This document shows, one piece after another, positions 1 through 64,000 of a stretch of 64,000 nt of DNA. The DNA comes from Ignavibacteriota bacterium (GTDB taxonomy: Bacteria; Bacteroidota; Ignavibacteria; Palsa-1295): contig CAWBEI010000002.1 of NCBI GenBank assembly GCA_963787835.1, positions 1,440,001 through 1,504,000 of the forward strand. Reading direction: 5' to 3'. Made by a program: the position numbers and the translations under genes. The notes below the pieces were generated by a model. It had not been told where the DNA came from and did no database searches. It worked only from the letters and a program-made list of their open reading frames with translations. Within the stretch, counting starts at the first letter, position 1. Each line of letters starts with the position of its first letter.

Positions 1-1407
1 ACAAGCAGCAAATTGGTTTCATACATAGCAGTCGCGTTATGGTTTTTAGTGAGCGGCCTTGAAGGCGGGGAATTGAGCAGCTATGCGCTAAGTCCCTCGT
101 TCGTGTTCGGCAGCATGATCTTTGTGAATATCCTTCTGGTGTTCGATCTTCGTATGAAAGCCGCTCGGAAAAAGGACGTGAGCCGCAGCGCCGCTCTGGT
201 GCTTTCGGGCATTCTTACACTACTCCTTTTGGAACTTTCGCATACGAAGCTTTCCTCGCATCTGGTCATGCTGGGAGCGTTATTGATGCTGGGATTCATG
301 GGGCTTGCCTTCACGCGTGGTAAAAAGCAGGTGGTGACGGAGATCGTGCTCGGGTGTTTACTCTCATTCGCGCTTGTGCTGTGGCAATCTGCTGGCACGA
401 ACGCGCTCATGCCAAGCGGAGATTTTCTTATTGGCGCGCCGCTCTTAGGATATGCTAATCATGTTGCGAGTTTGCTGCATGTTCCGGTCTCCACGATAAA
501 TCCGGTTTCCCATGGATTGACACTTCGATGGCAAAGCATCCTCATCATTCCCTTTTTTCTCTTTCACTTTTTGCGATTCGCGTTACTGGATCCGAAGATA
601 CTTGCTGCCCTCATTATGCTCGCGGTATTTAGAGGACAGTTATGGAAAGAATCCCACGAGATTATGTGGGTTCTTGTTCTTATGATCGTTATTGGGTTTT
701 TACTTCCGGTGCTGTATTCACCGGCCTGGTATCCGTTAGCACTATCATTTTATGCTCCGCTTATGAGCGTGCAGGCGGGAATGTTCGTTACTGTTATTGG
801 TTTTGGAGTGGTCGCAAAAAGTGTGGTTATGTCCCGATCGGTTAAAATTGCAATGGGAATTGTTGCCGTGATCTTTTTTGCGGGGTTCGTGCTGAATGTC
901 CGAAGCGTGGTGAAGGGAGAATCAGCAAAGCCGGAGTTCGTAAGCGCTGCCTTTATTCATGCGATGAATTATCTTCAAACACATGCTAATGACACCGATG
1001 TGATTGCTACGCGCCGCTTCGATCTTGATACGACAGGAGATGAGTCTTTCTACTGGTATAGCGCCCTTTCGGGGCGGCGAGTTGTTTCGGAAGGAGCAAA
1101 GTATGGTTCTCTTCTCGGTGCAGTTGCCGATAGCGATGCAGTAAAGGGAACCCACTCGGTCGTTGTCGCCGCTCGGTTGCTACATGTTCGCCGCGCTTTG
1201 CTTGATTCGATCTATTCTTCGCGTGATACCGCCAGCGTACGAACGGCATTAGCAGCATCCCATGCGCGATTCATTATCGAGACCATGGAACCTGGTGAGC
1301 ACCTTTCCATCGATCCGTCGCAAATAGCGACTCGTGTCTTTAGTGAAGATGGTATCGAGATATGGAGAATACCGCAATTCATCCACAAGCTTGAACTTCT
1401 TGAATAG
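1..1407 (+). CDS. Multi-pass membrane protein, 5'-truncated by the window edge
   Basis: Frame is open from base 1; many hydrophobic segments followed by a soluble C-terminal region; no family recognised. Confidence 0.7.
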   Translation, partial: TSSKLVSYIAVALWFLVSGLEGGELSSYALSPSFVFGSMIFVNILLVFDLRMKAARKKDVSRSAALVLSGILTLLLLELSHTKLSSHLVMLGALLMLGFMGLAFTRGKKQVVTEIVLGCLLSFALVLWQSAGTNALMPSGDFLIGAPLLGYANHVASLLHVPVSTINPVSHGLTLRWQSILIIPFFLFHFLRFALLDPKILAALIMLAVFRGQLWKESHEIMWVLVLMIVIGFLLPVLYSPAWYPLALSFYAPLMSVQAGMFVTVIGFGVVAKSVVMSRSVKIAMGIVAVIFFAGFVLNVRSVVKGESAKPEFVSAAFIHAMNYLQTHANDTDVIATRRFDLDTTGDESFYWYSALSGRRVVSEGAKYGSLLGAVADSDAVKGTHSVVVAARLLHVRRALLDSIYSSRDTASVRTALAASHARFIIETMEPGEHLSIDPSQIATRVFSEDGIEIWRIPQFIHKLELLE

Positions 1408-1522
1408 TCAGGCTGTTACCGGGCATCTCTCGCTAAAAAAGCACTTTTCGATAACAAGATGATTGAAATCGTTCAATCGTTGCAACGTGCTTTAAGCGAA
1501 GACCACAAATAAAGGATTACGA

Positions 1523-1964
1523 ATGGCAACCGAAACGGATACAATTTCAGCAAAAACTACTTCTTCCAGCGATCAGGCTAATTCCCTGACCAAAGTGTAT
1601 GTCGGCAGCCTGCCCGTATGATTGGACGGCAGAAAACCTCGAAGAATTATTCAAGTCTTACGGCCGTATCACCAGTTCTACGGTTGTAGCCGACCAGCTC
1701 ACACGCCGCTCGAAGGGATTTGGTTTTGTGGAATTTGAGTCGCCGGAAGATGCCAAAAAGGCCATCGCTGAACTTAATGGCCATTCCATCGAGGGCCGAA
1801 ATTTACTGGTCAGGGAAGCCCGCCCTCACACAGAACGCACGAACGATCGTGGAAATGGCAATGGATCGCGCGCGCCTCGCGAGCGGCAAGCCATTCTGCT
1901 GGATAACGCTGAATCGACGGATACGACCGGCCGCTCCTACGGCAACCGCCGCGGTTGGTGGTGA
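1523..1964 (+). CDS. RRM RNA-binding protein with a +1 frameshift near 1613
   Basis: ATG 1523 frame gives RNP2 KVYVGSLP then stops; the next frame continues YDWTAENLEELF and RNP1 KGFGFVEF; extra C in CTGCCCG. Confidence 0.85.
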
Positions 1965-1983
1965 TCGCCATTAATAAACACAC

Positions 1984-2187
1984 TTAAGCCGCTTGCCGGA
2001 GAACAACGGATGATGAGTCGACCAAGCCGCGAACATTGCGTAACTCGAACTGAATTACTTCACCGTTTTTTGCATAATCGGCTACGAGGCCCCGCACAAC
2101 TTCGTCGCTGTCGGCCACATCTCCTGGGCGAATTTCCTTTAATGCAATCGTAAGTGTATCCGACTCTGGGTCGTATCGATAGTTCAT
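1984..2187 (-). CDS. DUF2283 family small protein (putative antitoxin partner)
   Basis: YRYDPESDTLTI...DYAKNGEVIQFEL pattern; overlaps the upstream DUF4258-like gene by 4 nt. Confidence 0.75.
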   Translation of the reverse strand: MNYRYDPESDTLTIALKEIRPGDVADSDEVVRGLVADYAKNGEVIQFELRNVRGLVDSSSVVLRQAA

Positions 2188-2444
2188 TCTTTTTTTAGAT
2201 AGCGATAATATCTTGATGCTGCATAGACTGTAACAACAGAAACAGGAATTTGTGCCTCATCGACTACGGCTCGCAGCATGAATGGCTTTCGATTAGACCC
2301 TTGAAATAGCCGTTGATAGATGAATTTTGTGGATTCATCCCAAATGCGACCTTCCGGTTCATCCAATGTTAGCTGAAGGCTTTCTTCGCTAATATCTGCT
2401 TGTTCCATTCGGATTCGAGCATGTTGGGTGAGCCGAAAGATCAT
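2184..2444 (-). CDS. DUF4258 family protein (putative toxin)
   Basis: MIFRLTQHARIRMEQ...VVTVY pattern; ATG at 2444 follows the ferredoxin stop. Confidence 0.75.
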   Translation of the reverse strand: MIFRLTQHARIRMEQADISEESLQLTLDEPEGRIWDESTKFIYQRLFQGSNRKPFMLRAVVDEAQIPVSVVTVYAASRYYRYLKKE

Positions 2445-2446
2445 TA

Positions 2447-2770
2447 TTATTGGAATTTTGGATCTCTGATCCTTAATCGCTCCACTGGGTTTCCTCCAAC
2501 GAGGTGAGATTCCATGATTTCCGGTACATCCTCTGGTGTTACTCCGCCATACCAGATCCCCTCGGGATATACAACAACGGATGGCCCAAACTCGCAGGCA
2601 TCGAGGCATCCAGATTGGTTTGCACGCACAAGGCCACGCAATCCGCGTTGTTTGATCTCATCTTTTAAGGCAATACGAATAGCGGCCGATCCTTTGGCAG
2701 AGCAACAGCCTTTTGGATCGCCTTCGGGACGCACGTTCTCGCAGACGAAAATATGATGTTTAAATCGCAT
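2447..2770 (-). CDS. Thioredoxin-like [2Fe-2S] ferredoxin
   Basis: HIFVC...GCC...GCLDACEFGPSVVVYPEGIWY motif. Confidence 0.9.
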   Translation of the reverse strand: MRFKHHIFVCENVRPEGDPKGCCSAKGSAAIRIALKDEIKQRGLRGLVRANQSGCLDACEFGPSVVVYPEGIWYGGVTPEDVPEIMESHLVGGNPVERLRIRDPKFQ

Positions 2771-2780
2771 AGATTTTATT

Positions 2781-3473
2781 TTAGGTCCGGATTCCGTACC
2801 CTACGCCGCGCTCGGCAATAATGAGCCGGTCTTTCTCACTGCGGTCCGCATCGATCTTCCCACGCAAACGCTTGATATAGACATCGATGACATTCGAACC
2901 CATAGTGAACGAATAACCCCAGACATGCTGTGTAATAATGGAACGCGATAGAATGCGGCCTTTGCTTCGCATGAGATATTCAAGCAATTCATATTCCTTG
3001 ACCGTAAGTGGAATATGTTCATCTTCATCGGTACCGGGCTTCTTGCGTCGGGCAGTGTGTGCTACGGTATCGAGTACCAGATCTCGCGAGACGAGCTGGG
3101 TTTTCTTTTCAATATCCGATCGTCGAAGCAGGGAACGAACCCTAGCGGAAAGCTCCTCGAATAAAAAAGGTTTGGTCAGGTAATCGTTTGCGCCGGCATC
3201 GAGGCCTTCGACCTTCTCGCCGATCTCTGTTTTTGCCGTCAGGCAAAGGATCGGCACGGTACGCTTGGCGGCGCGAATTTCCTTAATGACATCAATGCCG
3301 GATTTCTTTGGCATCATGATGTCCGTGATAATGAGGTCGTAGGTTTCCGAAAGTGCGCGCTTCGCTCCCGTTTCGCCATCCAGGGCGACATCAACCTCAT
3401 AATTCTCTTCCCGAAGTCCCTGTTCGAGAATGCGGGCTACTTTTTTTTCATCTTCAATGACAAGTATGCGCAT
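2781..3473 (-). CDS. OmpR/PhoB-family response regulator (no adjacent kinase)
   Basis: Receiver domain ILVIEDE, DIMMP, DYLTKPF plus winged-helix VIDVYIKRLRGKID, RGVGY. Confidence 0.93.
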   Translation of the reverse strand: MRILVIEDEKKVARILEQGLREENYEVDVALDGETGAKRALSETYDLIITDIMMPKKSGIDVIKEIRAAKRTVPILCLTAKTEIGEKVEGLDAGANDYLTKPFLFEELSARVRSLLRRSDIEKKTQLVSRDLVLDTVAHTARRKKPGTDEDEHIPLTVKEYELLEYLMRSKGRILSRSIITQHVWGYSFTMGSNVIDVYIKRLRGKIDADRSEKDRLIIAERGVGYGIRT

Positions 3474-3817
3474 AAGATCGTTAATTAAATGGTGATGAGC
3501 ACCAATTCAGACGACGGAAACCCTCGATGATAGACTATTACCAATAGCCAAATCATAGCTAAAGATTCCCTCTTTGCAAACATTATGCCTAAACATTAAG
3601 TTGTTTGCAATCGGGAAGTTGGCAATCGGATCTTGCCAACTAAGCATGAATCGGCTTTTCTTTTTCTAACAATTAGTTCATATTTCATATCATGGACGGA
3701 CACAAAAATAGACAACGGAAAAACAATCTGCAAAATCATTATCCTCAAATATCACTGTTTGTGTCGTTTTTCTCAAAAAAAGCGTTGAGATGTCTCTAAT
3801 CAGTAAATTTATCCAAC

Positions 3818-4798
3818 GTGATTCAGAATCAGCTTAAAATAGAGATCGAGCAATACCTGGCGAGCCAGATCCCGGAGCAACCGCGCAGCCTTTATGACCC
3901 TGTTCGTTCCTCGATCGCGTTTGGAGGCAAGCGTGCTCGACCGATCCTCACCGCGCTTGCTGCCGGGATTGGAATCCCGCCGAGCGAGTGGCTTCCCGCC
4001 GCTGCTGCCGTCGAGTTGCTGCATACATTCACACTTGTCCACGATGACATTATGGATAATGCAGCTCTTCGCAGGGGGAAGCCGGCCGTTCATGTTGCCT
4101 TTGGATCGAACGCAGCCATTCTTTCCGGGGATGTTATCATCGCGTTGGCAACCGAGTGTCTTGCGCACGCAACCGATGCCAAATCCATGCTCGCCGAGTT
4201 CAGCATTGGATTTCGCGGGGTGTGTGAAGGTCAGGCGTTGGATAAAGAATTTGAAACTTGCGATGATATTACCATGTCGGATTATCTCACGATGATCGAA
4301 CTGAAAACATCGCGCATTTTTGAACTCGCCGCCGTGCTTGGCGCGATCGCCCGTGGGGGAGCGTATCGCGAAGATATGCGTGGGTTTGCGCGCGAGCTTG
4401 GGTTAGCCTTTCAACTTCAGGACGATCTGCTCGATCTGATTGGCACTCCGGATTTTGGGAAAACGATCGGTGGCGATATTCTCGAAGGAAAGCGTACCGT
4501 GCTTTTTGTGCTTGCGATGGATCGCTACAAAGATTGCACTAACGAAGAACGCGATCTGCTTGACCAGCTGCGTGGGCACCGCTCAACTATGGAAGACGTG
4601 GCACCCATTCGAGAACTTTTCAAACGTTTAGGAGTGCTGGAATCGGTGGCCGGAATGATTTCAGTACATGCCAATAGGTCAGTGGAGCAGCTCTCCGTCA
4701 TCATGGATGTCGAAATGCGTGAAGGATTGATCGATTACAGCAAACAATTATTGGGACTTGCCAATGCAGAGCAGTCTGCTACTCGCGCAAATCGATGA
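3818..4798 (+). CDS. Polyprenyl (geranylgeranyl-type) diphosphate synthase
   Basis: GGKRARP, FARM VHDDIMD, RRG, GQALD, SARM FQLQDDLLD. Confidence 0.92.
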   Translation: MIQNQLKIEIEQYLASQIPEQPRSLYDPVRSSIAFGGKRARPILTALAAGIGIPPSEWLPAAAAVELLHTFTLVHDDIMDNAALRRGKPAVHVAFGSNAAILSGDVIIALATECLAHATDAKSMLAEFSIGFRGVCEGQALDKEFETCDDITMSDYLTMIELKTSRIFELAAVLGAIARGGAYREDMRGFARELGLAFQLQDDLLDLIGTPDFGKTIGGDILEGKRTVLFVLAMDRYKDCTNEERDLLDQLRGHRSTMEDVAPIRELFKRLGVLESVAGMISVHANRSVEQLSVIMDVEMREGLIDYSKQLLGLANAEQSATRANR

Positions 4799-5421
4799 TT
4801 TTTGTGGAGGACTTGGGTTTGAAGATTGAAATCCTGATCGTGAGTATTCGCAAGTGTTTTGATCGTCAGTTTCTCCGCGTTCGTTGTCCCTTTTGAACTT
4901 ACTGCGGTTGCATTCGTTATTACGATGCGTTGTTTTTTAATTTGTAATGCCAGCGTGATCTTTTGAATGTCGCCTGCAGACTTCAATAACGATTCTAAGG
5001 CGGGCAAAGGGGTTAGTTCGAGTATATAATGCTCCGTTCCAGCCACGTTAGCAATTGCAGCCATATAGTTATCGGCAAAGCGGAACAAACTTCCCGGGTC
5101 GTGGAATGCAGATGTGGGAGTTACATTATCGATGGTTACACGGTCATCTTTCTTTTGGTAATTCCAGATCGTATGCCCGTCCGAAATAATAAGCATCGTT
5201 GGACTCTCGATGCGAATATGCCCATTATGCATATCAGCAGTAATACTTATCCTCCCTTCGTTCTCGAGATCGAACGCAAGAGAAACTCCCGGTGCACCCA
5301 GAAATTGCCCTTGAAGCTTTTTGGAAAGCGATTGTGGCGTTTCTTGTGCAAGGAGAGTTGAGCCGATCAAGCACAAGCATGTCATCAACAACATTCGACT
5401 GAGTATTGATTTTGTTCTCAT
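4779..5421 (-). CDS. lolA: LolA-like lipoprotein carrier protein with a +1 frameshift near 4826
   Basis: Signal peptide and IISDGHTIWNY; removing one base restores the typical end FIFKPKSSTKIIDLRE* at 4779; ATG overlaps the GNAT stop (ATGA). Confidence 0.65.
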
Positions 5422-6047
5422 GGTGCAAATTGTTGTTTGAGTGTTTCTTTTCGTACGATCCATTCCTCTCGTGTCATGGCATAGACATGGGTATCCTGCC
5501 AATCCGAACCGAGGAACAGGCTTCGTAGCGCCGTGCCCTCAAAACGGAGGTTAAGTTTGGCAGGGATCCGGAGACTGATTTCATTCCCAATCGCGATCCA
5601 TAAGGAAACCCGATGCAAGTTAAGCACTTCGAAGGCGAACTCCATCGCAAGCACCACCGCCTCCGTGGCGTAGCCATGCCCAACAAATGGAAGGCCGATC
5701 CAATACCCTATAAAACACGATTGCGAAACGCCACGGACGATCTGCGTTAGTCCGATCTGTCCCACGATCTCGCCGGTTTTCTTCAATGTTATGAAAAAGC
5801 GATAATCGGAACCTTCATCCCATCGGTCGAGGGCAGCCAGAATGTGTTCCCGCGCAGCCCGTCTTCCACCGCTCTCGGCATCCTGCTTCATACCCGGTGG
5901 CGACCATGGTTCAAGATGATTCTTATAAGAAATGGAAAGCAGTTCTGCAAGTGCCTCTGCATCGGACATGCGATATTGGCGGAGGATCAGACGCTGGGAA
6001 CCGATCGATTTTGGGACCCGCTCCGGGGCGTGATAGGCTTCCAGCAT
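5418..6047 (-). CDS. RimJ/RimL-type GNAT N-acetyltransferase
   Basis: RLILRQ, IGYWIG...GHGYATEAV, LNLHRV motifs. Confidence 0.88.
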   Translation of the reverse strand: MLEAYHAPERVPKSIGSQRLILRQYRMSDAEALAELLSISYKNHLEPWSPPGMKQDAESGGRRAAREHILAALDRWDEGSDYRFFITLKKTGEIVGQIGLTQIVRGVSQSCFIGYWIGLPFVGHGYATEAVVLAMEFAFEVLNLHRVSLWIAIGNEISLRIPAKLNLRFEGTALRSLFLGSDWQDTHVYAMTREEWIVRKETLKQQFAP

Positions 6048-6067
6048 GGCAGAAAAAACTCGTTAGC

Positions 6068-6535
6068 TCAGATCGACCTGAGTGCTTCCAGCACGGCATC
6101 TACGTGTCCTGCGACCTTTACTTTAGGGAAGATCTTCGCAATGCGGCCTTTCTCATCGATGAGGAACGTCGTGCGCTCGACACCCATATATTTCCGGCCA
6201 TACATCGATTTTTCCTTCCACACCCCATACGCATTCACTAACGTTTTGTCTTCATCGGCGAGCAGAGGAAACGTCAGATCGAATTTGGATTTGAACTTCC
6301 CGTGACTTTTTTCGCTATCGGGGCTGACGCCCAGTACGATAGCGCCAGCCCGTTTGATACGCGCGAAATTATCGCGGAAATCGCACGCCTCTTGGGTGCA
6401 GCCAGACGTATTATCCTTCGGATAGAAATACAGCACGACTTTCTTTCCGCGAAGATCCCTCAGCGAAACCTCGTTACCTTCATCATCCTTCGCAGTAAAA
6501 TCCGGAGCTTTATCGCCTTCTTGCAACATGATCAT
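6068..6535 (-). CDS. bcp: Peroxiredoxin Bcp/PrxQ
   Basis: YFYPKDNTSGCTQEACDFRD motif. Confidence 0.95.
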   Translation of the reverse strand: MIMLQEGDKAPDFTAKDDEGNEVSLRDLRGKKVVLYFYPKDNTSGCTQEACDFRDNFARIKRAGAIVLGVSPDSEKSHGKFKSKFDLTFPLLADEDKTLVNAYGVWKEKSMYGRKYMGVERTTFLIDEKGRIAKIFPKVKVAGHVDAVLEALRSI

Positions 6536-6996
6536 CTAAAATTAACTTCAGACTCGCCCTTGGTTACCATCGCTACTTGCCAGGGCTTGCCTTTTTGATG
6601 AACCATCCAAAAGTACGCACCATCTTCTCCGGCATTGGGGGAGTTTACCCGAACCATTCCGGTTTCTTCAATTTGAGCGGTATCGATCAGCGCTCCTTCG
6701 AGTTGGTGCGTAAGGTTGTAGTCAACATCCGCGTTTGCAGAGGCGATGAACTTTCCGGCTTTTAGATCATAGAACGATCGGAACCATGTTTGCACATCGT
6801 GCGCGACGTACGGATTCGAAAAATAATCCCTGAACTTCTGCGTTGCGATCATGGAATCGCGCTTCGGGGCATTATCTCGAGTGACATACTCTGCGAATTT
6901 ACGCGCTGCACCGACTTCTTCACTCGCACCCCGATCGCAGGACGATAGACCGCTACTCAGCAACAAGATCGAAAGCATCGGAAGGGCATACCTCAT
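6532..6996 (-). CDS. Hypothetical lipoprotein
   Basis: MRYALPMLSILLLSSGLSSC lipobox-like signal; stop overlaps the bcp start. Confidence 0.65.
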   Translation of the reverse strand: MRYALPMLSILLLSSGLSSCDRGASEEVGAARKFAEYVTRDNAPKRDSMIATQKFRDYFSNPYVAHDVQTWFRSFYDLKAGKFIASANADVDYNLTHQLEGALIDTAQIEETGMVRVNSPNAGEDGAYFWMVHQKGKPWQVAMVTKGESEVNFR

Positions 6997-7113
6997 ACTG
7001 GAACATCTTATGTTAACCTTCGGGAATCGATTGTTACTTAGCATGAAATGCGTGATTTGCTGAAGAATAGTGTTGATGGAAGTGCTTTCCCCACTACGTG
7101 CCACATTTCATCG

Positions 7114-7121
7114 TAAATTTG
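7114..7121 (+). promoter_or_regulatory. Bacteroidota-type -7 promoter element (TAnnTTTG) upstream of purD
   Basis: CG-TAAATTTG; the same motif precedes several other genes in the window. Confidence 0.55.
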
Positions 7122-7219
7122 TAGCTTCTGTAATGGACAGTCCTAAGCTGGACTGTCTTGAAACAAAAGACTGTTCGGAAGGATTGCCCCGATAGAAATC
7201 ATACTACCGTAAGCACTAC

Positions 7220-8539
7220 ATGCGAATTCTTGTTCTTGGAGGCGGCGCTCGCGAGCACGCTATTTGTTGGAAACTGAAGCAATCGCCCCGCGTGGCGGCC
7301 ATCTTTTGCGCGCCTGGTAATGCGGGTATTGCAAAAATCGCAGAAACGGTAGAGCTTATCCCGACGGACGTAAAAGCCGTCCTCGGTTTCGCCATGCGCG
7401 AGCGGATCGACCTGGTCGTCGTTGGACCCGAAGGCCCGCTTGCAGCCGGAGTTGCCGACGCGCTCGATAAAGAGCACATTCCCGTTTTCGGCCCACGAAA
7501 AAATGCCGCGCTGCTCGAAAGTTCCAAAGCCTTTGCGAAGGAATTCATGCAGCGCCATGATATTCCCACCGCACGCTACGCCGTCTTCTCCTTCGAAGAT
7601 CAAGTCGAATGCCGAGCATTCCTGCGTCATGTGAACTACCCCGCCGTCATCAAAGCCGATGGCCTCGCTGCCGGAAAAGGCGTCATTATCTGCGAGACCG
7701 AAGCGGAGGGAACTCACGCCCTCGATGAGATCTTCACCCATCGCATCTTCGGCGAAGCCGGTCAGCGCATCGTCATCGAAGAATACATGATGGGCGACGA
7801 AGCCAGTATCTTCGCCATCACCGACGGCATCGACTACGGCTTGCTCGCTACCGCCCAGGATCACAAACGCATCTTCGATGGCGACCGAGGCAAGAACACC
7901 GGCGGCATGGGTGCGTACGCTCCTGCTGCGATCGTCACTCAGGAAATCATCGAGCAGGTCAAGCGCGAGATCATCGAACCGGCGCTCAAAGGCCTGCGCG
8001 ATGAGGGAAGGATTTATCGCGGCATCCTCTACATCGGCGTCATGATCTCCGGTGGTCGCGCTCGCGTCGTCGAGTTCAACGTTCGCTTTGGCGATCCCGA
8101 AGCCGAAGTGGTGCTGCCACTGCTCGATGGCGATCTCGCCGAAATTTTCCTCGCCTGCGCCGAAGGGCATCTTGCGCCCCTGTTGCCGATCAAGCAGTTC
8201 CCGGCTTCGGCGGTAACCATTGTGATGGCCAGCCAGGGCTATCCCGATAGTTACCAGACCGGCGAGGTCATCACTGGGCTCGAGGACTTCGACCAAAAGA
8301 AAGAGATCGAAGAGGGCATCGCAGTCTTTCATGGTGCCACCAAATTGGACGATCGCGGCCGCTTCCTCACCTCCGGCGGACGCGTGCTGTCCGTCACCGC
8401 CGTGGGATATGAGGAGGACCTTCGCCACACCATTACCGCTGCCTACAATGCCGTAGCCCAGATCAGCTTTAACGGCGCATACTACCGCAGCGACATCGGT
8501 AAAAAAGCCCTGCGCACTCCTGAATCTCGGACTGCTTAG
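7220..8539 (+). CDS. purD: Phosphoribosylamine-glycine ligase
   Basis: GGGAREHA, PGNAG, KADGLAAGKGV, QDHKR, NTGGMGAY, EFNVRFGDPE. Confidence 0.98.
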   Translation: MRILVLGGGAREHAICWKLKQSPRVAAIFCAPGNAGIAKIAETVELIPTDVKAVLGFAMRERIDLVVVGPEGPLAAGVADALDKEHIPVFGPRKNAALLESSKAFAKEFMQRHDIPTARYAVFSFEDQVECRAFLRHVNYPAVIKADGLAAGKGVIICETEAEGTHALDEIFTHRIFGEAGQRIVIEEYMMGDEASIFAITDGIDYGLLATAQDHKRIFDGDRGKNTGGMGAYAPAAIVTQEIIEQVKREIIEPALKGLRDEGRIYRGILYIGVMISGGRARVVEFNVRFGDPEAEVVLPLLDGDLAEIFLACAEGHLAPLLPIKQFPASAVTIVMASQGYPDSYQTGEVITGLEDFDQKKEIEEGIAVFHGATKLDDRGRFLTSGGRVLSVTAVGYEEDLRHTITAAYNAVAQISFNGAYYRSDIGKKALRTPESRTA

Positions 8540-8582
8540 AGAGAATTGGTAACATTTTACGTTATCCAAGTGTATTACTATT

Positions 8583-8879
8583 ATGAGCAATCTCAACTAT
8601 GACAAGGAACGATTAGAGGCGGTGTGCCGCGAGTATAACATCAAGCGGCTGGCGGTGTTCGGCTCGTACCTGCGCGGAGAGCAGAAACCGGCGAGCGATC
8701 TCGATCTCCTCGTGGAATTTGAGCCGGGTAAGATTCCGGGTCTGTTCCGTTTCTTTAGTATCCAACGAACGCTTGGGGAGCTTTTTCAGAAGAACGTCGA
8801 TCTTAGTTCACCCGGATTTCTTCACAAGTCCTTTCGTGAAGAGGTAAAGCAACATGCCCAACCTATCTACGCGGGATAA
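8583..8879 (+). CDS. Minimal nucleotidyltransferase (MNT) antitoxin
   Basis: FGSYLRGEQKPASDLDLLVEF (GSx10DxD). Confidence 0.9.
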   Translation: MSNLNYDKERLEAVCREYNIKRLAVFGSYLRGEQKPASDLDLLVEFEPGKIPGLFRFFSIQRTLGELFQKNVDLSSPGFLHKSFREEVKQHAQPIYAG

Positions 8880-9216
8880 CGATCTCTAGCGGATCGGTCA
8901 CATGATCCAGTTCAGCGAACAACTCATCGAGGCAACGCGCGGCGTCACCTTGAACGATCTCGAAGATGATTGGATGAGAATGCTCGCCATCATGCGGCTT
9001 TTCGAAACCCTCGGCGAGGCCGCAACAAGGGTGAGCAATCAGACCAAGAAAGCGAACCCGGAGATTCCTTGGCGCGATGCCACAGACATGCGAAACCGCC
9101 TGATCCACGGCTACGATGATATCGAATACGAATCTGTACTAAAGACCGTCGAAGAAGAGATTCCCGCGCTCCTCATCCAGCTTCGAGCACTTCAATCTGC
9201 ACAAAAGCGGTCGTAG
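8854..9216 (+). CDS. HEPN/DUF86 RNase toxin; in-frame TAG at 8887, possible restart at ATG 8902
   Basis: IPW and MRNRLIHGY (Rx4HxY); the overlapping ATG 8854 reads MPNLSTRDNDL*RIGHM. Confidence 0.85.
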
Positions 9217-9268
9217 CTGAGAATCCATCCGCGTAATCCGCTCAGATCCGCGTCATCCAGGTTCAGAT
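9217..9268. repeat. ATCCGCGTAATCC-type dispersed repeat (copy 1)
   Basis: CTGAGAATCCATCCGCGTAATCCG is identical to 49032-49055; ATCCAGGTTCAGAT is identical to 49086-49099. Confidence 0.85.
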
Positions 9269-10794
9269 TAATCCATTATCCGCTTCAAGAACGCGGGCCT
9301 GTCATCGCGGTCTTTTGGTGGTGTAACACTCCGATCTGACGCAACTCCGGCGCCGACGAACTGAGGCTCTCCCTCCCCTTCGTCAATGGGGGGAAGGGTG
9401 ATGCCGCGGCGGAGATAGGCGGGCTGGTCGTAGTCCTTGAGGTCGCGCGGGCCGCTGGGAACGTGCCGCGAATCGGTGCGTGGTGTGAGGCGCGAGATCT
9501 GTCCGGCATGTTCCCTCACGCCATCCCGTTCGGCGGGAGAAATAGGGCTGTCAGTGCTGGCGCTTCGCATGGAAGCGCGTTCGAAGGTTTCGCGTCCATC
9601 TTTTTCTGTGAGGGTTCCACGCGGGACGTACATGCGCTCGATCTTCGGAAGCGGCATCGCTTCTTCTCCAATTTCCATCGTGCCGGTTTCGCGGAGCGGG
9701 TTGATGCCAATCGCTTCCGGCGTGTCTTCAACCGGCTGTAAAATGCGTTCGACACGCGGTTTGGGTTTCCCATTCTCAGCGGAGTCGCGAGAGGGAAGCA
9801 TGGTGCTGCGCGGAGATATTCCGCCGTTGTATTTCGGCTTGGAATTAAATCCCGTGGCGATCACGGTAACCATAATTTCCTCATCCATCGAGTCGTCAAG
9901 CACGGCACCGAAGATAATATTGGCGTCGTCACCGGCCGCATCGTGAACGATCTGTGTTGCCTCGCTGACTTCAAGCAGCGACATCGAGCGCCCGCCCGTG
10001 ATATTAACCAGCACGCCTTGCGCGCCCTGTATCTTCACGCCTTCGAGCAGCGGGGAAGATATTGCTTGCTCGGCAGCAATAGCAGCGCGGTGTTCGCCGC
10101 GTCCCAAGCCGGAACCCATGATGGCGTCACCCATTTCACGCATGACGGTTCGCACGTCCGCAAAATCAACGTTGATGTAGCCGTGCCGCGTGATGAGTTC
10201 GGAAATTCCACGCGTCGCATTGTACAGCACTTGATTGGCAAGTGAGAATCCATCGAGGAACGAAGTTCCATTCTCGACAAGTGCGAGTAATTTCTGGTTC
10301 GGTATAACGATCAGCGTATCGACGTTCTGGCGTAGTTCCTCGATACCCTCTTCGGCTTGCTTCGCACGGCGTTTGCCTTCGAATTGGAATGGCTTTGTGA
10401 CAATGCCAACAACGAGCGCGCCGGCATCTTTCGCAATACCGGCGACCGTTGCCGCGCCGCCGGTTCCCGTTCCGCCGCCCATGCCGGCGGTGACGAACAC
10501 CATATCGCACGAGGCGATCATGCGCGAGATCTCCTCGCGGTCTTCTTCGACGGCTTTGCGCCCAACTTCGGGATCGGCGCCCGCGCCTAATCCGCGCGTA
10601 AGGTTCTTGCCGATCTGTAATTTTATCGGTGCAGAACTTTTTTCCAGCGCCTGCACATCGGTGTTGAGGACGCAGAATTCCACGCCTTCCAGACCCTTGT
10701 TTATCATCGAGTTCACTGCGTTCGATCCGCCGCCGCCGATGCCGACGATCCTAATCTTTGCGCCATATTCCTGCTTGGTGTCGAGTTCTATCAT
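9268..10794 (-). CDS. ftsZ: Cell division protein FtsZ
   Basis: GGGGSNAVN, GMGGGTGTG tubulin signature, INVDFADV, C-terminal PAFLKRIMD. Confidence 0.99.
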   Translation of the reverse strand: MIELDTKQEYGAKIRIVGIGGGGSNAVNSMINKGLEGVEFCVLNTDVQALEKSSAPIKLQIGKNLTRGLGAGADPEVGRKAVEEDREEISRMIASCDMVFVTAGMGGGTGTGGAATVAGIAKDAGALVVGIVTKPFQFEGKRRAKQAEEGIEELRQNVDTLIVIPNQKLLALVENGTSFLDGFSLANQVLYNATRGISELITRHGYINVDFADVRTVMREMGDAIMGSGLGRGEHRAAIAAEQAISSPLLEGVKIQGAQGVLVNITGGRSMSLLEVSEATQIVHDAAGDDANIIFGAVLDDSMDEEIMVTVIATGFNSKPKYNGGISPRSTMLPSRDSAENGKPKPRVERILQPVEDTPEAIGINPLRETGTMEIGEEAMPLPKIERMYVPRGTLTEKDGRETFERASMRSASTDSPISPAERDGVREHAGQISRLTPRTDSRHVPSGPRDLKDYDQPAYLRRGITLPPIDEGEGEPQFVGAGVASDRSVTPPKDRDDRPAFLKRIMD

Positions 10795-10841
10795 GGTTGT
10801 ATAGGGGTTAAAAATTTATTGTTTCCGATCACAAAATTGGT

Positions 10842-12224
10842 TTAGAGTTGTTCGAACCATTCCTTCATTCTGGAGAAAATATTTCCAGCCTGTCCGTTCA
10901 TGGTTTGATCGTCCTGGATTTCCGCTGCCGGTTCTGCCGGAATTTCTTCTTGCACATACGATGCCGGTGCGTGATGTTTGAACGCATAGAGTACAAGCCC
11001 CACGGCCGTCGAAAAGACCGGCGATTCCACTTCCTTGACGAGCCCTGCCCCAAATCCCATCGGCATTCCGATCTTGACGGGCATTTGGAATATCTCTTCA
11101 GCGAGTTCCCGCGTGCCATTTGTCATCGAGCCGCCGCCCGTGAGCACTACGCCAGCGGAAAGATGGCGCGCATAGCCCGATCGCTTGATCTCCGCGAGCG
11201 CGAATTCTAATATTTCTTCCATGCGTGGCTGAATCACTCTTGCCAGCACCGACTTCGCGATCTCGCGCGGCTTGCGCCCTGCAAGTCCTGGAAGCTGAAT
11301 TACTTCATCGCGCAAAATGTGGGATACGACCGCGCAGCCATACTCGCGCTTCAGACGTTCAGCTTGATCGCCCAAAATACCAAGACCTTTACGAACGTCG
11401 TCGGTAACCTTTTGTCCTGCAATACCGATGACAGCGGTATGACGAATCGTTCTCTCTTCGAAAACGGCAATGTCCGTCGTGCCGCCGCCAATATCGACGA
11501 GCGCAACGCCCACTTCTTTCTCTTCATCATCCAACACGGCATAGCTCGATGCAAGCGGCTCGAGCACAATGTCGCGGACGCGAATTCCTGCACGCTCCAC
11601 GCAATTATGAATATTTTGCACCGCTGTCACAAGCCCATTGATGATATGAACGCTGGCTTCCAGACGCACGCCGGACATACCGATCGGCTCGTAAATACCA
11701 TCCTGACCATCAACGATGTACTCCTGCGGAATAACATGGAGGATCTTGCGATCCTGTGGCAAGTGAACTTTTTTAGTATCCTCGATGAGGCGCTGAACGT
11801 CGTCTTCGGTGATCGTTCGCTCGGCATTCGAGATCGTCACAACGCCGCGCGATTGAAACGACTGAATGTGATCGCCCGCAATGCCAACGACGACCTCGCG
11901 TATCTTCACGCCGCTCTGTGCTTCTGCCTCAGCAATTGCGCGTTCAATGGAGCGAACCGTCTTTTCGATATTGGTCACTACGCCGCGTGACAGGCCATCC
12001 GCAGGCGCATGACCGACTCCGAGGATCGTCATCGTGCGCGGTTCCCGCAGCGAAAGCGCCGCGACGATCGCGCAGACTTTCGTGGTGCCGACATCCAGGC
12101 CGACAATAATTCGGCCCGGATCGAGCGAACTCGGTACGCCGATCATCGGCGCGGAGTTCATGGGTGTTGAATAGGAAGAATCAGTTGGATGATCGCTTAT
12201 TCGCGTTCGTTGCATAGTGGGCAT
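10842..12224 (-). CDS. ftsA: Cell division protein FtsA (start uncertain)
   Basis: VGLDVGTTKV, DIGGGTTD, VVLTGGG, STAVGL, amphipathic tail. Confidence 0.98.
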   Translation of the reverse strand: MPTMQRTRISDHPTDSSYSTPMNSAPMIGVPSSLDPGRIIVGLDVGTTKVCAIVAALSLREPRTMTILGVGHAPADGLSRGVVTNIEKTVRSIERAIAEAEAQSGVKIREVVVGIAGDHIQSFQSRGVVTISNAERTITEDDVQRLIEDTKKVHLPQDRKILHVIPQEYIVDGQDGIYEPIGMSGVRLEASVHIINGLVTAVQNIHNCVERAGIRVRDIVLEPLASSYAVLDDEEKEVGVALVDIGGGTTDIAVFEERTIRHTAVIGIAGQKVTDDVRKGLGILGDQAERLKREYGCAVVSHILRDEVIQLPGLAGRKPREIAKSVLARVIQPRMEEILEFALAEIKRSGYARHLSAGVVLTGGGSMTNGTRELAEEIFQMPVKIGMPMGFGAGLVKEVESPVFSTAVGLVLYAFKHHAPASYVQEEIPAEPAAEIQDDQTMNGQAGNIFSRMKEWFEQL

Positions 12225-13386
12225 GGTTAGGTTCTGACTGCAAGGCGGCCTGGGAAGCTGGCACTCCGGTGACCGCCTGTTGTTGAAATTTATGTCTTAA
12301 AATTATTTGTCCGTTGAAGCGTGCATCGACATACAGCGCATGTCCCGCAAGGATCTCGCTTCGTAATCTCTCTTTCCAGATGGTTGCCAGGAGATTCAAT
12401 TGGCGGTAGAAGAGCGATGTTTCATTGTTCGGAGTAGCCGAGGCCAACTGGTCTTCCAGCGCGGTGTGGAACTCTCGATCGAACGGGGAGCCGAGGAATA
12501 TTGGCGTTTCGGTTTCTGAAGTATAGATCACATACGCACCGGTTGGCGTTTGATGCAGTTCGCCGATCGCATCTTTTAGCGCGCCGGAATCGAGTGAGGC
12601 GATCAACATCACTAATTTCGACATCGCCTGAAATCGTATCGTGTCTCGCGCACTTACTCCGGAAAGCAGCGGCACTTGTAAGATTTTGGAAGGATTGCGA
12701 AGCCCTGCAATTAGTTTAGGCCGAAGCAGTACCCCATCGCGGTCGATAATAAATGTTTCCCCAGCAGAACCGCCGGCTGTGGAATCGCTGTGCAGCAAAG
12801 CGACCGGTTGCCGCTCTTCGATCGAGAGTACCAGCGTTGCAGGGCTCAGTTCCCGATGCACATGGGCGCTACGAATAAGCGAATGCGTCATCAGCCGCTC
12901 CTCGATCTGCTTGAGATTGATCTGGTAAAATGGTACCGAAGCATTAATGCCTGCAAGTTGAAGGACTTCTTCGTTCGAAAGCAGAGCCGCGCCTTCGACT
13001 TTCACGCGAGAAAGCCGAAGACCGCCATCCGATCGTGAAGCGAGATACCATATCATACCAAGCACAAGTATCGCCGTGATAAAGAGCGCCCCCGGCCACC
13101 TGGAATGTTTCCACGAAGCGTCGGACTCACCTTCCTCGGGTTCCGTAACTTCTTCATCCGTTGGTGCCTCATCGTATTCGCCGGTGCTGCTATCCTGGGT
13201 GTATGTTCCGAGCAGATCAGGCTCTTTCATTTCATCATTCAATGCATCTGCCGTAGCTTGACCGAGCATGGTTCGCTGCGAAGCGGGATTATCCGCCGAG
13301 CGAATAGCCCGCGGCAGATCATCAAGCTCCCGTTCGGGGAGATTGACATATTCCTTTCGCTCGGTCGAGTGAATGATGAGTTTCAT
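12181..13386 (-). CDS. ftsQ: FtsQ/DivIB with a long acidic N-terminus
   Basis: Single TM, POTRA-like region, IEERQPVA, YVDARFNGQII; position before ftsA. Confidence 0.88.
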   Translation of the reverse strand: MKLIIHSTERKEYVNLPERELDDLPRAIRSADNPASQRTMLGQATADALNDEMKEPDLLGTYTQDSSTGEYDEAPTDEEVTEPEEGESDASWKHSRWPGALFITAILVLGMIWYLASRSDGGLRLSRVKVEGAALLSNEEVLQLAGINASVPFYQINLKQIEERLMTHSLIRSAHVHRELSPATLVLSIEERQPVALLHSDSTAGGSAGETFIIDRDGVLLRPKLIAGLRNPSKILQVPLLSGVSARDTIRFQAMSKLVMLIASLDSGALKDAIGELHQTPTGAYVIYTSETETPIFLGSPFDREFHTALEDQLASATPNNETSLFYRQLNLLATIWKERLRSEILAGHALYVDARFNGQIILRHKFQQQAVTGVPASQAALQSEPNHAHYATNANKRSSN

Positions 13387-13538
13387 AATTCGTTCTTATG
13401 TTGCTCTTATAAGAAGCATGCTCCGCCTCCTGCGGTTACAGGCGCATTCGCTGAAAAATGAAATAGAGTGAGATGGTTACCCTTTGGATAAAGGGTACCT
13501 GCGTCCGGGATGCGGACTGCTAAAATGAGGAGAAGTTA

Positions 13539-14879
13539 CTACGATTCCACGGCTATCGCTGCAGAATGAACTGGTTCCGGTTGACCGGCTTCGTGTTGGG
13601 AATGATCCTCGCGATGATCGGCCACACGGTAATTCATGCCATAGGTCCATCCTTCGAGTTGTACTTGTGCGTCGCGATAGATCGTCGGGCTATAATAGCG
13701 GATAGGGAACCGGTTGCGCAGCATTCGAAGCTCCGTTTTCAAGATTCCCAGCAGGGTTAGCAAGGTTTGTTGTGCCTTTGCATTTTTGGAAGCACTCTTC
13801 TGAATTTCCTCCGGAATGTACCAGCCGGCATCCTCGTAGTTGGCAAGCATCGTGGCAAGTGAAGCGGGTTCCAGCCGTTTCCCTTCGGTGAATAGCCAGG
13901 GTAGTGTTTCTACGACCGTTAGCTTTTTAAGCTCCATCATCGGCCAAATGGAAAGGTCTTCGCGGCCAGCTTCGAGTAACTGGCTTAGCATAGCCATGCC
14001 AAGCAGCGCATCTTTGCCACGGTGGTTGCCATTAAATTCATATCGCTCGGTCAGCCGGTTATATCCGATCTGGATCGTGCTCATCGTATTCCTGCCGGCA
14101 AGCGAGATCACTGGAAGATCGGTGCGTCGAAATCGCTCGGCCAGCGATTGCTGCTCGTGCGGCTCCAATTTCTTCGGCTGAATATTGGATTGCTGCTGAA
14201 AATTCCATCCCCGGTCATTTGGGCGGCGGGATGGCCGTTCAAATGATTTCGGAGTTTCGGGATCGAGATACGATTCGCGATACCGCCCGAGCCGTTCGAC
14301 CCACAACCGTGCGCCATCATCGACATTCCTCTTGAGATCCTCACGAACGGTTCGGATCATGCTCCGCCAATCGGCAAGGCCTTCGGTTGCAGAAAGCATT
14401 TCCAAAAAGGCAGCGGGATAACTAAAATTAAAATCCAGAGTGACGAGGCCCGCATCCATTTCAAGGATCCGGTCTAAGATCTCTTTGCGCGTTCGTACTT
14501 TTTCGAGTTTTTGAACAACCACCCAGTCTCCTTCGATCGTAGCTTCGGTCCACAGCAATTCTGATGCGGGTTCTCGTTCGCCGGACCAGGATACAAAAAC
14601 GACGCGTCGAAAGACTCCTATTCGTTTTGCTATTGGCCTCGCAGAAGATCGCTGGTCAGATTTTCGGTTTTTTACTTTACCGCCATTCGATCTTCGTGGT
14701 TTGTTATTACGCTTTGGCCGTTCACCATTTGGGATGGACTCCACGGGTGTCGTCTCAGGTTCCGTAATGGCAGATTCTTCCGGAACGGCTTGATCGGCAG
14801 TGAGAGCTTCGGAGGGATCAGAGCTAGCTTCCGGCTGGATCAATTCTTGGTCTTGTTCGAGTTCGTTCATTATGGTCAA
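13539..14879 (-). CDS. Hypothetical protein, possibly DUF429-like (RNase H-like fold)
   Basis: Long ORF translationally coupled to murC; LDFNFSYP and VVETLP resemble DUF429 motifs. Confidence 0.5.
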   Translation of the reverse strand: MTIMNELEQDQELIQPEASSDPSEALTADQAVPEESAITEPETTPVESIPNGERPKRNNKPRRSNGGKVKNRKSDQRSSARPIAKRIGVFRRVVFVSWSGEREPASELLWTEATIEGDWVVVQKLEKVRTRKEILDRILEMDAGLVTLDFNFSYPAAFLEMLSATEGLADWRSMIRTVREDLKRNVDDGARLWVERLGRYRESYLDPETPKSFERPSRRPNDRGWNFQQQSNIQPKKLEPHEQQSLAERFRRTDLPVISLAGRNTMSTIQIGYNRLTERYEFNGNHRGKDALLGMAMLSQLLEAGREDLSIWPMMELKKLTVVETLPWLFTEGKRLEPASLATMLANYEDAGWYIPEEIQKSASKNAKAQQTLLTLLGILKTELRMLRNRFPIRYYSPTIYRDAQVQLEGWTYGMNYRVADHREDHSQHEAGQPEPVHSAAIAVES

Positions 14880-16342
14880 TTCTTTTCCTCGGATGCCGTT
14901 TCAAGCGTTCGCTCAGTGGCGATCTCACGAAGTATAAGAGGCGCCGCTTCGGTGATCGTGCCCGCGCCGATCGTAAGGACCACGTCCCCTGCGCGAAGAA
15001 TTCCTTCAAGCACCAAAGGCAGCTCTTTCGTGCCAGCAACAGAATATATCTCCTTCGGCCCTACACTTTTGGCTGCATCCAGAATGAGCGAACTCGTCAC
15101 TCCGGGGATGGGTGCTTCCCGTGCCGGATAGATATCAAGTAGTACAACCACATCCGCGAGCGAAGCAAGCACCAGTCCAAAGCCTTCGGCAAAATCGCGA
15201 GTACGTGTGAATGTGTGTGGCTGAAAACAGGCGACGATCCTTCTACCCGGATACACCTGGCGCGCCGTTGTCAGCGTAGCGTGAAGTTCGGTCGGATGGT
15301 GCGCGTAATCATCGATGACGACAATGCCGTAGGCTTCTCCAATCACTTCGAACCTTCGCTCGGCGCCGCCAAATCGTTTCAACGCCCGAAGCGTAATATC
15401 GAGTGGTATGGAAAGCACATCTGCTGTAGCGATGGCAGCAAGCGCGTTCAGCATATTATGCTTCCCGGGCACATGCAGTTCGATCTCGCCAACGGATTCA
15501 CCGGCCCGAACGAGCGTGGCCCGCGATCGCTGTGGCTGTTGCGATAGATTGCTTGCACGATACTTTGTTTCGGATGAATCGATACCATAGGTCACGATTC
15601 GCTTGCGCAGACGAGGCGTAATTTCGCGGAGCATTGGCTCGTCGATGCAGATGATTGCAAATCCCGTGGGGGGGGCTTGATGGCCATTTCGTAACAGGTC
15701 GAGACCGGCCGAATGGGAGCCGCTAACCGGTTCCTGATTCGCAAATTCAACGAACGCATCTCTGAGCGAATCGACATTCTCATAGGTATCGAGATGCTCG
15801 GCTTCAAGCGAAGTCATCACCGCGATGTACGACCCTCCGAGTGCAAGAAAACTGCGGTCGTATTCGTCTGCTTCGATCACCGCGATCTTACCGGCTCCGG
15901 CGCGGGAATTCTTACCGCCTAATTCCATTACGCTTGCTCCGACGAGCACAAGTGGATCGAGTCCGGCTTCTATGAGAACAGACGCGATCATGCTCGTAAC
16001 CGTTGTTTTGCCATGCGTCCCGGCGACGGCGATCACCATGTGGCCCCGCAATAGTTCTCCAAGGAAATCCGCGCGGCGTATCAAGCGAATGCCGCGATGA
16101 GCGGCTTCTACACGTTCGACGTTATGGTTGTTTATTGCTGAGGAATATACTACGACGTCCGCACCATCTACATGCTTTGCATCGTGCCCGATCGAGATCG
16201 TTGCGCCAAGCGATGCAAGCTCGTCCGTCTTTTTATTGTGTGCAGTATCGCTGCCGCTAACGGCGACGCCACGCATGAGCAACAGCTCCGCCAGCCCGCT
16301 CATGCCGGCGCCGCCAATACCGATGAAATGGACGTGACGCAA
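14876..16342 (-). CDS. murC: UDP-N-acetylmuramate-L-alanine ligase (start uncertain, TTG 16342 assumed)
   Basis: HFIGIGGAGMSG, GTHGKTT, EADEYD, DDYAHHPTE, FQPH. Confidence 0.97.
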   Translation of the reverse strand: MRHVHFIGIGGAGMSGLAELLLMRGVAVSGSDTAHNKKTDELASLGATISIGHDAKHVDGADVVVYSSAINNHNVERVEAAHRGIRLIRRADFLGELLRGHMVIAVAGTHGKTTVTSMIASVLIEAGLDPLVLVGASVMELGGKNSRAGAGKIAVIEADEYDRSFLALGGSYIAVMTSLEAEHLDTYENVDSLRDAFVEFANQEPVSGSHSAGLDLLRNGHQAPPTGFAIICIDEPMLREITPRLRKRIVTYGIDSSETKYRASNLSQQPQRSRATLVRAGESVGEIELHVPGKHNMLNALAAIATADVLSIPLDITLRALKRFGGAERRFEVIGEAYGIVVIDDYAHHPTELHATLTTARQVYPGRRIVACFQPHTFTRTRDFAEGFGLVLASLADVVVLLDIYPAREAPIPGVTSSLILDAAKSVGPKEIYSVAGTKELPLVLEGILRAGDVVLTIGAGTITEAAPLILREIATERTLETASEEKN

Positions 16343-16350
16343 GAAAAAAT

Positions 16351-16854
16351 TTATGATTGCCGCGTTGCGCGTGCATGGCGTGTGACCGCAAGTGGGCCAG
16401 CCCACTCGCGAAGATCGTTCAGCAGTTTGCGGCGATGCTCGAAATTTGCAAGACGTATCAGGATAGGCCGGTATTGCGTTTTGAGTTTGATTCGCACCCA
16501 GCGGATACGTCTGGTTCCCATTTTGGAAGGGTCGATCCGGATGGATGCAACATCGTTACGGGCGATCCGGCGGGTTCGAGCGCGGCTCGTGAAATGGATG
16601 GCATCCCGAACGATTTCGATCTGCCGCCGCATAATAAGATTGTAAAGCAACGCAAGGATCCCAAGGAGCGTGATTATGGAAAGCAGTAACAACAGCGGGT
16701 CCTGCCAGAGCGTTGGAAATACCTGCCAATCCATGATCGATCGAATGACGAGATACAGCACCAGCGTCGCCGCATAGACAGCGATGGACTGATACAGGAA
16801 ATCGAGCCGTGCGCGATAAATATGTTTCTCGTCGTCCATGATGTTTCTCTCCAA
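16351..16854 (-). CDS. Hypothetical two-TM membrane protein
   Basis: Two hydrophobic helices and a basic C-terminal domain; abuts murG and murC. Confidence 0.7.
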   Translation of the reverse strand: MERNIMDDEKHIYRARLDFLYQSIAVYAATLVLYLVIRSIMDWQVFPTLWQDPLLLLLSIITLLGILALLYNLIMRRQIEIVRDAIHFTSRARTRRIARNDVASIRIDPSKMGTRRIRWVRIKLKTQYRPILIRLANFEHRRKLLNDLREWAGPLAVTRHARATRQS

Positions 16855-17964
16855 TTAGTAGGAACGAGAAGTGTGGAGTAACCATTCAGCCACGATCCTG
16901 GCGGCATCGGGATTATCTCTTTTTTTCATTGCTTCTGACATTGCGTTTAATCGTGTTGGTGCTTCGAGCAAAGCAAAAATCGTTTGTGCGAGCATGGTGT
17001 CTAATTCAGTATCGCGGAGGACTATTGCCGCACCATCCCGTTCGAAGGAGCGTGCATTATGTTCCTGATGGTTATCCATCGCTCCAGACCACGGCACAAG
17101 GATGGCCGGTTTCCCGAGCCTCGCTAATTCCGCCAGCGAGGAAGCGCCTGCGCGGCAGACGACAAGGTCTGCCGCACGATAGGCTTGCTCCATCTCATAA
17201 ATGTACTCCGCGACACGAACGTTCGGCATGTTCGCAAATTCTCTTTGAAGTTCAGCTACGTTTGCACTGCGGCCCGTTTGCCATACGATGTTATATCCAT
17301 GCTCTGAGATCGCTTGTGCACACCCTTTCATTGCTTCATTGATGGCGCGTGCTCCGAGCGAACCACCAAACACAAGAATGGTCGTGCGTGTCGTATCCAG
17401 TCCAAAGGATCTGCGTGCATCTTCCGCAGTGATCCGCCCATCGCCAAGTTCCGAACGTACTGGAGTTCCACATACCGTTGCTGATCCAGAAATTCGGTTT
17501 GGAAAGTGATTCGCCGATTCTTTATACGCAAGAAATAATTTTTTTGCAATACGGGAAAGTAACTTATTCGCGCTTCCCGGAATGGAATTAATTTCAAGGA
17601 GGGCGATGGGTATCCGCGAGAGCCATGCAGCAATTCCAACCGGCACGGTCAAATACGCTCCTGCGCCCAACATGGCAGATGGCTTTTCCTTTCTTATCAG
17701 AGCGATGCAATCTAAAATTGCGTTCACAAATTTCCATGGAAAGGCGAGAAGTGACGAAATGGATTTTCGTGGCGCGTGGATGTCGATCGGCACAAAAGGA
17801 AATCCTGCTCTCGGAACTTCCTTTGCTTCGATGCGGTCTCGCGTGCCGACGAAAATTACTTTTGCATCCGGATAGTCTTTCCGAATTTCTTCTGCGACCG
17901 CAATGGCGGGGTACAAATGCCCGCCTGTTCCGCCTGCAGCGATAAGGATGGTCTTGTTAGGCAA
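16855..17964 (-). CDS. murG: MurG glycosyltransferase
   Basis: GGTGGHLYP, GGSLGA, RAGASSLAE, HQEHNA. Confidence 0.98.
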   Translation of the reverse strand: MPNKTILIAAGGTGGHLYPAIAVAEEIRKDYPDAKVIFVGTRDRIEAKEVPRAGFPFVPIDIHAPRKSISSLLAFPWKFVNAILDCIALIRKEKPSAMLGAGAYLTVPVGIAAWLSRIPIALLEINSIPGSANKLLSRIAKKLFLAYKESANHFPNRISGSATVCGTPVRSELGDGRITAEDARRSFGLDTTRTTILVFGGSLGARAINEAMKGCAQAISEHGYNIVWQTGRSANVAELQREFANMPNVRVAEYIYEMEQAYRAADLVVCRAGASSLAELARLGKPAILVPWSGAMDNHQEHNARSFERDGAAIVLRDTELDTMLAQTIFALLEAPTRLNAMSEAMKKRDNPDAARIVAEWLLHTSRSY

Positions 17965-19129
17965 GTGCTTCTTCCTGCGGCGGTTTTAGAATGCGTGAGA
18001 TCCGTTCACCGAACGTCACTTTCGGCGGCTTCGGAAGTGTCACGGCATATTTCGAAATATTGAGCAGCACCCCGATCGCGGCGGCGCTGAAGATCATGCT
18101 GGTGCCGCCATAGCTGACGAACGGCATCGGAAGTCCGGTCACCGGCATCAGGCCCACATTGACAAAGGCGTTTATCAGTGCATAGAGCGACACGGTCATC
18201 GTAATCCCGAATGCCGTATAGCGGCCGAATGCATCCGGCGCGTGTTTGGCGATCTGAATGCCACGCACGGCAATGAACCCGAAGACGAAGAGCAGTACGG
18301 CAGCGCCAAGAAAGCCATACTCCTCGCCGATCACCGAGTAAATAAAATCCCCGTAGGACTCGGGAAGGAAAAACATGCTCTGCCGCGATTGCCCGATGCC
18401 CACCCCAAAAATTCCGCCATTTCCGAAGGCAAGGAGTGCCTGGTCGGTTTGGTATGCTACTTGGGAAGTATGCTGGGTGTGGTGCCCGACAAAAGCTAAC
18501 ATGCGTTGCACACGATAGCTTGCGGTGAGTGCAAAGATCCCTCCGCCAAACAGTGCAAGCACCCCGCTGGTTAGCATGTATTTTAGCGGCACCTGCGCAA
18601 CATACATGATACCGAATGCGATAATTATCAGCACGCTTGCGGTGGACATGTTCGGCTGCTTGGCAATGAGCGCCGCCGCCGCAAGTGCCCAGAATGCGAT
18701 GGGAAGGAATGCTTTCTTGAAATCACCGATGATCTCCTGTTTTGCGGCGCAGAGTGCAGCGACATGCAGCACTAATGCGAATTTTGCAAACTCTGCCGGT
18801 TGGAAACTAAAAGCTCCAACTCCGAGCCAGCGCCGTGCACCAAGCTCGCGCGTCCCCACGAAAAGCACAGCAACAAGCAGGAATAGGGAAGAGAGCATGA
18901 TCCACTTCGTTTGCTTTTCGAACTTGTGATAATCAATTTTCGTGAATAGGATCATCGCTACGAAGGAGAGAAATACTTTCTTCGCATGGTTGAACAGCAT
19001 GGATTCGCTCGCGCCCATCTTCACCGCGCTGAACGAGGCGCTCGCCGTATAAACGAACGCCAATGAAGCGAGCAAAAGACCGGTGACGGTCAAAAACAGG
19101 CTAAGATCGGCAGTGCGTTTGGGTTTCAT
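17957..19129 (-). CDS. ftsW: SEDS protein FtsW
   Basis: GARRWL, FQPAEFAK, DFIYSVIGEE, GLPMPFVSYGG; dcw position. Confidence 0.97.
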   Translation of the reverse strand: MKPKRTADLSLFLTVTGLLLASLAFVYTASASFSAVKMGASESMLFNHAKKVFLSFVAMILFTKIDYHKFEKQTKWIMLSSLFLLVAVLFVGTRELGARRWLGVGAFSFQPAEFAKFALVLHVAALCAAKQEIIGDFKKAFLPIAFWALAAAALIAKQPNMSTASVLIIIAFGIMYVAQVPLKYMLTSGVLALFGGGIFALTASYRVQRMLAFVGHHTQHTSQVAYQTDQALLAFGNGGIFGVGIGQSRQSMFFLPESYGDFIYSVIGEEYGFLGAAVLLFVFGFIAVRGIQIAKHAPDAFGRYTAFGITMTVSLYALINAFVNVGLMPVTGLPMPFVSYGGTSMIFSAAAIGVLLNISKYAVTLPKPPKVTFGERISRILKPPQEEALA

Positions 19130-19138
19130 AGGTTAATG

Positions 19139-20068
19139 TTACTTATTCTTCTTATTTCCACTTCTAATTTCCGCAAGTTCTTCTGGTGTTTTTATGCTTC
19201 CAGAACAAACATCTCCCTCGGATTCTCCATTATACCATGTCATTATTTCTTTGAGGCGAGATTGTTCAAGAAACCCAGCAATCTCAGATTCGCACATCGG
19301 AAAAACACTTCCATAATAGTTACCGTTGCTATCCGCGTATGGGAAAATGGCTTTCATTTCAGCATCTCGGAATAGCAGCCATGCGAGTTCTGCATCCTTG
19401 AATCTGTCAGTGAATACTGTGTCGTCATCGTAATCACGCAAAATAGCATGATATACTCGATTTAGTTCTTTGTCAATGCTTTCATATTCATTCCCAGCTT
19501 GTTCGTCTAAATCTCGCTGATTATCGTCATAATGCTTAAGCCATCTTAGCGTTGAATCGGCGAAATGGGTTAAATACGTGTTTTGAGATTTAGAACTACC
19601 CAAAAGATTTTTCGCTGCTATTTCCGTTTTCTCGCGGAGAGTATCTAAACTTATCGAGAAGAAATCTGAATCCAACCGCACTAGGGTTATTGTGAGCACA
19701 CCAGCGAGAACATTCAGATCTTGAGGAGCAAAATTTTTAGCACTGTCGGCTTCAATTGTTGCCAGAAGCCGATCATTTGCATCACCTCTTGAAAGTAAAA
19801 GTGCATAATCAATTCGTGCCTCTGCATCTTGGCTTTTCTGTGCTAAATATGCTTTGAGTGCTTTCTTGGCTTTGTCGTTGTAGCCATAGTCTTCTGCTGC
19901 TCTTGCGTACGCAAGTTCCATTGCAGATTGAGACTGCGGCTTATTCAAAACATTCTCGAAGTACTTAAGAACCAGCTCAGCATGTTTATTGAGAAGAGTA
20001 TCCTTCATGTGCTCTTGTGCAAACAGCACATTCGTAGATAAAAGGAAAACGACGCATAATAGCTTCAT
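19139..20068 (-). CDS. Secreted protein with a C-terminal LprI/DUF1311 lysozyme-inhibitor-like domain
   Basis: Signal peptide, helical N-terminal region, DKELNRVY...AELAWLLFRDAE...YGSVFPMC; AT-richer than its neighbours. Confidence 0.75.
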   Translation of the reverse strand: MKLLCVVFLLSTNVLFAQEHMKDTLLNKHAELVLKYFENVLNKPQSQSAMELAYARAAEDYGYNDKAKKALKAYLAQKSQDAEARIDYALLLSRGDANDRLLATIEADSAKNFAPQDLNVLAGVLTITLVRLDSDFFSISLDTLREKTEIAAKNLLGSSKSQNTYLTHFADSTLRWLKHYDDNQRDLDEQAGNEYESIDKELNRVYHAILRDYDDDTVFTDRFKDAELAWLLFRDAEMKAIFPYADSNGNYYGSVFPMCESEIAGFLEQSRLKEIMTWYNGESEGDVCSGSIKTPEELAEIRSGNKKNK

Positions 20069-20081
20069 ATTATTATAAAGC

Positions 20082-21452
20082 CTACAGTTGATTTACCAAT
20101 TCCTTAAACACTTTTCCGCGATGCTCATAATTATCGAACATATCGAAACTTGCGCAAGCGGGGGAGAGCAGTACGATGTCGCCGGGCGCGGCTGCATCTT
20201 TTGCTAATTTCACGGCATCTTCCATCGACATTCCAGCGGAATAGATCGGCTTCGTCGCACCAAAAAACTTCTCGATCTTCTCCGCGCCTTTGCCAACGGT
20301 GACGATGGCTTTTACATGCTCACCAACCAAATCAGCAATTTGCGAATAATCGTTGCCCTTGTCTTTTCCTCCGGCGATGAGCACGATCGGCTCCTTAAAG
20401 CTTCCGAGCGCATAGTAAACGGAATCGACGTTCGTGGCTTTCGAATCGTTGTAATACTTCACGCCATTTAGTTCTCGCACGAATTCGATGCGGTGCTCCA
20501 CTCCTTTGAATTCCCGAAGCGTTTCGCGGATGGCATCGTATTCTACGCCCATTGCGCGCGTCATGAGCGCGGCGGCCATCGCATTCATCAAATTATGCGG
20601 TCCGGGAATACCGATCTCATTCCGGGCAATGAGAACTTCTTTTTCGCGCCCTATGCGAAGAATAACATCATCGCCGGCAAGATACGCGCCTTGTTTAAGT
20701 TCTTCTTTCAGGGAAAACCCCAGTGTCCGGATATTTACCGTGTCGGCGCAGTTACGGGCGTGGTCGTCATCATGATTATAGACGAATACATCGTAGCCCT
20801 TCTGATTTTCGACAATGCGGTACTTCGACTGAATATAGGCTTCGTAATTCTTGTATCGGTCGAGATGATCGGGCGTGATATTTAATAGAGCAGAAACTTT
20901 CGGTCGGAACGTATCGATGGCGTCCAACTGAAAACTTGATACTTCTAATACTACGACGGCTTTCTCACCTTCGGATGATCGCTCAGCCGTGTTAGCCTGG
21001 TCCACGATCTCCGAAAAAGCGATTCCAATATTTCCTGCGACAAAGGTATTCCATCCCGCGAGCTTGAAAATTTCACCAACCAATGTGGTTGTTGTTGTTT
21101 TCCCATTCGTTCCCGTGATGGCAACGATAGGCGCTTCGCACTGATCGAATGCAATTTCGATCTCACTCAGGATCTTTATCTGTTTCTCTCGCGCCAATTT
21201 TACGATGGGCGCATCGATCGGAACGCCAGGGCTGAGTACGACGTAATCCGCATCGAGCACACGGTGGGTATTGTCTCCAAATTCATATTCAATTCCGATC
21301 TCGTCTAACTCTTTGGCGGCATCCTCGAACTTATTTTTTTTACCCTTCTCGGAAAGAAATACTTTTGCTCGCCGCGTTTTCAGCAAACGCGCGACCGCGA
21401 GGCCGGATTTTCCGGCACCTAAGATCGAAAAGCGTTTACCTCGAACAAGCAT
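20082..21452 (-). CDS. murD: MurD ligase
   Basis: SPGVP, GTNGKTTT, GNIG, EVSSFQL, DHLDRY, NDSKATN, SPACASFD. Confidence 0.98.
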   Translation of the reverse strand: MLVRGKRFSILGAGKSGLAVARLLKTRRAKVFLSEKGKKNKFEDAAKELDEIGIEYEFGDNTHRVLDADYVVLSPGVPIDAPIVKLAREKQIKILSEIEIAFDQCEAPIVAITGTNGKTTTTTLVGEIFKLAGWNTFVAGNIGIAFSEIVDQANTAERSSEGEKAVVVLEVSSFQLDAIDTFRPKVSALLNITPDHLDRYKNYEAYIQSKYRIVENQKGYDVFVYNHDDDHARNCADTVNIRTLGFSLKEELKQGAYLAGDDVILRIGREKEVLIARNEIGIPGPHNLMNAMAAALMTRAMGVEYDAIRETLREFKGVEHRIEFVRELNGVKYYNDSKATNVDSVYYALGSFKEPIVLIAGGKDKGNDYSQIADLVGEHVKAIVTVGKGAEKIEKFFGATKPIYSAGMSMEDAVKLAKDAAAPGDIVLLSPACASFDMFDNYEHRGKVFKELVNQL

Positions 21453-21453
21453 A

Positions 21454-21528
21454 ATAGTGGATGGTTGATAGTGGAAAGTGAATAGTGATAATTATCAGTC
21501 ATACACTATCGACTTTCCACTATCCACT
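21454..21528. repeat. Inverted tandem heptamer array (ATAGTGG)n/(CCACTAT)n
   Basis: atagtgg atggttg atagtgg aaagtga atagtga ... acactat cgacttt ccactat ccact; same family as 49181-49248. Confidence 0.8.
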
Positions 21529-21534
21529 CATGTG

Positions 21535-22662
21535 TTACCGTACCTTAAACGTAGTCAGCGCCAGAATTGCAAGAATGATCGCCGTGATATACGCACGGGT
21601 AACGATCTTGGTCTCCGTCCAGCCGCAAAGTTGAAAATGGTGATGAATGGGGGCCATCCGAAATATTCTCCGGCCCTGCCCATATTTCTTGCGCGTGTAT
21701 TTGAAATATCCGGTCTGCACAATGACGGAGATGGATTCTAAAAAGAATATTCCTCCTACGATCGGCAGGACAAACTCCTTTTTGCAAAGCACCATCAGCG
21801 TTCCCATGGCACTGCCCAGAGCCAGCGATCCCGTATCGCCCATGATGACTTCCGCAGGATATGCATTATACCACAAAAAGCCAAGCACGGCTCCGACAAG
21901 CGCAGAACAAAAGACGGTCAGTTCACCCGCGCCGCGCAGGTAGGGAATGTTCAGGTAATCGCTCAGTTGAAGATTACCAGAAAAATAGGCAATGGCTCCG
22001 ATCGGAATGAATGCGATCGCAACCGTACCGGCACTCAGGCCATCGAGACCATCCGTCAAATTTACGGCGTTCGATGTGGCCGTAATAATGAAAATAACGA
22101 ACAGCACATACAAGTATGGCCCGAACTCGAACACAAGGTTCTTGAAGAATGGAACCGTCGTCGCCGTTCGAATATCGACACCCGCATATTTAAAAAGGCT
22201 TGGCTCGAAAATGATCGTGAGTGCGATAAGTAACCCGACAGCCGTTTGTCCGGCGATTTTATAAATTCCTATCAGTCCTTTCTTTTTCTTCTTAACGACC
22301 TTTAAGTAATCATCCAGGAACCCGACACCGCCTAAGAGCACCGTCGCAAGCACAACGAGGATGATGAACAGATTTCCCAGGTCTCCCCATAACAACGTGG
22401 GTACGACGATGGAGATCAGAATAATGATCCCACCCATCGTCGGCGTGCCGGCTTTTTTCAGATGTTCTTTCGGTGCTTCCTCTTTGCCGGTATCGCCGAT
22501 CTGGAGCTGCCTTAACCGAGCGATGATCTTCGGCCCGCTCCAGAGGCTAAGGGCCAGTGCGCTCATGGCAGCCAGCGCGCTGCGAAACGTCAGGTAGCGG
22601 AATAGATCCCCACCCGGCGGGTTGAATGCTTTGTTGATCCAGTTAAATAAATAGTAAAACAA
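21535..22662 (-). CDS. mraY: Phospho-MurNAc-pentapeptide transferase
   Basis: KAGTPTMGG, DDYLK, NAVNLTDGLDG, MGDTGSLALG, MAPIHHHF. Confidence 0.98.
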   Translation of the reverse strand: MFYYLFNWINKAFNPPGGDLFRYLTFRSALAAMSALALSLWSGPKIIARLRQLQIGDTGKEEAPKEHLKKAGTPTMGGIIILISIVVPTLLWGDLGNLFIILVVLATVLLGGVGFLDDYLKVVKKKKKGLIGIYKIAGQTAVGLLIALTIIFEPSLFKYAGVDIRTATTVPFFKNLVFEFGPYLYVLFVIFIITATSNAVNLTDGLDGLSAGTVAIAFIPIGAIAYFSGNLQLSDYLNIPYLRGAGELTVFCSALVGAVLGFLWYNAYPAEVIMGDTGSLALGSAMGTLMVLCKKEFVLPIVGGIFFLESISVIVQTGYFKYTRKKYGQGRRIFRMAPIHHHFQLCGWTETKIVTRAYITAIILAILALTTFKVR

Positions 22663-22692
22663 GTAAAAATTAAAAATTAAGAATTAAGAAGT
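22661..22692. repeat. Heptamer tandem array (AATTAAG/A)n on the left flank of the four-helix-bundle gene
   Basis: aagtaaa aattaaa aattaag aattaag; inverted relative to 23056-23091. Confidence 0.75.
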
Positions 22693-23046
22693 GGGGTCAT
22701 CGTTTTTCCGAGTTGATTTGATGATCGAACTGAGGATTTTGCAAAGTTCTTCGCAATCTTTAATAAACGAATCAGCGAGCTTTCGGTCGATCTTATTCGA
22801 TTCACGTAAAAGCCTAAGCCAATAACGAGTTTCACGAGCCTCTTTGTATGTAATTGCATTTTTCGAGATAAACTCTTTTCGCGATACGGCTGCTGTTGCT
22901 TCTTCAGCATTGGCACCGATCCCAGCACCGGATCGTAATACCTGATCCGCAAGAACAAATGCTCGATGCTCAATAAGCAGATCGCTTAATTTTATTATTC
23001 TCAACCCGAAATCAAAGCTCTTGGTCAGAATGGCACTTTCTTTCAT
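22684..23046 (-). CDS. Four-helix-bundle protein (23S rRNA IVP / bAvd-like family)
   Basis: KSFDF...LADQVLRSGAGIGANAEEA...SRKEFISK...KEARETRYWLRLL. Confidence 0.92.
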   Translation of the reverse strand: MKESAILTKSFDFGLRIIKLSDLLIEHRAFVLADQVLRSGAGIGANAEEATAAVSRKEFISKNAITYKEARETRYWLRLLRESNKIDRKLADSFIKDCEELCKILSSIIKSTRKNDDPTS

Positions 23047-23055
23047 CCGATCCCC

Positions 23056-23091
23056 AATTCTTAATTTTTAATTCTTACTTATTACTTAATT
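23056..23091. repeat. Heptamer tandem array (AATTCTT)n on the right flank of the four-helix-bundle gene
   Basis: aattctt aattttt aattctt acttatt acttaat. Confidence 0.75.
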
Positions 23092-24498
23092 TCATCCTTT
23101 TTGTAAAAGATCGATCAACTCCTCCATTTTCATTCCACGCGAGCCTTTGATGAGGAGTGCATCGCCGGGGCGCAATGCGTCCCGCAATGCCGAAGCCAGT
23201 TCTTCCTTTTGTGCAAAATAAGAATTCTTTGCAGCGCCATTCGTCGATTCCGCAGCCGTATAGGAACGCTTGGCCTCTGTGCCAGTGAAATAGGTGTGGT
23301 GAAATCGGAACTCAGCCACCTTGTGCCCTAAGGCCCGATGTTCCCGGGCAGCGGCACTCCCTAATTCGAGCATATCGCCAAGCGCCGCGAAGCGTCTGCC
23401 TTTAACAGGAAATTCTTTCAGGGTACGAAACGCAGATTCCATCGAATCAGGATTTGCATTATAGGCATCGTTGAGTATGGTGATGCCATCGACGCGCATA
23501 ACCTCAAGCCGGTTAGCATGAGGGTGGAAGGATTCGATCTGCGGTTTGATCTCCACGCGGCGCATGTGAAAATGCAGACCGACCGCGACTGCGGCAGCGA
23601 TGACGTTCGGAGCATAATCGGCGAATAGATGTGTGCGGATCACGAACGACTTACCATCGCATGTTAACCTGATCTCCACGCGGCCATCCTTCGCAAAACC
23701 CATTCGTTCGGCTTGAACGGATAATCCGTTGATGGTTGGGCCCGATCCGTAGGTCATTGCATGGGTTCCAAATTTTTTTGCTGCTGTCTTGAGGTAAGGA
23801 TCGTCCATATTGATGAACGCAAATCCTTCATGATTCAAGACATAATCGAATGCTGCTTTCTCTTCGCGGGCAACGCCTTTCAGATCCTTGAAAAATTCAA
23901 GATGTTCCTTGCCGATATTCGTAATCAGAGCGTGCGTCGGTTGTGCGACATCGCAGAGCCACGCAATTTCGCCGGGATGATTGGTGCCGATCTCAAGTAC
24001 GGCTGCCTCATGCCCACCGCGAAGCTGGAATATTGTATGTGGTACGCCGATCTGGTTGTTGTAATTCGCTTCCGTTTTCAGTACATCCAGCGAACCGGAT
24101 AAAACCTGCGCAACCAGTTCTTTCGTTGTTGTTTTTCCATTCGAGCCAGCGATGACCAGAACGGGAATATTGAATTTCTGCCGATAAAGTTTTGCTAATG
24201 CGCCGTACGCATCGAGCGAGCTGTTAACGACGAGCAACGGCAGTGGATGATTTCGTCCCTTCCGGCTTTCATACCACTCGTTGCTTACGACCGCTGCAAG
24301 CGCACCTTCTTTTGCGACCTGGCTCAGATATTGGTGCCCATCGAATCGCTCGCCGGTGAGCGATATAAAGAGATCATCCCGCCTAAGCGTGCGTGAATCC
24401 GTAGAAACATCTCGAATGGTGCGCGAAAGCCCCAATGCACGCACTCCTATTTCGCGCACGAACTCAATGCTGAGAAGATCTTGAATAGTTAGATTCAA
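23092..24498 (-). CDS. murF: MurF ligase
   Basis: DSR, GERFDGH, GSNGKTTTKE, NNQIGVP, NDAYNANPDSM, LGDMLELG, KGSRGM. Confidence 0.98.
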   Translation of the reverse strand: MNLTIQDLLSIEFVREIGVRALGLSRTIRDVSTDSRTLRRDDLFISLTGERFDGHQYLSQVAKEGALAAVVSNEWYESRKGRNHPLPLLVVNSSLDAYGALAKLYRQKFNIPVLVIAGSNGKTTTKELVAQVLSGSLDVLKTEANYNNQIGVPHTIFQLRGGHEAAVLEIGTNHPGEIAWLCDVAQPTHALITNIGKEHLEFFKDLKGVAREEKAAFDYVLNHEGFAFINMDDPYLKTAAKKFGTHAMTYGSGPTINGLSVQAERMGFAKDGRVEIRLTCDGKSFVIRTHLFADYAPNVIAAAVAVGLHFHMRRVEIKPQIESFHPHANRLEVMRVDGITILNDAYNANPDSMESAFRTLKEFPVKGRRFAALGDMLELGSAAAREHRALGHKVAEFRFHHTYFTGTEAKRSYTAAESTNGAAKNSYFAQKEELASALRDALRPGDALLIKGSRGMKMEELIDLLQKG

Positions 24499-24667
24499 CG
24501 TTAGTCCAAGGCTTGACTCAAGTGGAACTTCATGCCGCGCAAATAATGGTCGGAGTGAACCGGAGCAATAAAAACTGCTGAGATCAAAAACTGCGTAGAG
24601 CAGCGATCAATGTATTGTAACAGCGATAACAGGCTGTTGCGCTCCCTTATACCTGACACTTCTTTTT

Positions 24668-26221
24668 TTACAAGGCAGCATTCGCTTTCAAAACCTGCTC
24701 CCGGTCGTCAAAGAACAGATGTTCTTTGCCAACGATCTGATATTGCTCATGCCCTTTTCCCGCCACCAGAAGGACATCCCCGGCTTCCGTGAGGGACATA
24801 CCTATCTCTATCGCTTTTGCCCTATCTGGCTCAATTTCAACAGAATTTCGTCCGGAATCAGGAATTCCAGCCACTATATTGCTGATGATGGCAAGCGGGT
24901 CCTCAGAGCGAGGGTTATCATTCGTAATAATGACATGATCCGATAATCTTGCCGCGATTTCGCCCATTTGAGGCCGTTTTCCTTTGTCGCGTCCGCCTCC
25001 GCATCCAAAGACCGTTATGATCTTATTCGCAGACGAAATAATGGCGCGAATCGTCTCGATCACATTAAGGAGGGCGTCTGGTGTGTGCGCGTAATCGATT
25101 ATGGCATACGCACCATTTTTTAGCGTAATACGCTCGAAGCGCCCCCGGACGGGCTGAATGGTCGGAATAAGTTTCGATAATTCTCCAAGCGAATATCCTT
25201 CCACTCCGAAGTATAGTGCACTCGCCGATGCGAGTATGTTCTCAACATTTATCCTGCCGGAAAGCGGAGATTCAATCGGAGCCCGCTCATCTGAGAACCT
25301 TTTCTCGACTCTGAATTTTGCGCCTTCAGTTGAAAACGTTACATCGTACGCCATGAGATCGGCGTGTGCTGGTGTTCCTTGTTTGTGGATGCCATACGAA
25401 TGCACATTCGCGACCGAATTCTGGACGATTGCGAGGCCATATGGATCATCGGCATTTGTGATCGCAATGGCGGTATCTTTAAGCCTGCTGAACAGCTTTT
25501 GTTTCGCCGCAAAATATTCTTCCATCGTATGATGGAAGTCAAGGTGGTCTTGGGTAAGATTTGTAAAGACGGCAATATCGAAATCGAGCGCGGCCACGCG
25601 CTCCAGCGCAAGTGCATGGGAACTGACTTCCATCACGCACGTCGTGATATGCTCGGAAACCATCCTCGCGAGCAATTCGGATAGGTCCCGTGATTCGGGC
25701 GTCGTATGGGTCGCGGGCGTTTCTTCCTCACCGATAAAAATACCGACCGTGCCAATAAGCCCAACTTTTTCGCCGCGTCGGCTTAATAACTGGCGAATGA
25801 TATTCGTAACGGTCGTCTTTCCGTTCGTGCCGGTCACCCCGATCAGGCGGAGCTTTGTGCTTGGCTCGCCGAAAGCCCATTCGGAAATAAAGGCGAGTGC
25901 GCGACGGGAATCTTTAACCACAAGGCGCGCGACCTGAGCACGCATGGCATCCTCACGCGTGAATGCAGAATCCTCTTCCAGAACGATCGCGCTCGCGCCA
26001 TTCGCAAGGGCTTGTGGGATGAAGGCGTGCCCATCCGTTTCGAAGCCGCGAATAGCAAAGAAAGTATCGCCAGGCTGAACCTTGCGAGAATCGTATTGCG
26101 GCCGCGAGAGATCGGCCTCCCCAACTTCATACAAGTCGAGAAGGCCGATCTCTTCAATCAGCCGAGGATGGTACGCATCGTCTCCGATGCTGTCCATCCT
26201 ATTTTGCTCACTAAATTTCAT
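24668..26221 (-). CDS. murE: MurE ligase (meso-DAP type)
   Basis: GTNGKTT, HTTPE, MEVSSHAL, DYAHTPDAL, DNPR motif, AGKGHE. Confidence 0.98.
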   Translation of the reverse strand: MKFSEQNRMDSIGDDAYHPRLIEEIGLLDLYEVGEADLSRPQYDSRKVQPGDTFFAIRGFETDGHAFIPQALANGASAIVLEEDSAFTREDAMRAQVARLVVKDSRRALAFISEWAFGEPSTKLRLIGVTGTNGKTTVTNIIRQLLSRRGEKVGLIGTVGIFIGEEETPATHTTPESRDLSELLARMVSEHITTCVMEVSSHALALERVAALDFDIAVFTNLTQDHLDFHHTMEEYFAAKQKLFSRLKDTAIAITNADDPYGLAIVQNSVANVHSYGIHKQGTPAHADLMAYDVTFSTEGAKFRVEKRFSDERAPIESPLSGRINVENILASASALYFGVEGYSLGELSKLIPTIQPVRGRFERITLKNGAYAIIDYAHTPDALLNVIETIRAIISSANKIITVFGCGGGRDKGKRPQMGEIAARLSDHVIITNDNPRSEDPLAIISNIVAGIPDSGRNSVEIEPDRAKAIEIGMSLTEAGDVLLVAGKGHEQYQIVGKEHLFFDDREQVLKANAAL

Positions 26222-26261
26222 TTTTCAACGAACGCCGCCTGACTTAGGAGCGATCACGGTC

Positions 26262-26337
26262 AATAATCAATGATAAATGGTGGATAATGAGATCAGGAAA
26301 CACATCCTGTTCATCATTCATCATTCAAAATTCATCT
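26262..26337. repeat. Inverted tandem heptamer array (AATGATG-like / TTCATCA)
   Basis: aataatc aatgata aatggtg gataatg ... ttcatca ttcatca ttcaaaa ttcatct, between ftsI and murE. Confidence 0.65.
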
Positions 26338-26342
26338 TTGTC

Positions 26343-28823
26343 CTATTGTTCTTCTCCAAAGAGCGTTAGCGTCGGACTTCCCGTCGCAATGTTTGCACTG
26401 AGTCTCGCGCCGGCATCCGGAAATTGTTTTGTAACAGGTCCGGTACCGGTTGTTTTTACGCGAAAGCCATCGGCAGAAGCAAGTTTGATCGCGCGTGCCA
26501 TCGGCAGTCCCACAAGATTGGGTGCTACTTCGGCTGTTGCTTGCACATCGTCTCCTTCTGCCTTCGGCTTTGCCAGTTCAAAGCGAACAGTATCTCCTCC
26601 ACACTTTATTACATCGTCGATGATGCTCGCGGGCTCTGATTGGCCTTGCTTGGTCATGTTCACAACAAATCCCTGACTGGCCAATAGCGAGCGCCCTTGC
26701 TCGGCAGTCATACCACGGACGTCCCACACCGGGCGGGAATCTTTATTGGTTTGCGGAACCGGTATTCCATCAATATCCACCACGCCCTCGGTTATTAATG
26801 GTACTTCTGCGGGCTTCGGTGCGCTTCGGGCTTCGGGCGGAAGCTTGCCGGTCATCTCTAAAATATTCATGGCGATCTCACGGAAGATCGGGCCGCTGAC
26901 TACACCGCCATAATATCCATTCTTCGGCGATCGAAGAATGACACTGATAAGATATTCCGGTTTTTCCGCCGGGAAAAATCCGGTGAAGCTCGATGTGTAA
27001 TGTTCTTTGGACCAATGCCCGCCGACAAGCTGCTGCGCCGTTCCCGTTTTGCCAGCAATATGTACACCCTTTATCTGAACGAGCGTGCCCGTTCCTGAAT
27101 CAACAACGCCCTCCATGATATTTATCAGCGTACGGCAGGTCTGTTCGCTGACGACGCGGCGGATCTCCTGCGGCTCGGTAACAACGGTTCCGTTCGGCCC
27201 CTCGCGTTTGGCGATGATATAGGGCTTCATCAACATTCCCATATTCGCAACGGCGGCATACGCAGTCGCCATCTGGATCGGCGTGGCCGTGAGTTCATAG
27301 CCAAAGGCCATGTAGCGCTTGGAATTTTCCTGCCACTGACCCGGTGTATGGAGTACGCCACGTACTTCGCCGGGAAGGTCGATCCCTGTATAATTCCCAA
27401 TGCCGAAATCGCGAAGATATTTGTAGAAGCGGCGTTTGTCGAGCTTATCCGAAATCTTTGCAAAAGAAATGTTGCTCGATTTTTCCAGGGCTTCACGAAA
27501 GGTCAGAATTCCGTAGGGATGCGTGTCGGTGATATGGACACCGTTCTCTGGATTCCAATGGCCGTGTTCGGCGTCGATCTTGTCGTCCGGTTTCCAGGCG
27601 CCATCTTCCAGTGCGGCAGACGCGACAAGCACTTTGATGGTCGAACCGGGTTCATAAGCATCGGTGATGGCACGGTTGCGAAGCATCGCGTTCGTCGCCT
27701 TGCTGAATGCATTGGGATCGAAATCCGGGACGTTCGCTAACGCAAGTATTTCGCCGGTCGATGGACGCATGACGATCGCGATACCGGCTTCTGCTTCTGC
27801 CTTTTCAACACCCGCCTTTAACGCAGATTCTGCGGCTGCCTGAATGGATTCGTCGATCGTGAGCGTAAGATTCTCCCCATCGGAAGCTGGAACCTTCTCA
27901 TAATCTACGTCCGGCCGGAGTGCGCCGCGTCCGTCGCGCTGCATGAACTGCTCGCCATCGTGCCCGGCGAGATCGCGATTATCGATAAGCTCGATGCCCG
28001 CGAGACCTCGGCCATCGTTGCTCGCAAAGCCAAGCACATGCGCTGCGCGTTCTCCGAACGCATAGTTCCGGCGCCAGTCCATCTGCCGCATCAAGCCATG
28101 ATCCTTCACGGAATCGAGGCGCGATGCAACTTCGAGGGGAACTTCCCGTTCGACTACGATATATCTTCGGGACGTATCGCTAAAGACCGTCTCGTAATAT
28201 TGGGCTGGCTTTCCGAAGGTTGCGGAGAAGATCGCTGCAAGCCGGTCGCGATGTTGGATCGCCTTGGGATCGACAGCGAATTTGACCACATAGGAGTTTG
28301 CTGCGAGGATGATACCGTTGCGATCTCGGATCAGGCCGCGCCTTGCTTCAATAGGTACTTCCGTTTTATATTGCTCCGCTGCCTCCTGAGAGAACGCGCC
28401 GTGATCGAGAACCTGTAACTTGAAGAGCTTCCCGCCGACCAGTGCAAAGGCAAGCAAAAAGAATGCAAGCACCGAATAAAGTCTGCCATTCTTCTTCAAG
28501 GGATCGACGGGCACGGGAGCAGAAAAGAACCGGTGGACAAGCCGTTCGTGCCAGGGTTCCTGATTCTCTTCGGAAGATGTTTCTGAATCAGGATCTTCGA
28601 AGATCGGATTACTTCGCTCATCTTCAACCGAATGCGAAAACACTCTCCCTCGTTGCGAACCAATTTCTGAGTGCGGAGCCGGGTTCAGGACGTGCGATGT
28701 TGGATTCACGACGTGCGAAGTTGGGTTCACGACGTGCGAAGTTGGGTTCACGACGTGCGTAGCCGGTGGGTATCGCTCGGCGATCCCATCAAACGGCAAT
28801 TCGTCCTGATCTCGGTATCTCAC
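26343..28823 (-). CDS. ftsI: Class B PBP (FtsI/PBP3) with PASTA domains
   Basis: RRGLIRDRNG, EPGSTIK (SxxK), SSN, KTGT; C-terminal PASTA-like repeats. Confidence 0.95.
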   Translation of the reverse strand: MRYRDQDELPFDGIAERYPPATHVVNPTSHVVNPTSHVVNPTSHVLNPAPHSEIGSQRGRVFSHSVEDERSNPIFEDPDSETSSEENQEPWHERLVHRFFSAPVPVDPLKKNGRLYSVLAFFLLAFALVGGKLFKLQVLDHGAFSQEAAEQYKTEVPIEARRGLIRDRNGIILAANSYVVKFAVDPKAIQHRDRLAAIFSATFGKPAQYYETVFSDTSRRYIVVEREVPLEVASRLDSVKDHGLMRQMDWRRNYAFGERAAHVLGFASNDGRGLAGIELIDNRDLAGHDGEQFMQRDGRGALRPDVDYEKVPASDGENLTLTIDESIQAAAESALKAGVEKAEAEAGIAIVMRPSTGEILALANVPDFDPNAFSKATNAMLRNRAITDAYEPGSTIKVLVASAALEDGAWKPDDKIDAEHGHWNPENGVHITDTHPYGILTFREALEKSSNISFAKISDKLDKRRFYKYLRDFGIGNYTGIDLPGEVRGVLHTPGQWQENSKRYMAFGYELTATPIQMATAYAAVANMGMLMKPYIIAKREGPNGTVVTEPQEIRRVVSEQTCRTLINIMEGVVDSGTGTLVQIKGVHIAGKTGTAQQLVGGHWSKEHYTSSFTGFFPAEKPEYLISVILRSPKNGYYGGVVSGPIFREIAMNILEMTGKLPPEARSAPKPAEVPLITEGVVDIDGIPVPQTNKDSRPVWDVRGMTAEQGRSLLASQGFVVNMTKQGQSEPASIIDDVIKCGGDTVRFELAKPKAEGDDVQATAEVAPNLVGLPMARAIKLASADGFRVKTTGTGPVTKQFPDAGARLSANIATGSPTLTLFGEEQ
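28681..28759. repeat. 21-bp coding tandem repeat (about 4 copies, HVVNPTS) in the ftsI N-terminus
   Basis: GGGTTCACGACGTGCGAAGTT units. Confidence 0.9.
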
Positions 28824-28834
28824 GGCTAAAAAAG

Positions 28835-29260
28835 CTATTTTACGATCACCACGTCTTCTCCGTTGGACTGGATCATTCCCAGTTTTGCCTGAGCAATGGG
28901 CCGGATATGGTCCGGCGCTGAAAGCTGCATTTCCTGTGCTCGCAAACGGATAAGGCGCTGTTCACTTTGGGTAATTTGGTCGTCAAGCTTGGTGCGCTCC
29001 AGAGTCAGCTTGTTGACTTGTAGCGTATTCCAGATGATCAGTACCGCGCAGGTGACCACGACTCCGAAAAATGCAATGACGTATAAGGTCGGCATTTTTC
29101 GAACTACTTTTTGGATCTCGCTTGGAACGATCTTCTGAACGGTTGGCGCTGCCGGCGCTGAAACTGCAGCAGGTTCCTCTCTCGGGGTCGTTGCTCCGAG
29201 CAATTCTCCTTCTCTGTTCTGTCCGAACGCCGCACGGGGCGCGTAGGCAATCGTAGTCAT
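28835..29260 (-). CDS. ftsL: FtsL-like cell division protein
   Basis: TM plus coiled coil, LSAPDHIRPIAQAKLGM; position between rsmH and ftsI. Confidence 0.85.
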   Translation of the reverse strand: MTTIAYAPRAAFGQNREGELLGATTPREEPAAVSAPAAPTVQKIVPSEIQKVVRKMPTLYVIAFFGVVVTCAVLIIWNTLQVNKLTLERTKLDDQITQSEQRLIRLRAQEMQLSAPDHIRPIAQAKLGMIQSNGEDVVIVK

Positions 29261-29267
29261 CCGGTTA

Positions 29268-30230
29268 CTATCTAATTCGTTGAGCCGCGCGCAGCTTTGC
29301 GCTTCGTGCCCGCGGGTTTCGTTCGATCTCCTCCTCAGTAGGCGTGATCGCTTTCTTCGTCAGCACGCTCAGCCGGGCGCTGGAGTGGTCTATTCGTTCC
29401 CGCAAAGCACCGATGGAACCAGCCGCAAATTCCGGCGCGCTTTCCTTCTTAAAAAATTCTTTTACAATCCTATCTTCCAGCGAATGATATGCCACGACGA
29501 CGATCCTTCCGCCGACGCGAAGGCGCTCGGCCGCCTGGCCGAGCGATGTCCGTAAATGCTCAAGCTCCTGGTTTACCTCGATCCGCAGAGCCTGAAAGAT
29601 GCGCGAGAGGGTTTCATTTTTTTTATCCTCGCGTATCCCTTGTGCGACGATCGCTGCCAGTTCTGTGGTTGTTTCGATAGCTCGCGCCATGCGTGCCTGA
29701 ACGATCCTTCTTGCGATCGGTCCGGCATAAGGCTCTTCGCCATAGTTGCGAAAAATTTCCTTGAGCTGTGGTTCATCATAGCCTGAAATGATTCCTTTCG
29801 CTGATAAGTGAAGTCTTGGATCGAGCCGCATATCGAGCGGTGCGTCCACACGGTAACTGAGTCCGACAGAACTTGTATCGAGTTGATGGCTGCTGACGCC
29901 AAGATCATAGACGATGCCGTCTAAAAGGCCGCCTTCCGGCCCGGTGTTCATCAGACGTGGCTGATTAGCAAGCGCATCGTTAAGTTTTTCAAAGTTCTCT
30001 TTGATAAGCACGAACTGCGCTCCAAATCGTGCGAGACGTGCTGTGGCGAATTCGTGTGCCGCAGGGTCGGTATCGAATCCGAAGACGTAAGCCCCTCTGG
30101 AAAGCATCGCCTCTGCATAGCCACCGCCACCGAGCGTGGCATCGACATATACCCCGCCTTCGCGTACTCCGAGTAGTTCCATCGCCTCTTTCAGCAGAAC
30201 GGGTTGATGATACTCGCGCTCCGTTTTCAA
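29268..30230 (-). CDS. rsmH: 16S rRNA m4C1402 methyltransferase
   Basis: HQPVLL, DATLGGGG, DLGVSSHQLD, FQALRIEVN, HSLEDRIVK, NPRARSAKLR. Confidence 0.98.
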   Translation of the reverse strand: MKTEREYHQPVLLKEAMELLGVREGGVYVDATLGGGGYAEAMLSRGAYVFGFDTDPAAHEFATARLARFGAQFVLIKENFEKLNDALANQPRLMNTGPEGGLLDGIVYDLGVSSHQLDTSSVGLSYRVDAPLDMRLDPRLHLSAKGIISGYDEPQLKEIFRNYGEEPYAGPIARRIVQARMARAIETTTELAAIVAQGIREDKKNETLSRIFQALRIEVNQELEHLRTSLGQAAERLRVGGRIVVVAYHSLEDRIVKEFFKKESAPEFAAGSIGALRERIDHSSARLSVLTKKAITPTEEEIERNPRARSAKLRAAQRIR

Positions 30231-30301
30231 TGAACTGTTCGGACAATAATGAGTGATGAATTATGAACAGGGAAGTGTCAAATCGTATAATTCACCCTTC
30301 C

Positions 30302-30750
30302 TCATTTCTTATCCCCCATGACCTGCTCCACGATCTTTTCGTAGGTCTCTTTTCTCGATTCGATATACTTTTAAAATGTGCCGGCTTCCACAGTTCGATG
30401 TGATCGAGCACACCGATAAAAAATACTTCCTTCGATATTTCCGCGAAATCGAGAAGCGATTTCGGGATCAGCAGCCGGAACTGTGAATCCAACTGGATCT
30501 CCTCGCTCCATTGCATAAGCGTTCGCGCGAAGAATCGATCTTTTTCATTAGCCGACGAGAGCGAGCGGATCGAGTCCTCCATGCGATGCCACTCATCGAG
30601 CGGGTAGGCGTACAGGCATTTTTCAATTCCGCGCGTAACGACGAACGTCCGCCGCGCTTCCGGTTCGAGATTTTTACGCATCTTCGATGGGATGCTCGCG
30701 CGCCCCTTCGCATCGACGACGTACGTGTCGCTTCCTTTGAATGATGACAT
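30302..30750 (-). CDS. mraZ: MraZ transcriptional regulator with a -1 frameshift near 30370
   Basis: DAKGR and LDSQFR motifs, IELW; adding one A restores the end KYIESRKETYEKIVEQVMGDKK* at 30302. Confidence 0.93.
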
Positions 30751-30780
30751 GATTTGAAATAAAGAGGAAAAGGCAAAATG

Positions 30781-30820
30781 CCCCACTTCCCCCCACTTTT
30801 CTACAAATAGAACTACACTT
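30781..30820 (-). promoter_or_regulatory. Putative MraZ-binding direct repeats
   Basis: Minus strand AAGTGTAG...AAGTGGGGGGAAGTGGGG, i.e. GTGG boxes about 10 nt apart upstream of mraZ. Confidence 0.65.
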
Positions 30821-30936
30821 CCATAAGAATAGGTTGCCTTTTCTCATCAAATTCTGAATTAATTTCAAAAAAAAGCGCATTCTGAAAGAAAATTAAACTT
30901 TCTAACTTTTTGATCGATAAGGTTGGGAATGTAATA

Positions 30937-30954
30937 AACTAACGATTGTTAGTT
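30937..30954. promoter_or_regulatory. Palindromic TetR/PaaR-type operator
   Basis: AACTAAC-GATT-GTTAGTT 6 nt before the TetR ATG; resembles the Thermus PaaR site CNAACNNNCGTTNG. Confidence 0.7.
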
Positions 30955-30960
30955 AACAAG

Positions 30961-31533
30961 ATGAAAGTTTTAGCGCGGAAAGATCAAATTCGAGACAAGG
31001 CACAGATGCTTTTTCGTGAGCGCGGTTACTCCGCGACCTCCATGCGCGATCTTGCCGAAGCGCTTGGCATCGAAGCTGCGAGCCTGTACAATCATATCTC
31101 CTCGAAAGAAGATATCCTTCAGGAAATATGCTTTCGCATGGCGGATGAGTTTTTCTCTGCCATCGAACCCATTGCGGCAAGTGCGCTGGACCCAAAAGAA
31201 AAATTGCGATCCGCTCTAGAGGCTCATTTGGGTGTGATCGCTTCGAATGCTGATGCCTCCGGTGTGTTTCTACATGAGTGGCGGCACATGGGCGAGTCAT
31301 TCCTCAGCGATTTTAAGCTCATGAGGCGAAGATATGAGCAAATCTTTCGTAAAATAGTGGAAGAAGGGATTGCATTAGGAATTTTTCGGAAGATCGATGC
31401 AGCTATCACAGCCAGAACGCTTCTTTCTGCAACCAACTGGACCTACGAGTCTCATAAGGCTCATCGCAAACCATCTGCGGAGGAGTTAAGCGAGATCACA
31501 TCCATTTTGATCGAAGGAATCATTACCAGATAA
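30961..31533 (+). CDS. TetR-family regulator (PaaR-like)
   Basis: [32 protein letters not shown]; first gene of the paa operon. Confidence 0.9.
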
Positions 31534-31535
31534 TT

Positions 31536-32525
31536 ATGTACGGAAACGCTTATATAGAACCGGATGCCAAACCGGTTGTCGTAAAGGACGAAGACCCGGA
31601 GAAATTAGCCGAATTCGAAGCCCGCATCGCACGCGGCGAAAAGATCGAGCCAGACGATTGGATGCCGGCCGAATACCGCCGCCAGGTGCTGCGCATGATC
31701 GAGCAGCACGCGCATTCCGAAATTATCGGTGCGCTGCCGGAGGGAACCTGGATCACGCGCGCGCCAACACTTCGCCGCAAACTTGCGCTCATCGCGAAAG
31801 TGCAGGATGAGGTCGGGCATGGGCATTTGCTTTATGCCGCAGCAGAAACGCTCGGCAAATCGCGCGAGGCAATGATAAACGATCTCATCAATGGGAAATC
31901 GAAGTACAGTAATATCTTCAACTACCCAGCAAAGACGTGGGCGGATATTGCCGTGATCGGATTTTTGGTCGATGCCGGTGCTATCGTCAACCAGCTTGCG
32001 AACGCAAAGGGTAGTTACGGCCCGTATTGCCGAGCGCTCGAAAGAATTTGCTATGAAGAGTCATTCCATTTAAAGCAGGGATACGATGCATTCGTTGCGC
32101 TCGCAGTTGGCACACCGATGCAGCGCGAGATGCTTCAGGATGCGCTCAACCGCTGGTGGTTCCCGCCGATGATGCACTTCTTCGGTCCGCCGGATACGAT
32201 TTCCGTTCACACCGAAAAGCTGATGCGCTGGAAAGTCAAGATGATGTCGAACGAAGACATGCGGCAGGACTTCCTCGAACAATATGTTCCCAAGATCTGG
32301 GAACTTGGAATGACGCTGCCCGACCCCGCTCTTCGAAAGGACGAAACCACCGGCAAATGGGAATACACCCAGCCCGACTGGGACGAATTCTTCCGCGTCA
32401 TCAATGGCGATGGGCCATGCAACAAAGAACGCCTCGCCGTCCGCCGCTATGCCGAAGAGAATGGCCGGTGGGTGAGAGAGGCGATGATGCGGCCAACTAT
32501 GAAACAAGTAGTACCCTATGCATAA
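31536..32525 (+). CDS. paaA: Phenylacetyl-CoA epoxidase subunit A
   Basis: [33 protein letters not shown]. Confidence 0.97.
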
Positions 32526-32529
32526 TCGT

Positions 32530-32601
32530 TGGACAAACTGGGCTGTGTGGACACTATAGACAACCGTCCATACCGTCCACACTGTCCATGGAGTCCACAA
32601 C
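32530..32601. repeat. Inverted tandem nonamer array (TGGACANNN)n/(GTCCANNNN)n
   Basis: tggacaaac tgggctgtg tggacacta tagacaacc | gtccatacc gtccacact gtccatgga gtccacaac. Confidence 0.75.
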
Positions 32602-32609
32602 ACTCAATC

Positions 32610-33026
32610 ATGACCAATAGCCTAGACCCCCGCATCCGCCGAGCCGATCTCGAAGCTTCGCCTGCTTCGAGCGGCCTGGCACAAAATGAAGAATGGGAGA
32701 CGTTCGCGATCTTCCATCAGGATAAACGCGGCTCGGCGCACGAGTTCGTGGGAATCATTCATGCACCCGATCCTGAACTTGCGCTGATATTCGCCAAAGA
32801 GCAATTTGGCCGCCGCAAAAAGACGGTTAATCTCTGGGCCGTCCGCTCGACCGATATTTTTACGTTCCAGCACGAGGACGATGATATGTTCTCTACTGTG
32901 CCAGATAAGAATTACCGCGAAGCCTCTGGCTATCCCGTGCGGAAGCGCATCAATAAATATTTAGATGAACTGAAGGAACTTGCGAACAATAAGTATCTCG
33001 ACATGATGGAGAAGGAATCAGGATAA
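32610..33026 (+). CDS. paaB: Phenylacetyl-CoA epoxidase subunit B
   Basis: HEFVGIIHAPDPELALIFAKEQFGRR...LWAV. Confidence 0.88.
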   Translation: MTNSLDPRIRRADLEASPASSGLAQNEEWETFAIFHQDKRGSAHEFVGIIHAPDPELALIFAKEQFGRRKKTVNLWAVRSTDIFTFQHEDDDMFSTVPDKNYREASGYPVRKRINKYLDELKELANNKYLDMMEKESG

Positions 33027-33033
33027 TTTAATT

Positions 33034-33125
33034 GTCATTCCCGCGAATGCGGGAATCCAAAACGTGTATGAAACAAAACTTTTGCACTCCAGCAGACGAT
33101 GGATTCCCGCTTTCGCGGGAATGAC
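33034..33125. repeat. dRS3-like hairpin doublet (GTCATTCCCGC..GCGGGAATCCA and its inverse)
   Basis: 33034-33059 and 33100-33125; core ATTCCC-N8-GGGAAT. Confidence 0.92.
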
Positions 33126-33137
33126 ATAAAGACGAGC

Positions 33138-33500
33138 ATGAGTCAACACAACTACTATGTTTACATTATGGCAAGCCAGTACAACGGTACTTTGTACATT
33201 GGCGTCACAAATGACATAGAACGTCGTGTTGCAGAGCATAAAAAGAGAGTTTTTGAGGGATTCACAAAAAAGTATGATGTTGATCGATTAGTTTATTTCG
33301 AATTCTATTCAGATATTAATTCCGCGATAATGCGAGAGAAGCAACTCAAAAAATGGAATCGACAATGGAAAATTAATCTGATCGAGATGAGAAATCCCGA
33401 ATGGATCGATCTTTCGACGATAAATTACCAAACACCTTTTGTGGATCCTCCACTATTGGATTCCCGCATTCGCGGGAATGACATACCAAAGACATTATGA
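33138..33500 (+). CDS. Small GIY-YIG nuclease (Ssn-like)
   Basis: YYVYIMAS...TLYIGVTNDIERRVAEH...FTKKY...REKQLKKWNRQWKINLIE..NPEW. Confidence 0.92.
   Translation: MSQHNYYVYIMASQYNGTLYIGVTNDIERRVAEHKKRVFEGFTKKYDVDRLVYFEFYSDINSAIMREKQLKKWNRQWKINLIEMRNPEWIDLSTINYQTPFVDPPLLDSRIRGNDIPKTL
33457..33482. repeat. dRS3-like hairpin inside the GIY-YIG 3' end
   Basis: TGGATTCCCGCATTCGCGGGAATGAC. Confidence 0.9.
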
Positions 33501-34252
33501 GTGAAGCAATAAAAGACCTATTATATCGTATCGCCGACGACGAACTCATCATCGGCCACCGCAACAGCGAATGGACGGGCCTCGGCCCCATTCTCGAAGA
33601 AGATATTGCATTTTCGTCTATTGCGCAGGACCAGATCGGCCACGCGCTTGCGAACTATGCGCTGCTTAATACGGAGTTCGGCGAACCGATACCCGATGTT
33701 ATTGCATTTGGTCGCAACGAAAAGGAATTTCATTCCTGCCAATTTGTCGAACTACCCATTGGTGATTACGCATTCAGCCTGATGAGGCATTTCCTGTTCG
33801 ATCATGCGGAGAGCTTGCGATATTCGATCCTAACGCAATCGTCGTTCGCTCCTATCGCGGCGTTGGCAAGGAAGATCCGAGGCGAACTGAAATACCACGT
33901 ACTCCACGCCGATCTGTGGGTACAAAAGCTTGGCAAAGGCACGGAAGAAAGCCACGCCCGCATGCAAACGGCATTGAATGAGGCTTTCCCATTCGCGCTT
34001 GGAATGTTCGAGCCATCCCAATATGACCAGGAACTTGAAGCGGAGAACATTTTTATTGGAGAGACCGCGTTGCAGACCCATTGGCTCGAAGCGATCACGC
34101 CCATAATCGAACGCGCCGAACTGCAACTTCCTAAACTCCCGATCACGGAGAGAATGTACGGCGGACGCCGCGGATATCACACAAAGTATTTGCAACCGCT
34201 TATTGATGAGATGACGGAAGTGTATCGGTTAGATCCGGCGACAACATGGTAG
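33497..34252 (+). CDS. paaC: Phenylacetyl-CoA epoxidase subunit C
   Basis: ADDELIIGHRNSEW.G.GPILEEDIA, ELPIGDYA, GRRGYH, DPATTW. Confidence 0.96.
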   Translation: MSEAIKDLLYRIADDELIIGHRNSEWTGLGPILEEDIAFSSIAQDQIGHALANYALLNTEFGEPIPDVIAFGRNEKEFHSCQFVELPIGDYAFSLMRHFLFDHAESLRYSILTQSSFAPIAALARKIRGELKYHVLHADLWVQKLGKGTEESHARMQTALNEAFPFALGMFEPSQYDQELEAENIFIGETALQTHWLEAITPIIERAELQLPKLPITERMYGGRRGYHTKYLQPLIDEMTEVYRLDPATTW

Positions 34253-34866
34253 ATCATATTTCCGATATTGTCATTGCGAGGAGGAAATTGCGCAGCGAAG
34301 CGGAGCAATTTTCGACGAAGCAATCCCTTGGCTTGCCCCAGAATTCCAACGGATTGCTTCGTCACCCCTCCGGGGTTCCTCGCAATGACGACGTGGAAAG
34401 CAGAGTATTGGAAATACTCGCGACAGTGATGGATCCCGAGATCCCCACGCTCAGCGTGATCGATCTTGGCATGATCACGGACGTGCAAATGACCGACGAT
34501 GGCGTGATGGTGCGGTTGCTACCCACATTTGTTGCATGTCCGGCGACAACCTACATTCGATCGAATATTACGGATGCACTAAAGAAATCCGGCTTTGCTA
34601 ATCCCAAAGTAGAAATGGAAACGGAACTTTCATGGTCCAGCGACCGCATTACTCCGCAAGGCCGCAAGCGTTTGGAAGAGTTTGGTTTAGGTGCTCCCAT
34701 TCAAATAGATGGCGTTCTCGATCTTAATGTGATCGAGCACGTAGCATGCCCGCACTGTGGCAGCAAAAACACGGAGATGCGTTCAATGTTCGGCAGCACG
34801 CTCTGCCGCTCGATCCATTTTTGTTTGGATTGCAAGCAGGGGTTCGAGCGGTTCAAGCCGCTGTAA
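34246..34866 (+). CDS. paaD: Phenylacetyl-CoA epoxidase subunit D with an in-frame 40-aa repeat insert
   Basis: VMDPEIP.LSVIDLGM, PTFVACPA, CPHCGS, FGSTLCRS, C..C..FERFK. Confidence 0.95.
   Translation: MVDHISDIVIARRKLRSEAEQFSTKQSLGLPQNSNGLLRHPSGVPRNDDVESRVLEILATVMDPEIPTLSVIDLGMITDVQMTDDGVMVRLLPTFVACPATTYIRSNITDALKKSGFANPKVEMETELSWSSDRITPQGRKRLEEFGLGAPIQIDGVLDLNVIEHVACPHCGSKNTEMRSMFGSTLCRSIHFCLDCKQGFERFKPL
34270..34389. repeat. GTCATTGCGAG...CTCGCAATGAC palindromic element inside paaD
   Basis: Terminal IR GTCATTGCGAGG/CCTCGCAATGAC; inner IR GACGAAGCAATCC/GGATTGCTTCGTC; 120 nt. Confidence 0.9.
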
Positions 34867-35449
34867 CTAAAATGCGTAGCCCAGGCTGACACCGCCATAC
34901 GGTTGGAAATGCCCGTTCAAAATGAACGGCGCAAACGCCAAACGCAGGAGAAATCCTCCATCCAGTGGTTCCAAACGATACCCAATGATTCCCACATATC
35001 CGAGGTAGGTTCCACCGGTGGTGGAACCTACTTTGGTGTTTCCCAACGAGGCATGGACTACGCCGGCCCCGATCTCCAATTTACTGCTGGTAGCACCGAA
35101 CGGAAACACGCTGACGGTGATCGGTATCGTGGTGAGCGATACGTTGCCATCTGGTAAATAACCGATACCGATCCGAGCTCCGAGATAGTCGGTAAGCATC
35201 CGGTCATAATTGATAGAATAGATCAGTCCGGAGCCGAGGATTTCCAGATACAGGGCATTCGGTGCGGTAATACTAGCGTATTGTCCTGCATCGGCCGGTT
35301 GCGGAGCAGGGGAATGATCGTTCGATGCCAGAATGGAAGTCCCAATAACCGGGCAGCGTGCCGGGCGCGGAATTGAATTGTGCCTTAGAGTTCAACGGAC
35401 TGAAGAACGCCAGTGCAAATACAACGACAGAAATAGAAGTAGCTTTCAT
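34867..35449 (-). CDS. Putative outer-membrane beta-barrel protein with a +1 frameshift near 35352
   Basis: Signal peptide from ATG 35449; the shifted frame continues NALYLEILGSG...GYRLEP..GGFLLR...YAF; paralog of the next gene. Confidence 0.7.
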
Positions 35450-35547
35450 AGTGATAACAATCTGTATGAATTCGGATCCTGAATCGAACCCTGTTTACAA
35501 AAATAATACAAAAATCGAACGAGGTCGATCAATCTGTCAGGATCCGT

Positions 35548-36132
35548 TCAAAACCCCCACCCGAAGCTTATTCCGCCATACGGCTGGAAGTTTCCGCCAA
35601 GTAGAATGGGCGTGAACGCGATGCGGAACAGGAAGCCGCCCTCGACCGGCTCGTACCGATAGCCGATGATGGCCGAGTAGCCAATGCCATTAAATTCTTT
35701 GAATGGGCCGAGGTTTCTGCTGAGGTCCGCATATCCGAGTCCGATGCCGATCTCCAGCCGGTCGCTGGATGCAGAATCGCTGGCGCTGAATGGGAACCAA
35801 CTAAGCGTGAGCGGGGCGGACGTGATGGAGGCATGCACCACCGTTCCGTTCGACTTCGTTCCCGAAAGTGGCAAATAGCCAAATCCAAGACGCACGGCAA
35901 GGGTTCGGACAACCATCCGCTCGTAGTCGAATGTCCCTCCGATCGAAGAACCGCCAGCTTCTGCATAGATGCTGTTTCGCGCAGGGCCGGAAGGCAGGGT
36001 GTCCGTCAGTGCATCTCCCGGCGGGTTCGCTTGTGTCCGATCTGCGGCGAGCGATTGTGCATGGCCTCTTACCGGAATAATAAAAAGTCCGAAGAGTACA
36101 ATAAGAAAGAGACAAGCACGTTTCACATTCAT
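35548..36132 (-). CDS. Putative outer-membrane beta-barrel protein
   Basis: Signal peptide, NSIYAEAGG, GYRYEP..GGFLFR, terminal aromatic GWGF. Confidence 0.75.
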   Translation of the reverse strand: MNVKRACLFLIVLFGLFIIPVRGHAQSLAADRTQANPPGDALTDTLPSGPARNSIYAEAGGSSIGGTFDYERMVVRTLAVRLGFGYLPLSGTKSNGTVVHASITSAPLTLSWFPFSASDSASSDRLEIGIGLGYADLSRNLGPFKEFNGIGYSAIIGYRYEPVEGGFLFRIAFTPILLGGNFQPYGGISFGWGF

Positions 36133-36324
36133 GATAATATCTTCCGTTAGGAACTGGTGAACCAATAGACGATCAAAAGGCACCATAATACCACGAACGT
36201 AACGATCCCTATCCACGCCGCAACAAAATTCCGCTGCTGCGCGGGAGTGGCGTCATCCTTGATCGTCGTGACGCCGATCGCGATGTTAATACCTCGAAAA
36301 AAACGCGCAAGGGGGCTGAGCATG

Positions 36325-36885
36325 TTATTTTACTGGTGAAGGATCGATCGTGGATATCCGGAAGCCTACGGAGCGCTTTTCGGGAACAACGAACGATGGC
36401 GTCATCAATTTTTCCAATTCCATAAAGAGTTCGCCGATGGTGTTATCCATTCCATCCATTCGTTGTGCCAATGCTGCTTCGACTTCTTTACGTTTCTTCA
36501 TCCATTGAGCAGATCCAGAGGCGACTTCTCGCATTTTTACGAACGCTCTTACAATGAAGATGCTCATCGCAACGGCTTCCTCACTATTCAAGATCGTGGC
36601 AGCCATAATTGCACCGTGCTCTGTGAAAGCCACGGGCATAGTTCTTCTTCCTCCATGTAAACTTGATGTTGCATTTTGCATCTTCAAGTTTGTAACTTCT
36701 TTCTTTGTAAGGACATACGCAAAGTCTGACGGAAATTTTTTGATATTTCGCCGATATTGTTGCAGGAGCCGCTGGTTTGTTACACCATACAGTAAGGCCA
36801 GATCATTATCCACAATAATGCGCTCTCCACGAAGCTCATGGATCATGCTTTCGATCGGAATTCTTGGGGTGATCTGCTTAGGCAT
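36325..36885 (-). CDS. ORF6N (KilA-N-like) domain DNA-binding protein
   Basis: LRGERIIVDNDLALLYGV...RNIKKFPSDF...HGGRR..PVAFTEHGAIM. Confidence 0.9.
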   Translation of the reverse strand: MPKQITPRIPIESMIHELRGERIIVDNDLALLYGVTNQRLLQQYRRNIKKFPSDFAYVLTKKEVTNLKMQNATSSLHGGRRTMPVAFTEHGAIMAATILNSEEAVAMSIFIVRAFVKMREVASGSAQWMKKRKEVEAALAQRMDGMDNTIGELFMELEKLMTPSFVVPEKRSVGFRISTIDPSPVK

Positions 36886-36892
36886 TCTATAA

Positions 36893-38056
36893 TTATGCCG
36901 CCAGCGCTTGCGTCACCTTCTTTGCCGCGTCCGTCATCCCTTTGGCGACGAGGAAATTCAGGCCGCTGTTTTGCAGGATGACGCCTGCTTCTTCGGCATT
37001 GGTTCCCTCTAAGCGCACGACGATCGGAACTTGCGGATGTACTAAATGCGAGGCTTCGACCACCCCTGTTGCAACGCGGTCGCAGCGGACGATTCCGCCG
37101 AAGATATTTATCAGAATGGCTTTCACATTTGGATCGCTCAGGATAATACGGAAACCTTCGGCAACGGTATCTTTATTCGCGCCACCACCGACATCGAGGA
37201 AATTCGCCGGTTCACCGCCTGCAAGCTTGATGATGTCCATGGTCGCCATCGCAAGTCCCGCGCCATTGACCATACAGCCGACATTGCCATCAAGCTTAAT
37301 ATAATTCAAATTTGATTTCGAGGCTTCGACCTCTAATGGATCTTCCTCTGCAATATCGCGCAAAGCCGCGTATTCAGGATGTCGGTACATTGCGTTGTCA
37401 TCGAAATTCACTTTTGCATCGAGCGCGATCATCTTCGCATCGCGGGTGAGCACGAGGGGATTTATCTCGAAGAGCGAGGCATCGGTATCTTCATAAGCGC
37501 GGTACAAGGCTTTCAAAAATGCCACGCATTGCTTGAATGCCTCGCCGGAAAGCCCAAGTGCGAACGCAAGTTCTCGCGCCTCGAAATCACGGAAGCCAAT
37601 GGCCGGATCGACAAAAACTTTCACGATCTTCTCCGGTGATTCTTCGGCCACTTTTTCGATCTCCATACCGCCTTCCGTCGAAACCATCACGACATTTTTT
37701 GCGGATGCACGGTCGAGCACGATACCGGCATAATATTCCTTCAGAATATCGACTCCCTGCTCGATAAGCAAACGAGAAACCTTTCGTCCTTCGGGGCCCG
37801 TCTGGTGGGTGACGAGTGTCATGCCAAGCATGAATTGCGCAAGTTTCCCGACATCCTCCGGCGAGCGAGCGATCTTCACACCGCCGCCTTTGCCGCGGCC
37901 GCCGGCATGGATCTGCGCCTTTACGACGGCTATCTCCGTCGGCAGCTTCCGCGCTGCTTCTACCGCATCATTGACCGTATATGCGACGTACCCGATCGGC
38001 ACCGGCACGCCATATTTCTTCAGAATTTCTTTCGCTTGATATTCGTGGATTTTCAT
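36893..38056 (-). CDS. sucC: Succinyl-CoA ligase beta subunit (no adjacent sucD)
   Basis: [45 protein letters not shown]. Confidence 0.98.
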
Positions 38057-38163
38057 AGAGAGTAATTAATTTGATGCAAAAATACGAAGACTTTCCGCCC
38101 GACCCAGAACTGATGGAAAATATCTGTGGTTCTAATGACAAGATTCGAGAGGCAATTTGAATT

Positions 38164-39066
38164 ATGAAGCTTACCGTCATAGCGCCTCGGTGTGTCAGAT
38201 TTTCGCGCTTGTGTTGCGTGACAGTTATTCTGTGGATTGCAGTGTTTCTGAATGATAATGCGTTCGCGCAGAAGAGCCCACTTACACTTCCATTTCGCAT
38301 TAACGTTAGTATTTCAGGCAGCTACTCTGAGTTTAACGAGTATGATACATCCACACGTCCGATTTATGACATGATCGGCTCCAAAGTTGTCCAAGCTTTT
38401 GTGATCGATTCGACTGCAATGGGATCGAGCATCGTTATTGCTGGGGACTCTCTCGTCTACTTCGATACAACTAATACGTCTGATCCTCTCGGCTGGTATA
38501 GTTCTCGCGCAATCTTTCATTTTGATACGGTGCGTAAGATTATCACCTCAATGTCCCTTGCACTCAATGAGTATTATGTGAACTTGTATGATCTCAATAC
38601 CACGCTCTATTATTCCTGGGGACTATCGTGTTTGAATGTTCCGTATGAGAATGACTCAATTCCCACTCTCGATTCAATTCCATCATCAGATGTTCTTCGG
38701 GTGTATTATGACTCTTCTGGGATCATTCGCCCGGATATTCCACCATTGGGTCGCTGGGATTCTGCATCGAGCAAGCTTGTTTCGGGTCAGGTTCGTTTGT
38801 CAGGTTCGAATATTCCAGCTTTAAGTGTGAATGAATATTCTCCGTCCATTGGATTTAACGCAGTGTCAGAGAATGGCCTACTCAAATGCACATTTGCTCC
38901 TTCGAACCACGCGCGAATCCTTGAAATGTATTCAACGATCGGCGCTGAGATACAAAGAATCTCAATCCCTCCAAGTGAAAACTTTATTGTTGTTCCTAAT
39001 CTAACTGCTGGTCTTTATTTTCTCCGTTTAGAGAATAATTTTTTGCGGGTCTATACTCCGAACTAA
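38164..39066 (+). CDS. Secreted protein with a T9SS type-A-like C-terminal domain
   Basis: Signal peptide; C-terminal MYSTIG...NLTAGLYFLRL. Confidence 0.65.
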   Translation: MKLTVIAPRCVRFSRLCCVTVILWIAVFLNDNAFAQKSPLTLPFRINVSISGSYSEFNEYDTSTRPIYDMIGSKVVQAFVIDSTAMGSSIVIAGDSLVYFDTTNTSDPLGWYSSRAIFHFDTVRKIITSMSLALNEYYVNLYDLNTTLYYSWGLSCLNVPYENDSIPTLDSIPSSDVLRVYYDSSGIIRPDIPPLGRWDSASSKLVSGQVRLSGSNIPALSVNEYSPSIGFNAVSENGLLKCTFAPSNHARILEMYSTIGAEIQRISIPPSENFIVVPNLTAGLYFLRLENNFLRVYTPN

Positions 39067-39087
39067 CGTGTCGTGCGTCCAGGGTTC

Positions 39088-39576
39088 TTAAAAGAAATAA
39101 TCCGCCCCAAGGCGAAAGACGAACCAGCCGATGTTCGATGATGGGGTGAAAAAGGCATTGAGAATATCGACATCGCCGTGAACGTTGATCTGGCGATTGA
39201 TGCAAAAAGCTGCTCCGCCGCCCAGGAAGAGCCCGATCTGTGTACTGCCGGGCTGCGAGTATAGTTGGATCCCCCCTTGTGCGAACGGACTTACGAACCA
39301 TTGATAGAGATAGCGCACAAATGGAGCGATCAAAAACGAGCCAACCGATGTGGAAAATGAGGCGGAAAGTTCGGAGCCGATCTGAAGGTTCGAGCTGGAA
39401 TCGAGTGCGTAGGTGACTTCGAATCCGCTTGGAAGGAAATTTGTGACGCCATAAATACCAACCCCAAACTGCTCGGCTGGAGGGTCGTTCTTTTGTGCAT
39501 GAGCCGAGGAAACGGCGATAGCCATCAGCGCTGCCAAAGTTCCGAACTTACGAAGATAATGAATAAATGCGGTCAT
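39088..39576 (-). CDS. Small outer-membrane beta-barrel protein
   Basis: Signal peptide AHA-QKNDPP, alternating beta strands, terminal YFF; paralog of the next gene. Confidence 0.7.
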   Translation of the reverse strand: MTAFIHYLRKFGTLAALMAIAVSSAHAQKNDPPAEQFGVGIYGVTNFLPSGFEVTYALDSSSNLQIGSELSASFSTSVGSFLIAPFVRYLYQWFVSPFAQGGIQLYSQPGSTQIGLFLGGGAAFCINRQINVHGDVDILNAFFTPSSNIGWFVFRLGADYFF

Positions 39577-39634
39577 GAAAAATTCCTCTGATCATACTTA
39601 TGATAGCACCAAAAGCATGGTTATTCGAGTTTGT

Positions 39635-40132
39635 CTAAAAGAACCAATCGGCGTCGGCAGGGATAAAGCTCCAGCCAAATGTCGTCGAGGATGGGCTGAA
39701 ATAGACATTCAGAATATCCACTCCGGCGTGTAAAGCGATCTCATGGTTAATGTTGTAGGCTACACCGGCGCCTAAAAATACGCCGGTGTTTGAAGTGCTT
39801 CCAGTCGAGAGCACTTGCAGGCCGCCCTGGATGAACGGGCTCACGGTCGTCGGGATGAGATATCGAGCAAATGGGCCGAACAAGATGGTCGTTACGCTCG
39901 CCCCGCCGCTGCTGGTAACAGAAAGCGATAGTTCCGATCCCACCTGAATATTCTGATTAATGGCATAGACGGCTTCAAGCCCACTCGGAGTAGAGGAGCG
40001 TATGGAATAAACGCCCACCCCGAATTGCCCCGATGGCGGATCGTTCTTTTGCGCGTGTACTGGCGAAATAGTAAAAACCGTCAAGGATAAAAATGCAACA
40101 CAGAAGCCAAGATTCTTAGGAAATGTGATCAT
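39635..40132 (-). CDS. Small outer-membrane beta-barrel protein
   Basis: VHA-QKNDPP, QFGVGVY, terminal WFF. Confidence 0.7.
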   Translation of the reverse strand: MITFPKNLGFCVAFLSLTVFTISPVHAQKNDPPSGQFGVGVYSIRSSTPSGLEAVYAINQNIQVGSELSLSVTSSGGASVTTILFGPFARYLIPTTVSPFIQGGLQVLSTGSTSNTGVFLGAGVAYNINHEIALHAGVDILNVYFSPSSTTFGWSFIPADADWFF

Positions 40133-40384
40133 AGCGAAGCATGAATGATAAAAATGAAGGAAAACAATACTTTGAAGTAAACACCGTTTGAAATAAACAT
40201 ATAATCATCAACAGAGCATTCCTAAAATACAACGATTGCCCAAATCCCCAAAAAATCTCAAGAATCTCGGTCCGGGTTTTAGAGTATCGAACGATATAAT
40301 GATTATAATTCAACACCCTGGTGTTTTTGGGATGCAAATTCTTTCACCGGGGTGATCATTTAACAACTAATCAGGTACATTACA

Positions 40385-40726
40385 ATGAACGAATTCGTAT
40401 TTCTCTATCGTGGCGGAATGAGCGACGGCACGCAGCCCTCGCCCGCAGAAATGGAAGCAATTATGCAGCGCTGGCAGGGGTGGTTTGCAAAGCTTGGTGA
40501 AGAAGGCAAGCTTAAGGAATGGGGCGCCCCGCTTCAACGTGAAGGCAAACTGGTTGCCGCTGGCGGTTCCATTACGGATGGCCCATTCTCGGAAGGCAAG
40601 GAAGTCATCGGTGGATATTCCATCATAAAGGCGGCAGATCTCGCCGAGGCCGCGGCCATCGCGAAGGGATGTCCCGCCCTTGAAACCGGTGGCAGAGTGG
40701 AAGTGCGTCCCGTCGCACCGATGTGA
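40385..40726 (+). CDS. YciI/DGPF-domain protein
   Basis: TDGPFSEGKEVIGGY, CP...GGRVEVRP. Confidence 0.92.
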   Translation: MNEFVFLYRGGMSDGTQPSPAEMEAIMQRWQGWFAKLGEEGKLKEWGAPLQREGKLVAAGGSITDGPFSEGKEVIGGYSIIKAADLAEAAAIAKGCPALETGGRVEVRPVAPM

Positions 40727-40811
40727 TCCATTCCAATCGTTCGAAAACTCACGCAGCGGAGAATGCAGCGTGAGTTTTCGGCGTTTGTTTTGATCCACGA
40801 ATCATAACAAC

Positions 40812-41345
40812 ATGGCAGAAACTATCGGGATCATCGCCAACATCGCCCTCACGCTTTCGGTCGTCATTGCGCTGATATTCGGCATCGCGCAAGTAAAAGC
40901 TGCGGAACGCGACCGCCGCGAGCGCCTCACGCTCGAAACTTTGCGAGTATTCAGCACTCGCGAGTTTTCGGAGCTTATCAATTTCGTGAATACTATCGAG
41001 GTTCCCAAAACACGGGAAGAATTCGCCGCCTTGCCATCCGACCATCAAATAAAACTCATCCACATCGGCCAGCAGATGGAATCCATCGGTATGTTGGTCT
41101 ATGAACACTATATCGAGCTCGATCTCATCGATAAAACGCTGGGGGACTTTGTATCGAACACATGGAACAAATTTAAGCCGATGTTCGAAGACAGCCGCGC
41201 AAAAATTCCCGACCCCTATTTAGCAGAATACAACCAATGGCTCGCCGAACGCATCGAGGAACGCATGAAAAACAATCCTCGCGAACCGTATTATAAAAAT
41301 GCTGGAGGTGCTCGACAACCTCCACCCACGCTTCGCCGACGGTAG
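40812..41345 (+). CDS. Hypothetical protein with N-terminal TM (DUF4760-like)
   Basis: TM helix, ESIGMLVY..YIELD, EYNQWLAE pattern. Confidence 0.6.
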   Translation: MAETIGIIANIALTLSVVIALIFGIAQVKAAERDRRERLTLETLRVFSTREFSELINFVNTIEVPKTREEFAALPSDHQIKLIHIGQQMESIGMLVYEHYIELDLIDKTLGDFVSNTWNKFKPMFEDSRAKIPDPYLAEYNQWLAERIEERMKNNPREPYYKNAGGARQPPPTLRRR

Positions 41346-41460
41346 CATTCCAAACTCCCATTCCTATGCAGCAAAGCGGAATAGGATTGGGCAAGCATCG
41401 CCCGTCCCGAGCCTGTCGAGGGATGCGCGGCGTGGTTTGCGGGATTGCACCACACTCACC
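41316..41460. repeat. CCCCTCC/DUF559-type palindromic repeat (degenerate copy)
   Basis: Shares GCGGGATTGCACCACACTCAC (41439-41459) with 43333-43353 and GCAAGCATCGCCC with 44690. Confidence 0.75.
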
Positions 41461-41494
41461 GGGACTCCACTTCATTCAAACTTCCAATGTAACG

Positions 41495-41869
41495 ATGGCC
41501 TATAACGAAGCACTTGCAAACCGACTGCGGAACGCGCTGGCACATCTCAAGAATGTCGAAGAAAAGAAAATGATGGGCGGGCTCACGTTCATGGTCAACG
41601 GAAAAATGTGTGTGGGTATTGTAAAAGAGGATCTGATGGTCCGGCTGGATCCTGCTGTGTATGATGCAGCCCTTATGAAAAAAGGCTGCCGCGAAATGAC
41701 CTTCACCGGAAAACCCATGCAAGGTTATGTGTTCGTAAGCCCGGAGGGAATCATATCCGACCGTGATCTCGATTCCTGGATCAAACTCGCGCTCGATTTC
41801 AACACAAAAGCAAAAGCCGCCACAAAGAAAATGAAAAAAATTAACTCCCCTCCGATGAAGCGAGTGTAA
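41495..41869 (+). CDS. TfoX N-terminal domain protein
   Basis: MAYNEALANRLR, EKKMMGGLTFMVNGKMC, GKPMQGYVFV. Confidence 0.88.
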   Translation: MAYNEALANRLRNALAHLKNVEEKKMMGGLTFMVNGKMCVGIVKEDLMVRLDPAVYDAALMKKGCREMTFTGKPMQGYVFVSPEGIISDRDLDSWIKLALDFNTKAKAATKKMKKINSPPMKRV

Positions 41870-41880
41870 AGATTGTTTAA

Positions 41881-42050
41881 ACTACCCCTCACCCAGTTTC
41901 GCTGCGCGAACCATCCCTCTCCCCACGAAGTGGGGAGAGGGACATTCCGCCGCAGGCGGAATCGGGTGAGGGGGAGTTTCACAGGCCCATCGTACCCACC
42001 ACCATCAGCCATATCCTACTTCGCTCCACTGCATAGCACGGGAGCAACGT
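41881..42050. repeat. CCCCTCACCC...CCCTCTCCCC/GGGGAGAGGG...GGGTGAGGGG palindrome plus a degenerate copy
   Basis: Nested inverted repeats 41885-41974, followed by a degenerate accaccatcagcc...tcctac copy. Confidence 0.75.
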
Positions 42051-42083
42051 CAGGAAAATAAAATAGAAATCAGTCACAAACCT

Positions 42084-42503
42084 ATGCCGATCAGCTATCT
42101 TTTTCTTCTTCTCTTCCCATTCGCGCTTGTTACACAGAATTATCAGCTCACGGTAACGGTAACCTCGCTTCATAGCAATGACGGCGTTGTGTTTGTTAGT
42201 CTCTATAACTCGGAAGCGGGGTACCCAACCGATCCCAATAAAGCGATCCGAAAGACGCCGGTGAAGATCAAAAACAAAACGGCGGTAGTGACGTTCGATA
42301 GCCTGCCGCCCGGAGTGTATGCCATCGCATGTTACCACGATGAGGATGGGAACGGAAAACTCAATACAAATTTTCTGGGGATACCGACGGAGGGTGTTGG
42401 CGCCTCCAACGATGCAAAGGGATTTATGGGGCCGCCATCCTTCAAAGATGCAAGTTTCTCACTCCGAGCGAACGCGGCGATCGTGATTCACATGAAGTAT
42501 TAG
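42084..42503 (+). CDS. DUF2141 family secreted protein
   Basis: PGVYAIACYHDEDGNGKLNTNFLGIPTEGVGASN, GPPSF. Confidence 0.9.
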   Translation: MPISYLFLLLFPFALVTQNYQLTVTVTSLHSNDGVVFVSLYNSEAGYPTDPNKAIRKTPVKIKNKTAVVTFDSLPPGVYAIACYHDEDGNGKLNTNFLGIPTEGVGASNDAKGFMGPPSFKDASFSLRANAAIVIHMKY

Positions 42504-42606
42504 TTAAACTTCCCATCCTACGATGCGCGGGGTGGTTTCGATCAGATCTCGAGATATTATTAGTAATTTTGCAGATCAGTTCACCATCAACCAAATAAAG
42601 GGCACT

Positions 42607-43116
42607 ATGAGATCATTAGATATGAAGTCGATCCTGTTGGGAATGCTTTTGATGCTGGGCATCGGTGTGGCATTCGGGCTTTCTAAAAAAACAAATAACG
42701 CAACACCACCGGCCGACACCGCGCCAAAGGTGACGGGAATCGGCGGTGTTTTCTTTTATTCGGACGATCCGAAGAAAACGAACGATTGGTACACCAAAAA
42801 TTTAGGGATCGAGATCAATGAATGGGGTTCTTCGAGCTTTGAATTTAGAAATGTAAATAAACCGGAGGACATTGGCTCGCTTCAATGGAAACCGTTCAAA
42901 AAAGCGGAAGATTATTTCTCCCCATCCAAACGGGATTTTATGATCGACTACCGGGTCCAGAATATGGATGGCCTTGTAAGCAAATTCAAACAGAACGGTG
43001 TAACCATCCTTGACACCGTTGCCACGTACGACTTCGGAAAATTTCTCCACATCATGGACGCCGAAGGCAACAAGATCGAACTATGGGAACCCGTTGACCA
43101 TAAAGCGACCAAGTAA
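42607..43116 (+). CDS. VOC/glyoxalase family protein
   Basis: KVTGIGGVFF, WY..NLG, DFGKF..IMDAEGNKIELWEP. Confidence 0.9.
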   Translation: MRSLDMKSILLGMLLMLGIGVAFGLSKKTNNATPPADTAPKVTGIGGVFFYSDDPKKTNDWYTKNLGIEINEWGSSSFEFRNVNKPEDIGSLQWKPFKKAEDYFSPSKRDFMIDYRVQNMDGLVSKFKQNGVTILDTVATYDFGKFLHIMDAEGNKIELWEPVDHKATK

Positions 43117-43139
43117 AAAGCTCCGCCTTCTGTGCTGCA

Positions 43140-43353
43140 GGGCAACCACCCCCCAGCCCCCTCCTATTCCGCTTCGCTGCATAGGATGGGGAGTTCTTGT
43201 ACTCCCCCTCCTACGGAGTAGGAGGGGGCTGGGGGGTGGTCGGCGGGGTTCCACAACACTTAAAATTTACACTCCCCCTCCTATGCAGCTGGCATCGCCC
43301 ACGATGCGCGGAATAGGAGGGGGGGGTGGTTAGCGGGATTGCACCACACTCAC
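43140..43353. repeat. Palindromic repeat cluster on the 5' flank of DUF559
   Basis: ACCACCCCCCAGCCCCCTCCTA...TAGGAGGGGGCTGGGGGGTGGT; 43200-43240 is identical to 43808-43848. Confidence 0.92.
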
Positions 43354-43371
43354 TATTATGTTCTGTGTAAA

Positions 43372-43737
43372 ATGCAAATTCAAAACCATCCCAGCCTGAA
43401 GAAGCGCCGCCGGGAACTCCGGAATCGCCCCACCGATGGCGAGCACTTGCTGTGGTATCAACTGCGCGGCGCAAAACTGGATGGAAGGAAGTTCCGTCGC
43501 CAGCATAGCGTCGGCCTCTACATCCTCGATTTCTATTGCCCGGAAGAGCGCCTCGCGATCGAGCTGGATGGAAACGTCCACGATGAACCCGCACAGCAGG
43601 CGCACGATAAACGCCGAACGGAATATCTGAATGAGAACCGTATCACCGTGCTTCGCTTCCCAAGCGGACAAGCATCGACCAATCCGCAAGCTATCTTAGA
43701 TCAGATTCGGAAGACATGGGCGGGAAGGGAACGATAA
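43372..43737 (+). CDS. DUF559 (Vsr-like) endonuclease domain protein
   Basis: RELRNRPT..EHLLW..LR...GRKFRRQHSVG.YILDFYC....LAIELDGNVH...D..R..YL...ITVLRF. Confidence 0.92.
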   Translation: MQIQNHPSLKKRRRELRNRPTDGEHLLWYQLRGAKLDGRKFRRQHSVGLYILDFYCPEERLAIELDGNVHDEPAQQAHDKRRTEYLNENRITVLRFPSGQASTNPQAILDQIRKTWAGRER

Positions 43738-43751
43738 CTGTTCGCTGCGAG

Positions 43752-43848
43752 GGGCAACCACCCCCCAGCCCCCTCCTATTCGCAAGCTCATCGGAGGGGG
43801 AGTTTACTACTCCCCCTCCTACGGAGTAGGAGGGGGCTGGGGGGTGGT
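43752..43848. repeat. Palindromic repeat on the 3' flank of DUF559
   Basis: Direct repeat of 43140-43240 with the same internal hairpins. Confidence 0.92.
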
Positions 43849-43960
43849 TCCCCCGATGCGCGGGGCTCGGTTCATACCCGGAACGAACACCCCTGCTTCG
43901 GCGTATTCGGAAATGAATCAATTTGATATTCGTTCAACATCTAACACTACTTAAGGAACT

Positions 43961-44620
43961 ATGTTCGTTGGTCACTATGGTGTTTCCTATGCAGCGAGGT
44001 CCCTGGCTCCGAGGGTACCGCTTTGGGTCTTGTTCATTGCGACCCAATGGATGGATGTCGTGTGGTCCGTGTTGGTGTTGCTTGGGATCGAAAAGCTGAA
44101 CATCGTTCCCGGCTTCACGGAGGCGAACGCGCTCGACCTGTACTACATGCCCTATACGCATGGGTTGCCGGGGTCGATCGTGGTATCGCTGATCTTCGGC
44201 CTGATCGTCGCACTGTGTGTTTCGGAACGCCGCATGTTCACGCTATTTCTCGTTGCCGGCGTTAGCTTTTCCCATTGGATCCTCGATCTGATCGTGCATG
44301 TCGCCGACCTGCCGCTGTATGATAATTCCGCTAAAGTTGGATTTGGTCTGTGGCGTCATGTTGCTTTGAGTTTTCCGCTCGAGTTGATCGTGCTCGGTCT
44401 CGGCGCATGGATCTATTCGAGACGGATGACATTCACCAGCGCCAAAGGCGGCTATATCTTTTGGGCCTTCGTGATATTTCTCGGTGTAGTCCAGGTGTAC
44501 GCGAACTTCGGCCCGCCGCCCACATCGCCCACGGCCATGGCGATAAGCGCCCTTGTACTCTATGTGTTGCTTGCCTTCCTCGCAGCCTGGACCGAAAAAA
44601 TGGCAACCCGTCCGCACTAA
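43961..44620 (+). CDS. Membrane protein, metal-dependent hydrolase-like
   Basis: MFVGH, MPYTHGL, SHWILDLIVH motifs. Confidence 0.75.
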   Translation: MFVGHYGVSYAARSLAPRVPLWVLFIATQWMDVVWSVLVLLGIEKLNIVPGFTEANALDLYYMPYTHGLPGSIVVSLIFGLIVALCVSERRMFTLFLVAGVSFSHWILDLIVHVADLPLYDNSAKVGFGLWRHVALSFPLELIVLGLGAWIYSRRMTFTSAKGGYIFWAFVIFLGVVQVYANFGPPPTSPTAMAISALVLYVLLAFLAAWTEKMATRPH

Positions 44621-44766
44621 CTCCCTCTCCTATGGAGAATAGTATTTTTTTCCGTGCTCCCCCTCCTATGAGCTTGCGAATAGGAGGGGGCAAGCATCGC
44701 CCACGATGCGTGGGGGTGGTTGGCGGGATTGCCACGCACTTAAAACCTAAAACTCCCCACTCACTC
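44621..44766. repeat. CCCCTCC/DUF559-type palindromic repeat
   Basis: CTCCCCCTCCTATGAGCTTGCGAATAGGAGGGGG...GGGGGTGGTTGGCGGGATTGC. Confidence 0.8.
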
Positions 44767-44886
44767 CGCGCCCAAACAATGCAGACCCGGAACGAATACC
44801 CCGGTTCCCCTATTTAACGCTGGGCCGCTCAACATTCAAGCATGCGGATGTGGAGAATATGGGAACGAGCGGCGATGTTATTGTAG

Positions 44887-45912
44887 ATGAATGTAGCGCA
44901 AAAAATTAAACTTGACTTAACGGCAGAGATGCAAGCAAAGCCAGAACTGCGCGCGAAGCTCGAAGAGATTCGTAATAAGCAGAAGGTAAAAAGGCCACAC
45001 ACCGTTGCTCAAGTTCACCTTAGACGCTTTACTGGTAGTGATGGAAGACTTTGGGTTCTTGATAAACCCAAGCTTAAAATATTTCCTGCTGGACCGGAGG
45101 CTGTTACAGTTGTAAAAGGTTTTTTTGACACTGAATTTGAAGATCAATTTGAAGATTCCGAACTACCAGCGACCGGCCAATTAATAGAAGAGCTTTTCTG
45201 TGAAATTGAAGCAGAGTATGCGCCAATTTGCGAATCGATTATTCAGCGGGTGCAGAATGGCAACACTGCAGCGTTTAAGAAAGATGAACTATGGAGTCTG
45301 GCCGGATATATTGCAACACAATACATAAGAACGAAAGAGTTCCGAGATTACATGCTTGAGACACATACAACCATGGAGCTCAAAAAAATCCAACTACTAC
45401 ACCCCGAAATAGATGTGACGGATGTAAAATTGGAAATTTCAGATCCAGCAGCTTATCACGTCAAATTAATTGGTGAGTATGGCGTAATTCAAATGCTTCA
45501 TAAAGTGCTAATCGAAAAACATTCTTTGTGTTTGCATCGAACAACGGAACGACACCCATTTTGGACTTCTGACCAAGCAGCAGTAGCAAGTAAAGGCGGG
45601 TTTCTTCGGCGTGGTAATTTTTTCGCTTTTCCGTTGTCCCCTGAACTACTGGTTGCCTTCTATCAATATGGAAGTCACCCGCCAGCTGGTCTTAAAAATG
45701 GTATTTCAACATGGTGCAAACCCGCAAGCGTAAAATTCTTAAATGATCTTCAAGTAAAACGGAGCCACAGACAAGTATATTCAAATCAGAATCGATTCGA
45801 ATCTGCGATTGATCTTTGCGAAAAGATACCTGAACTTCGAAATCCAGACAGACCGCGTGTCAAAGTATCCGAGACTTACGACCGGGTTGGATTTCATTCG
45901 ATTGATTATTAA
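44887..45912 (+). CDS. DUF4238 family protein
   Basis: HTVAQVHLRRF, QYIRTKEFR, FWTSDQ, FPLSPE, N..Q...SHRQVYS; AT-rich. Confidence 0.75.
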   Translation: MNVAQKIKLDLTAEMQAKPELRAKLEEIRNKQKVKRPHTVAQVHLRRFTGSDGRLWVLDKPKLKIFPAGPEAVTVVKGFFDTEFEDQFEDSELPATGQLIEELFCEIEAEYAPICESIIQRVQNGNTAAFKKDELWSLAGYIATQYIRTKEFRDYMLETHTTMELKKIQLLHPEIDVTDVKLEISDPAAYHVKLIGEYGVIQMLHKVLIEKHSLCLHRTTERHPFWTSDQAAVASKGGFLRRGNFFAFPLSPELLVAFYQYGSHPPAGLKNGISTWCKPASVKFLNDLQVKRSHRQVYSNQNRFESAIDLCEKIPELRNPDRPRVKVSETYDRVGFHSIDY

Positions 45913-45934
45913 CACGAATTACGAGCGAATTTAT

Positions 45935-46158
45935 AGTCGCGGAGCGACGGAGTACTCGCAGCCCAGGGTGCAGCGAGCTTGCGAGCGGAACCCTGGGTTC
46001 GCGATACGTTTTAGGTTTCCATAGTCCTGAAAGGACGGAGTAAATCCTAGGCGGCTAACATCGCCCTTTTCAGGGCTAATAATTTTTCAATTGCAATCCG
46101 ACCCATGGTTCCGTTTCGCTTCACCCTGGGCTGCGAGTACTCCGTGCCTCCGGCACTT
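45935..46158. repeat. Composite hairpin element (IS200/IS605-end-like, non-autonomous)
   Basis: 22-bp IR 45949-45970/46122-46143 plus hairpins GTCCTGAAAGGAC, GCCCTTTCAGGGC and GTGCCTCCGGCAC. Confidence 0.7.
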
Positions 46159-46214
46159 GGAGCGGTTTCTCTCGTTGCCGAACTTTTCATTCCTAAAACT
46201 CTCTTTAAATCAGC

Positions 46215-46433
46215 ATGAGCACACTTGAACTGATCGAGGGGAAAGCGAAACGTCTTCCTCGTGAATTGCGGGAGGAAGTGGCGGATTTCACGGATTATCT
46301 CTTGCGGAAATTCGAGCAGAACAGCACATTGGACCGTCAATGGTCTTCGGCTTCCATGCAGAATGCCATTCGCGGATTCGAAGACGATCCCGTCACCTAC
46401 ACGAAGAGCGATGTGAAAGCGAACGGTCTATAG
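46215..46433 (+). CDS. DUF2281 family small protein (orphan antitoxin-like)
   Basis: LPRELREEVADFTDYLLRK. Confidence 0.7.
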   Translation: MSTLELIEGKAKRLPRELREEVADFTDYLLRKFEQNSTLDRQWSSASMQNAIRGFEDDPVTYTKSDVKANGL

Positions 46434-46530
46434 TTTTTTGCGAATTGTGTGCCCAAGCGGTTTGTGTCATCCGTCTCCCCACCCGAACATGTCTTCCACC
46501 TTCTGTTGTTTATTCTAACTTTTTAGTATC

Positions 46531-47811
46531 ATGGGACTTTCCTTCGAGCCGGGCAGTACAGATCACACGCAGATCAATGCTATTGTCGAGCATTTGTTCC
46601 GGCATGAGTATGGCAAGCTGGTTTCCACGCTGGTGCGCGCGGTCGGCATTTCGAAATTAGACGATGTGCAGGATGTTGTGCAGGAGTCCCTCATGGCGGC
46701 GATGACCGGCTGGTCCTTCCGTGGCCTGCCTGAAAATCCGACGGGCTGGCTTATTCAGGTCGCGAAGAACAAGATGGTGGACCTCCAGCGCCACGGTTCC
46801 CGTACTTCACAACGGTTCGTGCCGATGATTCCCGGCATCCACGAGGGCGCGTACGTGTTCGATCTCGATAGGCTCGTCGTGCCGTGGGAGATACAAGATT
46901 CCCAGCTTCGTATGATGTTCGCGTGCTGCCATCCCGGTATTCCCGTGCCCTCACAGATCACGCTCACGCTAAAAGCGCTGTGCGGATTCAGCGTCCGTGA
47001 GATCGCCAACGCATTTCTCACGAAAGAAGACACCATTGAAAAACGCTTAGGGCGTGCGCGGAAGTATTTCAGAGATCATAACGTGGAACTCGAAGCGCCC
47101 GCCGGACGCGCATTGAAATCGCGGAGCGGGGCCGTACTTTCTTCGCTGTATCTGCTATTCAACGAAGGCTACAAGCAAACGGAGAGCGATGGCCTCTTCG
47201 ATCGCGACCTGTGCCTGGAAGCGATCCGCCTTGTGCGCATCATGGCCGAGCATCCCGAAGTCCATTCGCCGGAATCGCTTGCGCTGCTCGCGCTGATGAC
47301 GCTCGTTGCCGCGCGCTTCGATACCCGCACCAACGACCGTGGCGATATCGTGCTGCTCTCCGAACAGGATCGTTCCAAATGGAATCGGGAACTCATAGAT
47401 CAGGGTATGGACTATTTCCGCCGCTCCGAGCCGGATATTCACATGTCCCATTATCATCTCGAAGCGGCCATTCAATCGCTTCACGTCATGGCACCCTCGT
47501 TCGATGCAACAGATTGGCCTGCCATTCTTGGATTGTATAAACGGCTGTATGCGATGCGGCCCAGTCCCGTCGTCGCGATGCACATGTCGGTATCGATGGG
47601 TCAGGTACACGGGCCGGATGCAGCCATCGAATTACTTCAGTCGCAGCCGCTCACGAATTATTATCTCTATCACGCACTCTTGGGCGATGCGTATGTAAAA
47701 ACGAACCGCCTCGACGAAGCCGCCGCCGCATTCCGCCGTGCCATCAAGCTTACGATGAATGCCCGCGAAAAAACGCTGCTCGCAGAACGATTGGCGGGGA
47801 TCGTGGCATGA
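46531..47811 (+). CDS. ECF sigma factor with C-terminal TPR-like extension (ECF42-like)
   Basis: VEHLFRHEYGKL, DSQLRMMFACCHP, LYLLFNEGY, QDRSKW, YHLEAAI, TDWPAI. Confidence 0.9.
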   Translation: MGLSFEPGSTDHTQINAIVEHLFRHEYGKLVSTLVRAVGISKLDDVQDVVQESLMAAMTGWSFRGLPENPTGWLIQVAKNKMVDLQRHGSRTSQRFVPMIPGIHEGAYVFDLDRLVVPWEIQDSQLRMMFACCHPGIPVPSQITLTLKALCGFSVREIANAFLTKEDTIEKRLGRARKYFRDHNVELEAPAGRALKSRSGAVLSSLYLLFNEGYKQTESDGLFDRDLCLEAIRLVRIMAEHPEVHSPESLALLALMTLVAARFDTRTNDRGDIVLLSEQDRSKWNRELIDQGMDYFRRSEPDIHMSHYHLEAAIQSLHVMAPSFDATDWPAILGLYKRLYAMRPSPVVAMHMSVSMGQVHGPDAAIELLQSQPLTNYYLYHALLGDAYVKTNRLDEAAAAFRRAIKLTMNAREKTLLAERLAGIVA

Positions 47812-47827
47812 TATTTCTTTTATCCAT

Positions 47828-47886
47828 GTCATCCTTCGACTTCGCAAGACTCCGCTATCGCTACGTCTTGCTCCGCTCAGGATGAC
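47828..47886. repeat. Half copy of the GTCATCCTGAGCG-type palindromic element
   Basis: ATCCTTCGACT...CTCCGCTCAGGATGAC matches 61041-61095. Confidence 0.8.
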
Positions 47887-47930
47887 AGTATTAAATTACT
47901 CTTCGCTTCTTCGTCGTAAATTTGTGTCAA

Positions 47931-48935
47931 ATGCGGCGCATATTCATCCTTTTCGTGATCCTTGCCATCCTCCTTGGCACCGTATATTACGTGTTCTTTC
48001 TAAAAAATCCAAAGATCTCCGAGAATGAAGTTGTAATCAGCATCCCGCAAGGCACATCCGTTGCTGCGCTGACGGATACACTTGCGGCGCATCAGCTTAT
48101 TCGTTCGGGCGTTGCGTTTCAGTTCGCGGCGCGCGTGCTCGGTGCGGCAAAGGAGCTTCATGCCGGAAGGTACCGCATTGCGTACGGTCTTTCGAACACA
48201 CAAATTATTCGGCGGCTCACCGGCAGCGAGTACGCCCTAATTCTGCGCGCCACGTTCCCCGAAGGCATTACCATCTATCATGCCGCTTCGATCGCGAAGG
48301 ATAAGCTCGGACTCGATTCCGGAATTTTCATGCGGTTTGCATTTGACACTGCTTTCCTTCATTCCCTCGGAGTTCCTCAGGAAGCGAGATCGGCAGAAGG
48401 ATATTTATTTCCCGATACCTACGAATTTCTCCTCAGTGCCGATCCGAAAGGTTTGCTGACGAAAATGATAAAGCATTGGAAACGCTTGGTGGATGACTCG
48501 CTCTATCAAAATTCCGATGAGGAAGAACTTTCTCTTCAAGAAGTAATGACGCTGGCCTCGATCGTTGAAGCAGAAGCGCACCGTCCCGATGAGCGCGATA
48601 CGATCGCAAGCGTGTATCTCAATCGATTGCGAATAGGCATGAAACTCGATGCCGATCCATCAGTGCAATATGGTTTGCACCTCGATCACGCGATCACGCA
48701 TGACGATCTCCTCACACCCGGCCCCTATAATACCTATATGAATGCGGGACTCCCTCCGGGGCCGATCTGCAATCCCGGTGCGGCGAGCGTCCGCGCCGTG
48801 CTGCATCCGGCAAAAAGCAAGTATCTCTATTTCGTCGCGCGAAGGGATGGCTCCGGCGGCCATTATTTCAGCAAATCCCTGATCGAGCAGGATCGCAAGA
48901 TCAATATGGCGCGAGCAAATGCGGCTCAGGAATAG
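47931..48935 (+). CDS. mltG: Endolytic transglycosylase MltG
   Basis: TFPEG, EGYLFPDTY, ASIVEAEA, VYLNRL..GMKL..DPSV.Y, YNTY...GLPPGPI.NPG. Confidence 0.96.
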   Translation: MRRIFILFVILAILLGTVYYVFFLKNPKISENEVVISIPQGTSVAALTDTLAAHQLIRSGVAFQFAARVLGAAKELHAGRYRIAYGLSNTQIIRRLTGSEYALILRATFPEGITIYHAASIAKDKLGLDSGIFMRFAFDTAFLHSLGVPQEARSAEGYLFPDTYEFLLSADPKGLLTKMIKHWKRLVDDSLYQNSDEEELSLQEVMTLASIVEAEAHRPDERDTIASVYLNRLRIGMKLDADPSVQYGLHLDHAITHDDLLTPGPYNTYMNAGLPPGPICNPGAASVRAVLHPAKSKYLYFVARRDGSGGHYFSKSLIEQDRKINMARANAAQE

Positions 48936-48990
48936 AGCAAAGGCTAAAGTAATGGAACGGGTGAAGTTACCCTCCCTGTTAGCGCATCCT

Positions 48991-49099
48991 TAGAACCTGA
49001 GATACGCAAATTCTTGAGATTTACAAATATCCTGAGAATCCATCCGCGTAATCCGGATGATCGATCATCCGCTTTAATCCGCGTAATCCAGGTTCAGAT
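48991..49099. repeat. ATCCGCGTAATCC-type dispersed repeat (copy 2)
   Basis: AGAACCTG...ATCCGCGTAATCCAGGTTCAGAT, ending 3 nt before the tRNA. Confidence 0.8.
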
Positions 49100-49102
49100 A
49101 AA

Positions 49103-49179
49103 CGGCGTGTAGCGCAGCCTGGTAGCGCACTACTTTGGGGTAGTAGGGGTCGTGGGTTCAAATCCCGCCACGCCGACCA
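49103..49179 (+). tRNA. tRNA-Pro(GGG)
   Basis: CGGCGTG/CACGCCG acceptor stem, anticodon arm CTACT-TTGGGGT-AGTAG, GTTCAAATC T-loop, encoded CCA. Confidence 0.96.
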
Positions 49180-49180
49180 A

Positions 49181-49248
49181 TGAGTTGATAACGGATAGTG
49201 GAAAGTGGATAGTTTTTTTAATCCACTATCCGTTATACACTATCCACT
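49181..49248. repeat. Inverted tandem heptamer array (ATAGTGG)n/(CCACTAT)n between the tRNA and rodA
   Basis: ataacgg atagtgg aaagtgg atagt ... ccactat ccgttat acactat ccact; could act as a bidirectional terminator. Confidence 0.8.
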
Positions 49249-50515
49249 AAAAAAGCACCTTCCGGTTCCGGTACAAGTTCATCAGAATTCCCGCCATCAG
49301 CAGATTAGTGAGCAGCGCCGAGCCGCCGTAGCTCATGAAGGGAAGCGGAATGCCAATAACGGGCATCAGCCCAAGTGCCATGCCGATATTCACCGTCACA
49401 TGCAGGAACCATATTCCGGCAATGCCTATCGCGACGACGCTCGAAAAGATACTCCGTACGCTCGATGCAATGGCCACTCCTCGGAAGATCACAAACAGAT
49501 AGAGCAGGAGAATTACAACGGCGCCGACAAATCCGAATTCTTCCGAGGGCACACTGATGATAAAATCCGTCCATTGTTTTGGCACATATCGTAGCTGTGT
49601 TTGTGTGCCTTTCAAATAGCCTTTGCCTAAGATGCCTCCGGAACCGATCGCCATGCGCGTTTGGATCACATTATATCCCGCGCCAAGCGGATCGAGCTCC
49701 GGATTGAGCAGCACCTGCACGCGGTTCCGCTGATACTGATGCAAATGCTCGTAAATAAAATTCGTCGAGAAGGCAATAGCGATCACTACTCCGAATGTAA
49801 ATACCGTGAGTACAAGATTTCTTCGGAAGATAAAAAAGAGGATCGCGCCTCCGGCAAGCACGGCAATGACCGTTGGCGTTTGACCGAACAGCGATAGCAC
49901 GGCAACCAGCGCGGGGATCACAACCGCCGCAAGCAGGAACAGATCAACCCCCGACCATAACAACGTAATGACGAGCAATCCCACGAAAATAACGGCGGTT
50001 CCAGGATCGGGTTCCTTCAAAATGAGCGCCGTGGGGATAAAAACGATCGCGCACACAATGAGCACGTTGGAGATCTTTTCCAGATCGCGGCCTTTATTTA
50101 AATAGGCTCCAACGGTGAAGATCGTTGCGAGCTTTGCGATTTCCGATGGCTGGAACTGAAAACTCCCGATCGCGATCCAACTGCGGTGTCCATAAACAAG
50201 TTTTCCTTTAAACGCGACGAATACCAGCAACGCAAGGCTGATGCCATACAATGGGTATGCGATTGCTTGAAACCAACGAACAGGCAGCATTGCCATGACG
50301 ATCATGCCAGCAATGCCTCCGGCGGCAAACAACAATTGCGAGCCAAAGCGGTTGTTCATGTTCGCCGCGTAGGTTGCGCTATAGATCGCAAAAAATCCCG
50401 CCGTGACCAGCAAGAGCACGGAGAGAAATGTCGTAATGTCGAAATTCTTGATCTCCAGTACATCGCGTACTGCGGATGGACTGGAAAAATCGATCTGATT
50501 GCTTTCGATCGGCAT
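49247..50515 (-). CDS. rodA: SEDS protein RodA
   Basis: FQPSEIAK, EPDPGT, DPLGAGYN..Q...AIGSGG..GKG...GTQ, GIPLPFMSYGG. Confidence 0.96.
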   Translation of the reverse strand: MPIESNQIDFSSPSAVRDVLEIKNFDITTFLSVLLLVTAGFFAIYSATYAANMNNRFGSQLLFAAGGIAGMIVMAMLPVRWFQAIAYPLYGISLALLVFVAFKGKLVYGHRSWIAIGSFQFQPSEIAKLATIFTVGAYLNKGRDLEKISNVLIVCAIVFIPTALILKEPDPGTAVIFVGLLVITLLWSGVDLFLLAAVVIPALVAVLSLFGQTPTVIAVLAGGAILFFIFRRNLVLTVFTFGVVIAIAFSTNFIYEHLHQYQRNRVQVLLNPELDPLGAGYNVIQTRMAIGSGGILGKGYLKGTQTQLRYVPKQWTDFIISVPSEEFGFVGAVVILLLYLFVIFRGVAIASSVRSIFSSVVAIGIAGIWFLHVTVNIGMALGLMPVIGIPLPFMSYGGSALLTNLLMAGILMNLYRNRKVLF

Positions 50516-50551
50516 AGCGGATCTTAATAATCGGAACTTAATATCCGGTGC

Positions 50552-51079
50552 TTACTTCGAGCGCATGCCCGGACGGTGAGGATTCTTTGAACGCGGCGGT
50601 CCCAGTAATTCTCGGGTAACGATAAAGGTGCGAAGTGCATCTTTATCTAAAGGAATTTGGCGGCGTACCACATCGACTTTCTCGTAATTTTGCATCCCAA
50701 GAGAAGAAACGGGCGTAACGATTTCTTCGACCACTTCGTCATTCACAGGCACGATCTTTTTCTTGCGCTTTGCAGATTCCATCAGCGGACGAATGGCTTC
50801 GGGCGGCTCTTCGATGGCTGGCTGTGAGCGGTCTTGATAAGGAGTTGTCGGAAGAGGAATCGAGCGATCGGCACGAACCGGTTGATTCTCTTCGGCGCTT
50901 ACAGGACCTAAAATATCCGCTGGCCGCTGGCTCATTCGAGAGGGACGAGGTGGGGTGGGCATCGTTGACGATGCGCCCTGCGCGGCAGCATCCTTCATCT
51001 TTTGCGCGCGCATCGCCTTCCTGCGAGCCTGCAAGATGCCCCATCCGATGATGACAATTAAATAAATTACAGTTTTCAT
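50552..51079 (-). CDS. Hypothetical membrane-anchored protein
   Basis: N-terminal TM, Pro-rich linker, C-terminal ELLGPPRS. Confidence 0.7.
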   Translation of the reverse strand: MKTVIYLIVIIGWGILQARRKAMRAQKMKDAAAQGASSTMPTPPRPSRMSQRPADILGPVSAEENQPVRADRSIPLPTTPYQDRSQPAIEEPPEAIRPLMESAKRKKKIVPVNDEVVEEIVTPVSSLGMQNYEKVDVVRRQIPLDKDALRTFIVTRELLGPPRSKNPHRPGMRSK

Positions 51080-51082
51080 CGC

Positions 51083-51202
51083 GTAGCCGTGACCTTTAGG
51101 TCACGGTGTGTAGATGTGCGTTCCCGTAGCCGTGACCTTCAGGTCACGGTGTGTAATAGCCATGATATTGTCGTTACACCGCGAGCTAAAGCTCACGGCT
51201 AC
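51083..51202. repeat. REP family 1 cluster (3 copies)
   Basis: GTAGCCGTGACCTT(T/C)AGGTCACGGTG at 51083 and 51126; inverse copy at 51177-51202. Confidence 0.95.
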
Positions 51203-52437
51203 ATTCCAAAAACAATATTTCCCTTCTTCACCACTGCCACCACGTCGCTGACAGCAATATGATATGGCAGATATTCCAGCCGGGGAATATCATACAACAC
51301 GAAGTCCGCCAGTTTATTCCGCTCGATCGAACCATGCGTTTCGGCGCGGCCCAGAGCGGCAGCGCCGTTCAGCGTTGCGGCGGTTAATGCCTCGGTTGGC
51401 GACATCTGCATTCCGATCACGGCAAGTGTCATCGCGAATTGCATATTCTCGCTCATGGCGCTGCCGGGATTGCAATCCGTCGCGATGGCAACAGCGCATC
51501 CGGCATCGATCAGCTTCCGCGCGGGTGCATAATCTGCGCGCAAGCTAAGTGCAGTGATCGGCAACAATGTAGCAACAGTTCGCTCACTATTTGCGAGTGC
51601 CTGGATCCCTTCGTTACTAATTTTTAGAAGATGGTCTGCGCTGTACGCGCCGAGTTCCACTGCTGTTCTTGCGCCATCGGTTTCGGCAAGCTCATCGGCA
51701 TGGAGTTTTATTTTCATTCCCAATGCTTGTGCTGTGTTGCAGATCTGGAGGGTGTTTTCTTTTGAAAAATATCCTTCATCCATAAAGACGTCGCAGAATT
51801 CAGCCAGTTCGTGGAGCGCGGGTAATTGGACGGATCGGACGTGTTGGACATATTCTGATCGTGAGGTTCCATCGGGTACTGCGTGAGCGCCGAGATAGGT
51901 TCTTATTATTTCCATCGGCGTTTCTTCGCCCAGGCGCTTTGCAGCAAGGAGAAGTTTTCGCTCTTCTTCGGTAGCAAGCCCATAACCCGATTTTATTTCC
52001 ATCGTGGTCGTGCCGAGGCTCAATGCGCGCTCAATGATGGGCTTGGAATTTTTCACAATTTCGTCGATGGACGCATGGTGGACAGCGTGGACAGAAGAAA
52101 GAATTCCCCCTCCCATCGCCGCGATCTCCTGATACGATCGGCCTTCGGCGCGCATGGCGAATTCAAGGCATCGTTCTCCTGCGAATACAGCATGTGTGTG
52201 GGAATCGACAAAACCGGGCAGTGCAACAAGGCCGCGGCAATCGACCCGATCAATTTCCCCCACCTTAAGTAGGAGGGGGTCAGCAGGTGGTTTTGACCCA
52301 ACGTATTCGATCGTGCCATCATCACGGACAAGAATGCACGCATTGGACATCTCTTCAATTTTGCCCATTGCTCTGCCCCGCACCAGTGAGAATCCGCGCG
52401 GCGTGTAGAGTTTCCGGATGTTATGATACAACTTCAC
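51199..52437 (-). CDS. hutI: Imidazolonepropionase
   Basis: PGFVDSHTH, GGGILSSV, EIKSGYGL, HADEL, SADHL, ATDCNPGS. Confidence 0.97.
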   Translation of the reverse strand: MKLYHNIRKLYTPRGFSLVRGRAMGKIEEMSNACILVRDDGTIEYVGSKPPADPLLLKVGEIDRVDCRGLVALPGFVDSHTHAVFAGERCLEFAMRAEGRSYQEIAAMGGGILSSVHAVHHASIDEIVKNSKPIIERALSLGTTTMEIKSGYGLATEEERKLLLAAKRLGEETPMEIIRTYLGAHAVPDGTSRSEYVQHVRSVQLPALHELAEFCDVFMDEGYFSKENTLQICNTAQALGMKIKLHADELAETDGARTAVELGAYSADHLLKISNEGIQALANSERTVATLLPITALSLRADYAPARKLIDAGCAVAIATDCNPGSAMSENMQFAMTLAVIGMQMSPTEALTAATLNGAAALGRAETHGSIERNKLADFVLYDIPRLEYLPYHIAVSDVVAVVKKGNIVFGM

Positions 52438-52457
52438 AATACAAAGATACGAGCTTT

Positions 52458-52620
52458 GTAGCCGTAACCTTCAGGTTACGGTGTGAATGAGCAAAGCAGT
52501 TGCAGTCACACCGTGAGCTAAAGCTCACGGCTACGAAATTCCGCGTAGCCGTAACCTTCAGGTTACGGTATGAATGTGCAAAGCTGTTGCATTACACCGT
52601 GAGCTGAAGCTCACGGCTAT
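52458..52620. repeat. REP family 1 array (4 copies, two doublets) 3' of the RAYT gene
   Basis: 52458-52483, 52509-52534, 52545-52570, 52595-52620. Confidence 0.95.
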
Positions 52621-52629
52621 GAGATTCCA

Positions 52630-53112
52630 TCACAATATTCCACCGGTCCATTTTGATAGATCGAACACGGTCGAGCCTTTGAATGGATAATCCTGCCACG
52701 TATCGCAGATCCCCGCACGAACCGGATTATTTAAAATATAGGTGATGAGTTTGGCGAGATCTTCTTGCTCTCGAAGAATATGGTCATAAAAATCTTCTTG
52801 CCATCGAACATCGCTCTGATTTCTTGCAAGCCAGAATCCAGAGTATTGCTTGAACACTCGCATCGCCCCATAAATATCCGATGTGGACTCAAGTCCCGTA
52901 ATAACAACATGCAGATGGTCGGGCATGAAGAGATATACCTCCGATGCACAGTGATACTGTGATAATGCTCGTAATAAATGTTTTTCGTGAATCTCGAACG
53001 TTTCTCTCGTAAGAAAATAATTATGCCGTTGATCAATACACGCTGTAAAGGATGCTCGAACAAATCCTCGATACGTTTCGCGAGGAAGGCGGTGTTTCTT
53101 TTCCTGGATCAT
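52630..53112 (-). mobile_element. REP-associated tyrosine transposase (RAYT, Y1 HUH) no. 1
   Basis: MPDHLH (HUH), WQEDFYDHILR, YILNNPVRAG; flanked by GTAG REPs. Confidence 0.95.
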
Positions 53113-53128
53113 GTAAGTTTGAACAATA

Positions 53129-53323
53129 CACCGTAGCCTAAAGGTTACGGCTACGAATCCCCGTAGCCGTGACCTTCAGGTCACGGTGAATTTTGCGATG
53201 CCGTTGCAGTTACACCGTGAGCTAAAGCTCACGGCTACGAATCCCCGTAGCCGTAACCTTTAGGTTACGGTGTGAATTAATGATGGTGTTGCCGTTACAC
53301 CGTGAGCTAAAGCTCACGGCTAC
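53129..53323. repeat. REP family 1 array (5 copies) 5' of the RAYT gene
   Basis: 53129-53154, 53163-53188, 53213-53238, 53247-53272, 53298-53323. Confidence 0.95.
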
Positions 53324-53358
53324 GTTCGGATGGCGGATAATCGTCGTATTTTTGCACT

Positions 53359-54966
53359 GTGATTACATTAGACGGCAATTCTCTTACTATTGAAGACGTC
53401 GCCCGCGTTGCGCGGGGCGAGGAGCGGGATATAAAAATTTCGGAAGAAGCGAAAGTAAACATCGCTCGCTCACGAGCGCTGGTGGACGAATGGGTCGAGC
53501 GCGGCGAGATCATTTACGGCGTGACGACCGGCTTCGGCGAATTCGCAAATGTCAACATTCCTCATGAGGAGCTTCGTCAGCTTCAGCAGAATTTATTACG
53601 TTCCCACAGCGCAGGAGTTGGTGAACCGCTTGCACCGGAAGTAGTTCGGGCGATGCTGTTGCTTCGCGCGAATGCGCTCGCGAAAGGCTGCTCAGGAATT
53701 CGCCTTGTTGCCATTGAGCAATTATTGAAATTCCTGGCAGCGGATATACTTCCCGTGATCCCATCGCGCGGAAGCGTTGGTTCTTCCGGCGACCTTGCAC
53801 CATTGGCGCATCTGGCGCTTGCGCTAACCGGGGAAGGATATGTTGCGCAAACTTCAGTTTGCGATTCGGTCGAGGGGTCGCAAACTAAAGTTTGCGCTAC
53901 ACGGGAAGCCTTGCAACAGGCTGGTATCGCACCTCTCATTTTAGAAGCCAAAGAAGGGCTTGCGCTCATCAATGGAACTCAAATGATGTCGGCTATCGGT
54001 TGCCTTGCGCTCACCAGAGCGAAACAGCTTGCCGATCTGGCCGATATTGCCGGTGCGATGTCCTTCGAGGCTCTGCGTGCAACGGATACTGCATTCGATC
54101 CGCGCATTCATGCCGCACGCCCGCATAAGGGGCAGCAATTCGTCGCGGAGCGAATGCTTGGCCTCATTGCCGGCAGCGAAATTCGCCAATCGCATCGCGC
54201 GAATGACCCGCGTGTGCAGGATGCCTATTCCGTTCGCTGCATCCCGCAGGTTCACGGCGCTGTGCGGGATACCATAGAGTTCGTTGAGCGGACGTTGACG
54301 ATAGAAATAAACTCAGCGACAGATAATCCGCTTATATTTCCAGATGTAACACAAAATGTAGCGCAAACTTCAGTTTGCGACCCCGCGAATGGGTCGCAAA
54401 CTAAAGTTTGCGCTACAAGTGCACATCTCGAAGGCGGCAACTTCCACGGCGAACCGCTCGCTCTCGCCCTCGATTATCTCGCTATCGCGCTCTCGGAACT
54501 TGCCAGCATTTCCGAACGCCGCACGGAACGGCTAATCAATGGTGCACTTTCGAATGGGTTGCCTCGGTTCCTCACCGACCATGGCGGACTGAATTCCGGC
54601 TACATGATCGCGCAATACACCGCCGCTGCTCTCGTAAGCGAAAATAAAGTTCTCGCGCATCCCGCGAGCGTCGATTCCATCCCCACGAGCGCCAATATGG
54701 AAGATCACAATTCCATGGGATCTATTGCGGCGCTGAAATTGCGAAGTGTTGTGAAGAATGTCGAGACCGTCCTCGCCATCGAGCTGCTTTGCGCCGCGCA
54801 GGGGATCGATTTCCTCGCGCCGCTCAAGCCCGGCAAAGGCACCGGCAGCGCACACGAACGTATCCGCCAGCGCGTCCCGCATTTGGATAAGGATAGGAAT
54901 GTATCCCAGGATATTGCAAAAGTCCTCGAATTAACGCAAGGAAGAGAGTTTTTGAAAAACATCTGA
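53359..54966 (+). CDS. hutH: Histidine ammonia-lyase with two in-frame 20-aa REP-derived segments
   Basis: YGVTTGFG, GSVGSSGDLAPLAH, KEGLALINGTQ, QDAYSVRC.PQVHG, GGNFHGEP, EDHNSMG; next to hutI. Confidence 0.97.
   Translation: MITLDGNSLTIEDVARVARGEERDIKISEEAKVNIARSRALVDEWVERGEIIYGVTTGFGEFANVNIPHEELRQLQQNLLRSHSAGVGEPLAPEVVRAMLLLRANALAKGCSGIRLVAIEQLLKFLAADILPVIPSRGSVGSSGDLAPLAHLALALTGEGYVAQTSVCDSVEGSQTKVCATREALQQAGIAPLILEAKEGLALINGTQMMSAIGCLALTRAKQLADLADIAGAMSFEALRATDTAFDPRIHAARPHKGQQFVAERMLGLIAGSEIRQSHRANDPRVQDAYSVRCIPQVHGAVRDTIEFVERTLTIEINSATDNPLIFPDVTQNVAQTSVCDPANGSQTKVCATSAHLEGGNFHGEPLALALDYLAIALSELASISERRTERLINGALSNGLPRFLTDHGGLNSGYMIAQYTAAALVSENKVLAHPASVDSIPTSANMEDHNSMGSIAALKLRSVVKNVETVLAIELLCAAQGIDFLAPLKPGKGTGSAHERIRQRVPHLDKDRNVSQDIAKVLELTQGREFLKNI
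53842..53901. repeat. REP family 2 doublet in frame within hutH (aa 162-181)
   Basis: GTTGCGCAAACTTCAGTTTGCGA...TCGCAAACTAAAGTTTGCGCTACA. Confidence 0.95.
54358..54417. repeat. REP family 2 doublet in frame within hutH (aa 334-353)
   Basis: GTAGCGCAAACTTCAGTTTGCGACCC...GGGTCGCAAACTAAAGTTTGCGCTACA. Confidence 0.95.
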
Positions 54967-54978
54967 TTTGCCCATCAT

Positions 54979-55058
54979 GTCATCCCCGCGAAAGCGGGGA
55001 TCCAGACCCAAACTTCACTGAAACGTGAGGCCTGGATTCCCGCTTTCGCGGGAATGAC
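54979..55058. repeat. dRS3-like hairpin doublet without a nuclease gene
   Basis: GTCATCCCCGCGAAAGCGGGGATCCA...TGGATTCCCGCTTTCGCGGGAATGAC; the second unit is identical to 33100-33125. Confidence 0.92.
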
Positions 55059-55133
55059 AATCACCAGATTTATTAAATAGGTCAAAAATAAGTCCCTCCT
55101 GCATTATTCCACGAGATTCTTGTTGTCCTCTTC

Positions 55134-56306
55134 ATGAGAAATCGCGTTGTCCTGGGCGTCCTGTTCCTGCTGCTTATCGCCGAAGCGCTTCCCTCGTGCA
55201 AATCGCCGATTTCCCCCACACCCGCTGGGCCAACGCTTACGCTGATCCTTCCTGATTCCGCCCATGTATTCGATACCCTCGCGATTTCAGCACATTTCTC
55301 AGAATCGATCGAACCTACTTGGCTCTTCGCATGGCAATTCGGTGATTCCGCAAAGGCATCGACACGCTGGTTGCCCGTTTCCCACATCTACGATAGTGCT
55401 GGAACGTTCACAGTTCAACTTGCGGTGACGGACACTTTTGCACTCAAAACCATCGCGAAACAGACGGGGCAACTCAAGGTCATGCCCCTGAATACCCCTA
55501 CACTGATGCTCACCGCGCCCGCCACCAACTTCTGGGGAGATTCTTGTCCGATGAGGATTCAGAGTTCCCTTCCATTAAAACCATCCTGGGCTTATTCGTG
55601 GACGTTCGGCGATAGCACGACCCTGACATCTGGGCAAGATTCGATCCTGCATTATTTTGTCACTCCCGGAACATTCACGGTTCGCGTCTCGCTGAGTGAC
55701 ACGCAGCATCACATTCCGCTCGGCTCCCAAACGGCTACGGTGAAAGTAACTGCTCGGCATTTCAATTTGGCATTGTTGCAATCGATGAAGTACGTTGATT
55801 TTCGTTACCAAGCTCGAATATCTTTATCTTCAACCGGTGGTGGGGGTGGTCCTTGCGGGACAATCCCAACAACAGATACATTAACATGGAGTGGTGTCAA
55901 ATTTACTATGAATTCGACCATTAGCTATGAAATTTCAGAACCACAAGTCGAGAAAGACAGTGAATACGGGGTGTATTCTATTAATGGTACAATGAATAAT
56001 GATAGTTCCGAGTTAGATATTTTCTCAGGGAATATTTTTTACACGTCTCAGGATTTTAATTATATGGAAAATTCTGGATGCTATACCACCTATGATAACT
56101 TTTTCGATGCAGAAGCTGTGCCACTTTTAAGACAATCTGATACTGATGTTGTTTTCAAAGCCAGAGGTAACCTTATTAAGAATGCGCGCTATGGAAATAT
56201 TTTTTCTGGAGCTGTACCACATACTGGACAGTTCTCTGTTGACGATACTGCCGTCTTTAGCGATCAGTCTGCAGATCCTTACGTCACCATCCGCTTCCAC
56301 AAATAA
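55134..56306 (+). CDS. Lipoprotein with two PKD domains
   Basis: LPSC lipobox; WQFGDS...HIYDSAGTFTVQL and WTFGDS...HYFVTPGTFTVRV. Confidence 0.8.
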   Translation: MRNRVVLGVLFLLLIAEALPSCKSPISPTPAGPTLTLILPDSAHVFDTLAISAHFSESIEPTWLFAWQFGDSAKASTRWLPVSHIYDSAGTFTVQLAVTDTFALKTIAKQTGQLKVMPLNTPTLMLTAPATNFWGDSCPMRIQSSLPLKPSWAYSWTFGDSTTLTSGQDSILHYFVTPGTFTVRVSLSDTQHHIPLGSQTATVKVTARHFNLALLQSMKYVDFRYQARISLSSTGGGGGPCGTIPTTDTLTWSGVKFTMNSTISYEISEPQVEKDSEYGVYSINGTMNNDSSELDIFSGNIFYTSQDFNYMENSGCYTTYDNFFDAEAVPLLRQSDTDVVFKARGNLIKNARYGNIFSGAVPHTGQFSVDDTAVFSDQSADPYVTIRFHK

Positions 56307-56308
56307 CC

Positions 56309-57223
56309 ATGCGGTCTCGTAATATTCTTAGTCTCTTGCTCCTGCTGCTTATCACCGCAGCTCTTCCCTCGTGCAAGTCGCCGACGGCAACCACGCAATC
56401 TTCCTTGTTTACGTTGATTTTGCCGGACTCAACCGTAGCATGGGGTGATTCTGCGATGATGATGGTCGTTCCGGCGAAGCCACTGAGTTCATCATCTATT
56501 TTTACCTGGACGTTCGGAGATAGTTCATCTCTCGTTTCACGCAATGATACCATCATCCATTATTATCCAGATACGGGTGTGTTTTCCGTGAAGGTTGCTT
56601 TGAATGACACATCGAATAGATCCCAACACGGTACGGAATCTGGGATGGTGGCCGTCGCGGCGCGGCATTTCAATTTGGCGCTGTTGCAGTCGATGCCGTA
56701 TGTGGATGTTCAATGTTCGGGAAAAACCATTGTTGCATCGAATAATATTCTAACTTGCTCTCCCTGTGGTCCTGGCCTTGTAGAGGTGACGTCCTCATTA
56801 CAATTGACATGGACGAATTCAAATTTCAGCGGATCGTACTCTGAATTTAAGAACGATACAGTCGGTAATACATTCAACGATTTAAATGCTTGGCAGACGA
56901 TATTAGGTTCGTATGATAAGAATCTTACTAAAATCGTAAGCTATTCATTGCAGTCAAGCATAGATCAATCTGAAAGCTTTTCAGGTTCAGAGTCATGTGT
57001 TCAACAAAGTTCATCTTCGGGATCATTTGTACAAATCCCCTTCAAGCATCAATCAGATTCTGAAGTCGTTTTCGAAGCAGTAGGAACACTTACTTTAAAA
57101 GACAGTTGTGCCTCCGGTTGCAGTGGATATAATCCAGGTGAAGGGAATCCTCAATATAATTCCCACGTTGATTTTGCCGATACAACTGTTACTCCTTACG
57201 TCATCATCCGCTTCCACAAATAA
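56309..57223 (+). CDS. Lipoprotein with one PKD domain (paralog)
   Basis: LPSC lipobox; WTFGDS...HYYPDTGVFSV; shares ARHFNLALLQSM and IRFHK with the previous gene. Confidence 0.8.
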   Translation: MRSRNILSLLLLLLITAALPSCKSPTATTQSSLFTLILPDSTVAWGDSAMMMVVPAKPLSSSSIFTWTFGDSSSLVSRNDTIIHYYPDTGVFSVKVALNDTSNRSQHGTESGMVAVAARHFNLALLQSMPYVDVQCSGKTIVASNNILTCSPCGPGLVEVTSSLQLTWTNSNFSGSYSEFKNDTVGNTFNDLNAWQTILGSYDKNLTKIVSYSLQSSIDQSESFSGSESCVQQSSSSGSFVQIPFKHQSDSEVVFEAVGTLTLKDSCASGCSGYNPGEGNPQYNSHVDFADTTVTPYVIIRFHK

Positions 57224-57234
57224 TCGCGAATCTC

Positions 57235-57311
57235 GTAGCCGTGACCTTCAGGTCACGGTGTGAATCAGCAACGGTATTTCATTTACACCGTGAGCTAAAG
57301 CTCACGGCTAC
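57235..57311. repeat. Isolated REP family 1 doublet (REPIN-like)
   Basis: 57235-57260 and inverse 57286-57311. Confidence 0.95.
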
Positions 57312-57361
57312 AAGGTTATGCGAACGCCCTTCCTACGAAAGCGCGTTTCATCAGGCAACTC

Positions 57362-58759
57362 ATGATTCGCAGACTTTACAAGGAATACCGTTTCCAGATC
57401 ATTCTGGCGTTTTCGCTGGTCGTTCTGGAGAATTTCGCCTACGTGGCGGAGCCGTATGTCTTTGGGAAAGCGATAGATGGACTCCGCGAAGCCAACCGTG
57501 TGGAAGAAGAAGTTGATACCACGTTATCGTCGTTTCAGCGCAGGGAATTAGCGGATTCGATACGCGCGCGCGTTGTCGATTCGATGAAGATGGTCGATTC
57601 CCTTCAGCGGCTGGATTCACTTTCCTCCAGCCTATATCCCAGCGAACCCGCGATAAACGATGCTTCGATGGAAGCCGATCACGCCGAAGCGGATGCCCGG
57701 GCTTCGTATGTGCATCTCGCGTTGTATGTTGTTGGCCATCGGAATAGATCGGCTGCATTCGATACTGGAACTGTTTCATTGCCGCAGGAGGGAACTCCCG
57801 AGCGCGCACGGATCGATAGCATTCGCCATGCGCTCCGGCTATTCGACTCCATTCGGAGCCGGCAGCGTCACAAGAAGCATCCTCAGATGACGCGTCAGGC
57901 CGCTCGCGATTCCATTCTGAAGGCACACGCAGCCGGAAAGCCGTCTCCCGGTCCCGGAAAACCTGCCGGCACATCGAATCAACCTCCGAAACAGCCGCTC
58001 GTTTTTTACATGACGCGTGAGATCGGGCCGTTCCTTCCGCCGCTTATTCCGTGGGTGCTGCTGTTCCTCATCAACTCTGCTGTCGGCGCGATACGGCGTG
58101 TGTATGATACCCGCATCTATACCAAGATGTTCTCGAATCTTTCCAGCGATGTGGTTGCGCGGCAACTCGCGCAAGGGGAGGATCTCTCCAAAGTTGCGGC
58201 GCGAAGCGCTATGGCGTGGCATAATATCGAGTTCTTTCAGTATAATGTACCGGAGTTCCTCGAACAGCTTATTGCCGTCGGTGGAGCGGTCATTGCATTG
58301 GGGCTTTTTGACTGGCGGCTGACCGTCGTGGGATCGATATTGATCGTGCTTGTGGTGATCGGGAGCAGATATTACATGAACTTGTTGACGAATATTCAAT
58401 CGACGCTGCACGATCAGTATGAAGATGAATTCAACGTTTTCTCAACTCGCGAACCGGCCAAGATTCGCTCATACTATTCGAACATTGCGGATCTGGAGAT
58501 AAAGTATTCTGTCCGATCAACGTTCAGTTACGGTGTCGTCCGATTCTTTCTTCTTATCATGTTCCTCTCGACGCTCTATATCTCGATCGATCTGGATAAA
58601 TTCACCATCGGTGCGCTCTATTCCATCGTGGCATACGTATGGAGCTTCGTCACCGCTACGGAATACATCCCATATCTCTCCGAGAAATGGGTGGAGCTGA
58701 AAGATGCTTCGCGGAGGATCACAGAACCGCTGGAATCAGAACCTGGATTACGCGGATAA
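57362..58759 (+). CDS. ABC transporter six-TM-like protein with a large insertion and no ATPase domain
   Basis: PYVFGKAIDGL, GAIRRVYDTRIYTK, IEFFQ..VP. Confidence 0.65.
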   Translation: MIRRLYKEYRFQIILAFSLVVLENFAYVAEPYVFGKAIDGLREANRVEEEVDTTLSSFQRRELADSIRARVVDSMKMVDSLQRLDSLSSSLYPSEPAINDASMEADHAEADARASYVHLALYVVGHRNRSAAFDTGTVSLPQEGTPERARIDSIRHALRLFDSIRSRQRHKKHPQMTRQAARDSILKAHAAGKPSPGPGKPAGTSNQPPKQPLVFYMTREIGPFLPPLIPWVLLFLINSAVGAIRRVYDTRIYTKMFSNLSSDVVARQLAQGEDLSKVAARSAMAWHNIEFFQYNVPEFLEQLIAVGGAVIALGLFDWRLTVVGSILIVLVVIGSRYYMNLLTNIQSTLHDQYEDEFNVFSTREPAKIRSYYSNIADLEIKYSVRSTFSYGVVRFFLLIMFLSTLYISIDLDKFTIGALYSIVAYVWSFVTATEYIPYLSEKWVELKDASRRITEPLESEPGLRG

Positions 58760-58924
58760 GGACAGAAGCGGGATTTCGCGGATTTGGATGGATTTCGCGG
58801 ACGATTGCAAGGATTTATTCTCTTACGTCCGTCGAGGTAATTATCATGAAATTTGAATTTTACCCGCACAATCCGAAAAATCGTCCGCGTAATCCATCCA
58901 AATCTGTGTAATCCCGGTTCAGAT
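58735..58924. repeat. ATCCGCGTAATCC-type repeat, two-armed inverted copy (copy 3)
   Basis: ATCAGAACCTGGATTACGCGGAT ... ATCTGTGTAATCCCGGTTCAGAT. Confidence 0.8.
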
Positions 58925-58960
58925 TGCGTATTTTTGTACCAATCATTTCCCAATAACCCT

Positions 58961-60775
58961 ATGATACAACGAAAAAACCTCCTTACTCTCACTACATTTG
59001 CACTTTTTGCACTCATTTTCGGAAGTTGCGGCAAAGGCGGCGGCCCAGCCAACGGGCTATCGACGAAGAACAGTGTAGTGTGGTATGTTTCCGGCGACAT
59101 CGAAGGGCTCAATCCGATCACGACCGCTGATGAGAATGCGGTCTATGCAGAGAATCTCTTATATGAAGCACTCACAGGCCAGAATGCACGCACCCAGGCA
59201 TTTATTCCCGGTCTTGCCGCGCTGCCTGTCGAGAGTGCGGATCACCTGACGTTCACCTTTACGATGGATCCGACCGCCCATTGGTCCGATGGCAAACCCG
59301 TTACTGCGGAAGATGTGATCTTTTCCTATAAGATCATTCAAAATCCTTTTGTTACGAACGCCGCCCCGCTCCGAAGTTATTATGCGGACATGGATAGTTG
59401 CTGGATACCCGCCGGTCAGACGAATCAGGTGATGTTCCATTTTTCAAAATACCGCTTCGACCTCTTGAAGGTCATCAATTACACTCGTATTCTGCCAAAG
59501 CATATTTGGGATCCAACGAACCTCACGGATAAATGCAGTTGGAAAGAACTGAAGACGGATAATCCGACGAATCCGGCGATCAAGGACCTTGCAACGAATT
59601 TTCAGGATCAGAAATCCAATCGCGATCCGGGCCACATGATCGGAAGCGGAGCGTACAAATTTGAATCATGGGTCACGAACGACCGGGTCACGATGCGTCG
59701 TGATACTAATTACTGGGCGAAGAATCACCCCTGGTCCGAAGCCTATCCAGACCAGATCATCTTTAAGACGATCAAGGACGAGACCGCCGCGCTCATTTCT
59801 CTCAAGCATCAGGATATCGACTTCAATCTCACGCTTACTGCGGATGAATATGTCAATGGCTTCGATTCCGCACAGCTTAAGTGGATCAAGAAGGATACCG
59901 TCTATGAGAATTTGTATTTCTTTGTCGGCTGGAATGATTCGAAACCGATCTTCGCCGATAAGAACGTACGAAAAGCTCTCACAATGCTGATCGATCGCGA
60001 TAAGATCATTCACTCGATCATGCACGATCTCGGCAAAAAAGTGGATGGCCCCGTTGCTCCGACGCAGCCTAATTACGATCCCACCGCAAAGCAACCTGAC
60101 TATAATGTAGATGCTGCGAAGAAAATGCTCACGGATGCCGGATGGGCCGATCACGATGGCGATGGTGTACTCGATAAGGTGATCAACGGCAAGAAGACGG
60201 ATTTCCATTTTGTCATCGAGATCCCAAGTGGTTCTGAAGCGAATAAACAAATTGCCGTTGTGATCTCCCACGATCTGAAGGCCGCCGGAATCATTGCCGA
60301 GGTCACTGCCCTTGAAAATTCCGTTCATCTTAACAATCTACGAAGCCATGATTTCGATGCGTATATCGGTGGGTGGGCTGGCAACGTGACCGGTCAAGAA
60401 GGTGTCGAAGACGAGTTGAGCCAGTTATGGGAATCCTCTCAGGCTACGCAAGGTGGATCGAATTTCGTTTCCTATAAAGACCCGGTTGCCGACAAGATCA
60501 TGGAAGAGATCAAAGTGGAACCCGACCGTGCAAAACGGATGGATCTGAGCCATCAATTGCAGCATATCATGGTGGACGATCAACCCGTGACATTCCTCTG
60601 GTCCCGCCCAGATCGCATTGCATGGATCGACCGTTTCGATAACTTCGAGTTCTTCCCATCACGGCCTCCCGTCGATCCGACGAAGTGGATCGTCCGTGGT
60701 TCCGGTGTGAAACGCTATCCCGGTGCCGCTACCTATAGTTTAAATCCGGCAGAACGGACGGAGCCGGCACAGTAA
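58961..60775 (+). CDS. Peptide/nickel ABC transporter substrate-binding lipoprotein (family 5)
   Basis: FGSC lipobox, WSDGKPVTAEDVIFS, GSGAYKF, VRKALTMLIDR. Confidence 0.92.
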   Translation: MIQRKNLLTLTTFALFALIFGSCGKGGGPANGLSTKNSVVWYVSGDIEGLNPITTADENAVYAENLLYEALTGQNARTQAFIPGLAALPVESADHLTFTFTMDPTAHWSDGKPVTAEDVIFSYKIIQNPFVTNAAPLRSYYADMDSCWIPAGQTNQVMFHFSKYRFDLLKVINYTRILPKHIWDPTNLTDKCSWKELKTDNPTNPAIKDLATNFQDQKSNRDPGHMIGSGAYKFESWVTNDRVTMRRDTNYWAKNHPWSEAYPDQIIFKTIKDETAALISLKHQDIDFNLTLTADEYVNGFDSAQLKWIKKDTVYENLYFFVGWNDSKPIFADKNVRKALTMLIDRDKIIHSIMHDLGKKVDGPVAPTQPNYDPTAKQPDYNVDAAKKMLTDAGWADHDGDGVLDKVINGKKTDFHFVIEIPSGSEANKQIAVVISHDLKAAGIIAEVTALENSVHLNNLRSHDFDAYIGGWAGNVTGQEGVEDELSQLWESSQATQGGSNFVSYKDPVADKIMEEIKVEPDRAKRMDLSHQLQHIMVDDQPVTFLWSRPDRIAWIDRFDNFEFFPSRPPVDPTKWIVRGSGVKRYPGAATYSLNPAERTEPAQ

Positions 60776-60973
60776 CTATTCCATTTTCACCATCTTAGGT
60801 GTGAGCGCATTTTTCGTGGTATCGCCGATAATATCGGCGGGACCACGGAACATGCGGGGATGCTTGCCTTCCATTTTGTGAAGCGAGTTCGCGGTAGCAG
60901 CTGAATCCGCTACGGGCGGGGGTGGTTGCTTCATGCAACTGACGATAAACAGAATTAAAAATGCAACTGTCAT
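60776..60973 (-). CDS. Small putative lipoprotein
   Basis: MTVAFLILFIVSC signal; its stop abuts the oppA stop; the ATG lies in the repeat end. Confidence 0.45.
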   Translation of the reverse strand: MTVAFLILFIVSCMKQPPPPVADSAATANSLHKMEGKHPRMFRGPADIIGDTTKNALTPKMVKME

Positions 60974-61095
60974 CCTGAGCGGAGCAAACCGCAGCGAAGC
61001 GGAGGTTTGCGGAGTCGAAGGATCTCTGGAACTTGCAGAGATCCTTCGACTCCGTTCTTCTCTCCTTCGTCGAGAAGAACTCCGCTCAGGATGAC
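60969..61095. repeat. GTCATCCTGAGCG...CGCTCAGGATGAC palindromic element
   Basis: Terminal IR GTCATCCTGAGCGGAG and inner IR CGGAGTCGAAGGATCTCTG/CAGAGATCCTTCGACTCCG. Confidence 0.9.
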
Positions 61096-61109
61096 ATAAT
61101 GGATAGATC

Positions 61110-61595
61110 ATGATTCTTTATCTTGTTCGTCATGGTGATGCCGATACGATCGCTCCGCGCGACGATGAACGCGTGCTTTCGAAAAAAGGGATTCGCGTTA
61201 CCACGGCAATGGCGCAATTACTGAAACACGCGGAGTTCGACCTGCCGGAGATCATTCTTACCAGCCCCTTGCCGCGCGCAGAACAAACAGCGCGTATCAT
61301 GCTCGAAGAGTTCGCGCCAAAAGCGAAATTCGAAATTATAGAAGGACTTCGTTCCGGCGGCAGCATAGAAGCGGTCATGTCCATTATTGCTGCAAACAAA
61401 GAAGAATGCGATGTACTGATGCTCGTTGGCCACGATCCGCTATTCTCCATGCTTGCCAGCATCCTTGTCAGCGGAACCGAATATGCGATCGAAATGAAAA
61501 AGAGCGCGGTTGCAGTTATTGAGATCACGCGATTTGAAGCCCCAAGGATGCGGGGAATATTACGGGCGTTTCTCCCACCTCGTATCGCAATGTAG
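61110..61595 (+). CDS. sixA: Phosphohistidine phosphatase SixA
   Basis: LYLVRHGDA, D.ER.L...G, SPLPRAEQTA, LVGHDP. Confidence 0.92.
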   Translation: MILYLVRHGDADTIAPRDDERVLSKKGIRVTTAMAQLLKHAEFDLPEIILTSPLPRAEQTARIMLEEFAPKAKFEIIEGLRSGGSIEAVMSIIAANKEECDVLMLVGHDPLFSMLASILVSGTEYAIEMKKSAVAVIEITRFEAPRMRGILRAFLPPRIAM

Positions 61596-61655
61596 CGCAA
61601 ACTTTAGTTTGCGACCCCCACCCCGCGCGAAGTCGCAAACTAAAGTTTACGCTAC
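61592..61655. repeat. REP family 2 doublet 3' of RAYT no. 2
   Basis: GTAGCGCAAACTTTAGTTTGCGACCC...GTCGCAAACTAAAGTTTACGCTAC. Confidence 0.95.
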
Positions 61656-61662
61656 AATCGTG

Positions 61663-62301
61663 TTACAATGCGACGCCGCCCAACTTGGGATGGAGATATG
61701 TCCATGGATAATCGTCCCAATTAGCAACGAGTCCAGCATGAACCGGATTCATCAAAATGTATTCAATGATTCTATCGAACTCACCATCTCGGACAACGTG
61801 ATCGTAGCTCTCGTGTTGCCAGAATGTTCCTGAACGGCCAAGTGCCTTATTGCATTCAAAAGCACTTCTGCCTTTAAGTAACTGCATGATATGCCTCAGA
61901 GATTTCTCCGGGTTGGAGAGCGAGAGTAATACATGAACATGATTTGACATGATAGTGAAACACCAGAGAGTGACATGTCCTTCTCGATCGAGTGAGTGCA
62001 AAGTATCTGCTACGATCCTGGCGGCAAGTGGGTTGCTGAGGACTTTAGATTCTTTTGAGGAATCCAGCATCGTGTCGAATTTCGCGAAATGTTTTTTTCG
62101 TAAGATTGCAATTTCTTCTGGGGTCGATGTTTTAGATTTTGCGGAACTTGTGATTTGTCGCTGTTCCGCTTGAAGACTGTCGAGCACGGATTTTGGTAAT
62201 GAGTTGTGTAAGCGAAAGGTTATGAAAAGGGCGGCATCGGGCGGTGTAAAATGTGGGAGATTCCGGCGATAGGTTGGAGGGTTTTCTTTCCAAATGCTCA
62301 T
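61663..62301 (-). mobile_element. REP-associated tyrosine transposase (RAYT, Y1 HUH) no. 2
   Basis: YRRNLPH, FITFRL, MSNHVH (HUH), FWQHESYDHVVR, YILMNPVHAGL. Confidence 0.95.
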
Positions 62302-62321
62302 AGGATTTCTGTTAAGCGTGG

Positions 62322-62347
62322 GGGTCGCAAACTAAAGTTTGCGCTAC
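62322..62347. repeat. REP family 2 single copy 5' of RAYT no. 2
   Basis: GGGTCGCAAACTAAAGTTTGCGCTAC. Confidence 0.95.
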
Positions 62348-62354
62348 ATTTGTA

Positions 62355-64000
62355 CTACACATTTTTTTTCCACGCCGCGATCTTATTCATCGCGTCCATC
62401 GGCGTAAGCGTGTTCAAGTCGAGATTTCTCAATTCATTCGCAATGGTCTCTGCGCGTTCGTCGCCGAAGGCTTGCTTAAGTTTGTCAGCTCGTTCTTCGC
62501 GGGTCATACGCTCCAAGAAGGGGATGGCTCGCTGGATGTTCGCTTCTGCAATTTCGAGTTCCGTTGCTTCGAGCGAGCTAAGAATTTCCCGCGCTCTGTC
62601 AATGACGTCCGGCGGAATTCCTGCCATCGCCGCAACTTCTATACCATACGAATGATCTGCAAAGCCGGGAGCTATTTTGTGAAGAAAATGCACTTTGCCT
62701 TCCGCCTCGCGAACTTCTACTTTTAGATTGAGTATGCGAGGGTTCCTATCGGCAAGTGCGTTCAGTTCGTGGTAATGCGTGGCGAACAGCGTGCGCGCTC
62801 CCGGAAGATTATCGTGGATGTATTCTGCAATAGCCCACGCGATAGATATGCCATCGAAGGTAGAGGTGCCTCGACCAAGTTCGTCGAAAAGCAATAGGGA
62901 ATTCTTTGTGGCATTGCTGAGGATATTCGCGGCCTCGTTCATCTCGACCAAGAATGTCGATTCGCCGCTGGAAACATTATCGCTTGCGCCCACCCGAGTA
63001 AAAATTCTATCGAGGACGGGGAAGTTCGCTTTTGCCGCTGGAACGAACGAGCCGGCATGAGCGAGATAAGCAAGAATTCCCGTCTGCCGCAGATACACCG
63101 ATTTGCCAGACATATTCGGTCCGGTAATAATATAAAATTCGAAGTCACCGGGTGAGAACATCACGCTGTTCGGCGTGAATCGCTCGCCCACGGGCATCAG
63201 TTTTTCCACGACGGGATGACGTCCCATCTCGATGGAGAAATCTCCGGTATCGTTAAATGCGGGTCGAGTCCAGTTGTTCTTCGTTGCGAGTGATGAAAAT
63301 GTGGTAAGCACATCGAGCACGGCGATCAGCTCGGCATTACGCTGAAGTTGGTGCGTATCCTCCAGTATTCGTGCGCGCAGCTTATCGATCATCTCGCGCT
63401 CGATGGTTTGCATCCGTTCTTCCGCGCCGAGAATTTTAGCTTCGTACTCTTTGAGTTCTTGCGTGATATAGCGTTCGGCGTTCGTCATCGTTTGCCGGCG
63501 TTCGTAATCTGTTGGAACTTTCGCAGCGTTCGCCTTCGAGACCTCGATATAATATCCGAAGACATTATTATAATCCACTTTCAGCGTGGAGATGCCGGTT
63601 CGCTCGCGCTCGCGAGCCTGGATATTCGCAAGCATTTCGCGGCTGTTGCGCGTTAGTGCCCGAAGTTCGTCCAGCTCCGGATTGGCGCCATCGCGAATCA
63701 CACCCAAATGGGCGACCGTCGTTGGCGGGTCCGGGGCAATGATCTTGTCAATTTCTTCTGCAAGCGCGCCGAGTGGACTGAGTTGGGTGGCGATCGTGGA
63801 CAGGATCTGTATCGCGCCGACATTTCCGTTGGCAACAAGCTGTTCCGTCAGTTGCTTTATCTCTGGAATATGCCACAGCGAGAATTTCAGCATCAGAAAA
63901 TCGCGTGGTGAAAGAATGCGCGCGCTGGCAAATCGCCCGACGAGCCGCTCGATATCGCCAAGCTCGCGAAATTCCATGCGAAGTTTGTCGCGAAGTTCCC
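62355..64000 (-). CDS. mutS: DNA mismatch repair protein MutS (3' part; truncated by the window edge)
   Basis: DIERL, GRHPVVE, TGPNMSGKS, GESTFLVEM, DELGRGTST, FATHYHEL, SYGIEVA. Confidence 0.98.
   Translation of the reverse strand, partial: ELRDKLRMEFRELGDIERLVGRFASARILSPRDFLMLKFSLWHIPEIKQLTEQLVANGNVGAIQILSTIATQLSPLGALAEEIDKIIAPDPPTTVAHLGVIRDGANPELDELRALTRNSREMLANIQARERERTGISTLKVDYNNVFGYYIEVSKANAAKVPTDYERRQTMTNAERYITQELKEYEAKILGAEERMQTIEREMIDKLRARILEDTHQLQRNAELIAVLDVLTTFSSLATKNNWTRPAFNDTGDFSIEMGRHPVVEKLMPVGERFTPNSVMFSPGDFEFYIITGPNMSGKSVYLRQTGILAYLAHAGSFVPAAKANFPVLDRIFTRVGASDNVSSGESTFLVEMNEAANILSNATKNSLLLFDELGRGTSTFDGISIAWAIAEYIHDNLPGARTLFATHYHELNALADRNPRILNLKVEVREAEGKVHFLHKIAPGFADHSYGIEVAAMAGIPPDVIDRAREILSSLEATELEIAEANIQRAIPFLERMTREERADKLKQAFGDERAETIANELRNLDLNTLTPMDAMNKIAAWKKNV

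Follow-up and report, generated by a model that had tools for sequence, protein, structure and literature searches.

The window analyzed here, namely the whole 64,000-nt stretch of DNA, contains five units in which a small gene is combined with a repeat family (Table 1). A first-pass annotation had claimed five pairs of repeat and protein in this DNA, and all of them were located by profile matches and repeat arms where they had been placed. Their shared layout, i.e., a small gene between copies of its own repeat with gene-less copies elsewhere, is also real, while the term "palindrome" does not suit the heptamer and nonamer families, in which units repeated in tandem form two arms that face each other in inverted orientation. 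When the whole window was searched with Rfam at gathering scores, only a tRNA was hit, and no RNA family was assigned to any repeat.

Table 1. Partner genes and repeat elements in the 64,000-nt window
Feature	Position	Strand	Remarks
Gene-less nonamer arm (ATCCGCGTAATCC family), GxxExxY type	9217..9269		best match: flank of GxxExxY gene G000:C2:1798430, 41 nt, 93%
Gene-less heptamer doublet, GTGGATA-type, mraY-murD	21453..21530		weak best match: flanks of four-helix gene C2:1157251
Heptamer arm, 3' end of four-helix-bundle gene	22656-22696		inverted arm
Four-helix-bundle (S23p/IVS-type) gene, murF-mraY	22684-23046	-	TIGR02436 91.7 bits; PF05635 75.7 bits; PDB 2RLD E 2.5e-24
Heptamer arm, 5' end of four-helix-bundle gene	23052-23092		inverted arm
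Gene-less heptamer doublet, GAATGAT-type, ftsI-murE	26290..26340		retained in most congeners; no matching partner flank in this genome
GGAC/GTCC nonamer hairpin, paaA-paaB	32531..32596		no flank match in this genome
dRS3/NTS-like (CGTC-type, TGTCATTCCCGC) hairpin doublet upstream of GIY-YIG	33033-33126		25/28 and 26/28 to NTS consensus
Single-domain GIY-YIG gene (Ssn-like), paaB-paaC	33138-33500	+	PF01541 62.7 bits; 120 aa
NTS-like TGTCATTCCCGC hairpin within 3' end of GIY-YIG gene	33456-33483		
Gene-less GTCATTGCGAG doublet, paaC-paaD	34268..34390		best match: flank of GIY-YIG gene C2:1244874
Gene-less CCCTCTCC (BoxC/TM-like) element, second subtype	41885..41975		66 nt, 97%, to flank of second DUF559 gene C5:324220
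CCCCTCC (BoxC/TM-like) arms upstream of DUF559	43140-43353		
DUF559 (Vsr-like) gene	43372-43737	+	PF04480 101 bits; PDB 3HRL E 1.4e-16
CCCCTCC doublet downstream of DUF559	43751-43854		
Gene-less CCCCTCC element	44620..44743		
Gene-less IS200-end-like composite	45935..46157		both ends of Y1 cassette, gene absent
Partial GTCATCCTGAGCG element	47825..47886		best matches: flanks of GIY-YIG genes C2:1221612, C2:1256678
Nonamer arm upstream of tRNA gene (49103-49176)	49032..49100		
Heptamer doublet downstream of the same tRNA gene	49186..49249		
Gene-less REP1 cluster	51083..51202		
REP1 cluster downstream of RAYT1	52458..52620		
RAYT1 (REP-associated tyrosine transposase)	52630-53112	-	NF047646 87.2 bits (cut-off 80)
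REP1 cluster upstream of RAYT1	53128..53324		
REP2 doublet within hutH	53840..53901		in frame
Second REP2 doublet within hutH	54356..54417		in frame; in a loop with repeats of other types in congeners
Gene-less NTS-like doublet after hutH	54978..55059		
Gene-less REP1 doublet	57235..57311		
Gene-less nonamer doublet, GxxExxY type	58735..58920		best match: flanks of GxxExxY gene C2:953655
Gene-less GTCATCCTGAGCG doublet	60968..61096		
REP2 doublet downstream of RAYT2	61590..61656		
RAYT2	61663-62301	-	NF047646 83.9 bits (cut-off 80)
REP2 upstream of RAYT2	62324..62348		

Partners of the remaining repeats

Further repeat families had been regarded as orphans, and inside the window they are; nonetheless, 17 of the 19 gene-less elements best match the flanks of predicted partner genes of this genome, and the partners found elsewhere were two further GIY-YIG subtypes, GxxExxY genes (for the nonamers), and IS200-like Y1 genes. 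The IS200-end-like composite, for example, aligns with the two flanks of a Y1 gene, C4:47797 (43 nt, 100%, and 45 nt, 93%). Among nine Y1 loci in the genome, six have the Y---Q--HH signature, long inverted ends, and gene-less copies, as do TnpA-Y1 subclass 1.2 and TIRtrons (PMC6006769, PMC3733652), the subclass being assigned by the motif alone; subclass 1.2 generally lacks typical IS200 end structures (PMC6006769), whereas composite hairpin ends are present here. The GGAC nonamers are rarer (8 motifs at 5 loci versus 0 in the reversed-genome control) and flank TIGR04258 four-helix-bundle-suffix genes in relatives; a fold search with the four-helix-suffix model gave nothing at E 0.001, the S23p structures 2GSC and 2RLD being ranked top. 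Nearly every small folded repeat family here thus brackets its own small partner gene.

Specificity of the pairing

Genome-wide, each family has 30-125 motifs versus 0-1 in the reversed-genome control; REP1, for instance, has 44 motifs at 27 loci and REP2 has 33 at 27 loci (control, 0). Repeats of the own class were found on both sides at 24 of 35 DUF559 loci, 20 of 29 four-helix loci, 23 of 29 GIY-YIG loci, 13 of 28 RAYT loci, and 14 of 30 GxxExxY loci, compared with 2, 15, 23, 17, and 9 of 3099 other genes, respectively, an 85- to 1000-fold enrichment in counts whose related genomes are kin and statistically non-independent. Repeats of other classes lie on both sides of only 0-3 partner loci per class, so that the matrix, from which 14 of 165 loci (six fused long frames, seven contig edges, and one duplicate) and the weak fragment L016 were left out, is nearly diagonal. 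In an annotation-blind test, furthermore, 44 of 3132 genes, called with a simple dicodon model that shortened some starts and missed some genes, have a strong inverted repeat across them, and these 44 include 17 of the 25 family loci.

A repeat-rich genome may bracket many genes by chance; 27 of about 3107 ordinary genes lie between strong inverted repeats, and a bracket by itself hence proves nothing at one locus. Also, a given class occurs on one side of 3-14% of genes. As the origin of the pairing, nonetheless, chance is hardly credible given the enrichment, the nearly diagonal matrix, and the recurrence in distant phyla, and the annotation-blind test and the flank-class matrix led us to discard it. 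Random genes are not flanked equally often, and the pairings proposed for the window are kept, and become stronger, across genomes and genome-wide. Gene and repeat are thus paired in a class-specific manner, but the same matrix could be obtained if a gene and its ends were co-inherited without recognition, which counts against the explanation favored below.

DUF559 and BoxC-like repeats

The DUF559 protein in the window is 43% identical to Escherichia coli YcjD, and an alignment of 39 DUF559 proteins shows no variation at the catalytic residues. Its repeats are similar to the BoxC/PIT/TM_ECO intrastrand-triplex repeats (PMC4666352) in having a C-rich stem, a loop, a G-rich stem, and a second G-run and in often forming inverted pairs. 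The BoxC/TM_ECO consensus (CCCTCNCCC-loop-GGGNGAGGG-N3-GGGNGAGGG) has one strict match in the genome, and 30 CCCTC motifs fit just its hairpin half and are therefore variants, not strict members. While no mobility gene was found near the motifs in PMC4666352, the motifs here bracket DUF559, and half of the CCCTC loci in this genome (14 of 28) are in frame within genes. In distant hosts of several phyla, DUF559 was paired at 11 of 14 loci. The number of DUF559 genes correlates with the CCCTC count (rho 0.55 in 41 genomes and 0.83 in 16 genomes of other families), exceptions being G004, in which 32 CCCTC motifs were counted but no DUF559 was found, and five genomes with a DUF559 match but 0 strict motifs.

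In E. coli, ycjD adjoins TM_ECO copy 9, and K-12 is equipped with both ycjD and 23 TM_ECO copies. When four strains with ycjD were compared with four strains without it (UTI89 being left out), TM_ECO/BoxC copies numbered 20-29 and 0-6, respectively, a split that coincides with strain lineage, as judged from phylogroup labels. BoxC of E. coli, a repeat that has lacked an explanation, thereby gains the ycjD product as a testable candidate enzyme.

Four-helix-bundle proteins and heptamer arrays

The genome has 263 heptamer arrays, whereas 1.5 Mb of shuffled sequence yielded a single window that qualified; RRRT is kept in 250 of the arrays versus 41% of random 7-mers, with the remaining positions being variable. 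Period-7 arrays lie on both sides at 10 of 10 further four-helix loci, seven of which are on plasmids of four phyla (7 of 28 plasmid records, picked for taxon spread); because the four-helix alignment is too divergent for a collection scan, a single protein was used as the query to sample distant loci. The repeat subtype partly tracks the protein tree.

A four-helix-bundle gene within terminal inverted repeats carrying heptamers is reminiscent of the ORF-bearing 23S rRNA intervening sequences (S23p; PMC4990558). Those sequences are in rRNA, however, whereas the cassettes here lie between protein or tRNA genes, the one in the window being between murF and mraY and not in a 23S rRNA gene. The GGGAATC arrays of Xanthomonas and Nostoc are, like the heptamer arrays here, located between co-oriented genes and often in inverted pairs, and no adjoining mobile element was found for them (PMC4692102). 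Relative to these two accounts (PMC4990558, PMC4692102), the present genome differs in having hundreds of gene-less arrays of many unit types with RRRT in common. A retroelement origin of the four-helix cassettes was rejected, as no reverse transcriptase was found in the genome; with regard to a diversity-generating retroelement (Avd), no PF00078 match was obtained in this genome, which is 97.9% complete. To our knowledge, the four-helix-bundle protein has no catalytic activity. A class of "small enzyme and palindrome" broader than RAYT/REP had been proposed from the window, and its breadth holds, but the word "enzyme" misfits these proteins.

GIY-YIG, RAYT, and GxxExxY proteins

In the GIY-YIG protein, Y9, Y20, and E67 are spaced as are Y6, Y17, and E64 in SsnA (PMC11893778), and five copies of its repeat in the window match the NTS consensus at 25-27 of 28 positions. 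The small single domain, the Y-Y-E spacing, and the NTS-matching flanks are shared with Ssn/NTS of Neisseria (SsnA with SRM repeats; PMC11893778), and the flanking repeats are also akin to CGTC REPs/dRS3 (PMC3733652). What appears to be different here from the Ssn/NTS account is the presence of four GIY-YIG genes with three repeat subtypes, including GTCATTGCGAG and GTCATCCTGAG, that track the protein tree; the ATTGCGAG subtype maps to a single GIY-YIG clade, whose 10 rows come from three host families. SsnA cleaves single-stranded DNA beside its hairpins, and its homologues differ in specificity, each cutting the repeat that belongs to it, while its demonstrated role in Neisseria is to restrict transforming DNA and lower transformation, not to spread repeats (PMC11893778). 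By analogy with the Ssn homologues, site-specific single-strand cleavage is a candidate activity of the GIY-YIG protein in the window.

GTAG-tagged hairpins enclose RAYT1 and RAYT2, and doublets lacking a gene occur at other places, some of them in frame within genes, as in REPtrons (PMC3733652, PMC6006769), the layout of which is a template for every other pair here. The four other protein families with this layout include no HUH transposase, however, and thus cannot join strands by the Y1 mechanism. Given that RAYT in published work cuts single-stranded DNA beside its hairpins, RAYT1 and RAYT2 may likewise cleave REP.

Among 30 GxxExxY proteins, E31, D70, and K82 are invariant, and E80, Q94, and Y98 are kept in at least 90%. 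The fold closest to the model (pLDDT 89.7) is that of Cas4 SSO0001 (4IC1; E 1.5e-4), and both the fold and the E..D..ExK active site are those of a PD-(D/E)XK nuclease. The strict nonamer pattern was detected on both sides in 14 of 30 relatives and 0 of 6 viral loci, but the arms are nonetheless visible by eye.

Different repeats at the same site

The mraY-murD junction carries four different repeat classes among 15 congeners, all of which have some hairpin there, while three other junctions in the same operon are always empty. At paaB-paaC and murF-mraY, filled, collapsed, and empty alleles coexist among congeners, and cassettes at the same site can be present, collapsed, gene-less, or absent; the GTCATTGCGAG doublet at paaC-paaD, for example, is missing in G002, G014, G009, and G013. 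In hutH, the alignment was made with G010 and G013 left out. One repeat class is also found nested inside another. The cassettes at murF-mraY (94-96% identity between congeners) and paaB-paaC (66-76%) are common by descent, and the gene-bearing form hence moves rarely. None of 41 filled/empty pairs showed a target-site duplication, with some of these pairs being detector errors and the relatives, at ~82% protein identity, being too distant; the two cleanest short alleles retain the left-end tag and thus may be deletions, not pre-insertion sites. Four sets of DNA contigs from a single study, all of low depth, showed no joints, which carries no weight either way.

Both-occupied junctions exceed independence (13 versus 4.1 expected and 9 versus 3.5 expected), although the junction detectors miss and over-call, as with a REP of G002 at mraY-murD that was missed. 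This excess and the constant hairpin at mraY-murD next to always-empty junctions are what would be expected if hairpins were kept as RNase III stems for mRNA processing or stability, with the proteins tuning expression or DNA uptake; any repeat class would then serve, and the classes would replace one another. RNase III indeed cuts IVS stems (PMC4990558), and SsnA reduces Neisseria transformation (PMC11893778). Nonetheless, the excess is mostly of the same class and possibly due to descent, close relatives lack a repeat at other junctions that are occupied here, CCCTC loci are as often within coding frames as outside, and PIT/TM motifs reportedly showed no promoter or terminator activity (PMC4666352). 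We therefore consider such a host function improbable as the main explanation, while it is compatible with the one that we favor.

Proposed mechanism

The window probably contains several unrelated kinds of minimal cassette. Each consists of a small gene between inverted copies of its repeat and is accompanied by many gene-less copies; the protein likely recognizes this particular repeat in single-stranded nucleic acid and hence likely drives its spread. DUF559 would nick beside BoxC-type repeats and GxxExxY, with its Cas4/RecB-like fold, beside nonamer repeats, after which host repair would copy the doublet into new sites; internal deletion of cassettes would also give rise to gene-less doublets. 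Copies would persist only at tolerant places, namely just after stop codons or in surface loops of proteins, where a newcomer may nest in or displace an older repeat. As the weakest step, a four-helix pentamer may bind the periodic RRRT heptamers and would need a host or partner enzyme. For the DUF559, GxxExxY, and four-helix partners, binding, cutting, and spread are all inferred.

Alternatively, the repeats might be mere cassette ends (IVS stems or MITE ends) with the genes as passengers, in which case every repeat class would be copied either by a single common machinery, for instance the resident Y1 transposases working in trans, or through recombination and slippage in the host. The four-helix proteins without known activity would suit passengers. 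So would the decaying and probably unexpressed S23p frame of Coxiella (PMC4990558), and slippage is able to lengthen tandem arrays. Catalytic residues are retained in DUF559 and GxxExxY, however, and RRRT is kept in the heptamer arrays while other positions vary. A shared machinery could draw on the nine Y1 loci and would explain different classes at the same sites, but repeat ends have no common tag across classes, repeat numbers track the partner gene, and each SsnA homologue has a specificity of its own in cleaving the repeat that goes with it (PMC11893778). Taken together, we regard this alternative as rather unlikely.

More tentatively, the proposed cassettes might form a general bacterial class of selfish elements with five or more independent origins in unrelated folds, one of them a four-helix pentamer without catalysis that reads periodic RRRT heptamers, with each protein copying a private repeat and the classes competing for and overwriting the same few tolerant junctions. 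This bolder reading, which is possible but which we would not yet assert, would jointly explain the BoxC, CGTC, and heptamer/nonamer orphans and would offer DUF559 and GxxExxY as single-strand-specific nucleases.

Conclusion

The pairings of RAYT/REP and of GIY-YIG/dRS3 (Ssn/NTS) have already been published, and the extension from RAYT to GIY-YIG is thus in print with its biochemistry and the analogy between the two (PMC11893778), but the design seen here is broader. In our literature search, no published account was found of DUF559/BoxC, GxxExxY/nonamer, or four-helix/heptamer pairs outside rRNA. What the present analysis adds is the same-site replacement, in which the hairpin of an operon junction can swap unrelated repeat classes before neighboring proteins diverge by 10%, and the tracking of BoxC numbers by ycjD in E. 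coli. Repeat families long without a known source, namely BoxC/TM_ECO and the heptamer arrays of Xanthomonas and cyanobacteria, each gain a candidate protein. The same logic gave the Ssn single-strand nucleases in 2025, and DUF559 and GxxExxY are hence promising families in which to look for more nucleases that cut single strands at specific sequences.

Repeat families and their partner genes

All five gene-plus-repeat units that the first-pass annotation had claimed in the window were found as described. In the source genome (G000; 3.57 Mb, 97.9% complete), a 16-mer census gave 78 repeat clusters, and motif counts were 44 for REP1, 33 for REP2, 44 for ATTCCC, 125 for ATTGCGAG, 77 for ATCCTGAG, 30 for CCCTC, 100 for the nonamer and 58 for the IS200-like motif, as compared with 0-1 in the reversed-genome control. 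Heptamer arrays numbered 263, against one window in 1.5 Mb of shuffled DNA, and 250 of them contained, on one strand, the pattern RRRT (three purines followed by T), which is found in 41% of random 7-mers.

Family searches of this genome gave five small GIY-YIG genes, two DUF559 genes, six TIGR02436 matches, nine Y1 loci and three GxxExxY genes. Judged by eye, four of the five GIY-YIG genes are bracketed by GTCAT hairpins, whose three subtypes include both "orphan" ones; CCCTC repeats of two subtypes bracket both DUF559 genes, inverted nonamer arms all three GxxExxY genes, heptamer arms all five short four-helix genes, and hairpin ends all nine Y1 loci. The families called orphan are indeed without a partner inside the window, but their partner genes lie mostly elsewhere in G000: for 17 of the 19 gene-less window elements, the best match was the flank of a predicted partner gene. 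For the other two, a GAATGAT heptamer doublet and a GGAC nonamer hairpin, no matching partner flank was found in G000. As a follow-up of the GGAC nonamer, 17 longer TIGR02436 matches were fetched from relatives; a period-9 score reached 16/27 upstream at 15 of these loci and 17/27 downstream at eight, and a TIGR04258 suffix was present in all nine scanned. G000's own copy of this four-helix-suffix gene has an early stop and a period-9-type array inside its frame.

We also noticed a third REP family, GGACGTG...GCACGTCC, with 21 loci in G000 and no matching partner among the genes found there. Several heptamer unit types likewise had no matching gene among those found in G000, and four-helix genes for some of these units are present in relatives.

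Features located in the window (W) and elsewhere in G000
Position	Feature	Observation
W 8583-9216	MntA/HepT-like toxin-antitoxin pair	flanking genes purD and ftsZ; scores under the NCBIfam cut-offs
W 26226-26262, 13440-13480	motif ending TTGAAAAATGAAATT (also at loci L062-L075)	in almost every congener, precedes murE and, in inverted orientation, ftsQ; resembles a regulator site for the cell-wall operon
W 28671-28759	21-base tandem unit, four copies	in the variable 5' part of ftsI, where congeners show either a CCCTC element or unrelated sequence of low complexity
W 36325-36885	lone ORF6N-domain gene	no bracketing repeats
W 43292-43307, 44694-44709	16-base palindrome, GCATCGCCCACGATGC type	41 loci in G000; in loops of several unrelated repeat classes; 12/44 copies at most 120 bases from another repeat anchor, vs 6% of random positions
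W 44887-45912	AT-rich DUF4238 gene	no bracketing repeats
W 45935-46157	composite element	the Y1 cassette at C4:47797 minus its gene
C5:66900-67330	fifth small GIY-YIG gene	without GTCAT hairpins; on one side a tRNA-like gene, on the other a direct repeat that partly duplicates the 3' part of that tRNA-like gene; a different gene-plus-repeat layout

Class-specific flanking

In an annotation-blind scan, an inverted-repeat score of at least 14 across the gene was found for 44 of the 3132 called genes of G000, namely 17 of the 25 family loci plus 27 ordinary genes. The first-pass annotation had named repeats flanking random genes equally often as the outcome that would tell against its pairings; with class detectors written after the flanks had been seen, loci mostly from related genomes (a few from G000) and one genome of 3099 genes as the background, own-class repeats were enriched 85- to 1000-fold, standing on both sides at 24/35 DUF559 (background 2), 20/29 four-helix (15), 14/30 GxxExxY (9), 23/29 GIY-YIG (23) and 13/28 RAYT loci (17). 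Other-class repeats on both sides amounted to 0-1 per family, except for three GTCAT matches at RAYT loci. At many of the missed DUF559 loci the repeats are looser variants of the CCCTC motif, and many of the missed RAYT loci have other hairpins.

Outside the related group, 11 of 14 DUF559 loci passed (Proteobacteria, Patescibacteria, Nitrospirota, Bacteroidota and others), and all ten further four-helix loci, seven of which are on plasmids of Cyanobacteriota, Bacillota, Bacteroidota and Chloroflexota, showed a period-7 array in each flank (14-21 of 21), the simple inverted layout not always being kept. Six viral-contig GxxExxY loci have 9-10-base arms by eye, with the strict pattern on both sides at none.

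Of the seven plasmid four-helix cassettes, three (L301, L305 and L306, cyanobacterial) adjoin cas1; two of these three lie between cas1 and cas2, on the strand opposite to them. DUF559 is found, too, within frames ~870-990 residues long (L107, L129, L131, L135 and L007), with CCCTC hairpins retained at L107 and L135.

Partner proteins and repeat subtypes

In DUF559, E24, D53, E64, D66, H70 and D79 are kept in all 39 alignment rows, and the structure match is PDB 3HRL; GxxExxY has the conserved set E..D..ExK..QxxxY, and its predicted model is closest to Cas4 and lambda exonuclease. The PD-(D/E)XK superfamily includes both the Vsr-like and the Cas4-like fold. The four-helix protein, with conserved Q35, S42, N46, E49 and E72, matches 2RLD (five chains). 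No reverse transcriptase was found in the G000 genome.

A GIY-YIG tree of 29 rows places the ATTGCGAG subtype in a single 10-row clade (support 94/87) covering three host families and groups the ATTCCC subtype on a weaker branch. The same heptamer units recur in sister proteins of the four-helix tree, many forks of which are open, and the two arms of one cassette usually have the same unit. In G009 (G009:C33), two NTS-type GIY-YIG cassettes (L167 and L180) lie 1 kb from each other, one at paaA-paaB and the other at paaB-paaC.

Gene number and repeat number

With kin not independent, DUF559 matches (fused forms counted) correlated with CCCTC counts at rho 0.55 across the 41 genomes and 0.83 across the 16 of them from other families, as did GxxExxY with nonamers at 0.65 in 15 congeners. 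Exceptions are G004, with 32 CCCTC motifs and no DUF559 gene found, and G017, G020, G029, G035 and G040, with a DUF559 match and no strict CCCTC motif. The DUF559 gene of E. coli K-12, ycjD, is 43% identical to that of the window; a degenerate TM hairpin is at its 3' end, copy 9 of the intrastrand-triplex repeat TM_ECO is ~170 bases further, and a different hairpin is on the upstream side. The gene ycjD is present in 3378 of 5426 E. coli genomes. TM_ECO copies per strain were 23, 29, 29 and 20 with ycjD and 1, 0, 6 and 1 without it, again among non-independent kin.

Same site, different repeat class

A hairpin occupies mraY-murD in 15 of 15 congeners, and by eye its classes are eight GTAG-type REPs, five heptamer doublets, one CCCTC and one GTCAT type; G000, G006 and G014 have three different classes there despite a common four-helix cassette at murF-mraY (94-96% identical). 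At murF-mraY itself, we found three cassettes, seven gene-less heptamer doublets, one REP2, one remnant and three empty sites, and three other junctions of the operon were empty in all 13-14 genomes covered. A REP1 doublet is nested inside a heptamer doublet at ftsI-murE of G006. At paaB-paaC, 13 genomes gave three complete GIY-YIG cassettes, one remnant collapsed to 39 bases, two gene-less other-subtype doublets, one nonamer doublet, five empty sites and one unrelated insert, and in-frame inserts in one hutH loop of 13 genomes, read from peptides, were REP2 (two), CCCTC-like (four), heptamer-like (four) or none (three). When 400 kb of G002 and 400 kb of G006 were surveyed, 13/128 (4.1 expected) and 9/105 junctions (3.5 expected), respectively, were occupied in both genomes compared, with different classes at four of the 13 and two of the nine.

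Relation to known systems

As excerpted, CGTC REPs including dRS3 "apparently lack a dedicated transposase" (PMC3733652), and TM_ECO repeats are described with no mobility gene seen (PMC4666352). Excerpts of PMC11893778 report that SsnA cuts single-stranded DNA beside its target repeat NTS, that 42% of its homologues have repeats on both flanks, and that Ssn is analogous to RAYT; DUF559 and four-helix proteins go unmentioned in the main text as excerpted. The literature consulted also included PMC6006769, PMC4990558, PMC4692102 and 10.1101/2021.01.26.428298. A literature search, with subscription papers mostly outside its range, returned no link of DUF559, GxxExxY or non-rRNA four-helix genes to dispersed repeats.

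In conclusion, the pairing of repeats with partner genes is real, class-specific and general; two of the pairs are known systems, and in the other three, as in the suffix variant, the design is the same and the proteins differ. Two readings, that the small genes are passengers and that the systems are tools of the host, are each considered unlikely. The explanation we favour, and hold to be reasonably probable, is that each partner protein recognises and spreads its own repeat.

Follow-up and report, generated by a model that had tools for sequence, protein, structure and literature searches.

A DUF559 gene framed by inverted, predicted triplex-type repeats within a variable YCII-ECF42 operon

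A 534-bp cassette, in which a DUF559 gene is enclosed between two inverted repeats, is located within an ECF42-type operon of variable content. We consider it probable that the locus as a whole is a variable YCII-ECF42 operon, invaded by a REPtron-like cassette of DUF559 and triplex repeats, in which the repeats act as occasional crossover points. The analysed region, here called the window, is the whole stretch of 64,000 nucleotides. Within it, as already reported by a sequence-only reading of the same DNA, eight open reading frames, all on the + strand, lie between a YCII/DGPF gene (40385-40726) and a sigma factor gene (46531-47811). G000 denotes this genome, labels G001 to G020 its relatives, and L148, L150 and L152 compared loci.

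The YCII-ECF42 interval

The right anchor (46531-47811, + strand, 426 aa) matches PF04542 (region 2), PF08281 (region 4, just below the cut-off), PF20239 (DUF6596) and, weakly, TPR models. It thus shows the combination of r2 and r4 with a ~200-aa TPR-type C-terminal extension by which ECF42 factors are recognized, and a YCII gene is found at the same locus: the left anchor (40385-40726, + strand) matches PF03795 with E=1.8e-14. A predicted ECF42-type promoter of the operon (40270-40295, + strand; -35 GTCCGG, 16 nt, -10 CGAT) resembles the S. meliloti RpoE10 promoters listed in Table 1 of PMC6180224; the motif precedes the first YCII gene at 13 of 17 loci, the remaining 4 carrying variants. The expected adjacency of ECF42 and DGPF genes was confirmed in three relatives (G002, G014, G020), where YCII stands directly beside the sigma gene, with a gap of 8-43 nt. 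The locus shares with the ECF42 loci described in PMC8999054 and PMC6180224 a sigma factor with the ~200-aa TPR extension located 3' of a YCII gene, neighbours that are glyoxalase-like or ligand-binding (SRPBCC/AHSA1-like), and a similar -35/-10 motif. It differs in that target-like and foreign genes separate YCII from sigma, and in that the promoter-to-sigma block as a whole occupies different chromosomal sites in congeners.

The contents of the interval vary across the genus also where repeats are absent. In 11 loci in which a pattern scan detected no triplex hairpin the interval still varies, order changes included; one of them, L148, reads YCII-YCII-DUF4760-TfoX-DUF2141-ECF. Four of the eight array genes recur in repeat-free intervals behind a conserved ECF42-like promoter, and in G006 the distance between YCII and sigma reaches 12 kb. 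A gene order conserved in repeat-free relatives had been set against the initial interpretation; these relatives share a portion of the gene set, but not a fixed order. Taken alone, a variable ECF42 operon is ordinary.

The eight genes had been described as unrelated; they are co-oriented, and not all of them are unrelated to the sigma factor. Pfam matches were obtained for DUF4760, TfoX_N, DUF2141, Glyoxalase, DUF559 and DUF4238, with DUF2281 below the cut-off. The DUF4760 gene (40812-41345, + strand; PF15956) is a recurrent operon member, found within the interval of 8 relatives; its last ~14 codons stand in place of the lost start of a second TfoX gene, TfoX-b, and homology to G006 stops at 41300. 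It is followed by the TfoX-N gene TfoX-a (41495-41869, + strand; PF04993), whose 3' end contains at 41843 a remnant of the repeat family A described below, and by the DUF2141 gene (42084-42503, + strand), also present in the repeat-free intervals of G001 and L148. The VOC/glyoxalase gene (42607-43116, + strand) is apparently a hybrid of two paralogues, with a reciprocal hybrid at G000 C3:47245-47688. The YdjM-like membrane protein gene (43961-44620, + strand), 92% identical to its G006 counterpart, has no Pfam match; in the Atlas it is placed, at 0.98, with clusters having YdjM in 17-26% of their members.

A suspected fourth repeat 5' of the DUF4238 gene was rejected, since it turned out to be a 3' tail left over from an N6/N4 methyltransferase-Mrr fusion gene (44773-44888, + strand), which stands at the head of defence-like cargo here and at other loci. 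The DUF4238 gene (44887-45912, + strand) is foreign by composition (GC 41.5%, GC3 33%), and its slot in G006 is filled by an unknown gene and a TIR gene. The last gene (46215-46433, + strand) encodes a DUF2281/VapB-like orphan antitoxin, with all matches below the cut-off; in G006 and G002 it is located elsewhere, at other loci. PADLOC left DUF4238, DUF4760, the membrane protein and DUF2281 unmatched and gave weak matches only for DUF559. The methylase tail, DUF4238, the orphan antitoxin and a RAYT-type palindrome between the latter two likely came from separate accessory modules.

Repeat families in the array

Between 41345 and 44766 no spacer is free of repeats, as originally noticed; the spacers at the two ends, 40727-40811 and 46434-46530, have none. 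The repeats do not form one palindromic family, as had been proposed, since the spacers contain several. The main one, family A, has the structure CCCCCTCCT-loop-AGGAGGGGG-GGGGGTGG and occurs in spacers s1 and s3-s6, with remnants in s2. The two motifs by which the palindrome had been exemplified are found where reported, GCGGGATTGCACCACACT at 41439 and 43333, GCATCGCCC at 41395, 43292 and 44694, but neither belongs to its core: the GCGGGATTG.. stretch is a flank that has been duplicated locally, while GCATCGCCC is part of an independent mini-hairpin of 16 nt, of which the genome has 64 copies with an exact stem.

Two degenerate family-A elements are located in the first half of the array, a triplex repeat with a nested mini-hairpin at 41352-41438 (+ strand), whose 5' and 3' halves align to separate places in G006, and a copy at 42006-42042 (- strand), 76% identical to 43154-43190. 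Between them, an unstranded family-B repeat (41879-41979), CCCTCTCCCC-loop-GGGGAGAGGG, is related to family A; family B also flanks the second DUF559 gene of the genome (C5:324220-324540). The remnant reported at 42507-42538 (+ strand) was verified and represents a family-A deletion remnant, G006 having a full copy at the site. Downstream, an inverted family-A doublet (A-, A+; 43140-43243, unstranded) recurs as a direct repeat at 43752-43848 (90% over 101 nt), and is followed by copies at 43808-43870 (+ strand), with a degenerate tail, where homology to G006 restarts at 43850, and at 44656-44722 (+ strand), with a nested mini-hairpin and an orthologous copy in G006. The region 43136-43345 folds with z=-7.4 against 200 shuffles. 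A long, unstranded palindrome at 45934-46157 represents a distinct, RAYT-type family, C, also found beside Y1/RAYT genes (C4:47.8 kb, C5:292 kb, C2:533 kb). An Rfam scan at gathering thresholds gave nothing but a tRNA at 49103-49176.

The HMM of family A detects 46 copies in the genome, 7 in the array and 39 elsewhere. Equal density in ordinary regions had been named as evidence against a special role of the array: the repeat is indeed present genome-wide, but the array is ~190-fold denser, with 7 copies within 3.4 kb against at most 3 in any other 3.5-kb window of the genome. This density may be due to the cassette having landed there and to accessory spacers tolerating insertions. Outside the array, 27 of the 39 copies are inside long ORFs, mostly in frame and in conserved genes. 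The repeat turns over between genomes: 17 of 27 mappable G006 repeat loci carry no repeat in G000. Filled and empty alleles differ in length by multiples of 3 in 13 of 15 cases; at a genome identity of about 75%, target duplications were not seen.

By its stem arrangement, family A is a sequence variant of the BoxC/TM-type triplex motif. Under a re-implemented, ITxF-like rule (three-stem class II, stems 6-15, loops 1-6, at most one mismatch) the predicted triplex geometry is found in 23 of 46 copies (2 of 7 in the array), and in 38 of 46 when loop 1 is allowed up to 40 nt; the exact TMECO consensus occurs 0 times in the array and once in G000, on C3. Known since the 1990s, BoxC/TM repeats have been tied to genome instability, the mechanism being left open in the text of PMC4666352, where TM loci are described as unstable and subject to palindromic deletions. 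Family A shares with BoxC/PIT/TM (TMECO; Holder et al. 2015, PMC4666352), as described there, the succession of pyrimidine stem, loop, purine stem, short loop and purine third strand, the inverted pairs, the dispersed copies and the deletions through inverted pairs which leave a hairpin. The stem differs (CCCTCNCCC in BoxC/TM, CCCCCTCCT in family A), the first loop is often long and structured, and family A is mostly within ORFs here, whereas TMECO is always intergenic in that account. Family A moreover frames a DUF559 gene, and the word 'endonuclease' has 0 occurrences in the main text of PMC4666352.

The DUF559 cassette

The cassette (43271-43804, + strand) consists of an A+ copy (43271-43332), the DUF559 gene (43372-43737) and an A- copy (43752-43804). 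In the 121-aa protein the stretch FRRQ..ILDFYC..IELDG..H, to which we attribute a putative catalytic role, is intact. The protein matches PF04480 over the cut-off (E=3e-29, 101 bits) and PDB 3hrl (E=1.4e-16), matches shared with the Vsr/DUF559/I-Bth0305I nuclease group as outlined in PMC3424549; differently from that group, the gene has flanking repeats and no adjacent cytosine methylase.

The repeats are tied to DUF559, in agreement with the sequence-only reading. Among DUF559 loci with full flanks, 63 of 84 have a hairpin within 350 nt (43 upstream, 50 downstream, 30 on both sides), compared with 8 of 351 control windows; by the pattern used, 21 of 84 have none. Repeat type tracks DUF559 clade: each of the two DUF559 genes of G000 is flanked by its own repeat type, and A-type flanks require 15 changes on the DUF559 tree, against 33.7 when shuffled, with 54 of 55 on one side. 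This is a quick tree of 116 columns, its main split having a SH-aLRT of just 80%, and its sample was seeded with the array protein, related sequences sharing labels. Among the papers listed, mostly openly accessible ones and judged by titles and beginnings of abstracts, none mentions a DUF559-repeat link.

The arrangement recalls the REP/REPIN-RAYT REPtrons treated in PMC3733652 (see also PMC3116915 and PMC3479197), with which it shares a single nuclease gene inside cognate inverted palindromes dispersed genome-wide, repeat-specific gene variants and many gene-less singlets and doublets. No Y1 HUH transposase is found between the repeats, none of the 10 PF01797 matches falling in the array; the enzyme of the cassette is instead a Vsr-like PD-(D/E)XK protein (PF04480). 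In addition, the REP tags GTAG/CGTC are absent from the cassette repeats, and the cassette occupies different sites in congeners.

Some relatives have the cassette and others do not, the breakpoints lying within repeats. It is filled at G006 C10:1047680-1048201 and on G009 C22, where G000 (C2:841110) has a single fused hairpin, and on G009 C24, where the matching G000 C4 site is empty. It was not found in the G006 and L152 arrays, the former having 4 family-A copies and no DUF559. A contig of sequencing run X7 represents an empty allele of the array itself: VOC is joined to the membrane-gene leader, 43117-43868 is missing, and the joint carries a 20-nt repeat remnant (one contig, depth 5.4, short side 138 nt). 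Joints from runs X2, X6 and X7 were disregarded when their short side was below 30 nt or when they ended in a repeat, because any repeat copy could yield them; X6 is an RNA run (share 0.07). Runs X1, X3 and X4 gave near-exact window matches in short contigs and may be the source of the window.

Rearrangement of the array

The repeats had been proposed as capture or shuffling sites. Gene blocks do stand in a different order in G000 and in its closest relative, G006, and some deletion and reordering edges fall inside copies, TfoX-a, VOC and the membrane gene changing neighbours there; the edges of the DUF4238 exchange and of the TfoX-b loss are outside family A. Edges read by eye (G000 vs G006) were not significantly enriched, 5 of 10 falling at family A, with 32% spacer cover (p=0.18), and 7 of 10 at any repeat (p=0.19). 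Nor was an excess of gain or loss seen at G006 repeat sites outside the array: in a DNA-anchor test 28 of 33 were collinear, compared with 168 of 310 control spacers (36 edge controls dropped), i.e. more conservation at repeat sites (Fisher p=0.0007), a comparison biased by many repeats being intragenic and the controls being spacers. An ORF-based test, relying on a crude ORF caller, found adjacency for 5 of 12 repeat spacers and for 87 of 506 controls; where both genes had orthologues, the figures were 5 of 7 and 87 of 142. On both comparisons, which covered 1.59 Mb of the ~3.8 Mb of G006, a role of the repeats as genome-wide capture sites was rejected.

Alternative explanations

Integron arrays are made up of co-oriented small accessory genes, with palindromes between them and variable contents, and the locus shares this appearance; it differs from them in that IntI and attC cores are missing, repeats are not one per gene, occur also outside the array and are not required for variation. 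TIGR02249 gave no match over the cut-off in G000 (best 86 bits vs 265) and none at E<=1e-40 in 24 other family genomes searched. The 3 PF00589 genes of the genome are all outside the 64-kb window, and attC cores (RYYYAAC..GTTRRRY, core regex only) number 0 in the array against 1.1 expected from shuffles. The integron-like capture array initially proposed, although more striking, is thus not supported. A true integron array decayed to an attC cluster without integrase is, given these searches and repeats matching the triplex class instead, extremely improbable, although IntI over the cut-off was found in two genomes of the same class and the cargo (TIR, Arr, TA genes, DUF4238) is of a type met in integron cassettes. 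The cassette system without integrase envisaged by the sequence-only reading, in which DUF559 captures and shuffles each gene-plus-repeat unit, could explain why, in G000, G006, L150 and L152, family-A copies begin at or near the stop codons of one gene after another, as well as the neighbour swaps inside copies and the discordant block order. It appears quite improbable: the same genes are repeat-free in other arrays and at other loci, the DUF4238 exchange and the TfoX-b loss have edges outside family A, repeat sites outside the array are mostly collinear (28 of 33), most copies are in coding sequence, and G000 has no second array of this kind.

Strong folding and the position right behind stop codons would also suit elements kept by selection to tune expression of the ECF42 operon as mRNA stabilisers, attenuators or terminators. 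The operons of most congeners, however, have no repeats, coding insertions in frame are frequent, copies in s1 and s3 decay fast, and earlier work, cited in PMC4666352, saw PIT/TM elements act neither as promoters nor as terminators; this reading is very unlikely. Passive build-up, in which repeats spread by an enzyme-free, structure-driven process through a weakly selected region, DUF559 hitchhikes and ordinary recombination shuffles genes, deserves more weight, while remaining unlikely. It agrees with the lack of significant edge enrichment, with the reciprocal VOC hybrids, with order changes in repeat-free arrays such as that of G001, with the 8 and 4 exact repeats of G003 and G004, which have no DUF559 match, and with the absence of a connection between TMECO and mobile elements in the account of PMC4666352. 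It leaves unexplained that inverted copies enclose DUF559 genes across phyla, that repeat type follows protein clade, and that two types stand at two DUF559 genes of one genome.

Proposed mechanism

In the preferred reading, that of an invaded variable operon, the cassette, DUF559 between two inverted BoxC-type repeats, would have entered an already variable accessory operon. DUF559, a predicted Vsr-like PD-(D/E)XK nuclease, likely recognizes and spreads the repeats, and may nick their folded form. Repair or homologous recombination would then copy or remove repeats and cassette, as RAYT does with REPs. Neighbouring genes would probably be deleted or reordered by occasional crossing over at the local copies, the shuffling itself being attributable to ordinary recombination, for which repeats, VOC paralogues and further stretches of shared sequence would have served.

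A stronger version appears rather doubtful: DUF559 would be the missing BoxC/TM enzyme, a structure-specific nickase able to recognize the triplex in its folded state. It would mobilize its ~0.5-kb cassette as well as copies devoid of the gene, placing them in frame even within essential genes, and would set off recombination between local copies. If true, the ECF42 operon of this sub-lineage would be an actively permuted gene array, and a mobile, shuffling system would be based on a PD-(D/E)XK nuclease, with neither transposase nor integrase. A candidate cognate nuclease, together with filled and empty alleles, brings the BoxC/TM mechanism within reach of a direct test, for which one protein of 121 aa and an oligonucleotide of 40-60 nt would suffice. 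The locus is a case of repeats coinciding with operon reordering, and supplies natural before/after pairs, together with many in-frame insertions in conserved genes.

Genes and repeats of the array

The eight plus-strand genes between the YCII/DGPF gene (40385-40726, +) and the ECF42-type sigma gene (46531-47811, +) are real ORFs of the region 40385-47811. The labels given them by the sequence-only reading were upheld by Pfam, except for the membrane gene 7, without Pfam match, which is YdjM-like according to Atlas clusters. Its statement that each spacer from 41345 to 44766 carries a repeat copy was also borne out, these being full or decayed copies of the main triplex repeat, family A; the outer spacers of the array are repeat-free. 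A related repeat, family B, is located at 41879-41979, and a long RAYT-type palindrome, family C, at 45934-46157; a 16-nt mini-hairpin is nested within several of these repeats. Near-identical DNA is present in soil and peat metagenomes.

Tandem small beta-barrel paralogues (39088-40132, minus), in 1 to 3 copies across congeners, lie upstream of the promoter. A GTCATCCTGAGC-type hairpin follows the sigma gene (47831-47887) and belongs to a further repeat family, common in metagenome runs, whose sites in the related genome G006 are often at variable positions (22/36). Elsewhere in the window, two PF01797 (Y1/RAYT-like) matches were found, at 52735-53046 and 61756-62055 (minus).

The family A repeat

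An iterated HMM search detected 46 copies of family A in the 3.57-Mb genome (G000), seven of them within the array. The other 39 copies are spread over the rest of the genome, but the repeat is crowded in the array, no 3.5-kb window outside it containing more than three copies. Twelve of the 14 congeners contain an exact core pattern (e.g. 53 occurrences in G006 and 49 in G009). In each unit a C-rich and a G-rich stem enclose a loop and are followed by a third strand, also G-rich, in which T faces A; BoxC/PIT/TM repeats share this arrangement of a class II intrastrand triplex (PMC4666352). An ITxF-like rule fits 23 of the 46 copies, or 38 if the first loop may be longer; no array copy matches the exact TMECO consensus.

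With a crude ORF caller, 27 of the 39 copies outside the array were placed within ORFs of at least 150 aa. The reading frame of conserved genes runs through these repeats (C2:371627-372700 and 26 further copies), which add PPP/GGG-rich peptides; one host ORF is a PF00589 tyrosine recombinase, and others, we presume, resemble tsaD, coaBC, ppx and gatA. Twenty-seven of 33 repeat loci of G006 could be mapped to G000, where 17 have no repeat, 9 have one and 1 has a possible remnant. Filled and empty sites differ in length by a multiple of three in 13 of 15 cases, both exceptions being outside ORFs. Given this turnover and these in-frame lengths, family A behaves as a small mobile element. At the end of a G012 contig (L242:8091-8306), six 38-nt half-copies stand in tandem close to a DUF559 cassette.

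The DUF559 cassette

The DUF559 gene of the array (PF04480; match to PDB 3hrl, E=1.4e-16) stands between inverted family A copies (43271-43804), with a 100-nt doublet duplicated on either side. The second DUF559 gene of the genome is framed by family B. Homologues were sampled at 101 loci, with a match in 100 and full flanks in 84; among the latter, 63 have a hairpin within 350 nt of the gene, 30 of them on both sides, versus 8 of 351 control windows. A-type flanks require 15 changes on the DUF559 tree versus 33.7 when shuffled, the tree being a quick, weakly supported one of 101 rows, from a sample biased to the clade of this protein. DUF559 genes and the repeat are associated; no paper on this pairing was found among the literature searched.

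The cassette is mobile. G006 and G009 carry it where G000 has a single fused hairpin, an empty allele resembling the palindromic deletions described for TMECO in PMC4666352; a further G009 cassette, on contig C24, corresponds to an empty, hairpin-free site in G000. In a contig of the metagenome run X7, the VOC gene (95% identical) is joined to the leader of the membrane gene via a 20-nt repeat remnant. At the relative's locus L150 (3151-5168) the cassette follows TfoX in the ECF42 operon, and its DUF559 gene is split by a pair of AAA_21 (AAA-ATPase) and DUF4276 genes, corresponding to PADLOC HEC-01A/B.

The ECF42 operon in relatives

The sigma gene is present in 13 of 14 congeners. YCII lies directly beside it in G002, G014 and G020; one to about nine genes intervene in G001, G003, G007, G008, G010, G011, G012, G015, G032, L148 and L151, and no triplex hairpins were found in these 11 intervals. 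DUF4760, TfoX and DUF2141 reappear there, along with YCII paralogues, AHSA1/SRPBCC, SnoaL, CMD and RelB/YafQ, and with a glyoxalase in G032; DUF2141 comes before DUF4760 in G001 and after it in L148. Since content and order vary in repeat-free intervals, the YCII-sigma interval was already variable when the repeats arrived. The predicted promoter motif at 40270-40295, kept at 13 of 17 loci, is similar to RpoE10 promoters; the targets of RpoE10 are glyoxalase-like and ligand-binding proteins (PMC6180224).

The entire promoter-to-sigma block is absent from the sucC-mltG site of G006 and is found at another site, between positions adjoining in G000 (C2:613789/613831). This block (promoter-YCII-array-ECF42, C10:847.6-861.6 kb), whose homology begins at the -35 box, is flanked by a transglycosylase gene and, on the other side, by what we take to be a dapF-like gene. 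A lone DUF4760 gene, 90% identical, occupies the same site in G014 (L234).

Rearrangements and probable origin of the array

The array order in G006 is DUF4760, TfoX-b, A, membrane, A, X, TIR, C, half-A, TfoX-a, B, DUF2141, A, VOC-b, A, Arr (rifampin ADP-ribosyltransferase), VOC-a and more, two blocks being swapped relative to G000. Ten homology edges change a neighbour: five lie within or at family A copies (41352, 41404, 42517, 43138, 43850), two at family C (45907, 46174) and three in neither (41300, 44888, 46457). The proposal that the hairpins act as shuffling sites finds support in the first five, but family A makes up 32% of spacer DNA and the enrichment is not significant (p=0.18); the expected gain and loss with edges at repeats holds for the filled and empty alleles of the DUF559 cassette. 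At L152, TfoX-a is linked to VOC by the same doublet that stands before DUF559 in G000. A special shuffling role is doubted because VOC genes apparently recombined through their own homology, because DUF4760, VOC-Arr and DUF2281 are also found elsewhere, in G014, G002 and G006, where no A copy adjoins them, and because repeat sites outside the array are not more disrupted than control sites.

The array is not an integron, and the suggested integron-like capture array is not supported: no IntI was found in G000 and the family genomes searched, and no attC cores in the array. We consider it rather probable that a REPtron-like element, pairing DUF559 with the triplex repeat, invaded an accessory ECF42 operon; many repeat copies would have been left behind, which would now supply homology for certain deletions and swaps. 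The element would work like a REPtron and is not a member, having no Y1 transposase. Two points are inferred: that the DUF559 enzyme acts on the repeat, and what caused the block swaps.

The Arr gene adjoins VOC genes in G006, G014 and G002 (L031:9299-9745; L235; L238). A second accessory cluster of G000 (C3:47245-53000) contains a VOC hybrid, a 124-aa protein 100% identical to that of G006, EamA, an erythromycin esterase family gene and DUF1801; genes of this cluster are found inside the ECF42 array in G006.

A methylase-tail module

DUF4238 is part of another module. The 120 nt ahead of it (44773-44888) are the tail, some 40 terminal codons, of a gene that fuses an N6/N4 methylase with Mrr and is intact at C4:132065-133666. 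The same tail also heads HEPN, TIR, R-M (Eco29kI-like) and unknown cargo, often near RAYT genes and family C (C2:121834-123141, C5:292943-293068, C4:49037-49152 and C2:353068-353194 in G000; L031 and L032 in relatives), and possibly marks a loading site for defence genes. DUF4238 is AT-rich; among 40 relatives, a single one has a match, at 31%.

The mini-hairpin

The 16-nt mini-hairpin, GCATCG-N4-CGATGC, has 64 exact-stem copies genome-wide versus a median of 0 for 180 permuted stems, of which GTGACC has 40. It seems to be a tiny mobile element in its own right. It nests in family A, in the RAYT-type palindrome and in other repeats, and forms 18-nt tandem runs; examples are located at 43292, 44694 and 50959-50974 in the window, and at C4:236712-236748 and C2:1647327-1647345. 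Twenty-one of the 64 copies are inside long ORFs.

Follow-up and report, generated by a model that had tools for sequence, protein, structure and literature searches.

BoxC/PIT repeats have been known since the 1990s, to our knowledge without a function or a means of spread. In IS200/IS605 elements and MITEs, structured ends enclose a short gene, and miniature derivatives without the gene occur. The class II intrastrand-triplex layout of the BoxC/PIT/TM repeats was described by Holder et al. 2015 (PMC4666352), who also reported that PIT elements block DNA polymerase in vitro and that TM loci show more rearrangement than control loci; the paper found nothing in favour of a stable triplex in vivo, and its main text names no partner enzyme and reports no mobile-element link. 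In the REP/REPIN-RAYT systems (Bertels and Rainey 2011, PMC3116915), an enzyme gene is flanked by its own structured, genome-scattered repeats, several enzyme-repeat pairs can share a genome, and doublets occur. Two further precedents concern the fold of the protein described below: I-Bth0305I, in which the same fold homes through host repair (Taylor et al. 2011, PMC3239194), and Caulobacter VsrA, a DUF559 protein (PMC12907096). Several publications either regard DUF559/YcjD as a predicted nuclease or deal with REPINs (PMC1189080, PMC12817139, PMC12308824, PMC3424549, PMC3116915), and we found no assayed activity of this widespread domain in the literature. A pairing of DUF559 with BoxC-type repeats was not found in a literature search of titles and abstract beginnings, with subscription journals mostly outside its scope. 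DUF559 and the BoxC-type repeats are each already known.

The window, that is, the whole analysed stretch of 64,000 nucleotides, contains a DUF559 gene between two structured flanks of about 100 nt, and related repeat copies lie farther away:

41353..41440, + strand: decayed first-family copy
41879..41979, no strand assigned: second-family unit with the stem of the paralog, a single hairpin between two third strands; the unit occurs at the corresponding site of relative G006 too
41996..42042, - strand: decayed first-family copy
43117..43868, no strand assigned: stretch affected by the empty allele of the window site, seen in one ~95%-identical soil contig (run X3, record 17)
43145..43194, - strand: triplex-type unit 1, third strand away from the gene; left half of the left doublet, with one stem mismatch
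43201..43240, + strand: triplex-type unit 2, third strand toward the gene
43271..43331, + strand: damaged unit 3, second loop lost, 16-nt palindrome (43292-43307) in the hairpin loop
43372..43737, + strand: DUF559 nuclease gene (YcjD-like, Vsr/EDxHD-fold), 121 aa, assigned by profile, fold and residues
43757..43803, - strand: triplex-type unit 4, third strand back toward the gene; right end of the inward-facing cassette
43809..43848, + strand: triplex-type unit 5, identical to unit 2; right half of the right doublet
44657..44720, + strand: solo first-family copy beyond the next gene, 16-nt palindrome in the second loop

Each ~100-nt flank consists of two copies of a 35-55-nt unit, inverted relative to each other, and a damaged fifth unit lies between the left pair and the gene. 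The anatomy can be read directly from the purine strand: pyrimidine arm, loop, purine arm, short loop and reversed purine arm, the last of these (the third strand) having T mostly in place of A. Unit 2, with its pyrimidine arm CCCCCTCCT, purine arm AGGAGGGGG, short loop and mirror third strand GGGGGTGGT, shows the combination of pyrimidine arm, purine arm and antiparallel mirror purine third strand that characterises BoxC/PIT/TM. The original prediction had described the flanks as palindromic direct repeats of ~100 nt sharing a 41-nt identical block. The block is present (43200-43240 and 43808-43848), as is a second one of 30 nt (43140-43169 and 43752-43781), and both flanks fold beyond shuffled sequences (z -8.4 and -9.4; 0 of 200 shuffles as good) in ViennaRNA, which models pairs only and not the third strand; the direct repeats, however, resolve into inverted pairs of the shorter unit. 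What is conserved is a hairpin together with a mirror third strand rather than a hairpin alone. Over 41300-44900, Rfam returned weak microRNA-hairpin look-alikes only and no family at gathering score, so that the repeats are not a known RNA, and a promoter/terminator scan gave no signal above shuffles.

The third strand is tied to the stem across genomes. Among 174 hairpins nearest DUF559 domains, which were selected by pairing alone to avoid circularity and contain 31 different purine tracts, 146 have a perfect mirror of their own purine tract as third strand, compared with 30 of 173 for the unreversed tract and a mean of 22 (maximum 34) for a foreign mirror. Hence arm, partner arm and third strand change together, and the repeats have the class II intrastrand-triplex layout of BoxC/PIT/TM, the triplex itself being predicted from the sequence.

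A loose scan of the genome found 71 triplex-type units (0-1 in shuffles) and a strict scan 59; 16 of the 71 lie deep inside an open frame, and the units are dispersed and mostly intergenic. The likeness to BoxC/PIT/TM extends to the order of arm, arm, short loop and mirror and to the dispersed, mostly intergenic occurrence in tens of copies. The window-family stem, in contrast, differs from that of TM(ECO) of E. coli: the TMECO consensus has no match at the window or paralog loci and one exact-pattern match in the whole genome. In E. coli, TMECO-pattern copies are found downstream of the DUF559 gene ycjD. Searching the genome with the tail plus arm of the window family gave 32 matches, 18 of them perfect; the earlier statement that the best copies adjoin the gene holds inside the window, but genome-wide only 4 of the 18 perfect matches flank it. 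A 16-nt palindrome (GCATCG, 4-nt loop, CGATGC) occurs at 43292-43307 and 44694-44709 and in 49 copies in the genome. Many of these copies are lodged in loops of other repeat families, namely triplex units and palindromes of the GTCATCC and CATTGCGAGG types, and the 16-nt palindrome resembles a repeat parasitising other repeats.

The 121-aa protein exceeds the PF04480 (DUF559) profile cut-off of 20.6 by a wide span (101 bits, E 3.2e-29), and it scores 79 bits with the YcjD equivalog profile, under the cut-off of 218 bits. Its structural model (pLDDT 88.7) has 3HRL as the best fold match (E 1.4e-16), followed by the catalytic domain of I-Bth0305I (3R3P, E 8e-4) and by Vsr. Profile, Vsr-like fold and the E-D-H-D residue set agree, as had been proposed from the ORF translation, in making this a DUF559 protein. 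The active site is intact: E24, D53, D66, H70 and D79 are all present, and across DUF559 domains E24 and D53 are conserved in 127 of 127, H70 and D79 in 123 of 127. The dN/dS ratio was 0.03-0.33 in the 10 of 13 DUF559 pairs with measurable dS; dS was saturated in three pairs, among them both that contain the window gene. Position 98 (within 43660-43700) is S in the window protein and N in 93 of 127 domains, and the C-terminal departure of this protein from the family is possibly early decay or a change of specificity. RNA data consist of one run, in which a diverged contig covers only part of the window gene.

With I-Bth0305I the protein shares the catalytic fold and the E-D-H-D residue set, which gives a precedent for fold-driven spread via host repair. 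Unlike the EDxHD homing endonucleases, it is single-domain, has no N-terminal DNA-binding repeats and is found in no intron or intein; the cassette is free-standing and its ends are DNA repeats. The fold and the active-site spacing are also those of Vsr and Caulobacter VsrA (PMC12907096), and it is conceivable, if improbable, that DUF559 serves the host as a nuclease of very-short-patch repair at T:G mismatches, the repeats being incidental. VsrA contains DUF559, is induced by DNA damage and causes an SOS response in cells without cytosine methylase, and its E73, D102, D115 and H119 are spaced as E24, D53, D66 and H70 of the window protein; the role of VsrA is put forward as a hypothesis in that paper, with no nicking assay reported in the part of it available to us. 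Besides the Vsr fold itself, several hosts of DUF559 fusions are DNA methylases or repair proteins. Unlike Vsr and VsrA, the window gene lies in a mobile, repeat-bounded context, and no cytosine methylase was found among the nine neighbouring ORFs scanned. Mismatch repair would also leave the matched triplex ends unexplained, and it accords poorly with a gene that is patchy (present in 30 of 41 relatives, and with 3333 of 5426 E. coli genomes having a ycjD region) and that moves site between sister species.

Comparison across genomes gives good support to a cognate partnership of gene and repeat. Of 64 DUF559 loci, 62 have a pyrimidine/purine hairpin no more than 250 nt away, compared with 1 of 124 far windows, most of which are coding; the 64 are those with room on both sides in a set of 71 loci (69 from other genomes and the two of this genome, two partial matches, L071 and L073, being omitted). 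In a larger set of 127 domains, which adds the relatives' loci and omits L071, L073, three weak matches (<55 bits) and four no-hit loci, only 6 have no hairpin on either side. The rows are not independent, as they include ~20 close Bacteroidota fusions and 10 Hymenobacter loci. The flanking palindromes sought at DUF559 genes elsewhere are thus enriched, and they have a preferred orientation: at 65 loci whose nearest unit is oriented on both sides, the tails point toward the gene in 50, away in 8 and in the same direction in 7, counts that rule out direct repeats as the conserved ends. Among the 59 strict-scan units of this genome, same-family inward pairs enclose a gene-sized gap only at the two DUF559 genes. 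Three further inward pairs are gene-less, with gaps of 19-38 nt, and look like miniatures.

The second DUF559 gene of the genome (C5:324226-324543), 44% identical to the window protein, is bordered by four units arranged in the same way; their stem is another one, and their second loop contains a hairpin. On a protein tree of 91 labelled rows and 110 columns, with many open forks, the stem-class label changes 12 times, against a mean of 29 when shuffled. For 40 genes of multi-paralog genomes, the closer stem was that of the nearest protein elsewhere in 31 cases and of the same-genome paralog in 6, with 3 ties; the nearest protein had to come from another genome and a non-syntenic site, and syntenic pairs were left out (a flank-similarity count of 31:5:1 among 37, which includes shared sites, is confounded by them). 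Stems thus follow the protein and not the host genome, the covariation that had been proposed as a check of the pairing. As far as sequence comparison reaches, gene and ends are inherited together, and the covariation is also expected if they merely travel together. Strict sequence specificity is unlikely, given 15 'mixed' loci with unlike stems at the two ends, many of them in-frame Bacteroidota cassettes.

The clade of the window protein occupies three unrelated sites. Elsewhere, host genes of 12 kinds contain repeat-bordered DUF559 domains in frame (32 of the 41 fused ORFs scanned): type IIG enzymes, HsdM, HsdS, N6/N4 methylases, MeaB-mutase fusions, MetH, LeuRS, UvrC, RecQ, RNase H, a DegT enzyme and a TPM protein. 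Insertions into LeuRS, MetH and methylmalonyl-CoA mutase fusions would be senseless for a T:G repair enzyme. When 30 relatives' loci were compared with this genome, at least seven distinct empty sites were found, six of them without any unit and one with a bare, tail-less hairpin. This hairpin (C2:841107-841136) has no third strand, and two relatives carry unit-gene-unit exactly there. The window site has an empty allele in one soil contig, 95% identical over 537 nt, in which position 43116 is joined to 43869 through a 20-nt purine-arm remnant that looks like a deletion; soil runs X2 and X3 also contain contigs of the window gene. These empty sites are compatible with gain and loss alike, that of the window site being seen in a single contig. 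The empty alleles are 70-90% identical or have remnants, and no target-site duplication is readable.

The site of the paralog holds doublet-gene-doublet in three genomes and, in one genome each, doublet-gene, a doublet, an unrelated palindrome pair and nothing. It is common to four genomes of the genus, and movement is accordingly slow. In sister species, one intergenic site (L154 of G009; L150, L153, L160) holds a triplex cassette, a triplex doublet, a palindrome pair or nothing, and the palindrome pair is presumably dRS3-like. The comparison suggests that, at favoured sites, one repeat family can take the place of another. Between sapF and fabI, E. coli has either the ycjD-BoxC stretch or the eef efflux cluster (L147, L148, L149). 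Two ycjD-minus strains hold the efflux cluster, with no TMECO match before fabI, and E. coli does not serve as a clean empty-site test; the ycjD/eef swap has been reported, in the portion of PMC12817139 seen, without mention of repeats.

From these comparisons we favour, as somewhat the likelier account, a selfish nuclease cassette made of the gene and its inward-facing repeats, in which the enzyme would nick the folded triplex and host repair would do the copying. The cassette, one gene with two inward-facing repeats, would be present or absent as one piece. On transiently single-stranded DNA its ends would probably fold into a triplex, which the enzyme would recognise by structure first and by stem sequence second. 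We know of no strand-transfer chemistry for a DUF559 protein; the fold is without a known covalent strand-transfer step, which is why the enzyme would likely nick the folded triplex rather than transpose. Host repair would then copy the repeats, and occasionally the whole cassette, to new sites, and the dispersed solo units and gene-less inward pairs would be non-autonomous offspring. The hairpins are self-complementary, so that even in two inverted units the hairpin cores are direct repeats. By a crossover at these cores, a circle would be set free that is joined at a single hairpin bearing two third strands, and a bare hairpin would stay behind; a crossover between whole doublets may remove or bring in the gene and leave a single doublet. 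Both predicted products of the core crossover exist as chromosomal sequence, at 41879-41979 and C2:841107. The former may be the junction of an excised cassette or a collapsed doublet, since doublet collapse also yields this arrangement. A bolder version, possible but the less probable of the two, dispenses with a transposase altogether: DUF559 would read the intrastrand triplex, the cassette would exit and enter via the hairpin as a small circle, and BoxC/PIT/TM would be its non-autonomous offspring.

Gene and repeats come and go together in many bacteria, which makes DUF559 the likely missing partner that spreads BoxC-type repeats; linkage, stem/protein covariation and joint absence lend comparative support to the cognate pairing originally proposed. 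Among 150 genomes from the phylum, those with DUF559 have a median excess of 8 pattern matches and those lacking it a median excess of 1, and an excess of at least 5 occurs in 51 of 73 DUF559-positive and 20 of 77 negative genomes, counts in which kin are not independent; the within-family contrast is weak (10:3:1, p 0.09). Twelve DUF559-positive genomes have at most one match, the pattern missing some stems, and eight genomes have an excess of at least 10 despite no detected DUF559. No DUF559 was found in six family-level relatives that do have repeats, three of them being <90% complete. The persistence of repeats in genomes without detected DUF559 would fit a cargo role for the gene, in which another enzyme or replication errors move the repeats and a repeat pair captured DUF559 long ago; the ten Y1 transposase-family matches in the genome and the absence of known strand-transfer chemistry in the DUF559 protein also speak for it. 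We consider such a role unlikely: no other gene lies inside a same-family inward pair in this genome, the Y1 and GIY-YIG genes carry their own non-triplex repeats, the active site is conserved even when in frame within unrelated host proteins, and five of five class-level relatives without DUF559 have 0 pattern matches.

The closest genome, relative G006, has no DUF559 in 20 kb, and its shuffled gene order spoils it as a clean empty-site comparison. The small-gene cluster at 40270-46160 is shuffled relative to L114 of G006, with several breakpoints at repeat copies. This shuffling, together with the polymerase stops at PIT elements in vitro and the rearrangement of TM loci above controls (PMC4666352), would also suit a nuclease that resolves polymerase-stalling folds instead of mobilising them, gene and repeats being mutually retained like poison and antidote, and the stem covariation is compatible with it. 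This role is more doubtful still: it does not require the fixed-orientation bracketing of the gene, does not explain how the gene and its two ends come to sites free of repeats, and sits uneasily with repeat-rich genomes that have no DUF559 gene.

Returning to the favoured nuclease cassette, its nearest organisational parallel is REP/REPIN-RAYT (PMC3116915), to which it had been likened as a REPtron-like unit. It works like a REPtron, with an enzyme gene flanked by cognate, covarying repeats, yet it fails the tests that define one: the flanked gene encodes no HUH Y1 tyrosine transposase (profile and fold are DUF559/Vsr-like, that is, a PD-(D/E)XK Vsr-fold nuclease), the unit has a third strand, and inverted doublets are not the rule, 37 of the 59 strict-scan units being solo and 22 having a neighbour within 250 nt. 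In addition, unlike in REP/REPIN-RAYT, the DUF559 gene itself moves site and inserts in frame. The layout was also said to mirror RAYT/REP and GIY-YIG units in the window. Such genes are there (Y1 transposase family at ~52735 and ~61756, GIY-YIG at ~33150), but they have palindromes of their own, and only 1 of 14 Y1 or GIY-YIG genes has a triplex-type unit within 300 nt, so the triplex repeats were rejected as their partners. Four small GIY-YIG genes (window ~33000-33560; C2:1221612, 1244874, 1256678) are each bracketed by an inverted palindrome family of their own and make up a second orphan pairing of enzyme and repeat; a fifth, C5:67020, has a tRNA-like direct copy on either side. From IS200/IS605 elements and MITEs, as generally described, the cassette differs in having no transposase domain and no demonstrable target duplication or motif.

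Triplex-directed mobility, if true, would be categorically new, and in DUF559 bacteria would have a biological reader of intrastrand triplex DNA. It would account for the DUF559 insertions in housekeeping enzymes and offer an alternative reading of the Caulobacter VsrA phenotype, and the BoxC/PIT/TM repeats of hundreds of bacterial genomes, E. coli included, would be the cassette's non-autonomous offspring. Two paralogs with two different stems in one genome provide an inherent specificity control.

Spread on mobile DNA was not seen in a plasmid collection (44 records, the best ones chromosome-sized) or in a viral collection (22 loci, mostly one terminase-portal cluster). In 17 of the 22 viral-collection loci (L171, L173-L188), a GAAC-N7-GAAC direct repeat lies upstream, 92-175 nt before the match; it reads as the LexA consensus given in PMC12907096 reversed, and may serve the divergent portal gene instead. 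At L175, the DUF559 gene stands between phage portal and terminase genes and has structured ends.

Follow-up and report, generated by a model that had tools for sequence, protein, structure and literature searches.

In-frame REP doublets of a RAYT-associated family in histidine ammonia-lyase, at enzyme loops that related genomes fill with other repeat-like sequences

The histidine ammonia-lyase gene of an Ignavibacteriota bacterium contains two palindromic segments within its reading frame, which raises the question of where these segments came from and what became of the enzyme that carries them. We analysed a stretch of 64,000 nucleotides (the window), in which hutH lies on the forward strand at 53359..54966 with hutI and one RAYT gene as neighbours; G000 denotes the genome of the window, G002, G005, G006, G009 and G014 denote relatives, and P0002 and similar labels denote HutH proteins. 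The ORF of 535 amino acids is unbroken and scores 667 bits against TIGR01225 (cut-off 539). We found that the invariant HAL columns are retained and that the MIO tripeptide (residues 142-144) is identical in 120/120 homologs; hence, by equivalog score, MIO tripeptide and invariant residues, the protein belongs with HutH, and the AlphaFold2 model agrees with solved HAL structures at a TM-score of 0.86-0.88. The protein is predicted to convert histidine to urocanate. The HutH proteins of G000 and G006 are 90% identical although 49% of the fourfold sites of the genes have changed, as expected under purifying selection. At residue 447 (window 54697-54699), beside a conserved acidic motif, there is a Met that is common to 13 near relatives, and 88/101 matched homologs have Gln there. 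An Rfam search of positions 48000-64000 returned nothing but a tRNA. In a metagenome scan, 3/80 loci exceeded 70% identity. Homologs with a name, which share about 70% of residues, belong to Ca. Kapabacteria or Bacteroidota, and the host is hence likely similar to Kapabacteria.

The earlier note had placed two 60-nt palindromes of 20 codons each in hutH, with the ORF and catalytic motifs intact. Their location, the 20 codons and the intact ORF and motifs were borne out; each segment is better described as a 61-nt doublet of two head-to-head arms, with the codons formed by its last 60 nt. The first (site 1) lies at 53841..53901, supplies codons 162-181 in place of a native beta-hairpin region and has a silent change within its 5' tag. 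The second (site 2) lies at 54357..54417, supplies codons 334-353 in a loop predicted to be disordered and has the same junction in G006. Directly ahead of site 2, at 54345..54356 on the forward strand, is a decayed 12-nt duplicate of the repeat head that is intact in G006 and probably is the remnant of an earlier copy, so the repeat-derived stretch at site 2 comes to about 72 nt. Both doublets fold into strong DNA hairpins (z = -7.3 at site 1 and -10.1 at site 2, with 0/200 shuffles folding equally well). The doublet of site 2 is shared with G006 and that of site 1 is not, which supports two separate insertions, as had been proposed. Orthologs from genomes without this repeat also lack the peptides, the opposite of what would have refuted the earlier note.

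Two RAYT genes of the window could have been the source of these repeats, and the earlier note favoured the more distant one. RAYT2 lies on the reverse strand at 61663..62301, scores 83.9 bits against NF047646 (cut-off 80) and has its HUH motif (121-123) and Tyr166 intact. It is flanked by repeats of one GTAG-type REP family, which we call REP2: a doublet downstream (61591..61656) and a single reverse-strand arm upstream (62324..62348). The arms of the hutH doublets match these flanking repeats (28/28 and 27/27 nt complementary) and have no match among the repeats of RAYT1. RAYT1 (52630..53112, reverse strand) also passes NF047646 and is adjacent to hutH, but it is flanked by a different REP family and was rejected as the source. 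The third RAYT, on contig C6, was rejected likewise because another REP lies beside it. The attribution to RAYT2 agrees with the relatives, as REP2 flanks both sides of the RAYT2 orthologs of G014 and G005. Among 30 RAYT loci fetched with RAYT2, REP2 was found on both sides only at the three closest proteins, those of G000, G014 (85%) and G005 (65%); three other loci had one REP2 match with three mismatches and 24 had none. In a second set of 30 loci, those of the RAYT1 type had a different REP (5/30 loci). As separate observations, RAYT1 and its own REP array sit between the divergent hutI and hutH (window 52455-53334), the third RAYT (G000:C6:115151-115735) has a third REP, and the relatives hold many RAYT-REP pairs.

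REP2 has the architecture of a REP, namely a GTAG tag followed by a short palindrome (with a T before the tag in 86/87 heads), inverted doublets that fold into a long hairpin, and a cognate RAYT with intact HUH and Tyr and the same REP on both sides. G000 contains 45 arms at 32 loci, and a shuffled genome contains none at up to four mismatches. REP2 was present in 10/15 genomes of the genus and 0/286 others. Hence, REP2 is confined to the genus and is paired with RAYT2. Given this association and what other RAYTs do in vitro (PMC8266576), we infer that REP2 may be moved by RAYT2.

We found REP2 in frame at nine internal sites in eight genes of G000, including the two in hutH; hence, hutH is not special. 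The other genes are murB, dxs, mnmE, mtnN, egtB, a pgi-like gene and a FAD monooxygenase gene. By crude gene calls, 20/29 REP2 loci are outside gene interiors, so the family is mostly extragenic, and the 9/29 inside still represent depletion against the 74% of the genome that is gene interior. REP1 has 2/29 loci inside genes and several repeat families have none. Two further G000 sites resembling decayed REP2 were not counted, as their local scores of 14 and 16 lay under the shuffle 95th percentile of 20, a value derived from shuffles of the first site. Overall, the small repeat families of G000 number more than 20, at 11-73 loci each, some never in genes and others often. One arm of the REP2 doublet in murB (L141, G000:C2:689990-690068) hosts a repeat from another family, all in frame. 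In the pgi-like gene (L146), repeat-derived segments replace native residues with length unchanged, at 40 residues between anchors in 6/6 genomes. At the 3' ends of a folD-like gene and gatA (L149 and L150), the last residues are coded by REP2, from which the gatA stop codon also comes.

The reading frame explains the peptides that these copies encode. Of the three frames of a 61-nt doublet, two contain a stop and one is open; hence, surviving copies code for the same peptide and its cysteine pair is forced. A role for the cysteine pair in the enzyme was thus left without support: the pair follows from the sole open frame and is often lost, with both cysteines in 5/7 doublet peptides of G000, one in 1/7 and none in 1/7, and with one cysteine lost in the peptide of P0014/P0015. 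Doublet length was 1 modulo 3 at 14/14 internal loci vs 24/52 outside genes, a count that includes orthologous sites more than once and covers loci from five relatives (30, 30, 28, 23 and 30; partial for G005, G006 and G014).

How the doublet moves is suggested by the only clean empty/filled pair that we found, at window 2770-2776 (G000:C2:1442773). The site is empty in G000 and, at window 2773, is filled in G006 (L237) and G009 (L356) by REP2 doublets with different spacers, so that the doublet either was cleanly lost from G000 or arrived at this spot more than once by targeting. No target duplication is visible at this one site, within a 1-nt ambiguity, suggesting that the whole doublet moves without one. 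If the whole 61-nt doublet moves, a copy would shift the frame, and each in-frame copy would have required a deletion along with it; otherwise, the unit would be one of 60 nt.

The two hutH doublets had been described as insertions tolerated in surface loops. This description suits site 2, where residues 333-351 of the AlphaFold2 model mostly have pLDDT <50, as in a flexible loop. It is not supported at site 1, where the strands of a native hairpin are replaced. The span there is 21 residues, 20 of them repeat-coded, and in 50 outer homologs it is 11-31 residues with a median of 15; the net gain is about six residues, hence this is no plain 20-residue insertion, and the alignment shows that about 14 native residues are gone. 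In the model of G000 HutH (block pLDDT about 68, <50 at 167-173), the strands are 161-164 and 177-180, so the prediction has both hairpin strands formed by repeat-coded residues. P0009, which is sister to G000 in the HutH tree (98/84), has a site 1 of 16 residues, for which the model gives a hairpin at pLDDT 92-95, and its protein resemblance suggests a trimmed REP2 peptide of native length. Alignments rich in native hairpins may bias both models toward strands. The series from native hairpin to REP-replaced (G000) to trimmed (P0009) is a candidate example of structural residues, beyond loop filler, that derive from mobile DNA.

We found that REP2 is one of several occupants of these positions. 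At all nine sites, some relatives have other repeat-like occupants, and several of the sites are short or empty in the basal genomes, as judged by eye in a comparison of 6 to 15 genomes per gene with some anchors missed. Both HutH loops are short in outer homologs but long and of variable length in the nearest ones. At site 2, the length is 11-19 residues in outer homologs (median 14, n=52) and 11-43 in the 36 nearest (median 25), and the loops of this near group hold many unrelated occupants, among them another GTAG doublet, several heptamer and nonamer arrays and GC-rich hairpins (labels by eye). P0014 and P0021 differ at 7/515 residues outside site 2 and are wholly different within it. A tree of eight genes, built after removal of the gapped loops, pairs G000 with G002 as sisters (95/99) in a clade that also has G006 and G014. 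At dxs, one heptamer insert is common to G002, G006 and G014 and G000 has REP2 there, which reads as a replacement of the heptamer by REP2. Repeats are nested in repeats in alleles of murB (G000), egtB (G002) and mtnN (G005), and occupant swapping is visible at intergenic sites too. In 19 further G006 regions, we found three more internal doublets, with other sequence in G000 there. As a side observation, three adjacent genes (G000:C2:826891-831531, one terminase-like by eye) have REP2 in frame in G006, G014, G002 or G005 and other sequence in G000. The two HutH loops likely act as swappable landing pads for repeats.

The sites shared by G000 and G006 allowed the age of an insert to be compared with that of its host gene. 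For four inserts common to both genomes, the arms have 2/36 fourfold sites changed, and the genes have 305/696; the 25 flanking codons have 42/81 changed (binomial P 4e-7). This comparison covers four genes, one genome pair and recognisable copies, with codons that are linked and not independent; the arms were defined by position, and the murB and mnmE pairs and the decayed pgi-like single arm were left out. That single arm is decayed in both G002 and G006. Over all, the shared arms differ at 6/171 nt, and the spacers at shared sites are identical at 7/11 and 8/11 positions, barely above unrelated pairs (mode 6), a level that fits inheritance as well as renewal. Hence, doublet arms have kept close to the consensus of the family as the silent sites of their host genes diverged. 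Such conservation may arise by copy-to-copy conversion or re-insertion, with selection on an mRNA hairpin as an alternative. We found no close RAYT2 in G006, G002 or G009 (best 45, 35 and 51%; G006 is 80% complete), and these genomes have 73, 34 and 33 REP2 matches, respectively; hence, RAYT2 is not needed for keeping the arms young. Conversion of REPs was reportedly proposed already in 1988. With host silent sites as a clock, the old intragenic doublets and their young arms make REP conversion or renewal testable.

Other explanations of these data were weighed. That the hutH segments are an assembly artefact, or that hutH is a decaying, junk-tolerant gene, we regard as very improbable. The assembly is of the metagenome type, and site 2 was unspanned by contigs from four runs; however, site 1 is spanned with zero differences by contigs of two soil runs, both from one study that may have sampled the source itself. 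The element at site 2 is also present with an identical junction in the separate species G006, under the pattern of purifying selection, which argues against decay, as do the invariant HAL columns that are kept and the same inserts in the essential-type genes murB and dxs. A use for the inserts, with selection keeping the arms for an mRNA hairpin (stability or pausing) or for a cysteine-pair peptide in HutH, would account for arms that are kept at both the silent and the amino-acid level, for the strong hairpins and for REP2 being in genes more often than REP1. We consider it unlikely, given that most relatives lack REP2 at these sites, that the same peptide occurs in unrelated enzymes, that cysteines are lost in two of the seven G000 peptides and in P0014/P0015, and that REP2 is depleted in genes by the crude calls.

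It is similarly doubtful that repeat entry is rare and that species instead trade loop alleles through short patches of homologous recombination within the conserved flanks. Identical junctions occur in non-sister proteins (G000/G006, P0002/P0005 and G009/G005), with the first two pairs in conflict with the HutH tree, very close proteins such as P0014 and P0021 have different occupants, and REP2 is retained by genomes in which we found no close RAYT2; interspecies exchange may contribute to the shared junctions. Against exchange as the general explanation, silent sites close to the four shared inserts (up to 25 codons away) have diverged as much as the genes, so no recent tract is visible; swapping is seen at intergenic sites as well; and different REP2 junctions at one site (mnmE, egtB and hutH site 2) need separate arrivals.

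Hence, we favour as the probable explanation that doublets of the RAYT2 family entered hutH twice, at spots that the genus refills repeatedly with unrelated repeats, and that the enzyme, which is predicted to be active, carries them as nearly neutral passengers. The doublet would be moved in single-stranded form by RAYT2 or another RAYT related to it, leaving no target duplication, and surviving copies yield the same peptide, cysteines included, from the one stop-free frame. Arrival often accompanies loss of the earlier occupant or of native residues, as with the 14 or so at site 1, where repeat-coded residues are predicted to make both hairpin strands and a later in-frame deletion would trim them to native length. 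The arms would then be held near consensus by conversion between copies or by re-insertion.

Several known systems resemble this one. Rickettsia palindromic elements, in the available descriptions, likewise place palindromes in frame within the conserved enzymes of a single genus; RPE-1 is longer than the REP2 doublet. In Nostoc, Elhai is said to have described in 2008 small dispersed repeats nested in heptamer repeats, with tiny repeats inserting into others and into themselves; in contrast, the nested and exchanged repeats here are translated within core enzymes. RPE-4/6 are of the CGTC type with no associated transposase, according to PMC3733652, whereas REP2 has a GTAG tag and a cognate RAYT. 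As in the REPIN-RAYT systems (Bertels and Rainey 2011, PMC3116915; Nunvar 2010, PMC2817692), the unit of REP2 is the inverted doublet, a single-copy HUH/Tyr transposase is flanked by its own REPs and there are several RAYT-REP pairs per genome; unlike REP2, with 9/29 loci inside genes, REPINs are described there as extragenic. For TnpA-REP, cleavage has been seen in vitro (PMC8266576), whereas cleavage of REP2 by RAYT2 is a prediction.

The closest likeness is to the intragenic GTAG REPs of Di Nocera et al. 2013 (PMC3733652). The parts of that paper available to us already describe in-frame, RAYT-associated GTAG dimers of 15-30 residues (Opitutus terrae GTAG-17/18/19 and Thioalkalivibrio uvrA), of which Opitutus terrae alone accounts for 70 rows of intragenic GTAG repeats, and even two dimers of the same family in one enzyme, as in uvrA and the FGAM synthase Oter_3711; they are often read as neutral loop inserts. 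The link from a RAYT-associated REP to new protein sequence, put forward in the earlier note, was therefore published before, and the bare in-frame insertion in hutH is an ordinary member of the GTAG REP/RAYT kind that adds only a member. REP2 differs in family and phylum, as those parts contain no GTAG family in Bacteroidetes, and the supplements seen contain neither hutH nor the REP2 peptide. They describe one shared site (Xanthomonas recB) and no occupant exchange, native-strand loss or silent-site comparison. In PMC3686654, new REP variants are mentioned as replacing old ones around RAYT genes. The literature searched, with subscription papers outside its coverage, held no account of occupant exchange in enzyme loops. 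Hence, the added value is comparative and consists of occupant exchange, a replaced hairpin and conserved arms, beyond the published in-frame REPs.

More tentatively, we propose for the genus as a whole that a fixed set of loops in core enzymes could act as revolving doors, in which RAYT-moved doublets and other small repeats enter and evict each other before proteins have diverged by 2%, undergo renewal in place as DNA and may overwrite native secondary structure, to be trimmed afterwards to a native-length beta-hairpin. Comparison within the genus also locates permissive sites in HutH, MurB, Dxs, MnmE, MtnN and EgtB. If the proposal is true, such loops would let one see how selfish palindromes can become structural protein sequence and would provide a natural clock for the old question of whether REPs evolve by conversion.
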